Assembly: GCA_905178155.1 (NCBI GenBank)
Contig: CAJINV010000009.1
Span: forward strand, 1,856,882-1,920,881
Length of the DNA stretch: 64,000 nucleotides
Source of the DNA: Amoebophrya sp. A120
Lineage: Eukaryota > Protista > Dinoflagellata
Direction of reading: 5' to 3'
Of the stretch, positions 1 to 64,000 are shown in pieces. The notes under the pieces were generated by a model. The model was given only the letters and a program-made list of their open reading frames with translations. It searched no databases and was not told the origin of the DNA. The first letter of the stretch is position 1. Each line of letters begins with the position of its first letter. The position numbers were made by a program, and so were the translations under genes.

Positions 1-78
1 GGGTTGCGGAGGGTTGCGGAGGGTTGCGGAGGGTTGCGGAGGGTTGCGGAGGGTTGCGGTGGGTTGCGGTGGGTTGCA
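1..78 (+). repeat. 10-bp tandem repeat GGGTTGCGG(A/T), about 8 copies, truncated by the window edge
   Basis: GGGTTGCGGA x5, GGGTTGCGGT x2, then GGGTTGCA, followed by a very AT-rich tract. Confidence 0.95.
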
Positions 79-402
79 GATTTCTGGTGTGTATATTATA
101 GAACTACTTTATTTTTTTATTTTATATTATATACTAAATAATTAATATTTATAACTATAATAGAAATAATATTAATATGTAGTACTATATGTGTATGCAT
201 ATATGCGGGGGGGGGAAGAGGTTCGTCCGCGCGCGGAATTCGTTTTTTTTCGTTTTTTTCAAAATTGAGGAACACACCGGGGATCCAATTCGTTGCAGTT
301 CTTGCACAAGTAGGGAAAAAATGCAAATCACGATCCTACTGCTGCTATTTGCTCTCATACCAACAACAAACAATGAAAGAACGAAGCAATTTATTAAACC
401 TT

Positions 403-1020
403 TTGAAAGTCTGCTTCATCAAGGTCACCGTGATAGATGCGAGACCAGGATGCGCGCACGATCATTCACGTTAGAATTTTTATGGAGAATTTGATTAATG
501 CAAAATGAAAATTGAGTGATGCCATGCTCGTGGTCTGCAGCTGATTTCTCTGATGATCCTGAGTATATTCACACGAAATTACCGAAGCTGGTTTGTGAAA
601 AAGCTGCGCGAAAAACATGTTATGTGACATTGTGTAACGACATATCAGAAAATATTTGAAAAAGTTGGTGTGGAGCGGAATTTGTTTTGTGGAAGATGGT
701 GACTCATTTATGCTTTATGGTCGAGATCGTTCAGAAGATAGAGATAGAGTGCGCGATGTTATTCCTGGTAGATGTAGTTTAAGGCAAGTTGCAGGCATCT
801 CTTTGACGACCACGCCGCGGCGGCATCAAAGGAAAGCTTTGGCTGCTCATAGAGCGCGATTTCTCTGCGAAAGACCGTTCACAGGAGTTAAAAAGGTAAT
901 CGTGATGGTGATGTGAGGAAAAAAAAGAAGGATTGGACGCTGGTTTTCTTTTTCTTATACATACAGTTCTTTTGCTTGATTATGTAATCTCAGTTGTGGT
1001 TGGGTGAAACGTGGCTGGGT
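403..1020. repeat. Diverged non-coding duplication, copy 1
   Basis: Collinear blocks shared with 2523-2995: TGAAAGTCTGCTTCATC, GCGAGACCAGGATG, AATATTTGAA, GGAATTTGTTTT-TGGAAGATG, TTTATGCTTTATG, GATGTGAGGAAAAA, TAATCTCAGT, AAACGTGG. Confidence 0.85.
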
Positions 1021-1107
1021 CAAAACAAGCATGATTTTCCACCGGCGCAGCAGTTTTTTCTTGTTCCTGGTGCGGATCCGCAGCGGTACGACAGGAGTCG
1101 GCGACTC

Positions 1108-1809
1108 TCACGCTTCTTTGCCCGCCCCCTTGACCCAGCGCCCGTGACCGACATGAGTCCACGTTGACGACGTCTGCTTTCGCTCCAGCATGGCCGCCGC
1201 CTCAGTCGCGTCTTGCTCCTCATACCAGTCCAGTAGATCATCGTCCAGGCGGCCACCGGAAGCATGATCCGTCAGTTGTTCCACAAAGTCGATGAGGTCC
1301 GGAGCGCGCGGCTCAACAGACAACAGCATCAACAAATACTCCACGAAGTAAAGGAAGAGGCAAGCGAGCAGGAAACCGTAAAAAACGAGCACCAGAGCAA
1401 CCGCCGTACAAAACGGATTGAAGGATCCACCGCAATGCTGGTTGTCCTCCTCCTTAGTCGCGCCGCCAAGGACCAACCGCAGGGACACAGCAGCGGCGAT
1501 TTCCGCAGTCGAGGCATCAACGTCGAGAGGAGCACAGGAGGTGTTCTCGTTTTTGGCATCCAGGTGGAGTGGCGGTTTCATCTCATCGCCATCGCTGGTA
1601 GCATGCGCGATGTCCTTGCCGGCCGTCGGGCAGAATTTCTCCTCAAAACTGCTTTCATCTTCCGGCTCGCTCTCCGTACTGTCCACCATGGAATAATTGG
1701 GAACGCCAAACGGCAAAGTTTCTTCTTTTTCGGTGTAGATGGTTTCCGAAGTCAGGTGTCCTTCCATCTCTTCGAAAGAGATGGGCTTTGTAGCGTGGAG
1801 GACCACCAT
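1108..1809 (-). CDS. Hypothetical acidic membrane protein (233 aa)
   Basis: ATG ORF with acidic N- and C-terminal regions and a long hydrophobic segment AVALVLVFYGFLLACLFLYFVEYLLMLL. Confidence 0.65.
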   Translation of the reverse strand: MVVLHATKPISFEEMEGHLTSETIYTEKEETLPFGVPNYSMVDSTESEPEDESSFEEKFCPTAGKDIAHATSDGDEMKPPLHLDAKNENTSCAPLDVDASTAEIAAAVSLRLVLGGATKEEDNQHCGGSFNPFCTAVALVLVFYGFLLACLFLYFVEYLLMLLSVEPRAPDLIDFVEQLTDHASGGRLDDDLLDWYEEQDATEAAAMLERKQTSSTWTHVGHGRWVKGAGKEA

Positions 1810-2522
1810 TTTGCGAGTTTTTTTCTTCGATTGGTTGCGGGAAAAACGTTGTTTACGAGGAAGGAGCTACAGCTCAACTTCTTGAAAATCAAGTAAGTAA
1901 AGTGAAAGGGTGCGTCGAGAATGATCCTACAAGGCTGCAACTCTTGAAATTATCTTTTCCCTGTTGTGATCATTGATTGAAGCGGTTTCCTACGAGGTAT
2001 CTTTGAGTTTGATGGCGATCACAGGAGATGGAAGCGTTAACTATACTCAATACATGTGTTTTGGTCACCAAATTGCACAAACAACAAAAACGAAACGACA
2101 ACACAGCGGATCTGTGAGTCAACGCACAAAAGTCCGAACGCAACGAAAGAGATGTACGAAATAAACGGTGTCGCCACCAGGCAGGCTAAACGACGGAGAC
2201 GCACGAACGGAACGACAATTACGAGTGACTGCACGCTGCGAGCATGCTCGATTACGGTGCAATACGAACGATACAGCAACAAAACTAAGTAGCACCAGAA
2301 GTTGTGCGGTTAATATGTCAACACGACCACGGACGACTCAACTTCATGTTCATAGATTTCGGACGACCAAAATAAAGTAAAAACGAACAAGATCTTCACT
2401 AGCTCTGTTCGTTGTCACGACGAGGCAAGGCTCTGGCTTTCTGGGCTCTATTTTTTTGTGTTTTTCACTTTTTTGGTAATGCCTCATAGTCATCGTGTTT
2501 GATTTCTAGTATTTCTGGCTCA

Positions 2523-2995
2523 TGAAAGTCTGCTTCATCTTCAAGGTCGTCGGGTTGCGAGACCAGGATGAGCGCATGATGATGCTTCCATTTTTTAAGA
2601 GAGCACAAGAGCTGTCGCAGTTCCGGTTTTTTCAGTGCTTCTTGTTCATCTGGTGCAAGAGGGGACTTTTATCGAAATAGCGCTAGGGAAAAAAGGTGAG
2701 TAAACACGTTCCCACCTCGACGCATAAATGACATATCACAAATAAATATTTGAAGAGCTTGGTGTGAAACGGAATTTGTTTTCTGGAAGATGATGATTCG
2801 TTTATGCTTTATGCTCTGCGAACGTACGTTGAAAAAAACGAAAACCCGATCACATGTGTTAAAAGTAATCGCGATGTGAGGAAAAACAGCAAGGACGAGG
2901 TCAATGTATCTTACAGAGTCTTTTTGCTTGCTTCTAAATATATATCAATCTAATCTCAGTGGTTGAAATGGAAATAAAACGTGGTTAGGTGGGTG
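2523..2995. repeat. Diverged non-coding duplication, copy 2
   Basis: Same collinear blocks as 403-1020, about 2.0-2.1 kb downstream. Confidence 0.85.
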
Positions 2996-3980
2996 GTTTG
3001 CCACCGCAGCAGGACGCTCCTCTCCGCGCTAAAACCGCGCCGAGGGGGGCACATAGATAGAAATGCTGCAATATAACTTTACACGGGTTCCACTTCCTGC
3101 TTCGAGCTACAACCGCTCCAAACGGGAAAAGAGAACGAGCAAAAGTCAGGCGATCCCGATTCGCAGCTGGCAATGAATTTCGCGGTCCATTCTGTAAAAC
3201 GCTCAAGTAGAAGTCGATGATCTCCAATCCAAGACCGATTGGTCTCCCATCACTGCGCTTCCCAGAACTGAGAGCTGGTCTTCATCAACATCAGGAAGCA
3301 TTTGGCAGCCCGCCGCTGCTCGTCTGGTTCTCGACCGATGTTCTTGTCAGGATGATATTTCAGCTGCAGCCTACGAAACTCCTTCTTCCTGCTCTCCGGG
3401 GAGTCTGTTGAGGTGTAAAAATCGTTCTTGGAAGTTGAGTCATGTTGATCGCAATCGGGCTAAAAAGTGCTAGTGTGTACTTGCTATGCTGGATATGACA
3501 TCACGGAGAACGACCAGAAGAGGCTTCTTGTGCTAACCCAAACAAAGTGGGCTCTTGTACGAATATGTACCTAGCACACGAATAATTTTGAACTCAATTT
3601 AAACGCTAATTACGTTGATATACCTAGGGACATCAGGCCACCGATTTCCGCCAGAACCGTTAGTAGCTCTTCGTCATCCTTCTCTTGCTTTCCCTGGTCC
3701 ATGAAGCCTCCTAGTACCTCGTCGGCTTCAGCCTCTTCTTTCTTCTTGTTGTATTTTGACCAGTTTTCGCCGGTGCGACGAGCGCGCTCTTCAACAAAGT
3801 TTTCGAAGTGTGCCTGAGGTCATGTTGCGAATGAAATTGAAAATCTGACATAACAATGCCAATGGCAATGTCTGATTTGTTCTTCATACGCATGGTAGTC
3901 CCTCTGAAGATGAAGATTCTGAATACGATTTCCATTTCTTTCCTTTCTTTTTCTTTCCATGTGAAAATAAAAAAGAAGCA

Positions 3981-4265
3981 CTATAAAAGCACCTTGCGGT
4001 CGGCCTTAGAGCGCAGGTTCTGACTCTCTCTTTTCGCCTTCTTCTTTTCAGAAGATGCTGGGCAGGAGCTAGCAGAACGGTCGTCCGGGGGGGCGGCAGG
4101 GACTCCGTCGCATTCAGCCCCATTGTCGGCGTGAGTGTTCGTGGCGCCGCCCTTTTTCCTGGTGTTGGTCATCCGCTTTGGTTTCTTCTTTCCTCTTGGT
4201 TTTTTCGGCTCATCCTTGTGGTGGACCTCGTCCAGCGCGAAGTTGGGAACAGGAACAGCTAGCAT
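3981..4265 (-). CDS. Lys-rich hypothetical protein or exon; may continue into 3711-3960
   Basis: 94-aa basic low-complexity ORF with no recognisable domain. Confidence 0.35.
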   Translation of the reverse strand: MLAVPVPNFALDEVHHKDEPKKPRGKKKPKRMTNTRKKGGATNTHADNGAECDGVPAAPPDDRSASSCPASSEKKKAKRESQNLRSKADRKVLL

Positions 4266-5504
4266 CTACTTCGTTTGTTTACTTCGTGACATCTACATCT
4301 ACTTCGTTTGTTTACTTCTTTTGTTTCGTACATAGCTTCAGCCTGTATCCATGGCGGACGAAACAGAGACTGACGACGTTATATGATGAACGAAAACTTC
4401 TACAGAACGATGACGAAGGACGACAATCATGTGGACGAGCGCGAATCTGCGATAAGTGATGGTATACGGCACTCCGGCTGTACTTTCTTGTAGTATCACA
4501 TATCTATCAAGTACTTACGATTGAAAAAAAGATATACGGCGAACGAAACACAAGAACAACTCAGGAATGGAGACCCAAATCAACGACCCTACTTCACTAC
4601 GTGCCGAAACCTCGATCACAATCAGACGGAAACATGATTGCAATTCGACGAATAAACATGCAATGCACATGCGATGCTTCCGAATGATCAAAACATCACT
4701 AAAAATTTCTATTCTACTCTAATTCCAAATCAAACCCGCCAAAATTTGAAATTTTATTTTTATTGAATATAATATGTGAAACTTGTGTAGTGCGTTAGAA
4801 TCTTATATATTCATGTTCGTTGCATTATGGCGTTTCAGATATCCCCACGAAGGAACATCTCTAACCTATCCTATATTCGCGAAAATTTAAAATTTTAATT
4901 GCAACACATAACGACCACCATCAGTCAGCTGGTTCACGTTGTACACAATTTTCATACATTTGCACTTCTCGGTGACATTCGCTCAGATCATGCATCCCTT
5001 GAATTCGAGTCATCTCAATCAGGGTAAATCGGTCTTGTCTTGAAGAGTTTCACGCCCATATATCCACGCAAACTGCGGCGTGAACTCGTGATAAAGGCAC
5101 GCTGCGCAGCCCCACACTTAGTTCCCGTTCGACAACGCGATCGCGACTTCGCGAAAGAAATAGCGCACGACGCACGAGGACGAGAACAAAACTCGATGGG
5201 CGAGGCAAACCAAGAAGATGAATCGGAACAGCGAGTAACCTAATACCCATGGAACACACGACCAAGGTCGATGAGCTCAGGTTGCCTTCTCCTGCATTCC
5301 GTTTGGTTTTTGTTTTGTCTTCTAAATGTGCCACGAGCGACCACTTCTGACGCTTAATATTTTGCGATGGACAACTAGCGATGTAGAAGTTGTGGCTATG
5401 CACAGCTTCTTATTTTGCGATTCACTTATTCATTCATCCAATAGATGCAATAATCACCAGGACCAGCTCCAGCACGACGGCAGTTTATTATTTGCCTTCT
5501 GTGA

Positions 5505-7475
5505 TCAGCGAGTAGAACAAGCTGCAAATAGTTTCTTGTAGACACGCATCGTAGCACGCGCGTCGACGACCGAATCGTGCTGCCCTGACTGGATCTGCTC
5601 GCCGAGCTCATCTGCAGTGATTGACTGCAGACTCCGATTCTTTGCTCCCGGTGTTTTCCTCGCATACAAAATTTGTGTGTCTGCAACGGGAAAATCAACG
5701 GCACCACGGTTCGCTGGAACGGACTCCGAAGTTCTGTTCGCAGACGACACGAACGCTTCTGGCAAGAAGTTCATCGGAATTCGCAGCACGTAGTGGTGTT
5801 CCGCTCGACCCCCCTGGGCAGCAGTTCGGGTTCTCGTATTCATGTCGCTTTGGTCTGAATTTGTACCTGCCATCGTAGCATTGTTGGATGGCTGCAGCTC
5901 GGAAGTCCCAGCACTCTTTCCGAGTTGTAGTTTAGCAAAGCCAGCATGGCCCTTGTTATTTCCGGAAGAAAGCACTTTTGCATAGTATTTCTGCTTTTTC
6001 GCGGTAGATTTTGAAAGAAACTTCGACTGTTCCTGTCCCCTTGTCCCATCTGAAGCAGCCACCTGCCTCTCCGCTCCGATATCAGCACTAGGGTCGAGAG
6101 CACCATTATCTCTTGCAACATCTTCTATCTTGTTGCCCCCAACCCATTCAAACGGAAACTCCAGGGCCGCCAAGTCGTTCTTGACAGCGTGCCCGATCAA
6201 AAGCACATTCTTGCTGGAGGTGCCATGATGCTCCTGGTGCTTCCATTTCGACCCACTTGTAGGAGCGCAGCTCGTCGCTAGGATTTCCGCAACTCTTCGC
6301 TGGACCTGCTTCATCGACATGGAGCCGCGCTGGGCAAAGGAGTCCCGGGTTAGGCCTGTGATTTCCGTGCGGTAGTCCGCAATGAGGTCGAAATCGTTTC
6401 CGGGCGGCCGCACAAGCGTGTCCAAAAGGCAATGCAAGTCTTCCTGGACAATGGAAACGCGAGCGAGCAGATTTTTCCCCTGCTGATCTTCTACCATCTC
6501 ACAATCGAGCGCGACTAGCGTCGCCGCGTCTGCTCTTCGTCTATTGGTCTTTGCTTCGTTTCTTGCGTTGTTGAGCGTGCCCGTGACGCCAATTTTCATC
6601 GAGGTCGTCGCAGTCCGATTCGATCTGCCACTTTCTTCTGTCCTCGACGTCGATGACGTGCTGGTGGCGCCAAGCATCATCAATTTTCGAAAATTGTCGT
6701 GCCCAGCGCCAATTCCAAAAGGCACTGCTGGAAGAAGCGCGTCTTTATTTGCTTGTACCAGCGCTTTCGCAGAATCCGTGATTTGCTTTTCTGTCGTGGC
6801 CAGGTTTTTCTTCTGCACCTTCTTCATTCGCTGCACTGCTCCAGGTCCAGTCCCAGTCGCCGTTGGTCGCTTCGGCTCCTGCTTGCTTGGCTTTTTGGTT
6901 TCTTTGCCATTACGTCCATTCGTTGGCGGAGGTCGCTTGTGCTTGGCACTGGCAGCATTTTCTATCTCGTTACTTTTTTTCGCGTTCGCGTTCCTCAACT
7001 CCTTCTTCTTCTCCTTGCGATTGACTCTCTTGGCGGTTTGCTCGTTGCATTCGTTTCCCTTGTTCATCGCCGCCGCAGAGCCGGAAACTGCTGTCTTTTC
7101 ATTTCCTCCGTGCTGCCCCTTGGCTTTGTGCACTTCTACCGCGGCAGCGGAGTTTGTCTCCAACACTCGTGGTCTACCAGCATTTTTATTTGCGGAATCG
7201 GATGCAGCTGGAGCTGGAGATGGTGCTGCACTCGGTGTGGCGGTCTTAATCTTGTTGTGTTTGAATTTCATGTTCATCTTGCTGTGCTGCTTTTTGTCAT
7301 AACGCGCAGTGGTAGGCTTGCCTCTTTTAGCACTGCTATAACAATAACCCCCGGGAGCTGGTGTGCCATTTTTTGTCTTTGCAATCGCCTCTGAAGTTGC
7401 TGGCTTCGCATCACCCTCCCTCTTCTGGACGTTCACCGGGAGGCGGAGGCCGACCTTCATCACTTTGGACTTCAT
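5505..7475 (-). CDS. REXO4: DEDDh 3'-5' RNA exonuclease, Rex4/REXO4-like
   Basis: Motifs VALDCEMV, LARVSIV, DYRTEITGL, LIGHAVKNDL, IQSGQHDSVVDARATMRVY; Lys-rich N-terminus. Confidence 0.88.
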   Translation of the reverse strand: MKSKVMKVGLRLPVNVQKREGDAKPATSEAIAKTKNGTPAPGGYCYSSAKRGKPTTARYDKKQHSKMNMKFKHNKIKTATPSAAPSPAPAASDSANKNAGRPRVLETNSAAAVEVHKAKGQHGGNEKTAVSGSAAAMNKGNECNEQTAKRVNRKEKKKELRNANAKKSNEIENAASAKHKRPPPTNGRNGKETKKPSKQEPKRPTATGTGPGAVQRMKKVQKKNLATTEKQITDSAKALVQANKDALLPAVPFGIGAGHDNFRKLMMLGATSTSSTSRTEESGRSNRTATTSMKIGVTGTLNNARNEAKTNRRRADAATLVALDCEMVEDQQGKNLLARVSIVQEDLHCLLDTLVRPPGNDFDLIADYRTEITGLTRDSFAQRGSMSMKQVQRRVAEILATSCAPTSGSKWKHQEHHGTSSKNVLLIGHAVKNDLAALEFPFEWVGGNKIEDVARDNGALDPSADIGAERQVAASDGTRGQEQSKFLSKSTAKKQKYYAKVLSSGNNKGHAGFAKLQLGKSAGTSELQPSNNATMAGTNSDQSDMNTRTRTAAQGGRAEHHYVLRIPMNFLPEAFVSSANRTSESVPANRGAVDFPVADTQILYARKTPGAKNRSLQSITADELGEQIQSGQHDSVVDARATMRVYKKLFAACSTR

Positions 7476-8225
7476 GTTGATGCTTCCAATGGATTCGATT
7501 TCGACCTTTACTGTCGAATAAAGAGTAGATAAAATAAAGACTTCAGTAGCTGGTGCCTATTCGCTGAAAATCCGAAACTATTGCGTATCGATATGGTTTG
7601 AAGACGACAGAAAATTATTTACATCCATGTTTGGTATTGGTTCCCGTCGTGCTGCGCCTGGTGTCGACACGTAAAGATAGGACTAGGAGGTTGCATTCCT
7701 TTGCATTGCTTTTCGACAATTCTCGAAATGTGAAAAGGGATCCTGGCATTTTATTTTAGAATCGATTTCGATCCGACCTGTGGTCGCGGCACACGGGATC
7801 CGAAGTTTCCACTTTTTCGTCGATCCCCAGCGGGATCTTGATTTTTATCCGTTTCAAAGCTAGTCGATCGAAAATTCTATTCTATTCAGTACACTGATAA
7901 TCGTGCTCACCAACGCTGATCTTCTGGCTTATGATATTTAGTAGGAACTACTCGAACTACAGCGCCGCCATACTAGGCATAGCCTTCCAAAAGATCGGGT
8001 TAGGAACTGTCAGAAGAAGACGACCGGATGGGATTTCATTTATGGCGGCCCTGATAATCAAGGATAGATGATCGCTGTTGATGTCTTGGTCATAGATAAA
8101 GAAGAAGAACAGCTCAAGCACAGGAAATTTGCATACACACGAAAGAACAGATGCCACATGCACAAGCTGGAAACATGCTACACATTGAGAAAACCAATTT
8201 GTTTCCCGCCTACAGTCCCTTTACT

Positions 8226-9290
8226 TTAGTATTGGTAGTGCCGTTTTCTGTCCGCAAGAAAATCCTCTTGATCGAAAATTCCATCCCGCCACGGGTCCAC
8301 AGCCTTGTGCGCGCGCTGCGGCCTGGACCACGGATCATCGTCCACGACCATTTGGCCGGGGTCCTCTCCATCCGCTTCCGCAGCTCCTGGAGCCTCGTCC
8401 TGTGGGGCGGGGACAAGGTCGTTTCCCTTCTCGTCCAGAGTCCTCAGGCGAATCGGCTTCGTCAGCTCGTGTCCCTTCAGTGCGTTAGCCCGCTGCATCA
8501 GGGCGTAGTAGGTGCCCGGTTGAAACGGAAACTGCGGCCCGAGCCGCAGGTAGGTCGAGGGAAACTTCGCAGGCCCGCGGGAGAGCGTGTCTTGCGACAG
8601 AATTCGCTGATACAGGAAGCGCAAGCTGCTGACATCCGCCTCGACCCGCTGCTTCTGCTGCTGCAACCGCTGCAGGGAACTCTGGCACGCCGGGGAGGGG
8701 ATTTTCGAGGAAGCCCAAGAATCGCATCCCGTGCGGGCAGAGGTGCTGTTATCGTTTTTTCCACTTGTAGCGGATAAAGCTTTATTTCCGCGTGAAGATA
8801 CGCTGTCAGCACTGTCTAGCTGCAGCTCGAGCTTCGCCAGAAACTCCTTGATTTTCGATTGTGCGGTGGCTGGAATCTCGGGAAGGAGCGCAGATGTACC
8901 TCCGGAAGAGCTGCTACAACTGCTCATGCGCTCGGTTTCCTGGTTAGCGTCACTTTCAAGCCACACATCCAGCATCTCGCGCACCCGCGGGTGCGTGCGA
9001 AGGATCCTCCGTTCCATGGAATCACGGTCAAAGCTCTGGTGCAAACGCTGCCACAAAGCATCTCGGCGTCGCACACGCTGGATACTCGACCATGTCGCAC
9101 TCGCTGTCGGCGGATTCTTTCTCGACGGTGTTCCTGAGGCCGCGGTCAGCTTGATTTCGCTCAGCCCGGTCGCGCACTTTTGCAGCAGGGCTCTTGAAGA
9201 GGAGCTTGCGGTCACGACAGATGTCAGTTTTTCCGCCCAGCGTGCAGCGACGGAAGCGGACGTCGAAATAACGGGGCCTGTGGTTGGCAT
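8226..9290 (-). CDS. Hypothetical protein (354 aa), possibly mitochondrial
   Basis: ATG ORF with a Ser/Ala/Arg-rich N-terminus, a coiled coil, and a GC-rich C-terminal half that looks conserved. Confidence 0.7.
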   Translation of the reverse strand: MPTTGPVISTSASVAARWAEKLTSVVTASSSSRALLQKCATGLSEIKLTAASGTPSRKNPPTASATWSSIQRVRRRDALWQRLHQSFDRDSMERRILRTHPRVREMLDVWLESDANQETERMSSCSSSSGGTSALLPEIPATAQSKIKEFLAKLELQLDSADSVSSRGNKALSATSGKNDNSTSARTGCDSWASSKIPSPACQSSLQRLQQQKQRVEADVSSLRFLYQRILSQDTLSRGPAKFPSTYLRLGPQFPFQPGTYYALMQRANALKGHELTKPIRLRTLDEKGNDLVPAPQDEAPGAAEADGEDPGQMVVDDDPWSRPQRAHKAVDPWRDGIFDQEDFLADRKRHYQY

Positions 9291-10044
9291 CCCGATCGCA
9301 GGCCGAAGCGCTGACGTTCTTATCAGGAAAAAACAAGTAGAAGTAAGAACTCCTCCAGAACAAGATGTGCCCTCAAATGCAACTAATTCAGGTTCACTTT
9401 GACTTGTTCCACTTCGCGTCGTAGAAGTGCATTTTTCATGTAGTACCCACCACAGGGACGGTTGCTACACATCTCTTTCTCATGATGAGAGTTGGTCCTG
9501 ACGAGTGCAACACGGACCAAATCGAAGGCCAAGCATACCCTCTCAGGGCACGCGCAAGCGCAAAGGTAAGAGGAAGCCTACTTAATACACGGAAAATGCA
9601 ACCGTAACCGATTTCATGGACTACCATATCCACAGAATGATCTACTTACTTCCATCGATGAACCAGACGCCGCCTTTGTTTCTGCGCGACTTTTTGATCG
9701 TCATAGATACATATGCTGGCGTTTTTTCAGCCCCAGAACAAACTCAGACGGTGACTCAGACTCACTGCCATCCAGGGCGCCATTGATTTATCGTGGGAGT
9801 CTTTGTTCTCAAACTCACTGACCACACAGTGACAGTTAACAGATGAACAGGTAGCGCCCGTCCTGTGCTGCAAGGAGGCCAAGTAGGCCACTGTCCGGCT
9901 AACTTCTGTTTTCATCAACATCCTCATCGAAGAGCTCGTCCGTTGCTGTACTGACAGCAGCAACACTACTGACTTCATCATACGCGGTCTGAAACTGGCT
10001 ACCAGCCGCGTCACAGATTGATGCGGCAGGATGTAGCAACATGT

Positions 10045-11251
10045 TCACTCATCGAACCAACCGCCTCCTCCGCCATCACCGTCGCCGCCCCCGAACCAAG
10101 AGCTTTCCTCCTGGAAATAAGAGCCTCCGGCATCGTCCCCCGAAGCTGGTGGTGGGGACGGTGGCGCATCCGGTGGTGGTGTCTGTCCCTCCTGCGTGTG
10201 CGTGACCTGGAGATTTGTTCGATATTCATTTTCATGTTGTATCACAAGGTGGACAAGGACACTACACTACATGCCGATTTATGGAGCAGCTGCAGCTCGC
10301 CTTGCTGAAATCAGCCTCAGTAGAGGGAAAGTCGCGTCTATCGGATACAATAAGGTGGCTTCACAATCATAAAAATCTTTATCCCTGTTACCTCCATCGT
10401 TCGGGGTCCCATCACTGAGTCCATAGCCCGGTGCATCAGCGAGCTACCAAAGCCGAACGCCATGCCGTCAGCGATCGCGCCCATCAACCCGCCGCCCGCG
10501 CTCGGCGCGGCCGGAGCGGTCGTCTGCTGCTGCTGCGTCGCGAGAGGCTTGCTGGCGCCCAACGGCGTTACTTGGTTTGTTTGCGTATTCCACCAATAGG
10601 TTTTGCCACTGCCCGCCGGATCTTTTACCTACGAAAATATGCAAAAGATCGGCTTTCTTCTTCTTGTTCGTGGCTATACTGGGGTGATGCATTTTTAGTA
10701 TTTGCAGCTATCGTGTCAACCTGAATATAGAAAAACTACAAGCAACGAACTATGCTACAGTATCTTGTTCATAAGGTAGTTACTCAGGCAGTGGAAGCTG
10801 ACATCAAGGACATAGTAGACAACAAACTTCTCCTACAAGGACAAGGTACAAGGACACTAGCACTTTCACTTACTTCTTGCCATGGGTCCGCGGGGGGCGC
10901 CGCTGGTGGAGGTGGACTGGAAGGCGGCGGCGAGTCTGATTTTCGCGCGAAGCTCCGCTTGGAGATTTGATGAATATTGGTCGACAAAAGTCTATTCTCA
11001 AGATCCGTTGCGCGCACGTTGGATCTGCTGCAGGTTCCCCGCACGGCGAAATTGAGGCTTGTTGCGTCCGACTTTGCAGCAAGCGATGGTCGCGAACCTG
11101 GTACTAGAGCCATTTGATACCCACTTGATCTTCCATTCGATCGCGCGCCCTTTCGATCGAAGGCTGAAGAGGACGCACTTGGCGAAGCAGAACTGCAAAC
11201 GCTGGAGTAGCACCGCGCCATCGAAGTGGCTGAGCGAACGCAGCCGCTCAT
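10045..11251 (-). CDS. WW-domain plus CHCHD2/Mix17-like helix protein, 3 exons (11251-10874, 10628-10392, 10206-10045)
   Basis: GT-AG introns 10629-10873 and 10207-10391 join DPWQE|VKDPAGSGKTYWWNTQTNQVT (WW-like) and GMAFGFGSSLMHRAMDSVMG; presequence-like N-terminus. Confidence 0.8.
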
Positions 11252-12193
11252 TGCCGAATGTCTGCTGTTCTTGGCTATGATCATTTTTCGAACTACAACT
11301 TTACTCTTCTATAAAAAACTACAAGTTACTAGAGCTACTTGACTACTCCAACCTACTAGGTCCAAAGACCAGCGTCAGCAATTACGTATACCACAAAAAA
11401 ATCGAAGAGAGATGTCAGAATGTTCGATGACGTTGTTCTACTACACTAAAAAGGAGTTGAAGGCTACATGGAGGAGCCCTCATCTGAGTGATCTTCTCAA
11501 GCTACCAATTGTACCATCATCGCAAGATCGGGCACGGGGATAATAAATAACTAAGTAAATGATCAGGCTCTACAAACTAAAGCAGGGCACTCAAATCTTC
11601 TGGATCGATGTATGTCGCCTGGTGTGCCTGTTTCTTGTATTACCGCAGCATCGTCGTTTTACCCTTGATCTTGAAGGAAAAAGGAAACCGATGGATATAC
11701 CACGTATTTGTCTGATGTCAAAATTATGAAAAGGACACCAATGCTCATACATCCTCGTCAACGATCTTGGCGGGGCGGGAGTATCAAAACAAAAACCACC
11801 TCAACATCATGTGGAACACTTCATCTACTACAACTCATCTGTTGCCCAACAGGACTTTTACTTGAGGTTCCGCGGAAGCGGTGCCTGGGTCACTCGTTTT
11901 TATATTTACGCTGAAGTTAGAAACGCAGCCTGTACCTTGTTTGTCTGCATCATGCAGCTTTGCTTATGTCGTGTATGGGTTTACTTTTTGTTTTTTTTTG
12001 GCTTTCGGCGTTCGCGTTTTCAGACGCTGGACGACGCTCAGGTGCAACAGATCATGAAATGCTGACACCTTAGTTGCCGGTTCCTCGCCAATTTTCTTTT
12101 TGATTCGTTTGATTTTGAGTTGAAGTTGTTCTTGACACTGTGCTCATTTTCTACTGCACTCATGTGTTGAGTTCATGTCTACTTCACATGCTC

Positions 12194-13425
12194 TCATCCG
12201 TTTGCTGATGGCGAAACCAGGAGTACAGCAGAAACTGCGGAGGACAGCAACGGATCAGCGAGGTCCTCGTCGTGCCTATACCGGTCCTCCTCTTCAGCGC
12301 TGGCACTTTCTGCAATTGTGGTGGAGTCGTCGTCTTCGTCTCTTGCGACTGCTGCTGCTCTGTCCAGTTGCCAAGGTGCCAGGCTCGTTTCTCTCGCGGA
12401 TAAAGCTGGGCCGTGTACCTCGGGCGCTTTGAACCAGGAGGAAAGCCACAGAAACGCGGCGCCAACCTCGGCACCCAACACGATCAGGGACACTTCAACG
12501 ACGGGCATCGTCTTCCTCTTCGTCGTGATAGATTGGTAAGGCTAATTTACACGGGTTTTCATCATTTTATGCTGACAAGGGGCGGAGCGAGGAGCGAGAG
12601 TGACGAAGACAATACGCTATACGCAAAAGGGCAAGTCCGAGCACTATACTAACTCAGCTGGGAGTGACGTTAAGTTGGGGATATAGGTTCTGCTAATGCT
12701 CCTGCGCTTCATCAAACTTGACGAGGCCGATAGAATCCTAATACTTTCATCATATTGATGGCATTGGGACACTAAGTAACACGTCTAGCGCTACTAGGTA
12801 TAGGTTGTTGGTCTTGTCGCTCGATTATCTACTTGGTTTCGTGTAGTTGATGATGTCAATCCGAGGAGCAACTTCTACATTTTCAACCGACAGGAACGGG
12901 TCTCGACCATCAACCGAATCCAAACACTACGAAGCAGTCCATACGACCGAGGAGAAGTGCGTGCGTTATCTCGTCCTTCCAGGTAATCGAGGAAGAGAGC
13001 GACGACGTGTCCAAAGGCAAATACCGATCTAGTATCAGCTCCTGTAGTTGCACCGATTTTTTGACGCTTACGATTGTGACGTGAGCTGCGCTGACTTCTT
13101 TTTGAAATTGAAGGCAACCGCCCACACGACGACACGGCAAAGTCAGAGCACTTGTTGGACGGAGACTTGAACTCCAGGAGCGAGCAGCTGCACTGTGTCT
13201 GAAAGAGATGCCTTCTTCCACAAAAAAAGTTGTCTCTTCGTGGTGTTCATTTTTCAAAACAGCAAAATGCCTTAGCCTTTCATTTGGGTACGAGATCATC
13301 TGTGCGAACGCGAGGCAAAAGGTAAAAGAATTGTACAGGATTGAAAACTGCAGCAGGTGAAATTCCAATTGCAATTCCATCCATGTCATGTGTTGGCCGT
13401 CCAAAAATCTAGCCATCATCGTCAT
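12194..13425 (-). CDS. Possible hypothetical gene(s); exon structure unresolved
   Basis: ORFs 12910-13425 and 12194-12508 on the same strand as the neighbouring genes; no recognisable domain. Confidence 0.3.
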
Positions 13426-13588
13426 CGGTATTAGTTTTTGTTTTTCATCGTCGGCTCGTCTTTCTCTATGTTGCTGTTAGGTCGTGGTATTGTGCCAGGA
13501 GCACGAAGAGGAACTGGGCCAATGTCAAAAAATTTCTTGCGGTTGCTCCAGAGGAACAGAAGATGGCAAGTTTTGTCTACGGCTATAC

Positions 13589-15035
13589 TCAGTTTGTGTT
13601 CGCTTTTCCGTGCTTTGACATTAGGTACTCCCCCGCAATGACCATGGGGTACTTCGTGCTTCCATCACTCTCGCGACAACTTGGGAAAGTCTCAATCGCC
13701 GCGTCCTCGTTAGCGTTGAAAAAAAACGCCACACTCTGTCGCCGGTTGGACACGTTCGGGCGGATTAACGGCGGTGCTACCTGTGGGTGACATGCCATAA
13801 ACATATAAGCAATAAATCGACGCAGAACAAGAGACGAAGCAGCACAGCCACAGGCATGTCAGAAATCAATTCGAAATAAGAGCACTTTTATGCTGCAAAA
13901 ATTCTCTAGTTTGTACCACTTGATGCACTGTAGATTTCCACTTGTCGTTGGTCCACCGCATCATTAAGTCTCCGATGTTGACCACGAACGCGTTGCCGCA
14001 GGCGCTGGGCTTCACGTTGACCCAGGACTTGGTGAACTCGTTCCGGACCTGCAGGCCCCCGGTCTGGTCCTGTTTCAGGATTGTCAGGATTCCGTAGTCC
14101 GTGTGCGGACTGGCGCGCAGTTTGTTCGGCTGGTACTGGTCTAGGTGCGGGTAGTTCAGCAAGCGGCACGCGCTCTGGTGCTCGTCCACCTTGTTGAGAA
14201 ACCAATTCACGTCCGGTAACTCCAGTGCCATGGCAAAAACCTGCAGCAGCTTCTTCGCCAGCAGAAACATCGACTCGTAGTACGTCTCGCACGCCTGTTG
14301 AAACGAAAGATCCGACGAGAGATCGAGGACGTTGTTCTCGGCACTGCCACCCTGTGCAGCCCCCTGCTGGAACAGTTCTTGGCGCGGAAACTTGAAGGGA
14401 CGGAAGCTTTTGTGGAGCGTGAAATTGAAAGTCTCTTTCATGTCCGGCTCCGGCTTTTGCAGCTTGGCAGGTGGCTCAACGTGATCCGTCTTCGTCCTTT
14501 TCGCAGGCTTTTCTAGTTCATCCACGGACGCGGGCGATCTCTCGTCGCCAGTTGATGGGCAGTTCAAGTTCTCCTTTGTAGTATCCTTTATTTCGTCCTC
14601 CTTGCTGTCAGCTACTTGCTCCGTTTCATGCCAGCCTTTCGCGAGAATCTCCGCAGCCTCGTAACCGTACGGGTAGGTGGGTGTCATGGGGGTTTCGTTT
14701 TTTGATTCCTCTGGTAAATCGAAGAAGTCCTTGCTTTTCGCGAACATATTCTTCACGATAGTCTCCTCGACCCCGTGGCCAACAATTTGAAAAAAACCTA
14801 CGGTCTCCATGGTGTGTCGCATCTTCTGCACCAACTTTTGCACGTCGGCCGACTCCAGAAGAGCAGCCTCTTCTGTACTAAACATCGGAGACAGGTCCAG
14901 TGTTGGCACAAAGGCCTCGGTGGAAGAGCCGGGGCAGGGCGCTGATTTGTTCACATCTGCCTCAGCTGAGACCACTGTCATCTTGTCCACCTCCTCAGCG
15001 GATGAGGCTGGGTGGGCCACAACCGAAATCGTCAT
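13589..15035 (-). CDS. 2-oxoglutarate/Fe(II) dioxygenase, IPNS-like (DIOX_N + 2OG-FeII_Oxy), 2 exons
   Basis: VPTLDLS, GFFQIVGHGV, RLLNYP, HTDYGILTIL, NIGDLMMRWTNDKWKSTVHQV; GT-AG intron 13781-13916 joins the exon carrying RRQSVAFF (RxS motif). Confidence 0.93.
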
Positions 15036-15958
15036 GATAAAAAGTAAAAGTTCGTTTTAGCGAGAGGTATACGTATAGTACCACTGTTGAAGAAAAAAAT
15101 GAAAATCACATCAACAAAGTAGTAGATAATCAAAGGAAAATCCGAATAGGGAAGGAAGTGCTAGTTTGCAGTTCTACTTCAACCTTTTTATTTTTTTGTG
15201 TAGCTCGGTGCGTTAGTTGCTTAATGCCTGATAATGAAGAACATAAACAAAGCGTCTCGTTCTCGAGAACGATGACGATCATGCTTGCACCACGATTTTT
15301 GCTGCCTTTTTAGAGATCGGCGGGTTGTCCTAAAGAAATAGGAACGACTTGATTACGCTGCCGCAAGCATTCATGACGCAAAAGTAAGTAGAGAGCCGCA
15401 CGACGATCGGATAGTTGAGCTCGAGCTCGAGATCACGCGAACCGAAAGTATTGACACACTTCCAAAATACCAGCTCAACTTGCTTCCGGATCACACTCGT
15501 CATACTCGTTTGATCTTAGAAGCAGCCTCCGCTGGGGTACCACTCGCGTGGATCCAATGCGATCTTCCTTGTTCGTGAACGTGAAGATCGCTTGGTCGTT
15601 TCTTTTCTACTACATCACACGAAGACCGACATGAAGATGACGGTTGCCTCAATAGAGCATGAGCAGCGATTTAGCTGTACATTCTCAGCGATGTTGTGCT
15701 GAACCTGAAGGTCAAAAACTTACTTAGATATAGATGTTCATGTTGTTGGCACAAGAAAAATGAAACGGTCGTCTTTCATCCGAACCAAAAATTACGAGAA
15801 CCTCGGCAATGAATTTCGTCACTGCAAAGTGGACATCCGATTGCGACTGTGAAGGAGGGTGATCAATCCAGTTCCAAAGAAGTCTGCAACGACTGCTTTC
15901 ATGATTTTTTGCCAAAAGTGTATATTCATATTGAATTCAACGCGATTGTTTCGGAAGA

Positions 15959-17731
15959 TCAGCACCAGGCTCGAAAAGCCTCCTGACATGCATCGTATGT
16001 GACCGTGCTCATTACTTTCGCGAAGTTATTGGATTTTCCGTTCGCGTGCGCACAGATCTCGTCCTCTTCCGAGTCGGAGTAATACTCGAAGTTACTCGTG
16101 TCCTCTTCGCTCTTCAAAGTTGGCAGGAAGGGTGGCTCCAGCTTCTTCGCCAGCAGCTGCTGAAAATACCTCTCCCCGCTGATGATCACGGAGGTTTTAT
16201 TTGTTTCGACGGAGGTCGAGGTCATGGGCTTGTGGTCTCCGACGCAGACGCTCTTGTTGTCTTCTGGAGAATTTTTTGTGCTAGTGCTTGTTGTAGAAGA
16301 AACAAGCTCCTCTTCGAGCACCATCGTGGTGAAGAACTTGTGCGGCACGAGCTGTTTGTGCGTCCATCGTTTTCCCGGGTCGGCGCAGAGCAGGTGCTGG
16401 ATGATGTCTCGGGCAGATTTTTCCGACTTTAGGAAGGATGGAAACCGCACTCTTTCCCGTCCCAGGAGTTTCTGGTAGATGTTCAGTGGGTAGGGAATCT
16501 TTGCCGCGGCCTCTTGATGCTTTTTCTGCCGTGGCTTGTTGTCTTGTTTACTCAGTGGTGGCGAGCTCGCACTTTTGCTCCCGTCCTCGTCGCGACCATC
16601 GACTCCAGGGGGTATGTCCTCCCTGTTTTCGTCAGAACTAGAGGAACTTTCCTCGCGGAACGGCGCGTTCCCGGTGAGCATTTCGAACAGAAAAACACCG
16701 AGGCACCACCAGTCCACGGCGCAGTCGTGACCCTGGTTCAGAAGAATCTCGGGGGCGATGTATTCCGGGGTGCCCACAAAGGATTTTGTCCGGCTGGTCC
16801 GAAATGAGGAGAGTACTACCGGCTCGCTGGCGGTAGATGAGGGCCTGGTAGAGCTCGCTGATGTTGGAGACGACTTCTTGCCGGACGAAGGTCCGCGGTT
16901 TTGATTCGAATTGTTCAGGATTCGCTTGTTCTGAGCAGTGCCGTCGAGCTCCTGACTTGTCCGGCCGTGCAGCTGATTCATCGTGCCAAAATCACCCCCT
17001 GGAGCACCCCCATTAGAAGGCGCCAGACATGCGTCGAGTAGTTTTGCGGCACCGAAATCCGCGAGCTTCAGATACCCGTCGTGAGCGAGCAACAGGTTCT
17101 CGGGCTTCAGGTCCCGGTACACGATGCGTTTGTCTACGTGCAGGTACTGGAAGGCCGCGACGATGCAGCCGGCGTAGAACCGCGCGACCGGGGCGATCAG
17201 CCGCCCGCGCTGCCGCAGGTGGAAGAAAAATTCGCCCCCGCGGACAAACTCCAGAACAAAGTAGACGTTGCGGTTCGTCTGAAAAACCCCGTACAACTCG
17301 ACGAGAAAGGGGTGCGTCAGTTGCGACAACAAGTCGCGCTCGCAGTAGGCCTGCTTCGTCTGGTTTTGCTTCACCAGCTTTTGCTTCTGCAGCGACTTTA
17401 AAGCGACAATGCGATTTCCGTGCTTCTTCGATTTCGCGAAGTACACCCGCCCGAAAGCGCCGATTCCCAGCGTCGTGCCGATTTCAAAGTCCGCCAACGT
17501 GAAATCCGTCTGTAGCACTTTCCTCTTGCTCGTGTTCTTTGCGGAAAGCGAAAGCATGTCCTTGCCCCTGCTAGAAGTACTGGAGCTACTGGACGAAGTC
17601 GCAGAGGCAGAAACCGCGGATGTTGCAGCTCCTGCAAAGGTAGCTGAGTCCTTGTTGTGAGGAGACGAGGAGCTGGTGCTACGGTCCGAAGCAACCGCCA
17701 CTGCCCGCGTGGGAGTTGTTTGAACGACCAT
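15959..17731 (-). CDS. AGC-family Ser/Thr kinase, PKA catalytic subunit-like
   Basis: LGIGAFGRV, VALK, YRDLKPENLL, DFG, GTPEYIAPE, VDWWCLG and the AGC tail PPFLP..EDTSNF. Confidence 0.93.
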   Translation of the reverse strand: MVVQTTPTRAVAVASDRSTSSSSPHNKDSATFAGAATSAVSASATSSSSSSTSSRGKDMLSLSAKNTSKRKVLQTDFTLADFEIGTTLGIGAFGRVYFAKSKKHGNRIVALKSLQKQKLVKQNQTKQAYCERDLLSQLTHPFLVELYGVFQTNRNVYFVLEFVRGGEFFFHLRQRGRLIAPVARFYAGCIVAAFQYLHVDKRIVYRDLKPENLLLAHDGYLKLADFGAAKLLDACLAPSNGGAPGGDFGTMNQLHGRTSQELDGTAQNKRILNNSNQNRGPSSGKKSSPTSASSTRPSSTASEPVVLSSFRTSRTKSFVGTPEYIAPEILLNQGHDCAVDWWCLGVFLFEMLTGNAPFREESSSSSDENREDIPPGVDGRDEDGSKSASSPPLSKQDNKPRQKKHQEAAAKIPYPLNIYQKLLGRERVRFPSFLKSEKSARDIIQHLLCADPGKRWTHKQLVPHKFFTTMVLEEELVSSTTSTSTKNSPEDNKSVCVGDHKPMTSTSVETNKTSVIISGERYFQQLLAKKLEPPFLPTLKSEEDTSNFEYYSDSEEDEICAHANGKSNNFAKVMSTVTYDACQEAFRAWC

Positions 17732-18505
17732 GACTATATGTGCATCCACCAAGATCAGATTCTTTCAGATAAACACTTTTTTCTTTGGTGTAATGTCGTC
17801 AGGGTGGCGGTGGTCCGCTATGTTCTATGAGAATCCAAGCACGGTGAGAATGCCACATAGAATGACACATGTCTTTTGAACGACCACCAAATCTTCACGC
17901 AAGCCATCAACTCTTGGAACGATGACACTTCTAGTGGTACCAAACAGGAAGCGGAAGCGGAACCAATCGTAGTGAATTTTCACAACACTTTTTCTTGTCG
18001 GGACCGGAACAAAAATTATTTCCACGACGGAGCAACATTCAAGGCAAAGTTTGGCGCTACGCTGCTGCCGTAATTTACATGATCAGATACATATGATCAG
18101 AATTTCAACTGTTCTTGCTAAAAGTAGAGAAGGAAAACAACAAAATTATTTCGATACGTTGTCCTAAAACGTGCCTATCCATATCGTAGCTGATGACAAC
18201 ATTGTTGTTGCAGCTTCTGTTGAAGGATCTCCAGCGGATTTTTCGGAACAATGAATGTATGAGTGTCACCTGCACAACTTCAACTCCCATCGTCACACGG
18301 CACCGACCAGATTGTCATCATCCGTCGCGAAACCACTTTCAAACATGTGTACTTTCTGTGTGACGCTAAGAAAACTTGTTCTGGTTCTGAAACTACAATC
18401 ATGAGCTCTCAAATTTATGAAGAAACTTTTGCTAGTCACGCACTTGTCTCGCAGTCTCATTCTCATTTTTTGACAAGATGAGTATTAGTATTTGAATTTT
18501 CGATT

Positions 18506-21313
18506 TCAATGAAAGCGCTGCACGAGGTCGGGACAGACGCTCTGCTTGATTTCAAAAAGTTCTTGCTGCAGGAAATTTTCCGAGAAGCGGTGTTTGTCTC
18601 GCTGTCCCTGTACCAAATCGTGGTCCGCCTTCGTTTCTTCGTCGTAGTCTGGGTGGAATTTCCGAACCCAGGGCACCGCCGACAGTGCGAACTCAGTTCG
18701 GTTCAACACACAGCTGTCAAAGTAATCGGAGGTGACCGGCGTCGTTGTCGTTGTGTCAGTGTCGCCGAAAGAATGCAAAGATCTTGGCTCCTGCCTAGAA
18801 GTTTCTCCTGCTCGTTCGCATCCACCTGCAGATAATTTCCCTCTTGCGTTTTCTCTTCGGGAGGCATGTTGATGACCGTCCTCGTCCAAGAGCTCTGACA
18901 GGGCGTCGAAAAGGTTCACACCATGCCCTTGCACGAAGTCAACCACGACACTTGTATCCTCTGCCATATACTGCCGATGCAGCTCCGCTGCCTTGAGTTC
19001 CATCGCCAGGACACGGGGCAGCGTCAGGGTGTCCACGATGCGGCTCCGGTGCCGGTGCTCCTCCTCGCGAAGATAGTGCTCATGTTGTTGTGTGGACCTG
19101 GACGCAGCGCTCCCGGAGTGGTTTTTGCTGGTGCTGCTGAACAGTCGATTGACGTTTTGCTGGTCGCCAGCCATTTTGACAGTATCCAACCTTGCTTGGT
19201 GCGCTTTCTGTATCAGGACCCAGTTCAACGCGAAGGTGAATTTTTGGCGCGCCAGTTCCGCTTGTTCTTGCTGGATGCAAACACCACCACTAAATGACTC
19301 CTCACTCCCTGCTTTCCGAAAGGTCTCTTGATCGCTGCTGTCCCCGAACTCACCGCCTTTTTCTGTTTTTATGTCCAACGTCGCCGTATTTTTCCGGTCG
19401 GGATGAATTATGTCGAATCGGAATTTTTCGTCTTCTCGGAAGTACCGCATACAGCTGGTTACGAAGGACAAGGCGTCCTTTGTCGCCGCGGAAGTGACGT
19501 GATGATCCGCAGCGCTCTCTCCCATCGTGCCGCTGATTGCCGCGATTGCCTCGCGCTGCCACGTATTCACCTGGCGTCGCCAATCAAATTTCGCTGTCCT
19601 GGGCGTCGTGGGCGATACCCTGCTTGCAGATGACTCATCCCCACCTCCTGTATTAAGGCTGTTCTCCGGGTGCGCCTGGCCATCTTCCTCCCGTCGAACT
19701 TCCTGCTGCTCATCGTGGTGGTCGTCGTTGCTATCGTCCACGTCTGCTTTCCTCGCCAGAGAAGCTCGCGCTGAAGGTTGTTCCGTGTCGGATTCGTTCC
19801 CAGCGGTGTTGCGCATGATTCGTGAAATGAGTGCACACCGGCGCTTGAACCACGGGGAGGCCTCTGGCAGTTCGAGAAAATGCTCCTTCAGCAGCAGCCT
19901 CCCGTCTTGCTCCGTCGTGGCGAACGCGATTTTCTCCGCGCACAGCTGCAACAAGTCAAACGCGTCCTGCCCGGCGATCCAGTACTTGGCGAGATTGGCG
20001 TACACACTGTCCGCTCCCTGGAGTTCCAGGTTGGACAGCGCGCAAAATTTCGCGACCGAATTGCTCGCGAGCAGCAGCGACAAGCCCCCGAGTAGCGGTT
20101 TGGCGTGCAGGTCGGGGAAGCGGACCTTGGTGCTCCTACTGGCGCAGGAATACTCGCTGAAGAACAGCGTGGCAACGCCCTCCTGGAGCACGTAACCGGG
20201 AAAGTGTGTGAGCAGCGGTTTGCGGTAGTCGGCAATAGTCAACGTTAGCTCCTGAAAGTGCTTCAGAAACGTTCGAATCACCAGCGAAGAAGTGCTCGTG
20301 ACAGCGGCGGGACGTGGTCCTGTAGAGCCATCTTCTTCCACATTCAAGGCAGCAACAGACGGGTCGTACGACGAGGAATCCTCAACGTCGTCGACTGGAG
20401 GACCTCCGTTCGTAATCGTAGTTTCGGGAAAGGCGGTGCCAGTGCTTGACGAGATTCTAGGTTTGCGCACTGTTGACCAATAGCCATGCCTTCTGTGTTT
20501 TATTTTGTCGCGCTGTTCGGCAGCAGAAAGCAGCAGCAGGTCGAACTCCGAGAGCCCTTCAAAGACAAAGCCGGCGTGCTCGAATTCCGCCCCGAGCAAG
20601 TGTTTTCGACGCTCGCACGTTTCGATCGTATCATCCATGTTGTGTGTGAGGCACACAAACCGTTTTGTGGTGTTTACCTCGAGATCGCGCAGTTTTGTGA
20701 TCAGCAGGTTCACGCTCGGCAAGTCAAGACCCACCTTCGTCGAACACTGGCTGGTCCGAAACGCGTCTGTCGGCGCGTTCAGGACGAGATACCCCATTCC
20801 CACGTTGTTGCGCTCCAGCACCACCCGTTGCATCGCCGCGTCGTCGAAGTAGCGCTGCTCTCGACGAGAAGCGAACAGGGGGTCTTGTGGGTAGACGAAG
20901 TGTACAGTTGGGTCCTCTTGTGCGTGAAGTTGCTCCGCGCTTGAATGATCGTGTGAAAAACCGAGCTGATCATGGTGTCTTCCCCGGGCATTCAAAGTTG
21001 CTTGGCCGTACGAGTGGCGCACGCGCGCGTCGTAGTAGCGACTGCTCAAAAGCCTCGTCTTCGTATAAAAGCTGCGATAGGCGGTTGCGGCGCACGATTG
21101 ACGTAATCTTCGGTCGTGGTGGTGCTCGTCGTTCTTGTTTTCCACTACGTAGTTATTGGGCTGCTGTAACGCCATTGTCACAATACGGCCCTGGTGCTCG
21201 TGCAACAACTGCCGGTAAACGCCTGCGTTGGCCAATGTAGTCGTCGTGTTTGCACGAAGCGAATGACCACCTTGATAGCGGCCAACGACAGATGTCGGCG
21301 GCCGAGACGGCAT
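18506..21313 (-). CDS. Degenerate 3-hydroxyisobutyryl-CoA hydrolase-like (crotonase/ECH_2) protein, candidate mitoribosomal mS47
   Basis: IADYRKPLLTHFPGYVLQEG, STKVRFPD..LLGGLSLLL and LELQGADSVYANLAKYWI align by eye with HIBCH; Arg-rich presequence-like N-terminus; start placed at the first ATG. Confidence 0.7.
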   Translation of the reverse strand: MPSRPPTSVVGRYQGGHSLRANTTTTLANAGVYRQLLHEHQGRIVTMALQQPNNYVVENKNDEHHHDRRLRQSCAATAYRSFYTKTRLLSSRYYDARVRHSYGQATLNARGRHHDQLGFSHDHSSAEQLHAQEDPTVHFVYPQDPLFASRREQRYFDDAAMQRVVLERNNVGMGYLVLNAPTDAFRTSQCSTKVGLDLPSVNLLITKLRDLEVNTTKRFVCLTHNMDDTIETCERRKHLLGAEFEHAGFVFEGLSEFDLLLLSAAEQRDKIKHRRHGYWSTVRKPRISSSTGTAFPETTITNGGPPVDDVEDSSSYDPSVAALNVEEDGSTGPRPAAVTSTSSLVIRTFLKHFQELTLTIADYRKPLLTHFPGYVLQEGVATLFFSEYSCASRSTKVRFPDLHAKPLLGGLSLLLASNSVAKFCALSNLELQGADSVYANLAKYWIAGQDAFDLLQLCAEKIAFATTEQDGRLLLKEHFLELPEASPWFKRRCALISRIMRNTAGNESDTEQPSARASLARKADVDDSNDDHHDEQQEVRREEDGQAHPENSLNTGGGDESSASRVSPTTPRTAKFDWRRQVNTWQREAIAAISGTMGESAADHHVTSAATKDALSFVTSCMRYFREDEKFRFDIIHPDRKNTATLDIKTEKGGEFGDSSDQETFRKAGSEESFSGGVCIQQEQAELARQKFTFALNWVLIQKAHQARLDTVKMAGDQQNVNRLFSSTSKNHSGSAASRSTQQHEHYLREEEHRHRSRIVDTLTLPRVLAMELKAAELHRQYMAEDTSVVVDFVQGHGVNLFDALSELLDEDGHQHASRRENARGKLSAGGCERAGETSRQEPRSLHSFGDTDTTTTTPVTSDYFDSCVLNRTEFALSAVPWVRKFHPDYDEETKADHDLVQGQRDKHRFSENFLQQELFEIKQSVCPDLVQRFH

Positions 21314-21994
21314 GCTGAATTTGTGGCTCAAGCGGCCCTTCGGGGGATGGAAGATAGACCAACGCAACTTAAGTAAGCTCTCGTCTTCAAAAACCAAAAT
21401 GAGTGTTCGTCGTCAAAATATTCAACAAGAAAGAGAAATGAGATGATCTTTTTTGCTTGAAAGAACCTGCTTCACAGACGAGCTGCAGAACAGGAACAGG
21501 TAGCAACACGAAGAATCTACTTTTTCAACAACACGAATCACATAGCAGTGGCCCGCTGGAAAGTGATTTTTCTTTGTTTATTCCCCCGTCCACTGCTGGA
21601 GCTGGAGGAAGTAGAGAAAAGAGTAGATGAATTCCACCTATCCCGATACTTTTGCCATCATCAAAACAGCCCTTGTAAAGTCAAAGGGCGTATAAAACGC
21701 CAAATGTTCTTCTTCTTGTTGAGGTTCGTCGGTGCTTTCAAATCCGTCGACTATTCCACCACTTCTTGGACTAGGTGTTTTTGCCGTAGCAAAGTTTTCA
21801 AGAATTACAAAACGGCACGCCACGTCTTGTGTCCGCGGTAGCCATCCTATTAACCGTCGATTCCGACAAGCGACGCTGTTGTGGTCTCCAGCCCTCTGAG
21901 AAGTGTACTTCTAGTATATCATGTTTGATGGTCCAAATCCACGTGCCGTGCGTGGTGCTGCAGCAGCACGCGTCATATACAACCTGAGCCTCAT

Positions 21995-24597
21995 CTAAGA
22001 AGGTGCCCTTCCCGTCGCATCTCCTGCCCCTGGTACAACTCCTTCCTCGAGCAATTTACCCAGCAGTGGTCCGATGTTCGCCTCGAGCAATTCGGACTGC
22101 TCTTCGTCGCTCTTGCACTGCCGCCAGCGCCAGTAGCTGAGAGACACCGGGTGGAAACCTAGGTTGTTGAGAATCCGGTGCTTCACCGTGCGGTTAATCG
22201 GACGGTTTGGCGCGTCGAGGTCAATGACCAACTTCGTTTTCTCGTCCGTCAAATCCGCTCGGAGCGAACCAATACGGAATCGCGTGCAAACACGCTGCCA
22301 TCGCCTGAGCCTGACTAGTGACATCATTTCCTGACGGCTTTGTCTCTGTCGAAATCTCTTTTGCTTGTCATTGCTACTGATGTTCTTCGAATGTATGACA
22401 GACACTCCCAACACTCGTCCGTGCTTGCTCACGACGATGCGGATGCGGCTGGTGCTCACCTACAGCGTCTATTTTTCTACTTTAACTTTTTCTATTTCAA
22501 CATCAACTCATGCACGCTCAACTTTATGATTATGCCGCGCTTGTTGGCAGATATTTTTGCTTTTATATCGAAATACTGAAGCGTTGGCATACTGCACCTG
22601 CTATAATCTTGAGCTTCTTGTTCTTTTTTTTTCATGTAACTCTACTAGCATCGCGAAGATAGACTTGCTTTGACTTTCCAGCACGCCTGGGCCATGGCAT
22701 TTTGTTTGTTGCAATTCGTAAAACGTTAGCCGTGCCAATTTCCGCTGCTTTCCTGCGTCCTTGCTCCGTGGCCGTGGCCATGCTCAAGCCCACATTTTGC
22801 TGCAGCTGGATTTTTTGCTTGTGAAACGTGTGCTCCAGCTTAAGGAGCAGCTCTGCCTGCAGTCGACTGCTCTCGTTCTTCGACTGCGCCACAGAGTCTG
22901 CGTCTTCGCACGCAATCTGCCACTGCTTGGAAAGCTGCACCTTGCTAGAAGAAGATGAGCTAGAAGCTGGAGTTGTACTGGTCGAACTTTGCTGTTTGTG
23001 CTTCTTCTCGTCCGAGGTTTTTTTGTCCTGTTCGCCTCGTCCAGGTGCCCCCGCTCCGGCAAATATCTCCCAGTGCTCGAACTGCAGCGACAGCAGGATC
23101 TCGTGCGACTTTGCGAGCAGTACCCGATTTTTGGGCGCCGGCATGGCCATGAGGCGGTCAATCAGGTCTCGGATCCGCACGGAGTACATGTCCTTGTCGA
23201 ACAAATGCTTGAACCTGCAATATCATTTGCAAAACCATCACGCTGGTACTAATCCCAGTCATGCAGCAATACAAATACCTTTTACAAGACAGAAAGACCC
23301 ACTTACCCATAACATTCGTCATGCCACGAAGCGAATTTGTATTGCAATTACGAGGACTGCACTGTCATGATGCTTTTGCAATTCATATGCAAACGCCCCA
23401 AGCCACGTCGATCATGTGGATCATGTAGATGGTTTGGGTCCGGTGCGTGTCCAGAAACCGCGTTCCGAGCAGCTTTACCAGCTCGGTGTCGTCGTACTCC
23501 GGTTGCAGCATCGACAGGCTGAAAAACAGCTTCGCGTTTTCCGCCGCGGAAAGCTGGTTCTGGTCGATCTCCTGTCTCAGGTGGTCCAGCACGTCCTCCA
23601 CGTTTAGTTTCACCAAAAACCGCAACCGGGAGAGGGAGTAGAGCATGCCGACCAACTGTTTCGGCGTGAACACGTGCAGGTTCTCGAAGGCAAGCTGCGC
23701 CAGCCGGCGGAGCAGAAATCCGCGCACCAGGCCCAGATCAGACAGCACTTTCAGTGCGTCCACAATGTCGCGGGACGAGAACCGGTCGACCTCGTCCGTC
23801 ATCCGCTCCACGATCATGTCGTGCATCTCCCGGTCAAAGAAGCCCCAGCGGCGAAAGGCCTCCAGCAAACCGACCGCGTGCGCCGGCTCGATGTCTTGCA
23901 CGACCTTCATAGTCTCCTGCCGCACAAACTCAATTAATTCCACGTCGTGCACCTTGCGACTACTCAGCGCAAGCGCCAGCTGCGCCAGATACCGGGGCGA
24001 AAACGCGTTCTCCCTTTGCCTAATCGTGGTGGCGAGGCTCTGAACCAGGTCCTCCAGCTCGGGCGTGTTGAAACGCAGCTTCGCGAGCGCGTCGGCTAAT
24101 TGTGCCAGCGAGCGCGCGTCGATCAGCGCTGCGTTGTCCACTTTGTCCTTCACTTTTGCCAAAAGAAGGCGGAACCGCTCGTCGGTCGCAATCTCGTTCA
24201 TGTGCTGCGGATTCTGGTGGTTAGAGCTCGCGAGGCCCCGTATCGCCTCTTGCATAGTCGCAAAGTCGATATCCGCGTTCTCACTGAAAAAATCCAGAAT
24301 TTCGAGGCCTTTTCTCTCGCGTATCGCAAGCCGCCGATCTGATGTGTCGGAGTAGGCAAAGCAACGCTTTTGGCGGACGAGAGACGACGCGGCTGCGAAT
24401 TCTGTTGATGTCAGGACCACCTTACAGCCACTTGTTCTCGTCTGCATTCGGGGCATCACCGTCCACATGCTCGCCACGCTCGCCCGCCCAGAACTACTAC
24501 TAGCCTCCCGATGAAACGACCATGTTGCAGAAGACAACCAACCGGCCCCGCCAAGACGGGGGCTGGAACGTTTTGTCAAAGCTCTCCCAGTCGGCAT
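21995..24597 (-). CDS. Helical-repeat RAP-domain (FASTK-like) RNA-binding protein, 3 exons
   Basis: Repeats FSPRYLAQL, FSSRDIVDAL, FTPKQLVGML; C-terminal RAP-like LVIDLDAP..KHRILNNLGFHPVSLSYWRW; non-canonical intron 23221-23392 and probable GT-AG intron about 22460-22664. Confidence 0.85.
23221..23387. mobile_element. Introner-like non-canonical intron (167 bp core, direct repeat TGCAA)
   Basis: Left end TATCATTTGCAAAACCATCA versus reverse-complemented right end TATGAATTGCAAAAGCATCA (17/20); TGCAA at 23216-23220 and 23388-23392; removal gives WGVC-R-FKHLF in frame. Confidence 0.9.
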
Positions 24598-25857
24598 TAT
24601 TTACTTCGTAAACTGTTTACGAAGTCCAACAAGTTTCGCGTTTTTCTTTAACTTTAACTTTATTGTTTGAATCTATAGCGTTAGCGATAGCCTCGTCACA
24701 ATGAATACTACTCCTGATCATGAAGACGGCTACATGAAAAGAACCTTTAAGTTGCTGACGTGTCCTCGGTTTCGTTCTTTATCCTGTGCCACTAGATCGC
24801 AAAGATGGACCTATCCCACGACACCGTGCGGTGCTGGGCCAGTATCTGGGAAAAATAAAACACGGCGGATGTATGATACATTCTTGACACGCTGACACAC
24901 TAACCAACGAACGCTAAACCACGACATGAGCTAACCATCGCGTTTATAGTTCTGGATAATTTCAAAATGAAACACGACCAATGCCTACCGAAGGGAACTT
25001 TTGATCGTGGAGGAAATAAAATGTTTGCTCGTCGGAGTAAAATTGCACTCAAACCAATGCTGGACCAAAATACCCATTTGAGAACCAAAAGCAAGGGACA
25101 AGGACATGACCAAAAATTTCGCTACATGATCATGAAGTTGAACACAAGATGTTCTAACTCACCATAGTAACACCGCCATCTTCACGACCCACACACATTC
25201 TATCTTTGACCTTGATCAGCCTGAAACAAGGACGGGATGCGTAATAAGATCAAAGATGGGACGATTTAGAATTTTCAACTACCTGATAGTTACTTATCAG
25301 TCAACATCGAACGTAAATAAAAGTGAACGAGAGCCTGGAGGAGGTGGGTGGCTTCCCCTCTGTCACAATCCTGGTTCAAAATGCATATTGTCACTGCAAA
25401 GCTATTTTACAAAAGCAAACTGTTAGTTATACAACTCGCGAAAGATCATACTGCCGAGAAAACTTTCGTGCAATTAGAATTACCTGTGTCTAAAATCAAT
25501 ATAAACGAAAATTTCGAAAAGAGGCAATGATGACAGATTTTGGCATGGATATTTATTGAAACAAATTTCTTTTTTCTTGTACTTCTCACACTGTTCAAAA
25601 TAGAGAAGCTCAAAGTCTAGTGTACATGTAAAAAACAGTGTAAAATAAAGGCAGAAAAATGCTCAGGGGCGGTTTCTTAGTTGTGTATAAAGATAAGCTG
25701 TAAAATTGAAAATCAAAAACAGAGGTAAAGATTTAATATTATATCTTAATCTTTGATGTTCATGTAGTTATTGCCACTCTTACGGATGAGGGCAAGTTCG
25801 GTGTAGTGGGAAAGTTGAGTCAAATCAATCATCCAGCTGGTGCGATGTTGAGGAAGG

Positions 25858-28800
25858 TCACGTAGGACAGGACGGACAGCTCGGGTCTTCTGGAGAAGAA
25901 GTGGCAGGAGCGTGATTTGTGTTCTCCTTCTCCTGCTTGCCAGCACTTACTGACGTAGCACCAAGCTCGGGACGAGCTTGCGCTTGGTGAACCGAGGAGG
26001 ACTGCATTGTAGTTTCGCCGGCACCTCCTCCTCCAGCGCCGTGGGCGGAAACTGCAGGGCTAACTACCGGGAGGCAGTGCCCAGTGCTTTTGTCCATCCG
26101 GCATTTCAAACCGCTCGCAAATTCGCATTGACGGACCTGCCATTCGGTTGCCTCCGTCGCATCTCCTGGGAGGATCACGCTTTTCTCGTCGCAATCAAAG
26201 CACGTCTCTACCATCGCTTTCTCGTTCGGGTTTTCGATGCTTGTCCAAACACAACGACGTGCAAGACCGAACCTCGCTGTCCCGAAGTCAGAACGAAAAA
26301 CACCGACAGCATCCCAAATGCAAATGACCCCCAAAAACCGACTCGACATTGCCTAAGTCGTGACCATGTGCTGTACAACTGTTCATCAAGACATGAAAAA
26401 AAAAATGCATACTTTTTCTTGCATTACTAGCGCATTTGAAAATAGTAAACCTCCACCTATCGTCATCGTCTGAGCGCGAAGAAACTTGAAACCTACCTGC
26501 CAGCCAAGTTAGTTGTAGTGAAAAGTGTGCGAGCTCTCTTTGTGAGTGTTGAGGTTATTTTTTGAGTTTGCATTTTTTGCAACAGTCTTGGGATCATCTG
26601 CTGTACGGGGTGTTGGCAGTGTTCGCATTGAGATAAACCCCGTCGGAGTTACAGACCGATGGCGATTTGAAGCTTGCGCACGTTGTCGGTTGTTTGTGAT
26701 AACAACGGGTCTCGAAGCCAGCTGGAGCAAGATCTTTCTGCCAGGCGTCTTTCAAGTGAGCGTTCTTCTCCTTCGTGTCGTCTTCCGGCGCCTCCTTCCG
26801 AAACAGAATGCAGTTGGAATCGGCAAGAGCATTGGCGCCTGTAGGATCCGTTTCGCGCATCAGCATGTATGCGGTACAATGCAAGTCCGCGCTGCAGAGG
26901 TCGGCGCAAAACCAGAAGGAGCCAAAGGGAGTTGAATCAACGGTCGCGTCGTGGCTGTAGGGAACAAACTGGCTGCTCGAGCAAGCCTCTTTCGATCCGT
27001 CACTTTTTTCGCAGTTGCACCAACCAGGGTCTGCTTGCGAAACGTACTCCGGAGAATACCACGGAGCAACATGTTCAGATGACTCAGGTGCATCAGTAGA
27101 CTGAGCATCATCTTGCGGGAACATACACTCGTGGCCGACATGCTTCAGCAGAGCATCTCTATGAGCGACAGGCAAGCCCAAAATAGCATCTCCCTGGAGG
27201 ATCGTTTCGTCGTGTTGCGTCCCACCGGCAGCTCCACCCTTCTTGTGTATTGCGAGGTCGTACCGCATCGGAAATAAAGCGCTGTTAGCATCGACCGACC
27301 CCGTTGGGCACCCGACCCCGTTGCCCTGTGCTCCCGACGGGTGACAACAGGCCCCCTTGCGCTGCCCGTCAAACGAATCGCACTTGTCGCACCAGCCCGT
27401 TTGTCTGTCGCAGGTCACGAAGCAGTCGTTTTGGTGGCGCCAGAACCACGTTTCGTCTCCCGGCACCGCGTTGTCTTCAGCGGTCGATACTTTTCCGAAT
27501 GTCTCGGCAATGCAGCCGTCACACTTGGACTCGTGTAGCTTAACTGAGCGGCCAACTTGTGCCCCGGGAAACACGCACTCCGCGTGCTTTGCAATTTCTT
27601 CTGGTACTACAGAATCGCCGATGAAGTCGCTTCGCACCAGTGACGTTTCGGGGCCGGCCGTTCCACTAGCTGCTTCAGTTGTATTAGTTCTTGTCCCCTT
27701 GAAGCGCAGGGGAAAATCATTTGGCCAACTCGTGTGTGTGCAAGCTTCGGACGTGTGTCCTACTTTCGACACGTTACAGCACGCACCGGAGCGAGTACCG
27801 TCTCGCGAATCACACTTGTTGCACCAGCCAGTTTTGTCGCCGCAGGTTACGAAACAGTCCCCGTCGTGGCGCCAGGTCCAGTCCCATTGCTCCTCGCGTG
27901 AAGAGCCATCTGCGAGACTGACAGTGACCGTGATTGTAGCACTACTGTCGGCAGTCTGGAAGCATCCGTCGCACTTCGATTCCTGTAGCTTGGCGCACGC
28001 GCGGCCGTGACACTTCTCCCCCAGCAGAGCTACGCGATACTGGTTAGAAGGTTGGTTTTTTTCGCCCGTGACCAACTCTGGCAACTTCGGAGGCCCGATG
28101 TCACTGCCCACTTCAATCTTGCGCATGCAGTGATAGTCCTCAAGAAAAGAAGAAGGAGAGGCCGTAGAGGGGGCGGCTTTCGCAGCTGGTGGCTCCTTCT
28201 CCTCCGCAACTCCGTCGACGTCCGCGTTGTTCTCGGGCCGAAATAGTGTGCAGCGGTCCATCTCGACCTCCGTGCCCTCGCTGCTGGTTGTTTGTACAAA
28301 GGCCTTGCACCTTCCGTCGTTGTTGCACAATTCACTGCAAGATTTCCGTGTGTTGCCGCTTCTCGCCAGCAAAAATTGCTTTTCGCCGGCGCACGTTTGA
28401 CCGCCACACTGACACCATCCCCGACCCAAACTTGTGTACCCGAAGTTGCGTATGTGTGGTAGCACGCATTGGTCGTAGTCCCGTGCATGGGGTTTAAACT
28501 GGGTCTGCAAAAGGGGGTTGTATTCCTGGCGACATTCCGGCGGCTGCATTTTGTTGTCTGCGAGGTCCGTGTCTCGAAAAGCTCGGCAGCAGGCACCCGA
28601 ACGAGTGCCGTCGTTGGAATCGCATTTGTTGCACCAACCTGGTGCGTAATCGCCCCCTCCGCCACAGGTGCCCCAGCACTCGTTGGGACGATTACCACAT
28701 CCCTCGCACTGCGTTTGTTTCGAGCGGCGGCATTCGGGGGTCATTTCAACGGCGTCGGTACCATGGTTCGGCTTCAACGCAAAAAAATTCGGCTGGTCGT

Positions 28801-31800
28801 GAATGAAGCAGGTTGGGAGAAACTCGTCCGGCGGTCTTGGCGCGCCGCCTCTGTTTTTTCCAACTTTCCGCTTCACGCTACTTTTGCAAGCGTCTTCCGT
28901 CTTGTCTATGAGGATCGCCGAGTCCCAATGCAAATTGTATTCCACCTCGACCGTGAGAGAGCTCACCGCGTTTTCTTGTCTATTCTGGAGATGACAATTA
29001 ATATTGTTCCCGGTGGCTGCCTTTTCGAAGTAAAACCCTCTGCAATCAGGACTATCAAAGCACTGAGTGTAGCAGTCTTGGAATGTGTCTGCCGTGACCG
29101 CTTTCGTCTCTGTTTGCCTTTGCGACGGATCTGGACGCATCAAGCGGACCTTCTGCCTCTTCAAGCGTCCGCATTCCGCCTGCTCTCTTTTCACTTTTTC
29201 CTTGCAAGATTCGAAGCTACTTTCTTGTTGTTCGCTCTCCCGCTCCATCACGACGGAGTCAAAAGAGGGCTCGCTGATGGTAGCAGTCTCCGGATTCATT
29301 GTTGATCTCAAAAAGCAGTTGGGGTCGTTTGCTGCTGCTGCATCTTCTTTCTGTGCCGCATTCTTGTTGTACGTGAAACCTTTGCAGTCGGTTTCTTGCA
29401 AGCACAACAGCCAGCACTTCTCAAACGGCAGGTCCGCTACGACTGCGAATACGCCGGTACCGTCGACTGGAAATTTTATGTTCTTCAAACGGACGCAGGT
29501 ATCGGTAACGTCGCGCGACCAGGGCAGCACATGGCGTGTCACGGGGACTGGCGGAAAGCAGGTCTCTTCATCTTGTTCCACAAGACCTCCTCCCGCCACG
29601 CGGTCCAACACCACCGAGTCACAACAATTGTCCTTCCTGGCCTTCTCAGTCGCCACCGCTTCGTCCGTGAGGAAAAGGGCACAGCTCTCATCGTTGCCGG
29701 CAGTAGCGGTGCCGTCTTTCCTGTGGGTAAAGCCCTTGCAGTCCGAGTTGTTTGCGCAGGCCGTCCAACATTCCTCAAAGGTGAGCTTGCCCGTCGGTTC
29801 TTCCGGACTTTTAAAGTCCTTGAACTCCCCTGCTAAGTACGTTACATCTTCCAAGCGCCGGCATGTAGGTACAGGTGGCGCGTCACAGATCGAGCCATCT
29901 TCCCGCTTCAAGAACACAGAATCGAAATCGTATATGTGGTATTGAAAATCGGGATCGGGATCACCCATGTCCGACTTGAGGATACAGTTTGATGTCAACA
30001 CGGTCGCATCGTCCGGGACGTGTTTTCCGTACACAAAGCCTACGCACTTGTCGTGGGCTTTACAAGCCGCCCAACACTGTTCGAAAGTGACTAGCCCATC
30101 CATGTTCCCGTGCACATCCGTGCCTACGTACTCCACGTTTTCGATCCGCGTGCAAAATTTTTCGGCCGCGGTCCGGCTCACAGCAACACTGAGGGGATTG
30201 GCGTCGTGCACAATCTTGGTCCGTGCGAAGGTGAACCCGTTACAGGCCTCGGTCTCTTATGCATTCAAACTTTTTATTTGCCCACGCTGAAGACCCAAGA
30301 AAGTTCCTCCACTGTTACTGTTTCGAATTGCAGGTGAGGCAGACCAGGACGAGAAAGATTACACACAAGAAGACGAGGCTCAGCACGAGCAGGGCAGAAC
30401 CATGCAAAAGTTGTGTTCACAAGACATGATACTCAAATCAATGTCAATGTCCGACAAAACCAGAAGTCGAGGAATAACTTTGATGCCGATCCGCCGGATA
30501 AGAGACATAGCATTAGCATTACCGAGGCGGTTCAAATAAAAGTATTGGAATACAGGTGATTCTAATATTCTCTGATGAAGATCAGCATGGCCCGCAAACA
30601 GGCGCAAGCTTTGCAAGAGCAAGTGCACGTGCTACTTCGCAAGAAATACAAGCCAAGCCCCTCCATACGATGCAGTTGCAGCAGAAAGATGCACGTCTGC
30701 TTACAATCTAATCATGAAATTCATGAAAATCAAATACACGTTTTCAATTTCAATCATACATTTATTTTGGGCGCAACGGGCATAAAAAATTGGAATTGCG
30801 TTGTATTGCATAACTCGACGCACAGATTCAGGCACTCTTCGTAGGTGCGCACGTCCTGGACGAATCGCGAACCCACGCCGTGGTTTTCGTAGCCGGAGTG
30901 CTTCATATTTGTCTGTCGGACGCAGCCTTTCTGGATGCCACCGCCGGCGCCACTGGTAAGGGCAAACGCCTGCGTCGTCGCGACGCTCTGTCCGAGGCGT
31001 GCCTGGTCACCGCAATGATAGTACTTGATTTCCATGGTGTCGGTGCCTTCATGTAGTTTTCGATCCACGCCAATGTGCGTCACCATTTGAGGGGTGCGTA
31101 GGTCAGGTTGATTTACCGTAATGTGGTCGCCATTGATCCCGCACTTGTATCGCACACCATATTGTATCTCGCTTACACTTTTCACGGATGTAGAAAATAG
31201 GCCGTAGTAATCCCAGGCCTTGGCGTCTGAGCAAACTGATTCGTGCCTCCACAGCACGTGCGTACGCGGAGTATCAGAAGAAATTTCACCGTGCTCGGCC
31301 TCTACCACGTCCTGGGAAATGCTGGGATCAGCACCGCCGGGGAAGACAGCAGCCTTATCGCAGCTCGTCTCGTGCTTAATGTGCAGCTGGGTGCAGCGGC
31401 TGCATAGGGTGTTTGTAAATTCTTGGCGCGCGAGGTCGGAGTACGGCTGCCACAGCGGCGCCACGTCGGAGATCTGGAGTTTGGTAAGTAAATCTTTGAG
31501 GTGCGCGGCATCGAGCTCCTCCTTCTCCAGATCTGCGTACAGTTCCGTGGGCAGCAGCATGTGCTTGGGCACCTGCTCCGCCGCACGCCCCGCTCGCGCG
31601 AATTTCTCCAGGTGCACGCCCACAGCGAGGGCCTCGCTCAGCAACTGCCCCGTCACGCGAGACAGATCCACGATGTCCTCCGAGACCAACACGGGCTGTG
31701 TCAGGCGCGCCACGGTTTTTAGATACAGCTCGAGCAACTCGTCCTCTTGATCCCGGAACACCTGGAGCAACTGTAGCCACTCCCCCTCCAGCGTTTGAAA

Positions 31801-34800
31801 CCGCTCCTCGGCGTTGTCTTTTCGGATCTCCTGCAGCTGCTGCATCGCCTCCACCTCGAGCTGGTCCATGTCACCGTTTTGCCCTGCACCATCTCCACTA
31901 CTAGTACTGCTCGTCGATTGCGCTGCTCTCTGCCCCCGCGCAAGATTGTGCTCCAGCGCTGAGAAATCTTCCCGTTCCCTGGTGGAGTGCGCACGTCGCC
32001 CCGTTCTTTCGGTGAAACTGCTCGTGGCCATCGCCGCGGATGGTCCGGGTGAGCCGTATTGCAAGGACGGCAGCTCTCCGATTTTTCTTTCTGCAAAGTC
32101 CATCTCGCCCGACAAGTCGCTTTGCAGTTTTTTCCCGCTGCAAACCTGCTGATCGCTGGCGTAGTCCTCCGTGTCTGCGCGCGCTTCGCCGGAGTGGTCC
32201 TTCTCGTCGAAATCTAGAGCCGGTGCTTGAAAAAAGTCCCGGTGCTATCCTGTGCAAAAAAATTCACATTGCCTTCGTGAAGCTTCACTGCCTTTTTGAT
32301 AAAATGACTATATCATATTGAAATGCACCAGAGCGCAACAACGCCGATGAAGTTCCAGTTTTCCCATATCATATGTTTGCTTTCTACGCATTTGGTTACC
32401 AGATGATAGTCAGCGTACTGGAGTGACAGAATTTAATTCGCTTCACGACACTTCGTGGTCCAGGCTGCCACCGCTGACCACAGGAAGACTTTTATCTGCT
32501 CGTCATGCTCGTCCTTGCTCCTAGGTGCTACTTCATGGTGATACGTGCCCGTCCAATTCTTGCATGCACCACGGAGATCTCAAGTACTCTCACACGATCA
32601 TATATTATATATGACTGTAGTGAATCGAGGGAATAGGGAGAGCGGAATAGGGAGAATAGGTCAATAGGGAGAGCCGTGGTAAACCTAATTCCCCTTGAAT
32701 CGCGATGGTATGCTCCCTTTTGGTACTTAAGCCGTAGAACCAAAAAAAATTCGCGCGCGCGCTGCGCGCGCGCATTCACTCACCCCATACGCACCCAATG
32801 GCGTTGCATCGATTCGAAGGCAAACGAGAACCGCGCGCCCGTTGAATCATCGAAGGAAATTTGAAGTGGCCACTTCAACTTTCCCTCATCGAAGGAAAAT
32901 CGAATATGCCCACTTCCACTTTCCCTCACCGAGGGAAATTTGAAATGGCCACTTCAACTTTCCCTCATCGAAGGAAATTTGAAATGGCCACTCTACCTCT
33001 CCGCCTTCGCCAGCTGACGAGCAAGACCTAAGCCCTACGGGCCCGCAAGAGGATAAAGCCCCTCAGGGAAGGTTCCGCGCCTCCCCGACCCCGGGAGGAG
33101 CCGCCGAGGAGGGGGGTACTCGGAAGCATTTCCGCCCCAGATTTCGAAAGATGTTGTCGCGGCCGCGCCGTGCTGTTTGCGATCAGTTTGGTTTTGTTTT
33201 TGCTGCCCCCTTTTAGGGGGACTCTCCCTACTCTCCCTATCTCTCCCTATTCCCTATTGCTATTCTATAAAGCGTTCTAATATATCAGTAGCAGCACCCG
33301 CCGTTTCGTTTGAATGACTAAAGCAAATAAATGACATGTGTAAATGCTCTTACGGCTGCAGTATGCAAAGTCAAAGACAAAGAATCCTTGCGCAGGATAG
33401 CTCCAAGACCTCCGCTACGCGCTGCTCCGCAAGGTCCAGTGCGGTTTTGAAGTAGGCGGGGCTCTCCTCGCCGTCCGCGAGAAGCTGGAATCCGAACCAT
33501 TTGATCAGCTCCAAGAGGCGGAAGGCAGCGAGCCGCAGAACAAACACTTGGTGCAGCAGTACTTCCCGACGCCCGATGATGCTACGGTGCTGGCGCAGCT
33601 GCTCCGTATTCTTGTCGAACAGGGGACTTACCAGCAGTGCCTGGACCGCTGTGTCCAGATTCGTCACGTACACCTTTGACAGCTCTGGTCTTTGCTGCCC
33701 TGCTTCTTGCGCCCCCGCCTCCTCCCCGGCTGGTCCTTGGAGGCGCTGCACCTCCTCAGCAGCACCGGACCAACCGGTGTCGAGACAGATCTCGGGCGTC
33801 TTCTCCGCCGACAACTCCCCGGCACCTTGAGGCAGATGAGCTGTGGCAGCTGCACCACCGCCGGCCTCCTCGGCGGAGTAAAATCGATACAGGGCGTGAA
33901 ATTTCCTTTGAGTGCCGGAGTGGGGGCTGCCAGTTTGGCCGCCGCAGTGCCCGAAACCGACCACACGCTTGCGATTCACGAGGGGTGGTGGGTTCTGGTT
34001 GGGCGAGACCGGTCTGTCATTGTGGTGCTCCGTGCTAGCGTCGCCGAATTTGCAGTTGCCCCAGCACTTTTGGTCTGAAACTCGGTCTTCGGCGTCATAC
34101 ATCTGCGAGATCGTCGAAGACGTGGTCCCGATGCCGTGCTTCTGATGGCAAATGCATTCTTTTGATGCATCGATCGAAAAATACTCATACATTCTGTCCT
34201 CGCGGCCGCAATGGTCCGCGCACTCGTAGACGGAGCGATCTGCGTGCCCCTCTGTCAGTCCCTCGTTTCCGCGCAGCGCCTCGTAGCAGCCGACGTACTC
34301 GAAGTCGTTTTCTCGGTCAACCATGGAGAGCTCCAATGCCCGCCGCGTCTGCTCTGCCACCGGGAGATACCCGACCGCCGAAAGCGAGGGCGCCAAGCCG
34401 CCCGTCGAGACCGCGCTCATGTCGTACTCCTGTCGCTCCGTGTACATGTGTTCAAACACCGAGTTGTGCCAGCCGCCTCCGCAAATGTTCACATCGAAAT
34501 GGTTTTCGTGGCACTCCTTTTGGCACTCTTTCTCTTCTGCGTGTCCATGCTTTCCAAACCCAGCCTTCCGCTGTCGGTCACTACACCAACACTCATTGTG
34601 GTCCTGAATCGCGAAGTAGCGGTACCCCTTGCACGCTGTACCACACTCGTCTATGGTATACTTTCTGCCAATAGGCTTTTCCATGGCGCGTTCGTCCCCA
34701 TTTTTGTCCTTAAAGCACCCGATGTACTTGCGCCATTGCACCCGGTCGGACATGCGAGCTTGCAAGCCCCTCAAGGCGAAGCGCGCGCTGTCGTGGTTGC

Positions 34801-37800
34801 GCGCCGCAAGCGCGCTGCCTTCGATGTGCTGGTACAGCGTCCAGGTCGCAGCCCAATGGTTTTTCGCTTTCTCATCATCGATTTCGCGAGGGGGTTTCTC
34901 AAACGAAAAGAAGAGGCAGCAACCACTTGCCGGATGCACCGCAAAGTAATTGTAGGTGCCGTCATCTTCCGCCAGCCGGGCGCAGTCAGCGGCGTTCATC
35001 CGTCGATCTTGTTTGTCTTCCTCGTCGTAGTTAGCATGCAAAGCTTCGGGGGCTTTGCCTTCCCGCCCGGGAAAATTCAAAACGGGGGGGTCGTCGACCA
35101 CGGAGCTGCTCTCGCACTTCCCGAATTTTGCCCACTTTTCAACAGCATCAAGAACAACTCTTGTGACCACGTTTGCGGGGTCATCTACAGTTGTATGCTC
35201 GTTGGAGACTTCCTCCTGAAACCATTTCAATTTATTCGCTCGTGGTGAAACGACCTCCCACGATTCAGGCACTGCTTTTTCGGTGCTGAACAGACCTCCC
35301 CCTTGCCCGATAGTGTAGCAGGCGCGAAGAGGAGTATCCCAACAGTCGCCATTCAGGATGCAAGTCGTCATTTCCTTCATCAAGAACTCTTCTTCGTTTG
35401 TACTTTCCGTAGTAGCTTGTTGAGAGTCTGCTGCCGCTGGCGTCGGGGGGCTATAAGCCTCGTAGTAATTGCGGTTGCGCTTTTCCACCCGTTCACACTG
35501 CCAAAAAGTCGGCCGCACCAGATCGCGTGTGTACATCGAGAGTTTGTCACCACCACCCCCACAAAACAACTTCTTTCCTTGTCCCCAGGAACCCGCCGCG
35601 CACGGATGCGAACAGGAGTCGTCAGTCAACACCCCAAGTTTGTCAGCGAAAGTCCAGTGGTCGTCGTGACAAAAGCACTCGTGGCCGTTGCGAATACCAA
35701 AGTACCGAAAGTGCCCGCACTGATACGCACACTTTTGCACCGAAAACTTTTCTCCTGGCTCCTCGGGGTGAAACAAAACGCTTGTCTGGACTTCGCTTTT
35801 TTGATCTTGGAAACACCCAATAAACGCAGCATCGAAGTAGGTTTTATCTTGCGGGGTGCAATGTTGATGTTCATCAAGATGATGGGTGCAGACGTTCTTC
35901 TTGCCCAGTAGCTTCGTCATGCCTGCTGAGACTGTTGGGAGCGTTTCTCCACCAGAGCCTGCGCCCGCGGCCTCCGAATTCAGATGCTCCTCCTGTCCAG
36001 CTCCAGTCCTTTCATGCCGATGAGCACCAGACTTGTCTCTTCTGCCTGCTTCGGTGAACGACGTGGCCGGTGTAGCATCTTGCGAGTCCTCGTATCCGGG
36101 GATCTGGTTAGAGTTGAGCACGGGAGACGTAAACGCCTTCAGCGCGAATTTGGTCCACGCCTGTAGTTCGGCTTCGGCGGCCGACTGCCGAATCTCGTCC
36201 ACGTCGGCCAAGGCAGCGAGTGCCTGGTCCACGAGTAGCGCGACACTCCTGTGGTACTTTTGAAACATGTCATGCGCGCGGCGATGACTGAGGGGATCAT
36301 CCTTGGCCGTTTTATAGTCACGAACAAGCATCGCCGGGTCAGCAAACGGCGTCCACCAACCGATCCGATTTTGGCAGATATCGGCGTGGATGGGAGAGGA
36401 CCGCGGTGTTGGTTCTTGTGCCATGTGCTGCTTCAGGGTGGTCATCATGTACATCAAAAAGTTCTTCACGTTTTCTGATTTGACCTTTGTGTTTTTCAGA
36501 ACCTCCTCGTTGGACTCCTTCCCGGTTCGGCAGGGCTCCGTCTGGAACAGTGGCAGCAGGGCGTCGGCATCCGCAGCTTATCCCGTGACACAACACCTTC
36601 ACCTTCCCAGCCACACAGACATCGGAAAAACAATTTATTTCTACCTCTACTACAGTTGTAAATCATATTAATTCGTAAAAAAAACCTCCACGCACGACCA
36701 CAGGCACACATGCAAGAAGGACAGTAAGTTTTTTTATTCCAGCGCTTTGATGTACGAGACTTTTTTTTGTTACCTGGCGCTGCAATAAATTGGAATTTGT
36801 ACTACGTTCTAGATTTAGTGGTAACTGCTTCGGCTTCGCACTAGTAGCTGCCTGCGCATCACCGCAGCGAGAATTGGTGAATCAATCACCGTCATCTTCG
36901 TCGAAGCGGTTCAATTATAGAGTGGGCGTGATTTTTGATCGATATCAACATCCCAACATTCATCCTCAATATTGGCAGAATGATCATGATGATGTTTCTG
37001 GTCGTGCCAATGAAACAAGTAGAGGTCCAACTCTTATGACAAATTCAAGTTGTACGGTATCACTGGCGCAGCTGGGAAGTTGTTCGGTTTTTTGCAGTGG
37101 ATATGGAATAAGTGTCCTCCGCCTCGGTGTTCTCCAAAGCAAGAACATTGTTGTTTTTGACAGCATCCAAAAAGTTTCTCCAACTGTTCCGGCTGATGCT
37201 GCGGTAGAGCAGCGCGTCGTAGTCCTCGGTGTCGCGGACGCGAGTACTCGCCCCTGTGGTCGGGTCATGTTCATGTTGGAGGGGACTGCAAAACCAAAAC
37301 AGGTCGCGTTTCATACGCAGCTGCGACTGCACTTGCTTCAAGTTTATCTCAACGTCCTCCGGCGGCGGCACGCTCCCCTCGACCTCGCTTACTATCGAGT
37401 GAATCTTTGCCGTGCATGCTTCTTCGAACGCGTGCCCTATTGCTTGCTTTTCTTCTACTTTTAGGTCGTCAAATGTTTTACTCCTGTCCGCAACCGCAAC
37501 CAGTAGTGGAATCTTGTCAGCACCAGGAGAAATGAATTTCTTAATTCTCTTGACCGCAAATACAGCGAACGCCGTTGGGAGATCATCTGTGTCTTCAGGT
37601 GAGGCTGTGGCTCGCCATTTGATCAAACGTTCGCACGGGTAAGAATCTTGACCTGCACCAGGAGCTGCCTGCAGAGAAAGAACCGCTCTAACTGTTGGCT
37701 TCAGCTCCTCGATCTCGTGCACGCTCGGCAATTCTAGCTCTAGGTTGTTCTGATGAAGCAACCGGAAGATTGACTGGCCCATCAGGACCCCTCCGCTGGT

Positions 37801-39719
37801 CAGTCTATCCAATCCGTTCATCACCTTGTCGACGTTCGACGGGGCGGGTGTTGGGGTATGCGTGGAGCCGGAGATAGTACCTGCTAGAGCGCCCCCATCA
37901 TCAAGCGGGTCACCCAAAAGGTTCACGGGTGTGAGATGAGAAATTGCGATCTGCATAATTTTCTTTGAGATCTCCACATATTCTGCCATCAAGTCCTCAC
38001 CGATCATATTCTCGTCAATGTCAATCATAACCACGACCGCGGCGTCGCTTTCAGATGGAGCAGTAACAGTAGTGTCTGTCGTCCTAGCCTCCCGTGACTT
38101 GGCCTTGTCTCTTCCGAATCGTCGTCCCAGAAAGGACCACGCCTTGATCTTCGACGGAGGCGGAAGCCGGTGCGAAGCTTTTGCTTTCCCTTCTGCCACG
38201 GAGCCGTGGTGCACTTCTCCAGTCATAACGTCGCGTCGTGTTCGTTGGTTGCGTGCACCACGCCGCGAAGTAGACCCAGACGACGAAGAAGCTCGAGTTT
38301 GCAACATCTTTCCTTCTGCTCGGTTATTCGCACGGGGCGGCGACGCCCCCAGTTCCCCAGCGCTACCAAACCCGTCGCTACTAGTAGGAAACGAATCCGC
38401 CGAGCCAGGGGCGGGCGCGGAGGTGGATGTCGCATTAATCACTTTGTCATGATTTTTGTGGCGCCTCGTGGAGGTTCGATGCTGGTCGCGCGAAGATGCG
38501 CCGGCCAGGTCGTGTGATGCAGTTTCATCTGCTTGTAGCAGCGATTGCGCCATACGGCGAAACTTTGCCAGCGGGCTCTCGTTCTTCTGTTCTTCGCCGA
38601 CTTGTTCGCTACTTTTTCGACCGGCGGGCCCGGATTGCTCTGCAGAGAACGAGGCCTGTCCTGCACGTCCTGCGTGACCACCGCTGGTCTTCGCCGCCGG
38701 CCCGTCATTTGTCCTCGGCGCGGCAGTCCTGGTCGTGGCTCTCTGTGCTTTTCCGCCGACGTTCGCCACGTGGTCGTCTTGTCTTCCGTTGATGTCGGCA
38801 AAGGCGCTCGGCGCCTCCACCGGCTTCCCGCGCGAACGACCGTGGTGCGTGGCCCGTGAAGCTCCTGGGCGGCCTCTCTCGCGGTCAGCCGCGTCGTTCT
38901 CAGCGTTGCTGCTGGTCACATCAGTGTCCGCTCCTTTCTTGGCGGCGCGACCGCTTACAGAGGCGATCAGTTCGCCGTTGTTGTCTACCTCCGCAGCGCG
39001 CTGTAACAGAGAGTCGCCATCCTCGTCGTTTATGCCCAGGAAAATAAATCATGAGAGCAAGGTGCGTTGTCATCTTCTCATCTAAATCTCCATACTCAAA
39101 TGCAGGGGGCTCAGGTAATTTTATTCTTTGTGGTATAAACACCAACTCCATCACGAAACAACCGGAACAATTGTCGGAGATACAAAATAAATCCTTCTTA
39201 GTAGTCAGAGGAGGATGTACTTGTACCTGCTGTGCTCGTCAGCCCGCCCAACACCAGATGATAATATGTGCGTTGTTGCCTGCACGCTTCTACTAACTTG
39301 TTGCCTGACGAGAAGCAGACGTGTTCATCTGGTGCTTTTGAAGATGAAGCAAGCTGTGACCTTACGCTTTTTTTTATTTTCCCTGCCATATCGTCATCTA
39401 GTATCTGCAGGTGGGGTGGTTGCAGAAGCGAGTCCAAGAAGGAAGTCAGCATTGGGAAAGCAGGACCCGGCTCCTCTTCTTCCACGTAGTCTTCCCCGTT
39501 CTGCGCCGCGCGTTCTCGTGCGAGACGGCGCCGTTCCTCTTTTTCCGCGCGCTTCATCCGCGCTCGGGCCTGGTGGTAAGCGCGCTGACGGTCTCGGGGT
39601 GCCATGAAGTCGAGCTGTTGTGCTGCGACAAGAACCATCGGGGGACCAACAACAAGCAACCACCCCTGTTGAAGCAGAAGCAACAGGATCTGCTGAATCG
39701 TCATCTTCAACATCGACAT
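25858..39719 (-). CDS. Giant secreted WSC + PAN/Apple multidomain adhesin-like protein, about 3,600 aa, 6 exons (39719-39391, 39025-37113, 36576-33401, 32244-30814, 30253-~26636, ~26300-25858)
   Basis: N-terminal hydrophobic signal; three WSC-like units (FIGCFQD, YIGCFKD, YVGCYE..ECxC); several PAN/Apple units (CxxxC...CxGFxY...CxL); four junctions checked in frame by coordinate arithmetic; last junction uncertain. Confidence 0.8.
30257..30813. mobile_element. Introner-like non-canonical intron (direct repeat CTC)
   Basis: TTATGCA...TGCATAA termini; CTC at 30254-30256 and 30814-30816; removal rebuilds the PAN motif ECLNLCVE|TEACNGFTF. Confidence 0.88.
32601..33284. mobile_element. Nested MITE-like element (684 bp)
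   Basis: TATATTA...TAATATA termini; TCA at 32598-32600 and 33285-33287; subterminal ATAGGGAG units on the left mirrored by CTCCCTAT units on the right. Confidence 0.8.
32847..32993. repeat. Tandem array of about 3.7 palindromic units of about 39 bp
   Basis: Unit TCATCGAAGGAAATTTGAAGTGGCCACTTCAACTTTCCC; the first copy contains the perfect palindrome TTGAAGTGGCCACTTCAA. Confidence 0.92.
36577..37112. mobile_element. Introner-like non-canonical intron (536 bp, sense CT...AG)
   Basis: CTTATCCC / GGAATAAG termini and subterminal inverted pair CTTCCCAGC / GCTGGGAAG; removal gives EDT-ADADALL in frame. Confidence 0.72.
39030..39390. mobile_element. Introner-like non-canonical intron (direct repeat TCGT)
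   Basis: TATGCCCAGGAAAATAAA versus TATGGCAGGGAAAATAAA (15/18); TCGT at 39026-39029 and 39391-39394; removal gives ILDDDEDGDSLLQ and attaches the signal-peptide exon. Confidence 0.82.
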
Positions 39720-41553
39720 GTTGCTGGCAGGTGCTGGATTTTGTTACTTGTAAATCAATCGATGTTCAAAAATTTTTGAAGCACACACTTCGTCAAACAT
39801 CATCTCCGGAACTGAAATTCGCAGCGGATGTACGAGTGTAAAAGTTTCCGAAATAATCCCAGAAAAAAAGTGATTTATCTGCTGAGGCTGGCCCACCAGA
39901 GTTCTTCTACACATACATATGTAGATCTTGGAGAAGCTGAAGCCGATAACGAAGCAAAGCACGATATTTCGTGTGCTGTAGCTGTATGTCAGGAAAAAAT
40001 AGGAAGCGTCGAAATCATAGCTTTTTAACTGCTTGTTAACGAAAAACGACTTCGTTGGTGACAAAGGTGCTACAAATGCAAATTGAAATTCATGACGATG
40101 TGGATGTGTTTCAAGATGTTTAATAAGTTTGTTTGTATGGACGTAGCGCGACACGATGCTTTATTTAATCGTACGAAGCACGCAGGATGTGCGGTTGACG
40201 GACGAGATCATAACGAGCCCACGATAAATATACGAAAAATGCACGATAGAGACAAATCAGAACGTCCTGAAAGATACGATGTGAGATTATGATCGTAGCG
40301 CCACATAATATTTCATCGTCGTTCCTCTTCAGGAGACCTATTGAGACGTCGAGCCCTTTTTTTCATCACATGGATGAAAGTGGAAAAAGAATTGCAAGGC
40401 AGTCAAAGTCATTAAGTGAAATAATAATAAATGGGGCCTCGCCTTTCATGATCAATAATGAATTTTCCGACCGATGACATCCTGTTCTGACGATGACACT
40501 CCAATAATTTTTGTTGGCGCGCAGGAAGAGAATGAGAAGAACGCTACCACCACTATTTGGGACGACAGTCATGATCTTTATGGTCCGAAGATTTTTTTTC
40601 AACCGACTCAAAAGCTCAAGTAGAAAACTTGATGTTGTGAAGTGTAGCGCAAGTCGGTGAGTGAGTAAAAATCCGACAAGTTGCAATCTGAATCTCGATG
40701 AAATAATGATACTTCCGCGCTAAGGCTAAGCGCAGACGTGATAACGACACGGCAAATGGTTTTTTCCGTCTCCCGGGTTCGGGCGATGACAATTTGAGAA
40801 AAATACACCCCACTCCTGATTAATTTGAAATCAATTTATCGCTCAGTGAATAAAACACATGCATCATTCTACTTCTTTTGCAATGAAATATGTACAGTTC
40901 GAGGGCCTAAAATATGTTTAATGACGATATTTTTTTAAGAAGAGGACAAGGTGGTGGAGGCTCGACAACCGGCGCCTAGCGGCACGCATGCGAGTCGTGT
41001 TGTAAAATATCACGCAAGTACAAGTAGATTGAGCCCACCTGCTGGTATTCGTATTTCACATAGTGTTTTTCTTGAACAAAAACATGTCAAACATTTACAA
41101 CACAAATTTAAATTTTCAGTAATAGCTAGAGGGTCCCTCTCCCGGTCATTTTACCGTTGTCCTGGGTGTAGTAGTACTACGACGAAATCGAAGAGCTCCT
41201 GCACCTCTTTTTAAAATGCGCCGAACTTCATCACCAGTCGTGGTTTTATCGTCGGTCGTAGAAAAAATCTCACAGGTCACCGTGTCCGGAAGCTGCTGCG
41301 CGTGGTCGGGGCAAGACTATGCGCTGTAAATCAAAATTTACCGGACAAGTACTCAGACGCAATCGTAAAGATCCTGACTCTGCTGCTCCTGCATGACAAG
41401 ATTCTTTGTCTTTTATTTGTCATTGTAGTCCGAAACAACAAATAGTACGGGCGCTGGATTCCTTCTGGTAAAATGAACTAAAATTTGTTCAGCATTTTTC
41501 TACGCTATTGTACGCTTTTTACATTGTACGGTAAAGTCGTTGATGCTGTTGCA

Positions 41554-43326
41554 TTACATACGAACGCCCGCCTTCGAATTCACCTGGTTTCGCCGTCTGT
41601 CCCTTGAAGCAAAGGAAGATGAGCCGGAACTTCCTCCAGCTAGTATTTCTATGGTATGCGACGACGCGGTTGCGCCAGCAACTGTTGAGTTCGCTGGGGT
41701 GGGAGATGTTTTGTTGCCCAAATACTATTCAAAGGAAAAGCCAACGCTGCTTCGCTATGCCTCTGGCAATTGATCAAACCGCAACAGGAGCTAGGTACGT
41801 GATACTTTAATAATTTGCAACCGACATGGAAACAGATACAAAAATGCAGGATTTTCGACGTGGACCGGTAGAGCTAAGAACGTCAAAGAGGGCCTGAGGC
41901 TGAGCGCTGCAAACGTCAAATTGACAACTGTCACCTGCTCAAACTCAATACGTCCCGCTTCGTACTACCAGCTATCACAATGACCTTCATGCAGCAGCAA
42001 GGAAGTAGTGAGAGTCCCCCCTTCCTCCAGTCGCACTCGCATCTACAAATGCGAAGCAGCATCACATTTGTGAGAACAGGGGTGATTTTTATAGCAGCGG
42101 CTCTATTTTCTTCCGTAACATCAAGGGCTGCCGTCCTTCCTGCATCGCCAGGATAAGGTCTGCTTCTGCGACTCGTTGCTGGTGATGCCAGTTCAGGTAG
42201 AGGTCTACCAGGGTCTGGAGCAGCCCGTCACTGCGAACGACCTCCGCCGTCTGCTGCAGGAATGCCGATCCCGTGGAAAAAACATGTCGTCCCAGGCTGG
42301 CTGCGTCGCGCGACCTCGCGAGTATGCTGTCCGAGACGGTTTCGGTCGCGGTGATCGCTTGTGACTTGAACGCTTGTGCGCAGGTGGTGACGTGGACAAG
42401 GCCCTCCCTGCAAAAGTCGGCATACCAACTGTACCACGGGTGGAACCCCATTACGCGGTGCGTGTTGCTAAACACCTGGGCGGCAAAAACGAAAACCAGC
42501 AGGGCCGCGACCGCCTTTCGCAGCAGCGCGCTCGGAAACATCGCGTCCCAATCCTCCCAGAGGTGCCTTCCGTACACCCGCATGTTCAGCACTACGTAAA
42601 ACCACATGCACATCACGGATCCCAGCCAAATCCACCTGTCGTATTGATCCAGTTTTTCATTGATTTCATCATCAGTCTGAGTTCGTCTTCATTCATCAAC
42701 AATCGTTTATGTTGTCGCTTGCACCCACAGAGGTTCTGCATCTTCAAACATCAAAAGACTCAACACCCTCGTATTCTCAACTGCCAATGCAGCGCCGCCT
42801 CGTGTTCGGCTGACTTTCGGGATTCTGCGCGGTCCCTGTCAACAGGTACTCCGATCTTAGCCACACTCGTGCCCGTTCTTGTGCGACTAGTCATCAGAGT
42901 GTCCGCCGGTGCTGCTTTATTCTCCGCCGCAGCGTCCTCGTCGATCATCCCGGTGACCGAGTTCACTGTCAGCAGCCTGGTGCTTTTTTTCTGATGATCA
43001 CGGAGGAGGAGTCTACCAGCATCGTCGCTAGGACTTGCACTTGCTGCGTGTTCACCCTGTGTGCGACCATCCCCGGAGGTGCTGTCCTTGCCGGCTTCGG
43101 CTCCCATCGGTAGTTCTCGCTGGAGCAATTTCATTGCAACGCGATCGGTCTTCTCTTTGTAGTACTTGCCATTGCGGAAAAACTCGGCTGTCGCGACAGC
43201 AGTTTCCTCGTAGTAAAAGTCCAGTTTCAAGCGGTCCACGACGATACACACACCGATGAGGTACCCACACATGCACACCATCACGATGCTCACGTGAATG
43301 CAGTTCCGCAAGGTCCACACGCTCAT
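41554..43326 (-). CDS. Hypothetical multi-pass membrane protein; a further upstream exon is possible at 43875-44060
   Basis: ORFs 42760-43326 and 42089-42616 joined by GT-AG intron 42636-42766 (IRG-WIWLG); several hydrophobic segments; terminal exon 41724-41554 is tentative. Confidence 0.65.
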
Positions 43327-46300
43327 CTTGATCTTCTGTTCTGACGTTGTATCCAGAACCTTATGGACGCGATGGCTTCGTAGTTCCGATTAAGGACTAG
43401 AACAGGTGGAGCTGATGCAACAACACAGCACACTGTCAGCGTCCTTCTCACCAGAGTCGTGATTTCCGCAGAGCAGAATGAGCTTCGACGACGACAGAGG
43501 CCACGTCATTTGTTTTCAAGCGGATAAAGCGCATCTGCACGGAAATCTATAGCTAGAGTGTGGTCCACGTTACAGTTACTACATATACATACAGATACTT
43601 GCATACGATATACGCTTCTGCCAGCGCCGTTCGTTGTACGTGTGCGCGGCAGGAGCACCTCTACCGCTGCACTGAAATGCGCAAAAACACAGAAACAAGT
43701 ATCTATGGTTATTTTACGTAGCTACGATGGTCATCTTCCTGAGTAGCAGAAGACGTTTGTCTGCAACTGTTTCCCTGAGGACATACGAATACTTTCCCAC
43801 AACTTTACGAGCACAGTCAATATGTTAACCTTCGTCTGGTTTCTGGCTTTCCGTTTCCTAATCGCGGGCCGCGATTAGGAAAACGTTGTTTTGTGACGCA
43901 CGATCTTGTCTTTGACGAACAACAACGAAGCGGCGGACAATACGAAGCGTGCAAAGTAATTCATTGGAAAAACAACGACGACCCAGAAACTTGCGACGCC
44001 CCCGACAAGAATGATTGCTCTTTCTGTGCCCACGACGAAATGTGTATCAGTAGTGCGCACGACGACGAAATCTCTTCATGTTCAATCAACATTCTTCAAC
44101 GATGCACAACATGCTGAAAAGTTGCGTTTCTCCTGGTCCTGTCCGGGAAAACACGCGGCCAGCAGAGCAGTGCCAGTGGTCCGTCCTGGTTGCTCAAAGT
44201 CACACCGAACAAAAAGGTCGAACCAGAAGTACGATAATCGTACTTAATCCTTCGCCTGGTTGCACTTGCATAGCTGTTTTGTTTGGAAATAGCCATCTGT
44301 AGACGAGTTTTAGACCACAGAATCAGCGAGAAAACAAAGAGTAGTGTTTACTTGGTGAAGCTGTATTCAACAAATTGAATTTGAAACGAATGTTAATCCG
44401 TGGTAGTAATGCAGCGAAATGGAGGTTACAACTTCGGATCACTAATTTTCTCTCTAGTACTAGTCGTTGATGCATGTTGAAAGACAAAGACTATATTAAG
44501 CGCTTGTATATTTCAGTTCATCGATAAATATGTTGCTTCCTCCAGTAAAGTTTGTGTGACTGGGCCAGAGGAGCTCCGCGCACACGCTAGTTTCTATTGG
44601 TATTGTTTCTGCTACCCTGCGAAATTTTTTGCAATCCACTGCAACGCGGCGATTGTCCTGTACTCGAGTTGTTCCTGTTACTGCTCACTAAATGTGTTTT
44701 GTTTATTTCAGATTGATTCCGTATCCCCATACTGATTCTAAAACTTACTATGGTTTAGCTACAACAACTTCATCACTGGTTGTTTTTGTTCAATACTATC
44801 ACTACTTTCTTTTCGAAGTTCTCTCATTTAGATTTAGTCAAAGCACGCCCGATTTCTTCTTTCTTGCAAGACGTAGGAGCTCACGAAGTCTTAATTCTTT
44901 ATTATCCCAAAGATACAACTCATACTCATGTTCACTGCAAGATGAACCATGATAAAATGTTATTATCAGGTGGATTTAAGTCTCTAATTATTATGTGTGA
45001 ATATTATTTGTGTAAAAAGGTTATTCTTCATATTCACGGCAAATCGAAACGGTATCCGTAGTTGAGGTTGAGCCACCCAGGAAAAAGGAGCTGTTTCCCA
45101 ACTTCTTGTTTAATGGAAGCCGAATTCTGTGGCACTTCTATTACTATTCCGAAACGAATGTGTAAGAGCGGAAACGGCAGCTAAACTGGATATAATTACT
45201 TATGATAACCTCATCTCTACTATTTTTTGTTCTTTATTCTTGGCAGCTCGCTGCATCGGTCGTGCTTACTATTATTTAGTTAAGTAAGTGGCTGCTATGC
45301 TGGTGGCCGCGCTACGCTCATCTCGAGCTGCAATGACCACATGAAGCCACAAAATTCTTCAAAATAGATAGTTTTCCACATCGGCAGCGATATAATTCGT
45401 TCGATAATTGCACCCTCGTTTATGGTTTTGGCTACCACCTGAAGTGATGTTCGTGAGGTTCTAAAAAATGGTGCGATTCATCTCCTGTGCTCTTCATGTC
45501 AGTCTTAATGCTGCAGCTTCGTGGTCCGTCGTGCAGCAAACGACCTCGTCATTGATGCACTTTTTTCACGAACTTGTGCGGTGACGGCGGTGGACGATGC
45601 GTCGGCGAGGTATGCAGAGAAAAACGACAATGTCAATCATATCGAGCAGAAGTCTGCAAGTCCCATTTTTTTTTTATCTTTGCGTGTACTCGGAGTCAGA
45701 TGTTGATGTAAGTCGGACTGGCTCCACCTATGCATAGTGACAACTAGATCAGCATCCCTGCTTTTGGAGAAGGCCTGAGTTCCGTTCATACATTTGAAAA
45801 AGATGCTTGTTTCAACATCATGGTCGAGCAAAAACGCGCGCATCTACGAAGACCACGAACCTTGACTCGATGACTCAATGTCGTGCTAGTTTACCCACAT
45901 AGATTGGCGGAATTCGGTTCTCACCCTGTATCGCAGCCAAAAAGAGTACAACCAACTGAGTCAAATTGCAAATCGATACTTAAAGCACAAAAAGGTACAC
46001 GACAAGGGTGGTGCTGTTGCGATCATGATACAGATACGGCAAACCATCATCTTCATCAAATTAATAGAGATATTTTTGGTGAGCGCCACACTGCATCGCA
46101 AATTGCCCTCACCAATCATTATCTGGTTTGCCAAAATTCAAATTGTAAATCACATGATAAATAAGACTATATTATTTCATCCATTACATGGCAAGAATCG
46201 GTGGAACTGACCACGTCGCTGGTTGCCATTTCTGTTCTTTTCGTACCGGGCTGCAATGGTGCGTCATTGGCGGAAACCTAAAATTTAAATTTTCGAAATA

Positions 46301-46901
46301 GTTTTCTCAACTGTCCTGCACGTGCGCTCGCTTTTTTTTCAAACATTTGTTTTTTTTTGTTTTTGTATAGCGTTTGGCGCATCATCAGTCTACACTTCGT
46401 TTCAAAACGAAAGTCTTCGAAGCGAAGCTCTACTCTGCGATGTTATCACTAAGAAACAACATCTGTGACCACGCGTTGCATGCCGCCGGTACTGGGAGTC
46501 TGCAACTCCTTTCCACTGTGCTCGTAGTAGGCGACAGCCGCGCTCTTCGAGCGCAAGCCACTTGTGTGTTCCTCCTCCGCACCTCCTTCATTTGACGTGC
46601 TAGCGCTCCTGTGCCGGTTGTTTTGATGGTGCGATAAAAGTCCTAAAAAAAGTTGCGACGTCAGTATCCAGTGTGAGTCGATGGATCGCGTTCGCTCCAG
46701 TTGTTATTGACATCGACAGCATTTTTGACTGCCTTGAACAGCAATTTTGCTTTGAACATCTCCTACTTCTACTTGGATCCCAGTGAAGATATTAATACGA
46801 CTGTCGTCTGCTATCAAAGCAAGGGAGTAGACGCGCTAGCGGAGCCGGCGCCATAAGTAAAGAGGAAAAAACCAAAAAAAAAAAAGATCCATCAAGGCGT
46901 C

Positions 46902-49900
46902 TTACGCTGTCCCTTGTGCGGCCAGAAAGCCATCGCCCGTTGGCCACGTCATGGTGCTCGCCAAAGCCGGCGGAGGGTGGTCCGGTAGATGCGTGGGGTC
47001 GTCGGTCTCCAGCAAAGTGATGCCAGGCGGCGAACGCGTCGGAGTTTTCTTCGGCGACTTTCTGGCCGACATGCTCATGGAGAGATTGACTGGAGGATCC
47101 GCGATGGAATACGAGTGCGCGACAAGGTTCGGATCCGTGGCCGCGTGCGTCATCGGGAGCTGGTGGTAAGCCCCAGCCTCGGTGGAGGACTCGTGATGGT
47201 GCTGCTGTAGCACCGGGGATAGCAACTGCACGGGGTGCTGACCTTGCATCGTGCTATGATGATCTTCACGCAACAAGGTAGTGTGGTTCTCGCCTCCACC
47301 CGTGCTGACAGCGGCGAGGTGATGCGCGGCCTGATAGTGGTCTTGACTGATGCTCGTCAAATGCGCGCTCGTCCCCAACTGATCATGTGGTGCGGGTGAC
47401 GTGGACAAAGCCGCCTGCATAGCTGCATTGTAATGCTGCAGAACACTGTGTTGATCCGCAAGTTCGTGGAGAAGTTGCTGGCCGTGCTGATGATCGTGGT
47501 GCTGCAGCGTCGCAGCAGCCGCTCCACTCGCATTGGCATTTGTTGCGCCTGAGTTTGTTGTTCCGTAAAACGACGACTGTTGCTGCGTCAGTTCCGGCTG
47601 CGAAGACGGGTGGTCTACTACGCCGCCCGGCGTACTCGCGTTGCCGCCTGCAAAGCCAACGTGATTCTGGTGGTTGCTTTGAGCACCATGCAGAGCTTGG
47701 TGCGGCGCTCCAGCACCCGGCGCGGTGGCGGCCGCCATAGCTGCGACAGCACCGGCTGCACTGGCACCGGAGATGTACAATGCATGCTGGTGAACAAGCT
47801 CCTGGTAGCTGTTAGCGTAAGAATCGGACAACGGCGACGCGTTGTAGTTGCTGTGGTCAGCGGTCGGCATGGTTCCCATTTGGGCATAGTGCTGTGCCGC
47901 GCCGGCATTGGTCGACGCTCCGCCCGCAGCTCCGGGCGTCGTGGAAGTACCGTACTGGGTCGCACAACTGCTGTTGTAGTTGTGGTGCTGGTGATGTTGG
48001 TGCCCATGCCCGCCACCGCCCGAAGTCGAGTGCATCTGGTGGTCTTGGTGTGGTGAGTTTGCGGCAACAGCAACAAAACTGTGCTGAATAGTCCCGTGTT
48101 GATGCTGGTGGTGGTGATGCTGCTGCTGGTGGGCCGCTGCTGCCGTCGCACTCTGGTGCTGGTTGTGCATGGCCGGCTGGTGGTGCTGCTGCTGTTGCGC
48201 CGCAGGACCAGCTGCCCCCAAGTGGTGCAGATCACTCGATTGATGGTGTTGACCACTGAAGTGATTCTGCATCAGATGCAGCCCGTTGCCGGTACTGGCC
48301 CCGCCTTGATGCGCCGACGCGGCGCCGGCGGTCGTGTTCGCACCGGAAGTGCTGGCAGCCAGCAGCTGCTGTTGGTTGTACTGCTGCTCAAACAGCGAAG
48401 CCGCGGCACTAGATTGATGCTGGTGGGGCGTTACTGCCGACGAATTCTGACTGTATAAGAGCTGCTGAAAGTCCTGGGAGTCCACCGCCCCGAACGTGCT
48501 TGTCCCGAAAGAGTTCATCGTTGTGGAGCGGTTCGCGCTTGCCAGGGAGTTGAAAGACTGCGAGTGCTTGTTCGACGCATTCATCGCCTGCTGCTGCGGC
48601 CCCCCGCGGCCGCCGGTAAAGTTGGTGTTGGTAATGGTGTTCAGCGAGGTCGCGCGGGCGCCCACCTGCTGCGGCCCGTTGCAGTTCTGCATCAGCCCCT
48701 GACTCAAGGCTTCCGACGTCGAAACCTAAGGAGCGAGATGGCTCAGTGGACGAAGTATTTTTCTTTTATTCATCAACGCAGAAAATATAGAAGTTTTAGA
48801 TTTAGTACGCATCATCGATCATCCCAACTCCAGCGCAACTTGGATAATGGGCTGCAGCAGCTCGCCTGCACTACACAAACAGTACGTAGTAGGCAAGAAG
48901 ATCCGTTTCAATTATACTGCCGGGCGCTCGTCACGAAGGTAAATTTTCGGCAGGCCTTCTGGCGGCGGCGGCTTTCTGCCACCGTCGACGCCCGTGACCT
49001 GGTCTTCCGCGATCCACTTCTGCACCTGGTGAGACCACTCGCTGCGCAGGCAGACGTCGTGGGCCGCCTGGTACACGGTGAAACGGTACTTCAAGTCGTT
49101 CGCGGACATGGTGTGGAGAATCTCCCGAAAATGCTTCAACACTCGCACTATCAAATGTAAAAATGTCTGGGTCTCCTGGAAACTTGTGACGCTGGGTCGC
49201 GTATCATGAGGAAGCCATAAGCGCTGGCTCAGCATGACAAGTTGCTGAGCTTCTAGGTGTTGCCTATTCTGCATGACAAACTGCGTTTTTGCAGGACAGG
49301 AAATTGGGGCTCTTGGGTAACCTGCATGACAGGTTTAAGTTCAAGAGTCATGCCAGAGAAGCATGACAAATCGCGCATTCTTCCAGACCCAGACATTTTT
49401 ACACTTGATACGCACAGCGCTGATCGAATCGTGGAGCGCCCCGTGGCACCGAATCAAACTTGCAAACGTGTGCGCGTTCAGCGGGCGCACGTACTGGAAC
49501 ATTTGCGACACCTGGGTACATTTAGTTGGAAAATGTGGGCGTGTGGGTACGGTATGATGGTGAAGTGCGGGCGTACGACGCCGGCATGCACCGTTTGCAC
49601 GATGGTGCGTGGTCTACGAGAGCTCAGCTCACGTCTTCTCGATTTCGCTGATCCGCGAAATTTTAAAATTTTATTTTTATTGCAAGAATATTTGAAATCC
49701 AAAGAAAATGCAAATCATTAACTATGTATGCATGTTGTAATCGTGTGATATGGAGTCTATCATACTTTGTTCCACGTAACAAGCCGCGAAATATTAAAGT
49801 TTCATTTTTTTTGTAGATGAAAATCCGCGAAATTTCAAAAATTTATTTTTATAGAGAACACATGAAAGTGTCGAAATGTAGTTTCCGGAACGAAGCGATT

Positions 49901-51317
49901 GAGCGCCCGAGTGTATTCAGAAATAAAAATACGAATACCTTCTCGTAACCTTCCAGGCTCGGATCGCGCGAGAAGATCAGGCAATAGATCGAAAAAAAAT
50001 GGCTGTTCGGCGCAACGTTGTGCGTGAGCATGAAGGCTCCCACGTAGGAGGCCACTTCAAAGCCCAGCTTGTCCTGGAGAATCACGTCCAGCAGAGCCCG
50101 AAACTCCTCGAGCCGCAACTGGTTATTCTGCTTCCGGCGGGCCATCTGCTCGGCCGCGTGGCGCAGCCGCTCGTTCTTCGACAGCCACCGCGTCCACAGG
50201 GTGCACTCCCGCCCGTGGCTCCCGCCGCCACGACCAGCTGAATGGTGGCCCCGACCGCGGGTGTGGTGGTGCGCGTTGTTGTAGCCGCTTGCGTTGCCAC
50301 CCCCGTAATGTTGGCTACTACTTCCGCCCAAGATATTGTTGCCACCGGTATTGCCGCTTGCACCACCACCCGTTCCGTTGTTGTCGTGGTCCGAGGCACT
50401 CCCCACCCCATGGCTAGCACCAAGTCCGTTGGCATTGCCATTTTGGTGCTGTTCATCCGGTCCGCCGTGTTTGTTACTGCTGGAGGTCGTCGTGGAGGAC
50501 ACCAGTAAGTCTACGAGCTCGTCAAGCCGGAGGGAGCCACTTTGATGTTGATGATGCGAGGTAGTCGCCGCGGCTGCTCCTGTGCCATTGGCAGCGCTAC
50601 TGTGGTGGTGATTGTTGTACGATCCTCCTCCGAAGGTGGCTGCGTACGAAGAGTTATTGTGCAGGGTGCTGCTGTTTGACGAGGCTAGAGTGCCGGCACC
50701 GTTCGTCGCCCCGTTGCTTCTCTGGTGGTTGTAGTGATGTTGCCCGCCAGCACCGGCACGGGCCGCCATCTTATTACTCGAGCTTAGCATCGTGGTGGTC
50801 CCAGTAGCGGTTCCGCCGTTCGCAGCAGCGCTCCTGTTGCCTCCAGCAGCATTATAGTCTGGCTGCTGCGGCCCATCGCTGTGGCCACGGTGCAGGTTCG
50901 CAATGCCCCCTCCTCCTGCGGAAGTTCCGCCGACACCTCCACCGATGCTGTCAGTTTATGTTTCTGATGAAATAATCTTCTTGATGCCACTGTTTTTAAT
51001 ATTACACAACGATGCGTACAACCATGGTACCGATATCTGCCCTGGTTGCTAGAGTTGGTTTATGCTTATCATGGATGCTGGAAGTTAGCAAGCATCTGCT
51101 CATGTTGATCTTTGTCTTCCTCACCGAGATCCACTCGCTGTCAGTGCTATGATGAAGATGTCTAGAGCCCCCGCAAACAACTTATATCGACATCAAGTTC
51201 ATCCAAGAACCTGCTCCAAGTCGACGAATCCAGATGATCCCAAGCGTTCGGCCCCTGGTCTTGCCACTGCGCATTCGAATTCGTATCCTGCCAGCCCGAA
51301 GCGGCGTCGCTCGTCAT
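46902..51317 (-). CDS. PPR-like motif protein with long Gln/His/Gly/Ala low-complexity arms, at least 5 exons
   Basis: GT-AG introns 48726-48917 and 49512-49938 plus introner 49149-49415 give MLTHNVAPNSHFF..PLNAHTFASLIRCHGALHDSISAVRVLKHF; first exon (about 51317-51185) and its junction are uncertain. Confidence 0.72.
49149..49410. mobile_element. Introner-like non-canonical intron (262 bp core, direct repeat CGCAC)
   Basis: 26-bp terminal inverted repeat TATCAA(A/G)TGTAAAAATGTCTGGGTCT with one mismatch; CGCAC at 49144-49148 and 49411-49415. Confidence 0.95.
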
Positions 51318-52360
51318 GTTGCTGTTGGTGCCTTCTACGTATTTCTTGCTACAACTTGATGACGCCTGAAGAACACGACTACCGCTGCTGTCGTCAAAAA
51401 GCTGCGACCACTAAAACGTCAGCCTCTGCACCCAGTCGCCGACCTGCTAAGTCAAACAGAAAATCTAACAAAGATAGAGAGATACTTTTGTGTGCTAGTA
51501 CTACTACAGAACAAAAATTCATATTTACCCAAACATGCAAAATTCCCTGCCGCGGTCGCTCCTTACTCTCTTTCTTTCCTTCATACGCAACACCCGCACC
51601 CAATCCGAAATATGAGAAAAAAAAACGACGACGACCTGTAATATTGGCGCTCAGTGTCATTGCGCTAGCAGACGACACAGGCATTCCTAATTCCCCCACT
51701 CCCCTGCTGAAACCGATCTTCATCTTGATTCTTGCAAGGCTTCCTCTCATCACTCAGTTGGGGCATAGAAATTTCGAGGTTTGCATTGCACGGTGGCAAG
51801 ACATACTTTTACTTCATCACTTCTATTGCTAGTAGAGCAGGTCTGAATTGTCTTGGACATGAATTGGGACACCTCTCGACAGCACGAGCACGACCAAACT
51901 ATTCGTTTTCTTTGACTCGCCGTCTGGCATCCTGTCCTTTTCCGTATTGACGATTCCATGATGAAGGAGGTCCGTGGCAGCTCATGAAGCCCAATAAAGC
52001 AGAGACCAAAGAACAAATTTGAATACAAGCGAACATCGCACTGCACAGCGGATTCTCTCCTGCGAGGCTGAGAGCTGCGCTTATTTCGCAATCGCTGTCG
52101 TGAACTCATGTCGTCGTGCCCCGGTGCCGGAGTAATCACGGAACCATAGGTGAGAAAGAGAGGGACAAACTACTATGGTATTACTGTTCATCGAGCTAGC
52201 TACAGCTCAAAGAACTACTACTTCAAGTTTCTTTTCTTGTCGCTGAATATTTGTCGCCGGAGGTGTGGTTGGGGTTGAGCTTGGAGGAGAAAACAGATTC
52301 TACCGCGTTTTCAAGTTTGTAGAAGTAGAACTTCGATTAATATCGATACCCTTGGTCCTC

Positions 52361-55244
52361 CTACAAGTCTTGATCTTTTCCCCTAGTACCGCCTCGACTA
52401 TACACCGAGGATGGTCGGCTATTTTTGCCCGCTGTCGTCCCTCGATTTCCGCCGGAGGTCTGTGAGGAGGAAGATCCGCCACCTGTTCGAGGACTGCTGC
52501 TCGCAGTACTTCTGGACTGCTGTGATCTAGTTGTGGTTCTACTATTCGAGGCGGCGCGGTCGCTCTTCTCGTCTCCCGAAGAATCAGCGTAGGAGTGCCC
52601 CCCGCCGTACTGATTTGTCGAGCTATCGTAAGGAAAAATCCCCCCTCCCCATATCGAAAACGAAACTTGTGTTGCTGTGTTTGAGTACACAAATCACATT
52701 TGTCTTGCAGTAAGGCACTCCGGCCAGATCCGCAGCCTAGGTGGGAGAGCTCAGGTCTAGTTGTTCAGCATTGCAAAAGGCTACCCTCTAGGACCAAGAG
52801 CATGCCAAATCGCTTCACAATTGGGCAGATGCCTCTGCGCTTGTCCTTTTGCAAGACAAACCTGATTTGTGGCCACAAATCAGCAACACAAATTTTCGGA
52901 AACATACCTTTTTGATATGGGGAGGGGGGATTTTTCCTCTCAATACGAGCCGCCGCTTCTACTATGCTGGCCGTGACTCGGGGCGCCGCCCATGCTGTAG
53001 CCGCTGCTGGTGCCACCTCCCCCACCCATGCCACCGAAAAAGTGGGTAGCGGCGTGGTAGAGTTTCGGGTGGCTGGATTTGATGGTCTCGAGCTTGTCGC
53101 AGGAGGTCTTCGGCATGGACTTGGCTCGCTCCATCTCCTTCGACCGGGAGGTCGGATCGGCGATTTTCCGTGCCTGCATCACGCGCTTCCACATTTTCTT
53201 TTCCTGGTACTCGCACTCCGACTGCTGGGAGCGGATGAACTGCATCTCCACCTCCTCCTCCAGCTCCAGCCGGTTCGCTTTGTTTTTCGGAAACTGCTGG
53301 TTAAAGTCCCGTTCGCTGTGGACAAAATACTGCGCCTTCAGCCGCGACGTCTTCTGCTCCACCTGGAACGTCGAGTCGCGCGTCAGGGAAAACCTGTTTA
53401 GTCGTAGTTGCAGGGAAAGATAAGAAGAGCTAACTACAGCGATGAGGCCGTGACTTCTTATTTCCATCGCAATTTTTTGCTATTCCTAGCTAGTACCGAA
53501 CAATGGTGCAAAACTGTCGAACCTATGTTGCCAAGGTACAAAAAAGAGTCTTTTTTTCTTGTATGAGCATAGGAATTCTTTGGGAATTCAAAATAGCGAA
53601 GCGAAAAAAATAGTGCTAAGTAGTACACTCGATGGGTCCTTGGCTGGAATATTCCGGACGACGTAAGTGCGGTGAGAATGACGAAGAGCAGGGGGAGTAA
53701 ATTCAAAAGTTGTTGTCGCTGTACGTCTTCTGGAGCTGTTTTCATTTTTTTTTTTGCGCATGAATGTGACAATCACAATGCTCGTCTTGGTCATCGAAGT
53801 GTACCACTGCATTATGTAAATCAACGGGACCAAGTCCAAGAGCACCACAACCGCGTGCTACACAAAGGCAAATCCAGCACTAGTCTATGTGAATTATCTT
53901 TTCCGCACCTGCTTGCTGCTGCTGTCGCTGCGCGCCGCGAGCACCTCCAGGGTGCCTGTTCTGCTGCTGCATCCGACCCCCGTTGAAGAACATGTCGAAA
54001 AAGTCGTTTGCTGTCATAAACTCCTCCTGGCGAAAATTTGTCTGCTGCTCAGCTCGATCGGGATCGCCACATTGGTCGTAGATGCGTCTGTGTGTAGGAA
54101 AAAAAATGCCAGACTAGAAAGGTTTTTCATGATTTCATAGTTGCGACGTGGCTGCGAGAGCAACATCAGTGATTTCATCATGATTATGGCTTCAAAATCT
54201 AAATCGTACCAACAACGTGCCAAAAATTAGACGTACCTTTTATTTGTGTCTTCCAGACACTGCACGGCTTTGCTGAGTTTTTTGAAGGCTTCTTCCGCGC
54301 CCGGCGCCCCGTTCTTGTCCGGGTGCAGCTTGAGCGCCAGCTTCTTGTAGGCCTTTTTGATTTCGTCGACCGAGGCCGTTTTTGTCAGCCCCATCAATGC
54401 GTAGAAGTCCTTGGTGCGGAGAATTTTCTGCACGAGCTGCATTTGCTCCGGCGTGTACTCCCGTTTGGGCTGCGTGGCGGCCTTGGCGCTCGCGCTCGAA
54501 CTGGTACCTGCTCGGCCCGCTGCGGTGGGGCGCGTAGTTTGACTCGACGAGGACGACGAAGAGCCGCCGCTGTTCGGTGCGGCACCTCCTCGACTCGTCG
54601 GGTTATTTGCTGCCCCAGCACCTCCTGCTCGCGCGTTCGCGGTGGCACCAGCAGTTCGTGGTTGCTGCGCCCCCGCTGTAGTGGGCCCAGCGCCGGCGCG
54701 CGGCCTCTGGTGCTGGCCGGCGGTGGCTCCGCCGGTTGCTGCCCCATTAGTGCTGGTGGTTCCGCGCCTGCTGTTGGCACGCCTTCTGGCGCTGCCGCCG
54801 CTGCGATTCCTCGCGTTCTGCTGAGCTTGGCGGGAGAGGTACGCGGTGAGAAGGCTGCGCATGGCACCCGGATCGGCGCCCAGCCTGACAGCCTTTTCCA
54901 TGAACCTGGTTTGTGTTTTCAATGATGCTCTCGTTGCACTTTTCCTTGACTTCATGCTCTTGTCTGGTGTCGTGGTCAAAAATTACAACAAGATGAATTT
55001 CATCAAAGCATCATGAAGAGTTAGAGTGATATACATCCGCGTGGTCATCATCTTAGTGAATGATCATTATCTTTTACACGACTAACCGGCAGTAAATTCA
55101 TCTTGCCACTACTAGCAAAATCTTCAGCAAAAAGTATAAATCGAGAGAGTACTTCTGCGCTTTCTCCTTGTCGCCCTGGGAGATCGCTTCCCGCATGCGC
55201 GCTGTACACTGATCCACACCATCTTGGTTAATGTTCGCGGTCAT
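52361..55244 (-). CDS. ER-type J-domain co-chaperone, DNAJB12/14-like (J domain, TM segment, DUF1977-like region), 6 exons
   Basis: KKAYKKLALKLHPDKNGAPGAEEAFK; N-terminal GDKEKAQK-FMEKA; TM LLPLLFVIL; GT-AG introns 54906-55152, 54088-54236 and 53736-53908; probable GA-AG intron 53394-53638; introner 52624-52950. Confidence 0.9.
52624..52945. mobile_element. Introner-like non-canonical intron (322 bp core, direct repeat CGAGC, inverted repeats of about 90-100 bp)
   Basis: TAT..AGGAAAAATCCCCCCTCCCCATATC..TTGTGTTGCTG..CACAAATCA..TTTGTCTTGCA mirrored at both ends; CGAGC at 52619-52623 and 52946-52950; removal gives RSGGS|TNQYGGG. Confidence 0.95.
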
Positions 55245-56937
55245 TTGCGCAGTCATATTTTCTTCTTCTCACAGCTCCTACGATCTTCCGCCCTGCTATC
55301 GTTCGTGCGCGAATGGGAAGTGCTGGCTCGAAGTCGAACTGATTCTTCTTCCCTTCTTACTCTTAGCTCCCCTCGCGTCTGGTGGTTCACGTTCTTTCCA
55401 ATTGCAATTGGCTCGCTTCTTTTCGTCAACTACTGCGTTGCCTAGTTGTCGCAGCCAGTGCACTGTAATACGAGAATCCGGTTACATCATCTCCTCGCCA
55501 AGGGAATGGACGAGACAAGGCAGAGACGGTTTGCGGCACGAGCGAACGCCAACACGAACCATGGACATGGTTTTCTCTATCTGTCTCTGCTGCGGCATTA
55601 TGAAGACACTAAGACTACTAGATCGATGCAGGACGACGTTGACGAGCCAGGATGTAATACTACAGATATGAGTTGGAGTTCTGTATGGAGACGATAACAG
55701 GGAAAATAGAAATACAGGGACAAGACTCCTGCGCAGCTATATTACCTCGAAGACTTTGCTACCGGAGAAATGACTTTGAGTTTGAGAAGATGACAGGACA
55801 AAAATAAAAATATTTCTTTCACTTTTCCTTCAAAACTTTGTTGCGAGATCTCATCGGGAATGTATCTTCTGTCTTCAGACAAGGAAGCAGAGCTGCCGGG
55901 GGGAAAAGTCAGCAGGCGTGTTGAGATTTAGTTCTAGTCGAGCTTGTAAAACAGGGGGCCTGAAGGCGTTCGAATTCCGCAAAAAAATGTGCGTGGAAAA
56001 ATAACAAAAACGGCACACTTAGTTGTCCAATCAACTCGACAAAACGACGAATAGATTGTGTTTGTGATTGATTAGGTGAGCCAAAAGTATTCAAAACGGC
56101 AGGACTGAACGTGGATTGTGTTGGTTGAACGAGCGGGTCTAGTGATCCTCCTATTATTTTTTTTCTTTGCACGAAGTAAGTTTTTTGTACGTGCTGAACC
56201 GCACCAATCGCCTACTTCTTCGTCGAAACGAAAAAGAACTGCAATTGCATTTTTTTTTGTACTACTGGTGGTGGTGCTTGATGTTGATGGCGGGAGCAAT
56301 ACAAATGGTTTTGCTTTATTTGCATTTATGTGTTTCGTCCGGTCGTCGCCGGTGGAGGACAGTACATTGCATTGAGAAGTCTTTTACGGGAGTAGAACAA
56401 CTTAAACGAAATTTTGATGTGCATGTGGGTGTGGCACCCGCGAAACTGAGAGCCGTTCTTGTCGGGATACTAGGGCTTTCTTGTTGAGCACGACATCAAA
56501 CTAGGGCGTTTATTCCATAATTGAGTAGAAACTCATGCCCGTTGTGGTTGTACACAAATCTTCGACGGCAACATCTTCTGTATCAAGCGTGATCGTTTAG
56601 CAAGGTTCTATCGGACACCGAGTTCAAGAGTTTCAAGCTCATGCTCAAGAAACACAAAAGGGAGTAAGCGACAACATCAACATGTGTTTTCGTCGTGGTA
56701 GGCAAGACGCTCCCAAGTAAATACAACAAAGACTTTCTTCAAAAAGTTTCAAAAAATCATACAAGAACATTGCGTCTGCGCTTTTCCTTTTTGCAAGAAC
56801 TCGTGCTTCTATCTTCTGGTTACGTTTATGCTTTGCCGGTACATCAACATGACAGTTGTCGGAATCGCCCACCCCCAGGTTGTCGGTCTACTTCACTCGA
56901 GGACATCCATGTTTTGCATCCTCTCTTCATCAGCTTC

Positions 56938-59283
56938 CTACAGGAGCAGGTTGCTGCTGCTGCTTCCGACGACGCGCACGCTTTTTTTGCAGAGGTCCAC
57001 ACCCCTGCCTTCCAAGCCGAACTTCTGAATGCCCGTCACGCGTCGGTAGCCGCCGGACGAGTAGAGGATGTTCTCGTCCGACAGGCCCTCGGCCTTCAGC
57101 TTTTTTGCGTAGTCCTTGCCGAAGATCTTCACTTTGTTCTTGGTGGTCGGCGACAGAAAGACCGAGATGGCGCCCCAAATCATCTGGAAAATGAAGGGCG
57201 AGTTGATCAGCAGAATCTTGTACGCCGAGTCCGGGCTGAAATACTCGTACCGCTTCACGAACTCCGCGAAAAATTGGATTTTCCGCTGCAAGTTCTTCTG
57301 CGACTTCAGCGTCCACGCCATATCGAGCACTATGACGTTTTTGTACTGCAAAACTGAGGTCGTGTCACGATCTTCCTGAGCAGCTGACGAGGATGTTGCA
57401 GATGGTTCTTGGTTTCTATTTGTAGTCTTTTCCTGTTCATCTTCTAGAATCGCGTGATTTGTCCGCATCTTCTCCACCAGAGTTCCGTTCAGCCGCCGTA
57501 TGTTTTCCGTGACGCAGTACTCCATCTGCAGCATGGGTTCCAGCATGCGCTCGCTCCCCACCTCATCGATCGCGGAGAAGTCCAACAGATGCCACAAAAC
57601 CGGATACCCATAAAAGGTCTCGTATCCGAGGTGCAAAACCTCGTAGTCCAGCCACTGGCGCTCCCGTGCGGACAAGTGCGCCACGGCGTACGTGAACGGG
57701 GGCGGGATCAAGGCTGTTGATGCTACAGCAGCCTTCTGCTGGCTCGCGGTCGTGCCCGCACCTCCTGGTGGCGCCGAGTGAGCGTGCGTGAGCCGAGCTA
57801 AATCTTCCTGACCACTCGCCGCGAAAAATTCCGCTGTGTTTTCGGAAATTCTTGCTTTTCCACTGTTAGGGTTGTTCTGATCCCTTTTCATGGAGGGGCT
57901 GGGCGTCGCGCTGCTAGATGAAGCGGTTGAAAGCAGCCCGAGCTTGCTTCGCTCCTGCATGGCCATGCGGAAACAGCGCTCCGTGACTTGGCTACGGTCG
58001 CGCTCCTTGCGGTACCCGAAGACAAACTGCCAGATCAATGATTCGTCCAGCCGAAAACCTCCATGCTTCGGAGCAAACTCGCGCGCGAAAAGTTTCTCGA
58101 GGCGCTCGAACATCAGATTGTCGCGGTCGTCCCGCTGCTCGTACGTCTGCGTCTCCAGGTTCTTTTGGTAGCTCGCTGGAGTGCGCCGGAACTTGCTGTG
58201 CGTGGCGGAGTTGGTGCTTGAAATCTTCCCAGCTCCTGCCGTAAGAGTGCCTTGAGGGGTTGACGATACGGAGCCGGGAAGTTGTGGATTCTGCCTGTAG
58301 TTCCCATAACTGCTTCCTGTCGCTGCCGCGGTCCCGTTTGGTACTCCGGGTCCTCCCGCGGCAGACCGATGCCTTCGCCACCCCTGGTCGCGGTCGCTGG
58401 CGCTGCGATTTGCCTCCGACTCACACGTGTGGAATCCCGCACTGGAGTGTGACCTGGTGAGTTCGCGACTCGGCATACGCTCAAAGTCTGAGTGGTCGTG
58501 AGCTGTCGCAAAGCCTCCGGAGCTAGGTTGAAGTTGTCCACCTTGTGAAGACAAGACTCCCCCGCCCGGAAAACCGAAAGAGAACGAAGAATGCGGGAAC
58601 AAGCCTGGGGATTGTTGTACTGGCTGCGCCTGAGCACCAGCACCCGCTGCGTTCGCGGACCCAGCGCTATACAATTGGGAGGAAGACGATTTCCGTTTTA
58701 TCGCCACCACGGGGGGCTCAAACCCGAGACAACACGCGCGCCCCCACCAGTGGAGCACGCCCTGTAGACAGGCGGCCATGATGCTGCTGTCGTCAACGAT
58801 GTGGCTGACGCGCTGGCTTGATGTTCGGGGAAGCGCCGCGGACTTGTCAGCACGTAGAAGCTGATGGTGAGGCGGAGAGGCTAGTAGTCCTCCAGGTGTG
58901 CTACCGCTGAGCTTGTATAGGCTCGGGCTGGCTGTTGATGAGTAGGGATAATTCAAATGCGGGCTATTGCTCGGCACGTAAGCAGGAAGTTGAGGCTGTG
59001 CTAGAGCGTAGTTTCCTCCGCTTCCGCTCTTGCGATTAGGATTTGCGAACTCCTCGTGACCGTTGTTTGTGTTGCCAGTGCCACTCGTTCTTCCTTTTGG
59101 AGCTAGCCGCAGCTGCTCAAGATCGTCCTCATGGTCCTTTAGAAGGAATAACTTTCGCGAGGAGGGGGCGGTATCAGATTTACCCACGTTTCCCGTGGTG
59201 GAAAAGAGCTTTGGCGTGTTGATGAGCTGCTGAGACCCGGCCGCATTCTCAATACTCGAAGTGCGCGTCGAAGCGGTGGACAT
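56938..59283 (-). CDS. CRAL-TRIO/Sec14-like lipid-binding protein with a long disordered N-terminus
   Basis: VIVLDM..YEYFSPDSAYKILLINSPFIFQMIWGAISVFLSPTTKNKVKIFG..SSGG matches the Sec14 C-terminal pattern. Confidence 0.88.
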   Translation of the reverse strand: MSTASTRTSSIENAAGSQQLINTPKLFSTTGNVGKSDTAPSSRKLFLLKDHEDDLEQLRLAPKGRTSGTGNTNNGHEEFANPNRKSGSGGNYALAQPQLPAYVPSNSPHLNYPYSSTASPSLYKLSGSTPGGLLASPPHHQLLRADKSAALPRTSSQRVSHIVDDSSIMAACLQGVLHWWGRACCLGFEPPVVAIKRKSSSSQLYSAGSANAAGAGAQAQPVQQSPGLFPHSSFSFGFPGGGVLSSQGGQLQPSSGGFATAHDHSDFERMPSRELTRSHSSAGFHTCESEANRSASDRDQGWRRHRSAAGGPGVPNGTAAATGSSYGNYRQNPQLPGSVSSTPQGTLTAGAGKISSTNSATHSKFRRTPASYQKNLETQTYEQRDDRDNLMFERLEKLFAREFAPKHGGFRLDESLIWQFVFGYRKERDRSQVTERCFRMAMQERSKLGLLSTASSSSATPSPSMKRDQNNPNSGKARISENTAEFFAASGQEDLARLTHAHSAPPGGAGTTASQQKAAVASTALIPPPFTYAVAHLSARERQWLDYEVLHLGYETFYGYPVLWHLLDFSAIDEVGSERMLEPMLQMEYCVTENIRRLNGTLVEKMRTNHAILEDEQEKTTNRNQEPSATSSSAAQEDRDTTSVLQYKNVIVLDMAWTLKSQKNLQRKIQFFAEFVKRYEYFSPDSAYKILLINSPFIFQMIWGAISVFLSPTTKNKVKIFGKDYAKKLKAEGLSDENILYSSGGYRRVTGIQKFGLEGRGVDLCKKSVRVVGSSSSNLLL

Positions 59284-61023
59284 ATTTTCGTGTCTCGGGT
59301 GCTTCTTGTTGGGCTGCGGCTACGACGATTGGTTCATCCTCTTGACTTTTTCTACACCTATCCACCACCACGAAACGAAAGCGTGGAGGAATACAATAAT
59401 TTTTGCTCCTTGGAGATGCGCACATCGATGTTAATGATAATTTCCGACGAAATCGAAAAGATAAAGATGCGATTAGGAGGTAGTTTCAGAAAGGTAATTG
59501 CGAGGTGCTGGCGTGCTGCGTGGAAAACCTACGATGCTGATATCTATGATCTTGATCTTCTGAGCGACTCGCTACAGAAGTTCTTGGAGAAAACAGAATA
59601 TTAAAATGGAAATGCTTCTTGCGCTGTGGTCTTACTGGTCTTATGTGAAGAATAAAGTGCATGAGAAAGCTAAAGCTAGCCCATCGTCCATGAATACATA
59701 TTTTGTCGCCAACGTCACACACCGTCACCCGGGTTGGGCGTTCAAATTCGTTGTGAAAATTTACTGGAGGACTGCATGGTCAAGTCATGGTGGGAGGTAA
59801 GATGAAACGATCTCTGCTCATTCTTAGCGTTAGGGTGCGCATGCGCCTGTGTCATCTATCCGTGCTAGCTCTACTACACATCGACAGGAGGAGGCTTTTG
59901 GGCAGTTGGGGTTAGGGACCTGCTTCAGGTGCGTGTGTTGATATTGCGGCTTTATCTTCGAAAATGCTCTGCACGAACCTAAAGAGCTTTCTTATGCTTA
60001 TCTTCGTCTTCCAAATAGGTTCTTGTACTAGCCTATTCGTTATCATTTCTTTTTCTACTGCTCGTGCGTGTGCCTCATCTCTTTGAAGCCGTAGCCATTC
60101 TTACATTATCTCGACCTCCTCCCTCTTTGCAACTGCACGCAATCAACCATACTCCTGTTGCGCGAGGACTTTCTTCGCACTTTCGCTTTGACAAACGCAG
60201 GAGCAGGACATCGAGATTTAAGCCCAATGTGAGTTGTTCAAAAGCAGCTGGGAGAGCACCAGAGCAGTTAGCACACAAAGTCACGTAAAACGACGTCCTA
60301 GACCGAAGACTAACCACTTCGTTGAATTCTGTGTGTACTAGGACCGAATGAATCACGCGGCGCGCGGGTTGCAACCGTCCGATGTTGTGCCTTTATTACT
60401 TCTGGCGATGAATTACCGATTGAAAATCGAAAAACCAAAAAAGGAACATCAGAAAAGCGCCGCATTTGCACGAAATATGCAGTCCCGGGCAGCACATGCA
60501 CATGTGACACTGGACAGAAAGAAATTCAACATCGCAAAATTGATCTTCAAAATCGTGAGAGATTGATAGACCCGAAGATGAAATCTGGAAAAAGCTACAC
60601 GATAGCAAACGAAAACTACAACAAGCAGGCGTTTCATCAAACGCGTAATACTAAATTCGATCGCTTCAAACGCCCAACTACAAGCTTTGTACTTCTAAAT
60701 TTGATGCGGTTGATAGCTAGGTCGTAGGCGATAGAGAGGATACTACTGATTAAGTAGCGGTCAAAGCAGCGATAACTTCATTTTCATTTATCATTTATGT
60801 AGCTGCCACCGCAAGCGCAACGGTTTAGATTTTCATTTTGATTGTCCACGCTGACTAGGACAATAACAAGCTGAAGTGTCTGCTAGAATCATATTCATGA
60901 TTTCCGTACTACATCTACATCTAGCACATGCAACAGAAAAAGAAACTAGATCAGGAAAATGTTGCTACACCGGATCGTCCCCTTGTCCTGGCGGACGGTG
61001 CCACATCGTCCGGTACCTACTAC

Positions 61024-63042
61024 CTAGTCGAACAAATTGCCAAGATCAAACGATGCGTCGTCTACTTCCTCCTGGGCCTGGAAATATTGTTTCAGTCCGA
61101 GATACATCCATTTTTCATACTGGTGCATTCTGCCCAGTATCAATCTCATGACGCTTTCGCTTTTGTGCTTCCCGATGCTCAGGAAGCTCATAATGCTATC
61201 AATTTTGTCTTGCGCCCCCGTCGGCTCCTTTGACAGCGACCAGACACGAGAGATTGCATCAATCTCCTCTTCCCGGATTTCATACTCTGCCGCTAAAGCC
61301 AGAATCGCATCGCGCGGAACGACGAGCTTCTGCTCTACGGTCTGCTGTTGCATTGCGCGGAGTTTCATCAACTCGAGAAATTTTCCCTTCTTCCCGAGGT
61401 GCAACGCATACCCGAGGGGAGAAAACGCAATCCTCACCGCGGGGGAAGCAGTTCCACGACCCCCACGACGGGTCAGCGATTTAGACTTGACATTTCGCAA
61501 AACCTTGTGCTTGACATCCGGGTTCGCCAGCTGCTGGTAGATAATGCAGTCTGGATGCATGTTGCGGTCGTCGAGAAGCGAACTAACGCGTCCGGGACGG
61601 GCAAACCCTGCTTCAGGGCGTTTTTGATCCTTTGAGCTTTCAATTTCCTCGAGGACCTCGTTGAGAGTCAAGTCTGGGCAGCTTTGGCGGGAGTTCTTGT
61701 TCTGCGAAACATGTTTGTCAATTCGGAAGTCGAAGTCCTCGCCGTTCATTCGAATCTGTGCATCCCCCGAAGAGACTCCCTGATATCTTTCCTGGCGCGA
61801 TCGCCCTCGGTAGGATGCAGCTGGTTGCGGTTGTTTTTGAGAAGTACTTCGACTTGCTGAGTGAGTTTCTCCACCTCTTTCACTTCTTCTGGGCGTCCCG
61901 CTGCTCGTGGTTCGAGCAGCAGGAACTGCATGCTCATCATGAGCATGCGCTCTGGTGCTACTTGCTGTCCGTGGTGTAGCGACTACTCCCGAAGATTTTG
62001 CGGGAGAGTTAACTGTCTGTTTAGCGGCGCTGCTGCGACCTCTAGGGCTAGATGCTGGAGATCGTAATTCCATAGCAACAGGCGACGAAGGAGCAGGTCT
62101 GTTTTTTGAGAATTCCATAGCAGGTCTGCCTGAAGAAGGAACTGTTTTTTGAGAAGCACCACGAGCGCTCGTTGGCGGAGACCGGGGTGAAGACTGGGCC
62201 ACGGGCTGTTGATGTTGACGTTGAGCAGGCAGCGATCGGGCGCGGTTCGCAGCGACACGTAAATGATGAAGATCCGCTCCACCTGCAGTTGCATGATCAG
62301 ACGGATGTGCTGGCTGTCGTACGACCATAACAGGTTTAGCTGTAGCTTTTGGTTTTGCCGAAGAACCCCCGCCATAGTCTCGCAGCTGAGCAGCATCAGG
62401 TTGACGTTGAGATAGCGGCTTACTTGCCGCGACCGAGGGCGGCCCGCTGACTCCCTGCTGCAAGGGGGCAGTGCCAGAGTTGCGTGGTGTCGAAGCCGGC
62501 GACCCCGGTCTTGTTCCGCCGGCGCGTGCCCCTGCAACCTGTTGGTGTTGTGTCCTCGGAGAAGCAGCTACAATAGGTCCCCGCCCAGGAGGGGGAGAGG
62601 CAGCACGCTTTTTAGCAGGTACAGAGGCACCACCAGCAGCACGTCGCTGCACCGAATGAGTAGTACCAGTACGTCGATGCAGCGTCGCCTGAAACTGTCG
62701 CTCCACTTCGAGAAAAGCTTCGTCGTCTTCCAGCGAGAGCGGTGCCTTTCCGACCGAAAAAGGGCTTTTCCTTCTGTCCTCGCTGTTACGATTCTGATTT
62801 TGCTGAGAGTCTTCCTCGGATGACCCCACACTTCCCGCTGAATTCTCGTCGCCGTCCGCGCGGATCTCCGTCGCGTCCGCGCGGATCTCCGTGTCGACAT
62901 CGACTTGCGCGGCGCCGGTGGTCCTGTCTGCCGTTTCCAGCTTGTCCGGCGATCCTGCAACAACTCTGTCCTGTGCGGCGACAACGAGGGGACCCGGCAA
63001 GATCGCCGATAACACAGAAACCTTCCGCAAGTGAATCGCCAT
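61024..63042 (-). CDS. Putative secreted Ser/Pro/Ala/Arg-rich protein with a helical C-terminal domain (672 aa)
   Basis: ATG ORF with a signal-like N-terminus (VSVLSAILPGPLVVAA) and a low-complexity middle. Confidence 0.75.
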   Translation of the reverse strand: MAIHLRKVSVLSAILPGPLVVAAQDRVVAGSPDKLETADRTTGAAQVDVDTEIRADATEIRADGDENSAGSVGSSEEDSQQNQNRNSEDRRKSPFSVGKAPLSLEDDEAFLEVERQFQATLHRRTGTTHSVQRRAAGGASVPAKKRAASPPPGRGPIVAASPRTQHQQVAGARAGGTRPGSPASTPRNSGTAPLQQGVSGPPSVAASKPLSQRQPDAAQLRDYGGGSSAKPKATAKPVMVVRQPAHPSDHATAGGADLHHLRVAANRARSLPAQRQHQQPVAQSSPRSPPTSARGASQKTVPSSGRPAMEFSKNRPAPSSPVAMELRSPASSPRGRSSAAKQTVNSPAKSSGVVATPRTASSTRAHAHDEHAVPAARTTSSGTPRRSERGGETHSASRSTSQKQPQPAASYRGRSRQERYQGVSSGDAQIRMNGEDFDFRIDKHVSQNKNSRQSCPDLTLNEVLEEIESSKDQKRPEAGFARPGRVSSLLDDRNMHPDCIIYQQLANPDVKHKVLRNVKSKSLTRRGGRGTASPAVRIAFSPLGYALHLGKKGKFLELMKLRAMQQQTVEQKLVVPRDAILALAAEYEIREEEIDAISRVWSLSKEPTGAQDKIDSIMSFLSIGKHKSESVMRLILGRMHQYEKWMYLGLKQYFQAQEEVDDASFDLGNLFD

Positions 63043-64000
63043 AACGTTCTTGCTGCCTTGTTTTACTTACTGCTCACTACGGGAAGAGGAAGCGAAACGA
63101 AACACGACAAAAACAAAAAGGGCAAGGGAGGCTACAGATAGAGTCTGACCCGTACCCCGCTAATTCTTTCCGCCTATTTGATATGTAGGTGGTCCACCTT
63201 CACGTCTACTGCTAAAACTTCGTATCGGTTATCTTCGTATAGAAAAACGCAAGGGGAACGGGCGCGGGAATGGCGAGGGATACTCAAAAGCTCTGAAGAA
63301 ACTCGGAAAAATTGACAACTAAATTCATTGTCTCATCAGATGTACACGTACGCACGAGGCGCTACTTGCCAGGATGATGTACGAGGTGGAGCGAGCAGGC
63401 GAACAAGACAGGCACGGTGATGAACGTTGAACCGAAAAAATACTGCGCAACTTCTGTACGAAACGGACCGACGGCAATCAAGCAAATGCTGGACGCGGCA
63501 TACGAATTTATTTTTGCGCACGAAGAATAACGTGAACCGATGATCTACCTCCAATATTACGAAGACATCATGGTGGGCTGCCTTGTAGTTTCACTCAATG
63601 TGACAGCGTGCAACGACCAACGCGGAAGTAAAACCGACGAACCGATGAGCTGCTTACCGATGATCTTCATCTTTATCTTTTTCTTTGAGTTTGCAAATAA
63701 ATCACTATCACAGAGACGCACGAGGACAGTGATGCTAATCGTAAACCTATACCTAAACCTAAAGGCGGACTTCGCGTATCACCATGTGGAACAGATACGA
63801 CACGAGGGGGAAAGACAACATCAACATCTCAAATAAATGAATTCCGGAAATGGCAAACTAAGACAGACCACCTTCTCGTTGTTCTATCAGAGTTCATCTT
63901 TTCTTGAAACGAATACGTACGTCAGATCCATACAGCGAAACAATCAAGTAGAAGTACAACAGTATCATGCTGGACCACGCCGGCTTGACGCACACGCACC

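What the first reader, a model, noticed from the sequence alone, without database searches (positions are those of the whole stretch)
23221..52945. A system of transposon-like non-GT-AG introns sharing (T)TAT...ATA(A) ends
Seen: seven insertions in four genes (23221, 30257, 32245, 36577, 39030, 49149, 52624) have inverted termini starting at or one base from TAT/TTAT, direct repeats of 2-5 bp and unrelated interiors. Each interrupts the frame with stops, and removing it with one repeat copy restores the frame. No register of the repeat gives GT-AG. Known: Amoebophrya genomes are reported to carry non-canonical introner elements with inverted and direct repeats, and their splicing mechanism is unresolved. 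Inference: these are non-autonomous DNA transposons, mobilised in trans through the shared terminal motif and removed from RNA by stem-guided splicing, alongside about ten canonical introns in the window.
Basis: partly seen in the sequence, partly recalled or inferred. Interest (0 to 1): 0.9.

Follow-up and report, generated by a model that had tools for sequence, protein, structure and literature searches.

The report
Transposon introns cut at fixed offsets
Genes of the marine parasite Amoebophrya A120 carry already-published transposon-derived introns that lack the usual GT-AG ends, and in this window they are cut out of the RNA at a fixed distance from the transposon ends (1 base before, 4 after), which likely is the splicing rule the original paper left open.

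Summary
The window is Amoebophrya sp. A120: two spliced gene models equal its deposited proteins, and the insertions are its published introner elements. Five more such introns were missed.

Refinements:
(1) The '2-5 bp repeats' are one 5-bp target-site duplication (94 of 107 family copies in another assembly).
(2) All 10 RNA-backed junctions fit intron = 1 nt + TAT…ATA element + 4 nt; 4 cannot slide, and nearby AGs are skipped. I found no such rule in the papers read, but could not see their figures.

No transposase was found; the candidate is a published integrase-like A120 family with 5-bp TSD and TA/TA ends. The splicing machinery is untested. The scan noted position-set non-canonical introns in other genomes before.

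The parts
21995..24597 (-). Gene A, RAP/FAST-like protein, 660 aa, two non-canonical introns
   Evidence: spliced model identical to A120 protein P0001; Pfam RAP
22274..22721 (-).
   Evidence: joint in X1, X2, X4
23217..23388 (-). Intron 172 nt = A + element 23221-23387 + TTGC; 5-bp TSD intact
   Evidence: joint in X1, X2, X4; homologs run without a gap across the junction residue
25858..39719 (-). Gene B, predicted 3630-aa protein with PAN and WSC domains, five non-canonical introns
26282..26636 (-).
   Evidence: joint in X1, X3, X4
30254..30813 (-). Intron 560 nt = T + element 30258-30812 + AGAG
   Evidence: joint in X3 (side 255) and X4 (side 28)
32242..33400 (-). Predicted intron 1159 nt around element 32246-33399; holds a 39-bp tandem array and inner inverted repeats; junction not observed
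   Evidence: frame restored with 1159 or 1156 nt removed; X3 contigs stop at 32235 and 33409
36575..37104 (-). Intron 530 nt, AT..CT, cannot slide; an AG ending 2 nt upstream of the used end is skipped
   Evidence: joint in X3 only
39027..39391 (-). Intron 365 nt = A + element 39031-39390 + AACG
   Evidence: joint in X3 only, listed as 'between: not known'
41314..41561 (-).
   Evidence: the same loose end at 41313, continuing at 41562, in X1-X4
45549..50145 (-). Gene C, 867 aa, four GT-AG and three non-canonical introns
   Evidence: spliced model identical to A120 protein P0021
45607..45902 (-).
   Evidence: 3' side seen as a contig piece end at 45606; 5' side from P0021 plus the 191-nt hidden length of the contig
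45925..46246 (-).
   Evidence: P0021 plus the 191-nt hidden length
49145..49411 (-). Intron 267 nt = G + element 49149-49410 + GTGC; young copy of a high-copy 250-270-nt family; TSD intact
   Evidence: P0021 identity; A25 protein P0020 and P0022 run without a gap across the site; family depth; copies; no RNA joint shown
52361..55256 (-). Gene D, DnaJ + DUF1977 protein, 588 aa
52620..52946 (-). Intron 327 nt = G + element 52624-52945 + GCTC; copy of a 322-nt family; TSD intact
   Evidence: X1 and X2 contigs resume at 52618, and the hidden 736 nt equal the three exons exactly

Best explanation
These are Amoebophrya A120 introner elements: short inverted-repeat transposons with TAT(C/G)…(C/G)ATA ends and a 5-bp target-site duplication, cut out of the RNA as 1 base + element + 4 bases without GT-AG, likely by a relaxed spliceosome that reads the end motif. 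Shown: the fixed ends, the 5-bp duplication, high copy number, removal of element+5 nt, and the 1/4 split at four junctions that cannot slide. Inferred: removing exactly one duplication restores the original mRNA. Because both ends carry the same motif, an insertion in either orientation at almost any site would become a clean intron. The offset puts TAT at intron positions +2 to +4, like the host's own GTAY donors without the G, and the 3' cut would be measured from the ATA instead of found by an AG. The stem may help young copies but is predicted not to be needed. The mobiliser would be an integrase-like (Ginger/Tdd-type) transposase acting in trans; it was not found here.
For: RNA: six joints and one loose end, contig length arithmetic. 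All 10 remove element+5 nt. The four non-slidable ones have TAT at +2..+4 (4 of 4) and ATA at -7..-5 (3 of 4); each trinucleotide occurs at about 0.016 per position in these introns. Two junctions (45607, 45925) were placed after the rule was written down (note). A motif matrix built only from another assembly scores best at 3' offset 4 in 12 of 12 and 5' offset 1 in 11 of 12, and never above 2.4 in 9 GT-AG introns. AGs 1-3 nt from the used end are skipped at 36575, 41314 and 45925. All 9 commonest A120 non-canonical pairs in Farhat Table S4 start N-T. TSD: 94 of 107 family copies have an exact 5-bp repeat, against 1, 1 and 0 for 3, 4 and 6 bp; across families 199 elements against 0-3 in 10 shuffles. 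Target sites show no marked G(+1) or AG bias: 24 and 12 of 98. Both orientations occur in genes: 10 and 5, 4 and 3. 4 of 9 GT-AG introns here start GTAY and 6 of 9 start GTA. A120 family 38 is listed as Ginger, '5-bp TSD, TA/TA termini'.
Against: Only 10 junctions from one window. For the 6 slidable ones I chose the register that fits, so only the sum of 5 is independent. The rule was drawn from the first three non-slidable cases. The contigs come from one study (2 samples), probably the data behind the annotation, so contigs and deposited proteins are not independent. 26282 fits the motif weakly (5' best offset 3, score at offset 1 is -1.5) and the 5' arm of 45607 scores -1.9. Farhat et al. 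describe splice sites as variable relative to the hairpin and repeats of 3-5 nt, did not detect U1 snRNA or any transposase in A120, and argue against transposase mobilisation. No branch point was identified. Folding predictions miss protein-stabilised stems.
Confidence: 0.6

Rival explanations
1. Same elements and offsets, but the terminal stem positions the cuts: the helix leaves a 1-nt 5' and a 4-nt 3' overhang that the splicing machinery measures.
For: Pairing peaks on that diagonal: 108 pairs against 33-53 on the other diagonals over 11 introns (one row used the over-long 45607-46370 span, later corrected). Young copies fold with probability 0.76-0.99. Non-canonical introns keep 5-13 of 14 pairs against 2-5 for GT-AG introns.
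Against: In-register pairing probability is 0.00, 0.00 and 0.03 for the spliced introns 22274, 45925 and 26282, and 0.12 for 36575. Arm positions 4-7 pair in only 53-81% of 236 copies with an intact TSD. A symmetric motif gives a stem by itself.
Confidence: 0.25
2. A separate, non-spliceosomal nuclease-ligase removes the elements, as proposed for Euglena nonconventional introns.
For: No G(+1) or AG requirement; U1 snRNA not detected in A120; the Euglena precedent with motifs at fixed offsets and circular products.
Against: The 5' end matches the host donor at +2..+4; U2, U4, U5, U6 and 83 of 89 spliceosomal proteins were found; a review reports a U1-70K homolog in A25; tunicates splice non-GT-AG introns with the spliceosome (abstract listing era).
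Confidence: 0.12
3. Splice positions are variable around the hairpin, as published, and the 1/4 rule is a small-sample coincidence.
For: Farhat Fig. 3 and Fig. S23 legends; n = 10 from one window.
Against: 4 of 4 non-slidable junctions agree, and offset 1 is the only one common to all 10. Sliding inside a 5-bp duplication explains the apparent variability.
Confidence: 0.1

Closest known systems
Introner elements / non-canonical introns of Amoebophrya sp. A120 (Farhat et al. 2021, PMC7789003; Gozashti et al. 2025, PMC12130899)
   Same: Same organism and the same annotated introns; TAT start, A-run at arm positions 11-13, inverted and direct repeats, family lengths near 150, 210, 260 and 320 nt.
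   Different: The text reports repeats of 3-5 nt, no clear splicing signature and variable splice sites. Here there is one 5-bp duplication and fixed 1/4 offsets, also in eroded copies. The figures S19-S23 could not be seen and may show this modal geometry; one sentence on the commonest A120 repeat position may describe it.
Euglenid nonconventional introns (PMC12501133, PMC11282704)
   Same: Inverted-repeat ends, no GT-AG, a motif at fixed unequal distances from the two splice sites, probable MITE origin.
   Different: Motif CAG/CTG at +4..6 and -8..-6 (3' overhang 2 nt longer) against TAT/ATA at +2..4 and -7..-5 (3 nt longer); unrelated lineage; circular products reported there, untested here.
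Ginger2/Tdd DNA transposons, and A120 introner family 38
   Same: Inverted repeats with a 5-bp duplication (TDD-4, TDD-5); family 38 has a 5-bp TSD, TA/TA termini and Copia/Gypsy-like ORFs.
   Different: Gingers end in TGTNR and mostly make 4-bp duplications; these end in TATS and encode nothing. The paper's text says family 38 lacks Ginger termini and homology.
Fritillaria borealis non-canonical introns
   Same: Transposon-derived introns with inverted repeats and TSD that lack GT-AG.
   Different: Preferred end dinucleotides (AG-AC, AG-AT) exist there; here the end bases come from the target site and vary freely.

Membership tests
Amoebophrya A120 introner elements | Host genome is A120 | tested here: met
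   P0001 and P0021, named A120 by their source, equal the spliced models
Amoebophrya A120 introner elements | Spliced intron without GT-AG | tested here: met
   10 RNA-backed, 1 annotation-backed, 1 predicted; GT-AG in 0 of 12
Amoebophrya A120 introner elements | 8-20 nt inverted repeat starting TAT, with 3 or more A after 7 variable bases | tested here: met
   eroded in 22274, 26282, 45925
Amoebophrya A120 introner elements | 3-5 nt direct repeat at the boundary | tested here: met
   5/5 in three copies, 4/5 in one, 3/5 in three, 1-2/5 in five
Amoebophrya A120 introner elements | Repeated in the genome | tested here: inconclusive
   met for 49149 and 52624; one 61-nt hit for 23221; no copies found for the rest, and no whole genome was held
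Non-autonomous TIR transposon (MITE) | Fixed termini with differing flanks and a constant TSD | tested here: met
   loose ends at 49410, 52624 and 52945 from 42-69 contigs with agreement 0.35-0.39; 94 of 107 exact 5-bp TSD
Non-autonomous TIR transposon (MITE) | Cognate autonomous partner with the same termini | tested here: inconclusive
   no transposase family among 30 window ORFs or 4 ORFs from 3 long elements; genome not searchable
Ginger/Tdd superfamily | TGTNR termini | tested here: not met
   termini are TATS
Ginger/Tdd superfamily | 4-bp TSD (5 bp in TDD-4/5) | tested here: met
   5 bp, as in TDD-4/5
Ginger/Tdd superfamily | Integrase-like DDE transposase | not testable with these tools
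   the elements are non-coding and no partner sequence was available
U2-type spliceosomal intron | GT/GC donor and AG acceptor | tested here: not met
   only +2 T (12 of 12) and +3 A (12 of 12) match the donor
U2-type spliceosomal intron | Branch point and lariat product | not testable with these tools
   only assembled contigs covered the genes
Euglenid nonconventional intron | CAG/CTG motif near the ends | tested here: not met

The most novel reading that the evidence does not exclude
A120 has a second, GT-AG-independent splicing code written by a transposon end: N|TAY…ATA NNNN|. It is read as sequence at fixed offsets, works in either orientation, outlasts the stem and the duplication, and removes exactly one 5-bp target-site copy. 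One integrase-like transposase system can therefore insert anywhere in genes at no coding cost, which would explain the invasion and unify the thousands of 'variable' non-canonical introns under one rule.
Probability: 0.55. Interest if true: 0.8.

Novelty: already known. Interest (0 to 1): 0.5.

Why it matters
The elements themselves are published, so the finding as written is a rediscovery. How A120 removes about 65% of its introns without GT-AG was left open, with boundaries called variable. A fixed 1/4 rule turns that into one-day tests on existing RNA-seq and a defined minigene design. It would also correct intron boundaries in the annotation and narrow the search for the mobiliser to elements with TATS ends and a 5-bp duplication. 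It parallels the Euglena code in an unrelated lineage.

Tried and rejected
No whole genome was held, so copy numbers come from summed contig depth (not a true copy number) and from another assembly.

Raw RNA run X9 laid 90 reads only on the 30-nt arm 49379-49410 with other flanks and did not cover the genes; it says nothing about this locus. No RNA was laid on 1-21.5 kb or beyond 61.4 kb. The 32246 junction had no contig cover, and the homolog search meant to show its annotated form was blank and capped at 2480 aa.

An apparent exception (45607-46369, element+4) was my indexing error for the GT-AG intron 46609-46905; the gene C models are superseded.

Four viral-contig hits to a 19-nt arm lie in 27-39% GC sequence with no matching second arm or 5-bp repeat, so I take them as chance. 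A test of register from which TSD copy mutates was inconclusive: 22 mismatches, and one of six training genes was in the wrong frame. A de novo matrix scan of the window gave too many chance pairs to call more elements. No branch-point consensus was found by eye, and snRNA sequences were not in the supplement's text.

'Not in print' rests on five searches and the passages read; subscription papers (such as Roy et al. 2023) are outside the library.
Full report
Identity. All long genes of the window lie on the - strand. The first exon of gene A matches P0001 at 100%, named Amoebophrya sp. A120 by its source. My spliced models of genes A and C are letter-identical to P0001 (660 aa) and P0021 (867 aa). 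The window is therefore A120 and these introns are already in its annotation. I read Farhat et al. 2021 (PMC7789003: abstract, sections 10, 11, 12, 16, 32, keyword passages, supplement legends and Table S4 rows). It describes A120 introner ends as TAT, seven variable bases and at least three A, with 3-5 nt direct repeats, no clear splicing signature, splice sites variable relative to the hairpin, no U1 snRNA and no transposase found.

Observation. None of 12 such introns has a GT-AG register.

RNA. Runs X1-X4 are only guessed to be RNA by the tool, but their contigs skip GT-AG introns and one has a poly(A) end, while contigs of X5 run from the flanks into the element arms at depth about 42. 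One search shows joints removing 448, 172, 355, 560, 530 and 365 nt, and a loose end in all four runs that defines 41314-41561. In one search the contigs of gene D resume at 52618, and their hidden 736 nt equal the three intervening exons exactly. The hidden 191 nt of gene C equal the exons implied by P0021, which adds 45607-45902 and 45925-46246. 49149 rests on P0021 and on two orthologs that run without a gap across the site; their genes were not seen, so this is not an empty site at DNA level. 32246 has no covering contig. X1-X4 are one study and two samples, probably the data behind the annotation.

Mobile unit. X5 depth rises from about 42 to 226,528 in the bin of 49149 and to 32,000-36,000 in the bins of 52624, and dozens of contigs leave the window exactly at the element ends with unrelated flanks. 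Of 107 distinct full copies, 94 have an exact flush 5-bp repeat; 3, 4 and 6 bp occur 1, 1 and 0 times. In the same loci, 199 elements with >=11/14 paired bases have a 5-bp repeat, against 14, 10, 2 and 0 for 3, 4, 6 and 7 bp and 0-3 in 10 shuffles. The 236 elements up to 400 nt fall into 15 clusters, 8 with five or more members, all with TAT(C/G)-N4-G-N-AAA ends. Removing element+5 leaves >=300 open nt on both sides in 49 of 183 cases against 11-17 for +3, +4, +6 and +7. These loci were picked by one family's arm, so they may over-represent young copies.

Splice geometry. Every RNA-backed intron is element+5 nt long. Where the duplication has decayed the junction cannot slide (26282, 36575, 41314, 45607), and there the intron is 1 nt + element + 4 nt. 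Offset 1 is the only register common to all ten. The end dinucleotides in that register are TT-GT, AT-GC, TT-GG, TT-AG, AT-CT, AT-CG, GT-CT, CT-TC, GT-GG and GT-TC. At 41314 and 45925 a GT donor and an AG 3 or 1 nt from the used end were available and the AG was not used. A matrix from 131 arms of the other assembly picks 3' offset 4 in 12 of 12 and 5' offset 1 in 11 of 12, and scores no GT-AG intron above 2.4; for slidable introns this is partly by my choice of register. Farhat's nine commonest A120 non-canonical pairs all start N-T, as the rule predicts. Target sites show no marked bias to G at +1 or AG at the end (24 and 12 of 98), and both orientations occur.

Mechanism. Shown: fixed ends, 5-bp duplication, removal of element+5, and the 1/4 split at four sites. 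Inferred: the machinery reads the end motif. TAT at +2..+4 copies the host donor (6 of 9 GT-AG introns start GTA, 4 of 9 GTAY), which favours a spliceosome relaxed at +1 and at the acceptor. Three spliced copies have a predicted in-register pairing of 0.00-0.03, which argues against the stem as the only guide, though young copies fold strongly. Nothing here tests lariats, snRNAs or proteins.

Mobiliser. None was found. Gozashti et al. 2025 (PMC12130899: keyword passages, and parts 16-17 of 33 of supplementary file 8) list A120 family 38 as Ginger with a 5-bp TSD and TA/TA termini, and describe ORFs similar to Copia/Gypsy elements between inverted repeats. Their TSD calls for the other families I saw vary from 2 to 9. 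Bao et al. 2010 (PMC2836005, passages) give TGTNR ends and 4-bp TSD for Gingers and 5 bp for TDD-4/5. An integrase-like partner is therefore a lead (about 0.45), not a result.

Comparison. The Euglena code (PMC12501133, sections 5 and 12 and passages) was found by the same use of non-slidable introns and is the closest working analogue. Also seen as keyword passages only: PMC11282704, PMC12005148, PMC12787238, PMC11453091, PMC13326754, PMC9860276. None of these passages states a fixed offset for A120. Figures are not held, and Farhat's Figs 3 and S19-S23 may show it. Earlier notes of this scan report position-set non-canonical introns in other protist genomes; I did not test them, and they came after my reading was set.

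Verdict. Real, and a known class in a known genome. The added value is a single 5-bp duplication and a probable fixed splicing rule that makes the open mechanism testable.

Noticed in passing
window 1-77 and 78-190: Tandem array of a 10-base unit (GGGTTGCGGA, 7.7 copies) at the window start, followed by about 110 bases of nearly pure A/T. It looks telomere-like, but the G-rich strand points inward and it differs from the TTTAGGG reported for dinoflagellates.
   Followed up: no
window 49651-49697, 49823-49867, 4736-4781: A repeat of about 45 nt occurs twice inside the GT-AG intron 49512-49938 and once upstream; X5 depth is about 1,050 in that bin, so it is a second repeat family without TAT..ATA ends.
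   Followed up: partly
window 32626-33258: Inside the longest element: a GC-rich core with a self-complementary 39-bp tandem array (32847-32992) between inverted CTCTCCCTAT repeats. It may be a nested mobile element; no ORF over 83 aa.
   Followed up: partly
window 25858-39719: Predicted 3630-aa protein with PAN and WSC domains and a hydrophobic N-terminus, a plausible surface or adhesion protein of the parasite. All five of its introns are non-canonical.
   Followed up: partly
window 404-722 and 2523-2816: A diverged duplication (78-83% identity in two pieces) near the window start.
   Followed up: no
run X9 on window 49379-49410: A later RNA run with the same species label holds the 30-nt arm at 95-99% identity at one other locus (87 reads) but covers none of the genes laid: possibly another strain with the same family retained in a transcript.
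   Followed up: no
loci L005-L140: Another assembly carries the same families (best copies 87% and 82% identical to the 49149 and 52624 elements) at high density, 244 elements in 384 kb of partly overlapping loci; some loci hold ten.
   Followed up: partly
window 43854-43882: A 29-nt near-perfect palindrome in intergenic DNA.
   Followed up: no

Follow-up and report, generated by a model that had tools for sequence, protein, structure and literature searches.

A repeated 674-bp DNA element inside a TAT-ended introner of Amoebophrya sp. A120, probably removed together with its host in one splicing step

Introduction

When a mobile element lands inside an intron that is removed without canonical splice signals, is the insert carried out with its host, or is it spliced as an intron of its own? 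The question is raised by a long gene in the window analysed here, a stretch of 64,000 nucleotides from Amoebophrya sp. A120. In the available text of Farhat et al. (2021, PMC7789003), the introners of this strain have inverted repeats that start with TAT, a following run of A and 5-bp direct repeats, and according to the supplement legends their non-canonical splice sites are offset from the repeats by 1-5 nt. That intron analysis covered 40-1000 bp only, and the same text reported no transposase in the A120 genome. A sequence-only reading of the window had proposed that one intron, given as 1156 bp, contains a second element of the same TAT-ended family, and that the pair might behave as a twintron or the inner element simply be carried along.

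Results

The outer intron is removed from RNA-like sequences as a 1159-nt unit

The reading frames of the window show that the nested intron belongs to a long minus-strand gene. Joining the exons at five RNA-like joints gives a protein of 3630 aa with WSC and PAN domains (Pfam), identical to the Amoebophrya sp. A120 database protein P0003, which may rest on the same RNA data as the contigs. The other four RNA-shown introns of this gene measure 355, 560, 530 and 365 nt.

Our RNA-like data are assembled contigs, in which rare splice forms get lost. In an X4 contig 32240 is followed by 33400, so that 1159 nt are missing (the exact joint is ambiguous by 1 nt), and the loose end of an X5 contig has 32211-32240 immediately ahead of 33400. 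X3 contigs cover both exons and have no bridging junction. The joint is therefore seen in two of the three covering RNA-like runs (X3, X4 and X5), all of which come from one sample and whose RNA nature is a guess. The reading frame stays open across the skip, and the public protein at the joint reads ..VLE-R-DFF.., the 1159-nt form, not ..VLE-H-R-DFF.. In X4 and X5, then, the outer intron is taken out at non-canonical sites. The inverted-repeat ends described in the sequence-only reading are present, but the length removed is 1159 nt rather than 1156 bp. On the plus strand, antisense to the gene, the intron at 32242-33400 reads GT..AG, and on the sense strand CT..AC; the antisense GT..AG is likely a coincidence and a trap for aligners, and the contigs themselves show no strand. 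X4 and X5 cross the junction, but the X3 contigs break off before it on either side (at 32235 and 33409, 5-9 nt away); this may be due to filtering, or weakly hint at heterogeneity of the junction.

In four of the five RNA-shown introns of the host gene, the length skipped is that of a TAT...ATA element plus 5 nt. These four introns have a single register in common, in which cleavage precedes TAT by 1 nt and follows ATA by 4 nt (-1/+4), and one of the four junctions is the only one that fixes it unambiguously. The 355-nt intron at 26282-26636 (joint 26281/26637), which is required for the full 3630-aa frame, has a TAT near its donor and no ATA end, and breaks the element-plus-5 rule.

Table 1. 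Features of the nested intron and its flanking exons (positions in the window)
Feature	Position	Strand	Basis or remark
Outer TAT...ATA introner element, 1154 bp (474 bp without the insert)	32246-33399		No second copy seen; RNA-like joints, contigs
Outer terminal inverted repeat, acceptor end, TAT-N7-AAA	32246-32258	+	
Outer terminal inverted repeat, donor end, TAT-N7-AAG	33387-33399	-	Predicted stem, pairing probability about 1
Putative outer 5-bp target duplication, copy 1, decayed (3/5 match copy 2)	32241-32245	+	
Putative outer 5-bp target duplication, copy 2, decayed	33400-33404	+	
Outer non-canonical intron, 1159 nt	32242-33400	-	Joint in X4 and X5; open frame; sense CT..AC; 32241-33399 equally good
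Inner non-autonomous DNA element, 674 bp, TA..TA ends	32606-33279		Contig branch points; sister copy L001
Inner 6-bp target duplication ATATAT, left copy	32600-32605	+	Same geometry in L001 (TCATAA)
Inner 6-bp target duplication ATATAT, right copy	33280-33285	+	
Left subterminal array, three (AA)TAGGGAGA(G) units	32628-32675	+	
Right subterminal array, inverted, three to four units	33220-33258	-	Predicted pairing with left array
Internal 39-bp palindromic tandem repeat, 3.7 copies	32847-32992		Unit number and sequence vary between copies
Upstream exon of host gene	33401-36574	-	RNA-like contigs; Pfam (WSC domains here); joined exons identical to P0003
Downstream exon of host gene	30814-32241	-	RNA-like contigs X3 and X4; joined exons identical to P0003

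The outer element has introner ends and looks single-copy

The sequence GCTATCCTGTGCAA lies at 32244-32257 and its near-complement at 33388-33401, with 13 of 14 positions complementary. The outer element thus has the inverted repeat of 8-20 nt that A120 introners carry at both intron ends, together with their motif of TAT, seven nucleotides and at least three A, the donor end being one A short. As for the 3-5 nt direct repeat that such introners have over the exon boundary, three of five positions match here, a putative decayed duplication. Over the four RNA-defined TAT...ATA introns the 5-bp repeats match at 11 of 20 positions, where about 5 are expected by chance. This is the unselected figure; a pooled count of 26/35 is biased by the inclusion of three introners that had been picked by a scan for their perfect repeats. 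Those three TAT...ATA elements, at 23221-23387, 49149-49410 and 52624-52945, were found by sequence scan and have perfect 5-bp duplications; once the element and 5 nt are taken out, at least one frame stays open across each site. For the outer element, a 2-bp GC duplication had been considered and was dropped after the contig joints.

At 80-85% likeness, no second copy of either outer half was present in the X1 or X2 contigs, which are filtered, so that a distant family is possible. The right half has single-copy depth, the left half runs unbroken in its own contig, and the contigs examined held no empty outer copy or allele. The outer element therefore does not show the repetition by which an A120 introner family is recognised; it looks single-copy and fits the "singleton" class in the available text of PMC7789003.

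The inner element is repeated and has TA..TA ends

The sequence-only reading had placed a 684-bp element at 32601-33284. TATATTA at 32601, TAATATA at 33278-33284 and TCA on both sides are all present, but the true ends are 32606 and 33279. Sequence common to other copies starts at 32606 in two X1 contigs; it ends at 33279 in X2 records 6-8 and X3 record 12, and runs to 33283 in X2 record 3. Five of the seven bases of TATATTA/TAATATA are therefore target DNA, and the copies share only 32606-33279. With these ends, the intron left after removing the inner element is 479 nt, not the 469 bp obtained before; its likeness in size to the neighbouring introns stands.

Contig depth over the inner element is several times single-copy, with other letters present, and contigs of 835-2643 nt leave it into other flanks; summed contig depths were not taken as copy numbers. 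The sequence-only reading had proposed a search for further inner copies. It returned these repeats and a full copy with matching boundaries, so the segment is not single-copy, and the claim that one transposon had inserted into another is borne out by the contigs and by this sister copy.

The sister copy, L001, was the one locus that matched the subterminal pattern in a scan of metagenome contigs. It is 677 bp long (874-1550), shares its first and last bases with the window copy and is identical to it at 580 of 626 aligned bases. It starts TATATATGAC and ends GCGTTCTA, and its flanks carry a perfect 6-bp duplication, TCATAA, with no other repeat of length 2 to 8. The copy sits within a GT-AG intron of 857 nt, 174 nt without the element. 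The exons flanking this intron match the A120 protein P0005, the flanking exon being 88-90% identical; judged by this likeness, L001 comes from a lineage related to A120. The two copies have the same orientation relative to their host genes, which at 2/2 is not significant. A 20-base pattern taken from the 39-bp repeat had no match in viral or metagenome contigs.

The inner target duplication is 6 bp in both full copies (ATATAT in the window, TCATAA in L001). In the window it is perfect (6/6), whereas the putative outer one is decayed (3/5). A TA duplication had been entertained for the inner element and was dropped after the sister copy. Both full copies lie within introns, and the suggestion that insertion also occurs outside exons is supported for the inner family. 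This is, however, a different family from the TAT-ended one to which it had been assigned: it has TA..TA ends, a 6-bp rather than a 5-bp duplication, and lacks TAT-N7-AA(A) at both ends.

The true inner ends, TATATATGAC and, on the other strand, TAGAACGC, have only two complementary bases. Inverted arrays of TAGGGAGA, about 40-50 bp each, begin about 20 bp inside each end, and the outer 20 bp do not match. The longest ATG-started frame is 56 aa, leaving the element without coding capacity. Four Rfam matches on the palindromic repeat, all far below gathering scores, were rejected. In X2 record 8 and X3 record 12, the likeness to the inner element is confined to its last ~30 bases (33244-33279) and the interior differs; such contigs possibly represent a sister subfamily and might point to an autonomous partner. 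Another copy, in the RNA-like X3 record 11 (33258-33278), ends one base short (..GCGTTCT, then other letters), either as a variant terminus or as a joint.

A flanking direct repeat of at least 2 bp occurs at 67 of 324 boundary pairs around the inner ends, the register 32601-33284 being one of these 67, and the window contains 129 loose TAT...ATA pairs versus a mean of 182 in 20 shuffles. Because such patterns arise this readily by chance, a short terminal inverted repeat with a target duplication is by itself no evidence, and copies and RNA decide. De novo scans of the window for the same pattern were swamped by chance matches and were not used as evidence. Other repeats in the window are a 10-bp tandem repeat of 7.7 copies (1-77), an AT-rich 45-bp sequence that recurs at three places with 83-85% identity (4736-4781, 49651-49697 and 49823-49867) and a 29-bp near-perfect palindrome in non-coding DNA (43854-43882).

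The insert leaves the predicted outer stem in place

By structure prediction, the outer stem has a mean pair probability of 0.9 whether the insert is present or absent. Of its 13 pairs, 9 are retained in the single best structure with the real insert; with shuffled inserts, at least 9 were kept in 40 of 40 cases and all 13 in 33 of 40. We therefore rejected the idea that the inner element needs a fold of its own to spare the outer stem, as shuffled inserts do equally well or better. The inner element is nevertheless predicted to fold strongly on itself (z -9.7), closed by the subterminal stem, with 223 inner-inner versus 16 inner-outer expected pairs. The TATATTA stem has a pairing probability of 0.0, and this repeat is absent from L001. 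The inner element lies 120 and 364 nt from the splice sites and interrupts neither outer end signal.

No joint that skips the inner element alone was present in the X3 or X4 contigs, and no RNA-like contig from X3 or X5 lay on 33280-33389; both observations are weak, as rare forms drop out of contigs. Removal of the full 1159 nt was the only event seen in the RNA-like contigs, in agreement with the proposal that the inner element is simply carried along.

Discussion

The junction, the inner ends, the 6-bp duplication in both full copies and the repetition of the inner element are direct observations. The explanation that we favour, with a probability of about 0.83, is that this 674-bp repeated element is a non-autonomous DNA transposon of another family, sitting inside an older TAT...ATA introner and carried out passively with it in one splicing step. 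The TAT introner would have come first, inserting into an exon and creating a 5-bp duplication, which later decayed, and the younger TA..TA element would have entered an AT-rich site inside it later. The latter was probably moved in trans, by an integrase-like DDE transposase that would bind the subterminal TAGGGAGA arrays. The splicing machinery likely reads the outer terminal stem and would cut in the -1/+4 register. With both ends free of the insert and the stem predicted to stay undisturbed, no ordered removal would be needed, and a single cut at the outer stem would be enough.

Whether the inner element could instead be cut first, through its subterminal stem or through TATATTA/TAATATA, to leave an intron of ~470-480 nt that is then removed, bears on the twintron proposed earlier, be it optional or obligate. 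The available text of PMC7789003 suggests that splicing here is tied to terminal hairpins, and the modelled inner domain, closed upon itself, might serve as a cryptic substrate; a 7-bp TAT...ATA repeat is present on the sense strand, and the empty intron of 479 nt is close to its neighbours in size. A twintron nevertheless appears unlikely. The inner intron of a twintron has splice determinants of its own, whereas this element has no TAT terminal stem, no TAT-N7-AA motif and no 5-bp geometry, and the TATATTA repeat neither pairs in the predictions nor recurs in L001. A twintron also interrupts an outer signal, but here both end signals are continuous and the outer stem is predicted to be intact. 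The lack of an inner-only skip in the RNA-like contigs argues in the same direction, weakly, since contigs drop rare forms. The particular version in which an IS3EU/GingerRoot-like subterminal stem is recognised and cut first, giving a nuclear twintron made of two unrelated transposons with no GT-AG on the sense strand, seems to us improbable. Were the inner element spliced first, the locus would gain greatly in interest, as a nuclear twintron defined by a stem.

Passive removal would also hold if the passenger had been moved by something other than a DDE transposase, either a tyrosine recombinase (Crypton-like) or an HUH nuclease (Replitron- or Helentron-like). The inner element has internal palindromic repeats and no true terminal inverted repeat, and its ends carry short direct repeats such as those of Cryptons (4-6 bp in the available text of PMC3212892). 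These repeats, however, differ between copies (ATATAT and TCATAA) and are perfect within each, as target duplications are, whereas the terminal repeats of Replitrons are constant across insertions according to the accessible part of PMC10288648. The inner element thus has no terminal direct repeats of its own, an argument that is weaker for Cryptons, as constancy is not stated in the available text of PMC3212892; we regard this origin as quite improbable. Still harder to credit is that the inner element is a further TAT introner (32601-33284, target duplication TCA) that happened to land in an intron. TATATTA/TAATATA and the paired TCA in the window speak for it, but the other copies share 32606-33279 only, L001 has its 6-bp duplication at ends of that type, and the introners of the window have 5-bp duplications and TAT-N7-AA ends, so that this reading is largely refuted.

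We therefore return to a DNA transposon carried passively within an introner. The locus is a natural test of intron removal without canonical signals: the intron has grown from 479 to 1159 nt and its putative duplication has decayed, yet the cut is still in the family register. This is consistent with a machinery that reads only the terminal stem, a question left open in the available text of PMC7789003. The locus also defines, in two Amoebophrya lineages, the ends of a small element family with TA..TA termini and 6-bp duplications, which can be used in a transposase search.

Comparison with known systems

The outer element resembles the A120 introners of PMC7789003, as described in the text available, in its TAT repeats, A run, putative 5-bp repeat and non-canonical sites. 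It differs in that the intron, at 1159 nt, exceeds the 40-1000 bp range and that no second copy of the element could be detected. The inner element stands apart from these introners, having neither TAT-N7-AAA nor a 5-bp duplication.

TA..TA termini with a 6-bp target duplication are the stated signature of IS3EU/GingerRoot in the accessible parts of PMC10045372 and PMC6839031, and the inner element has both features in the window and in L001. GingerRoot elements, however, have terminal inverted repeats of 100-150 bp, as against subterminal arrays that begin ~20 bp inside the ends here, and the 674-bp inner element lacks a transposase. By these end features it may be said to resemble IS3EU/GingerRoot, a likeness that does not imply membership of the superfamily.

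The stwintrons of Hypoxylaceae (PMC9024468, PMC12403724 and PMC8469720, in the portions available) likewise place one intervening sequence within a second. In those fungi a splice signal of the external intron is divided by the internal one, so that two reactions are required, whereas neither end signal is interrupted here.

Secondary insertion into introns is treated as background in PMC9860276. The word "nested" is absent from the main texts of PMC7789003, PMC12130899, PMC9860276 and PMC11282704, and our searches of the literature on introners, twintrons and Amoebophrya splicing turned up no nested case described for Amoebophrya. In Micromonas, introner elements that are nested or merged have been described (Verhelst et al. 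2013, PMC3879977, in the text available). Both cases have a mobile element inside an introner or pre-existing intron, but the inner piece in Micromonas is an introner or a remnant of one, whereas here it is a different and apparently non-splicing DNA element. The locus is an ordinary secondary insertion into an intron and a new example of the nesting already described in Micromonas.
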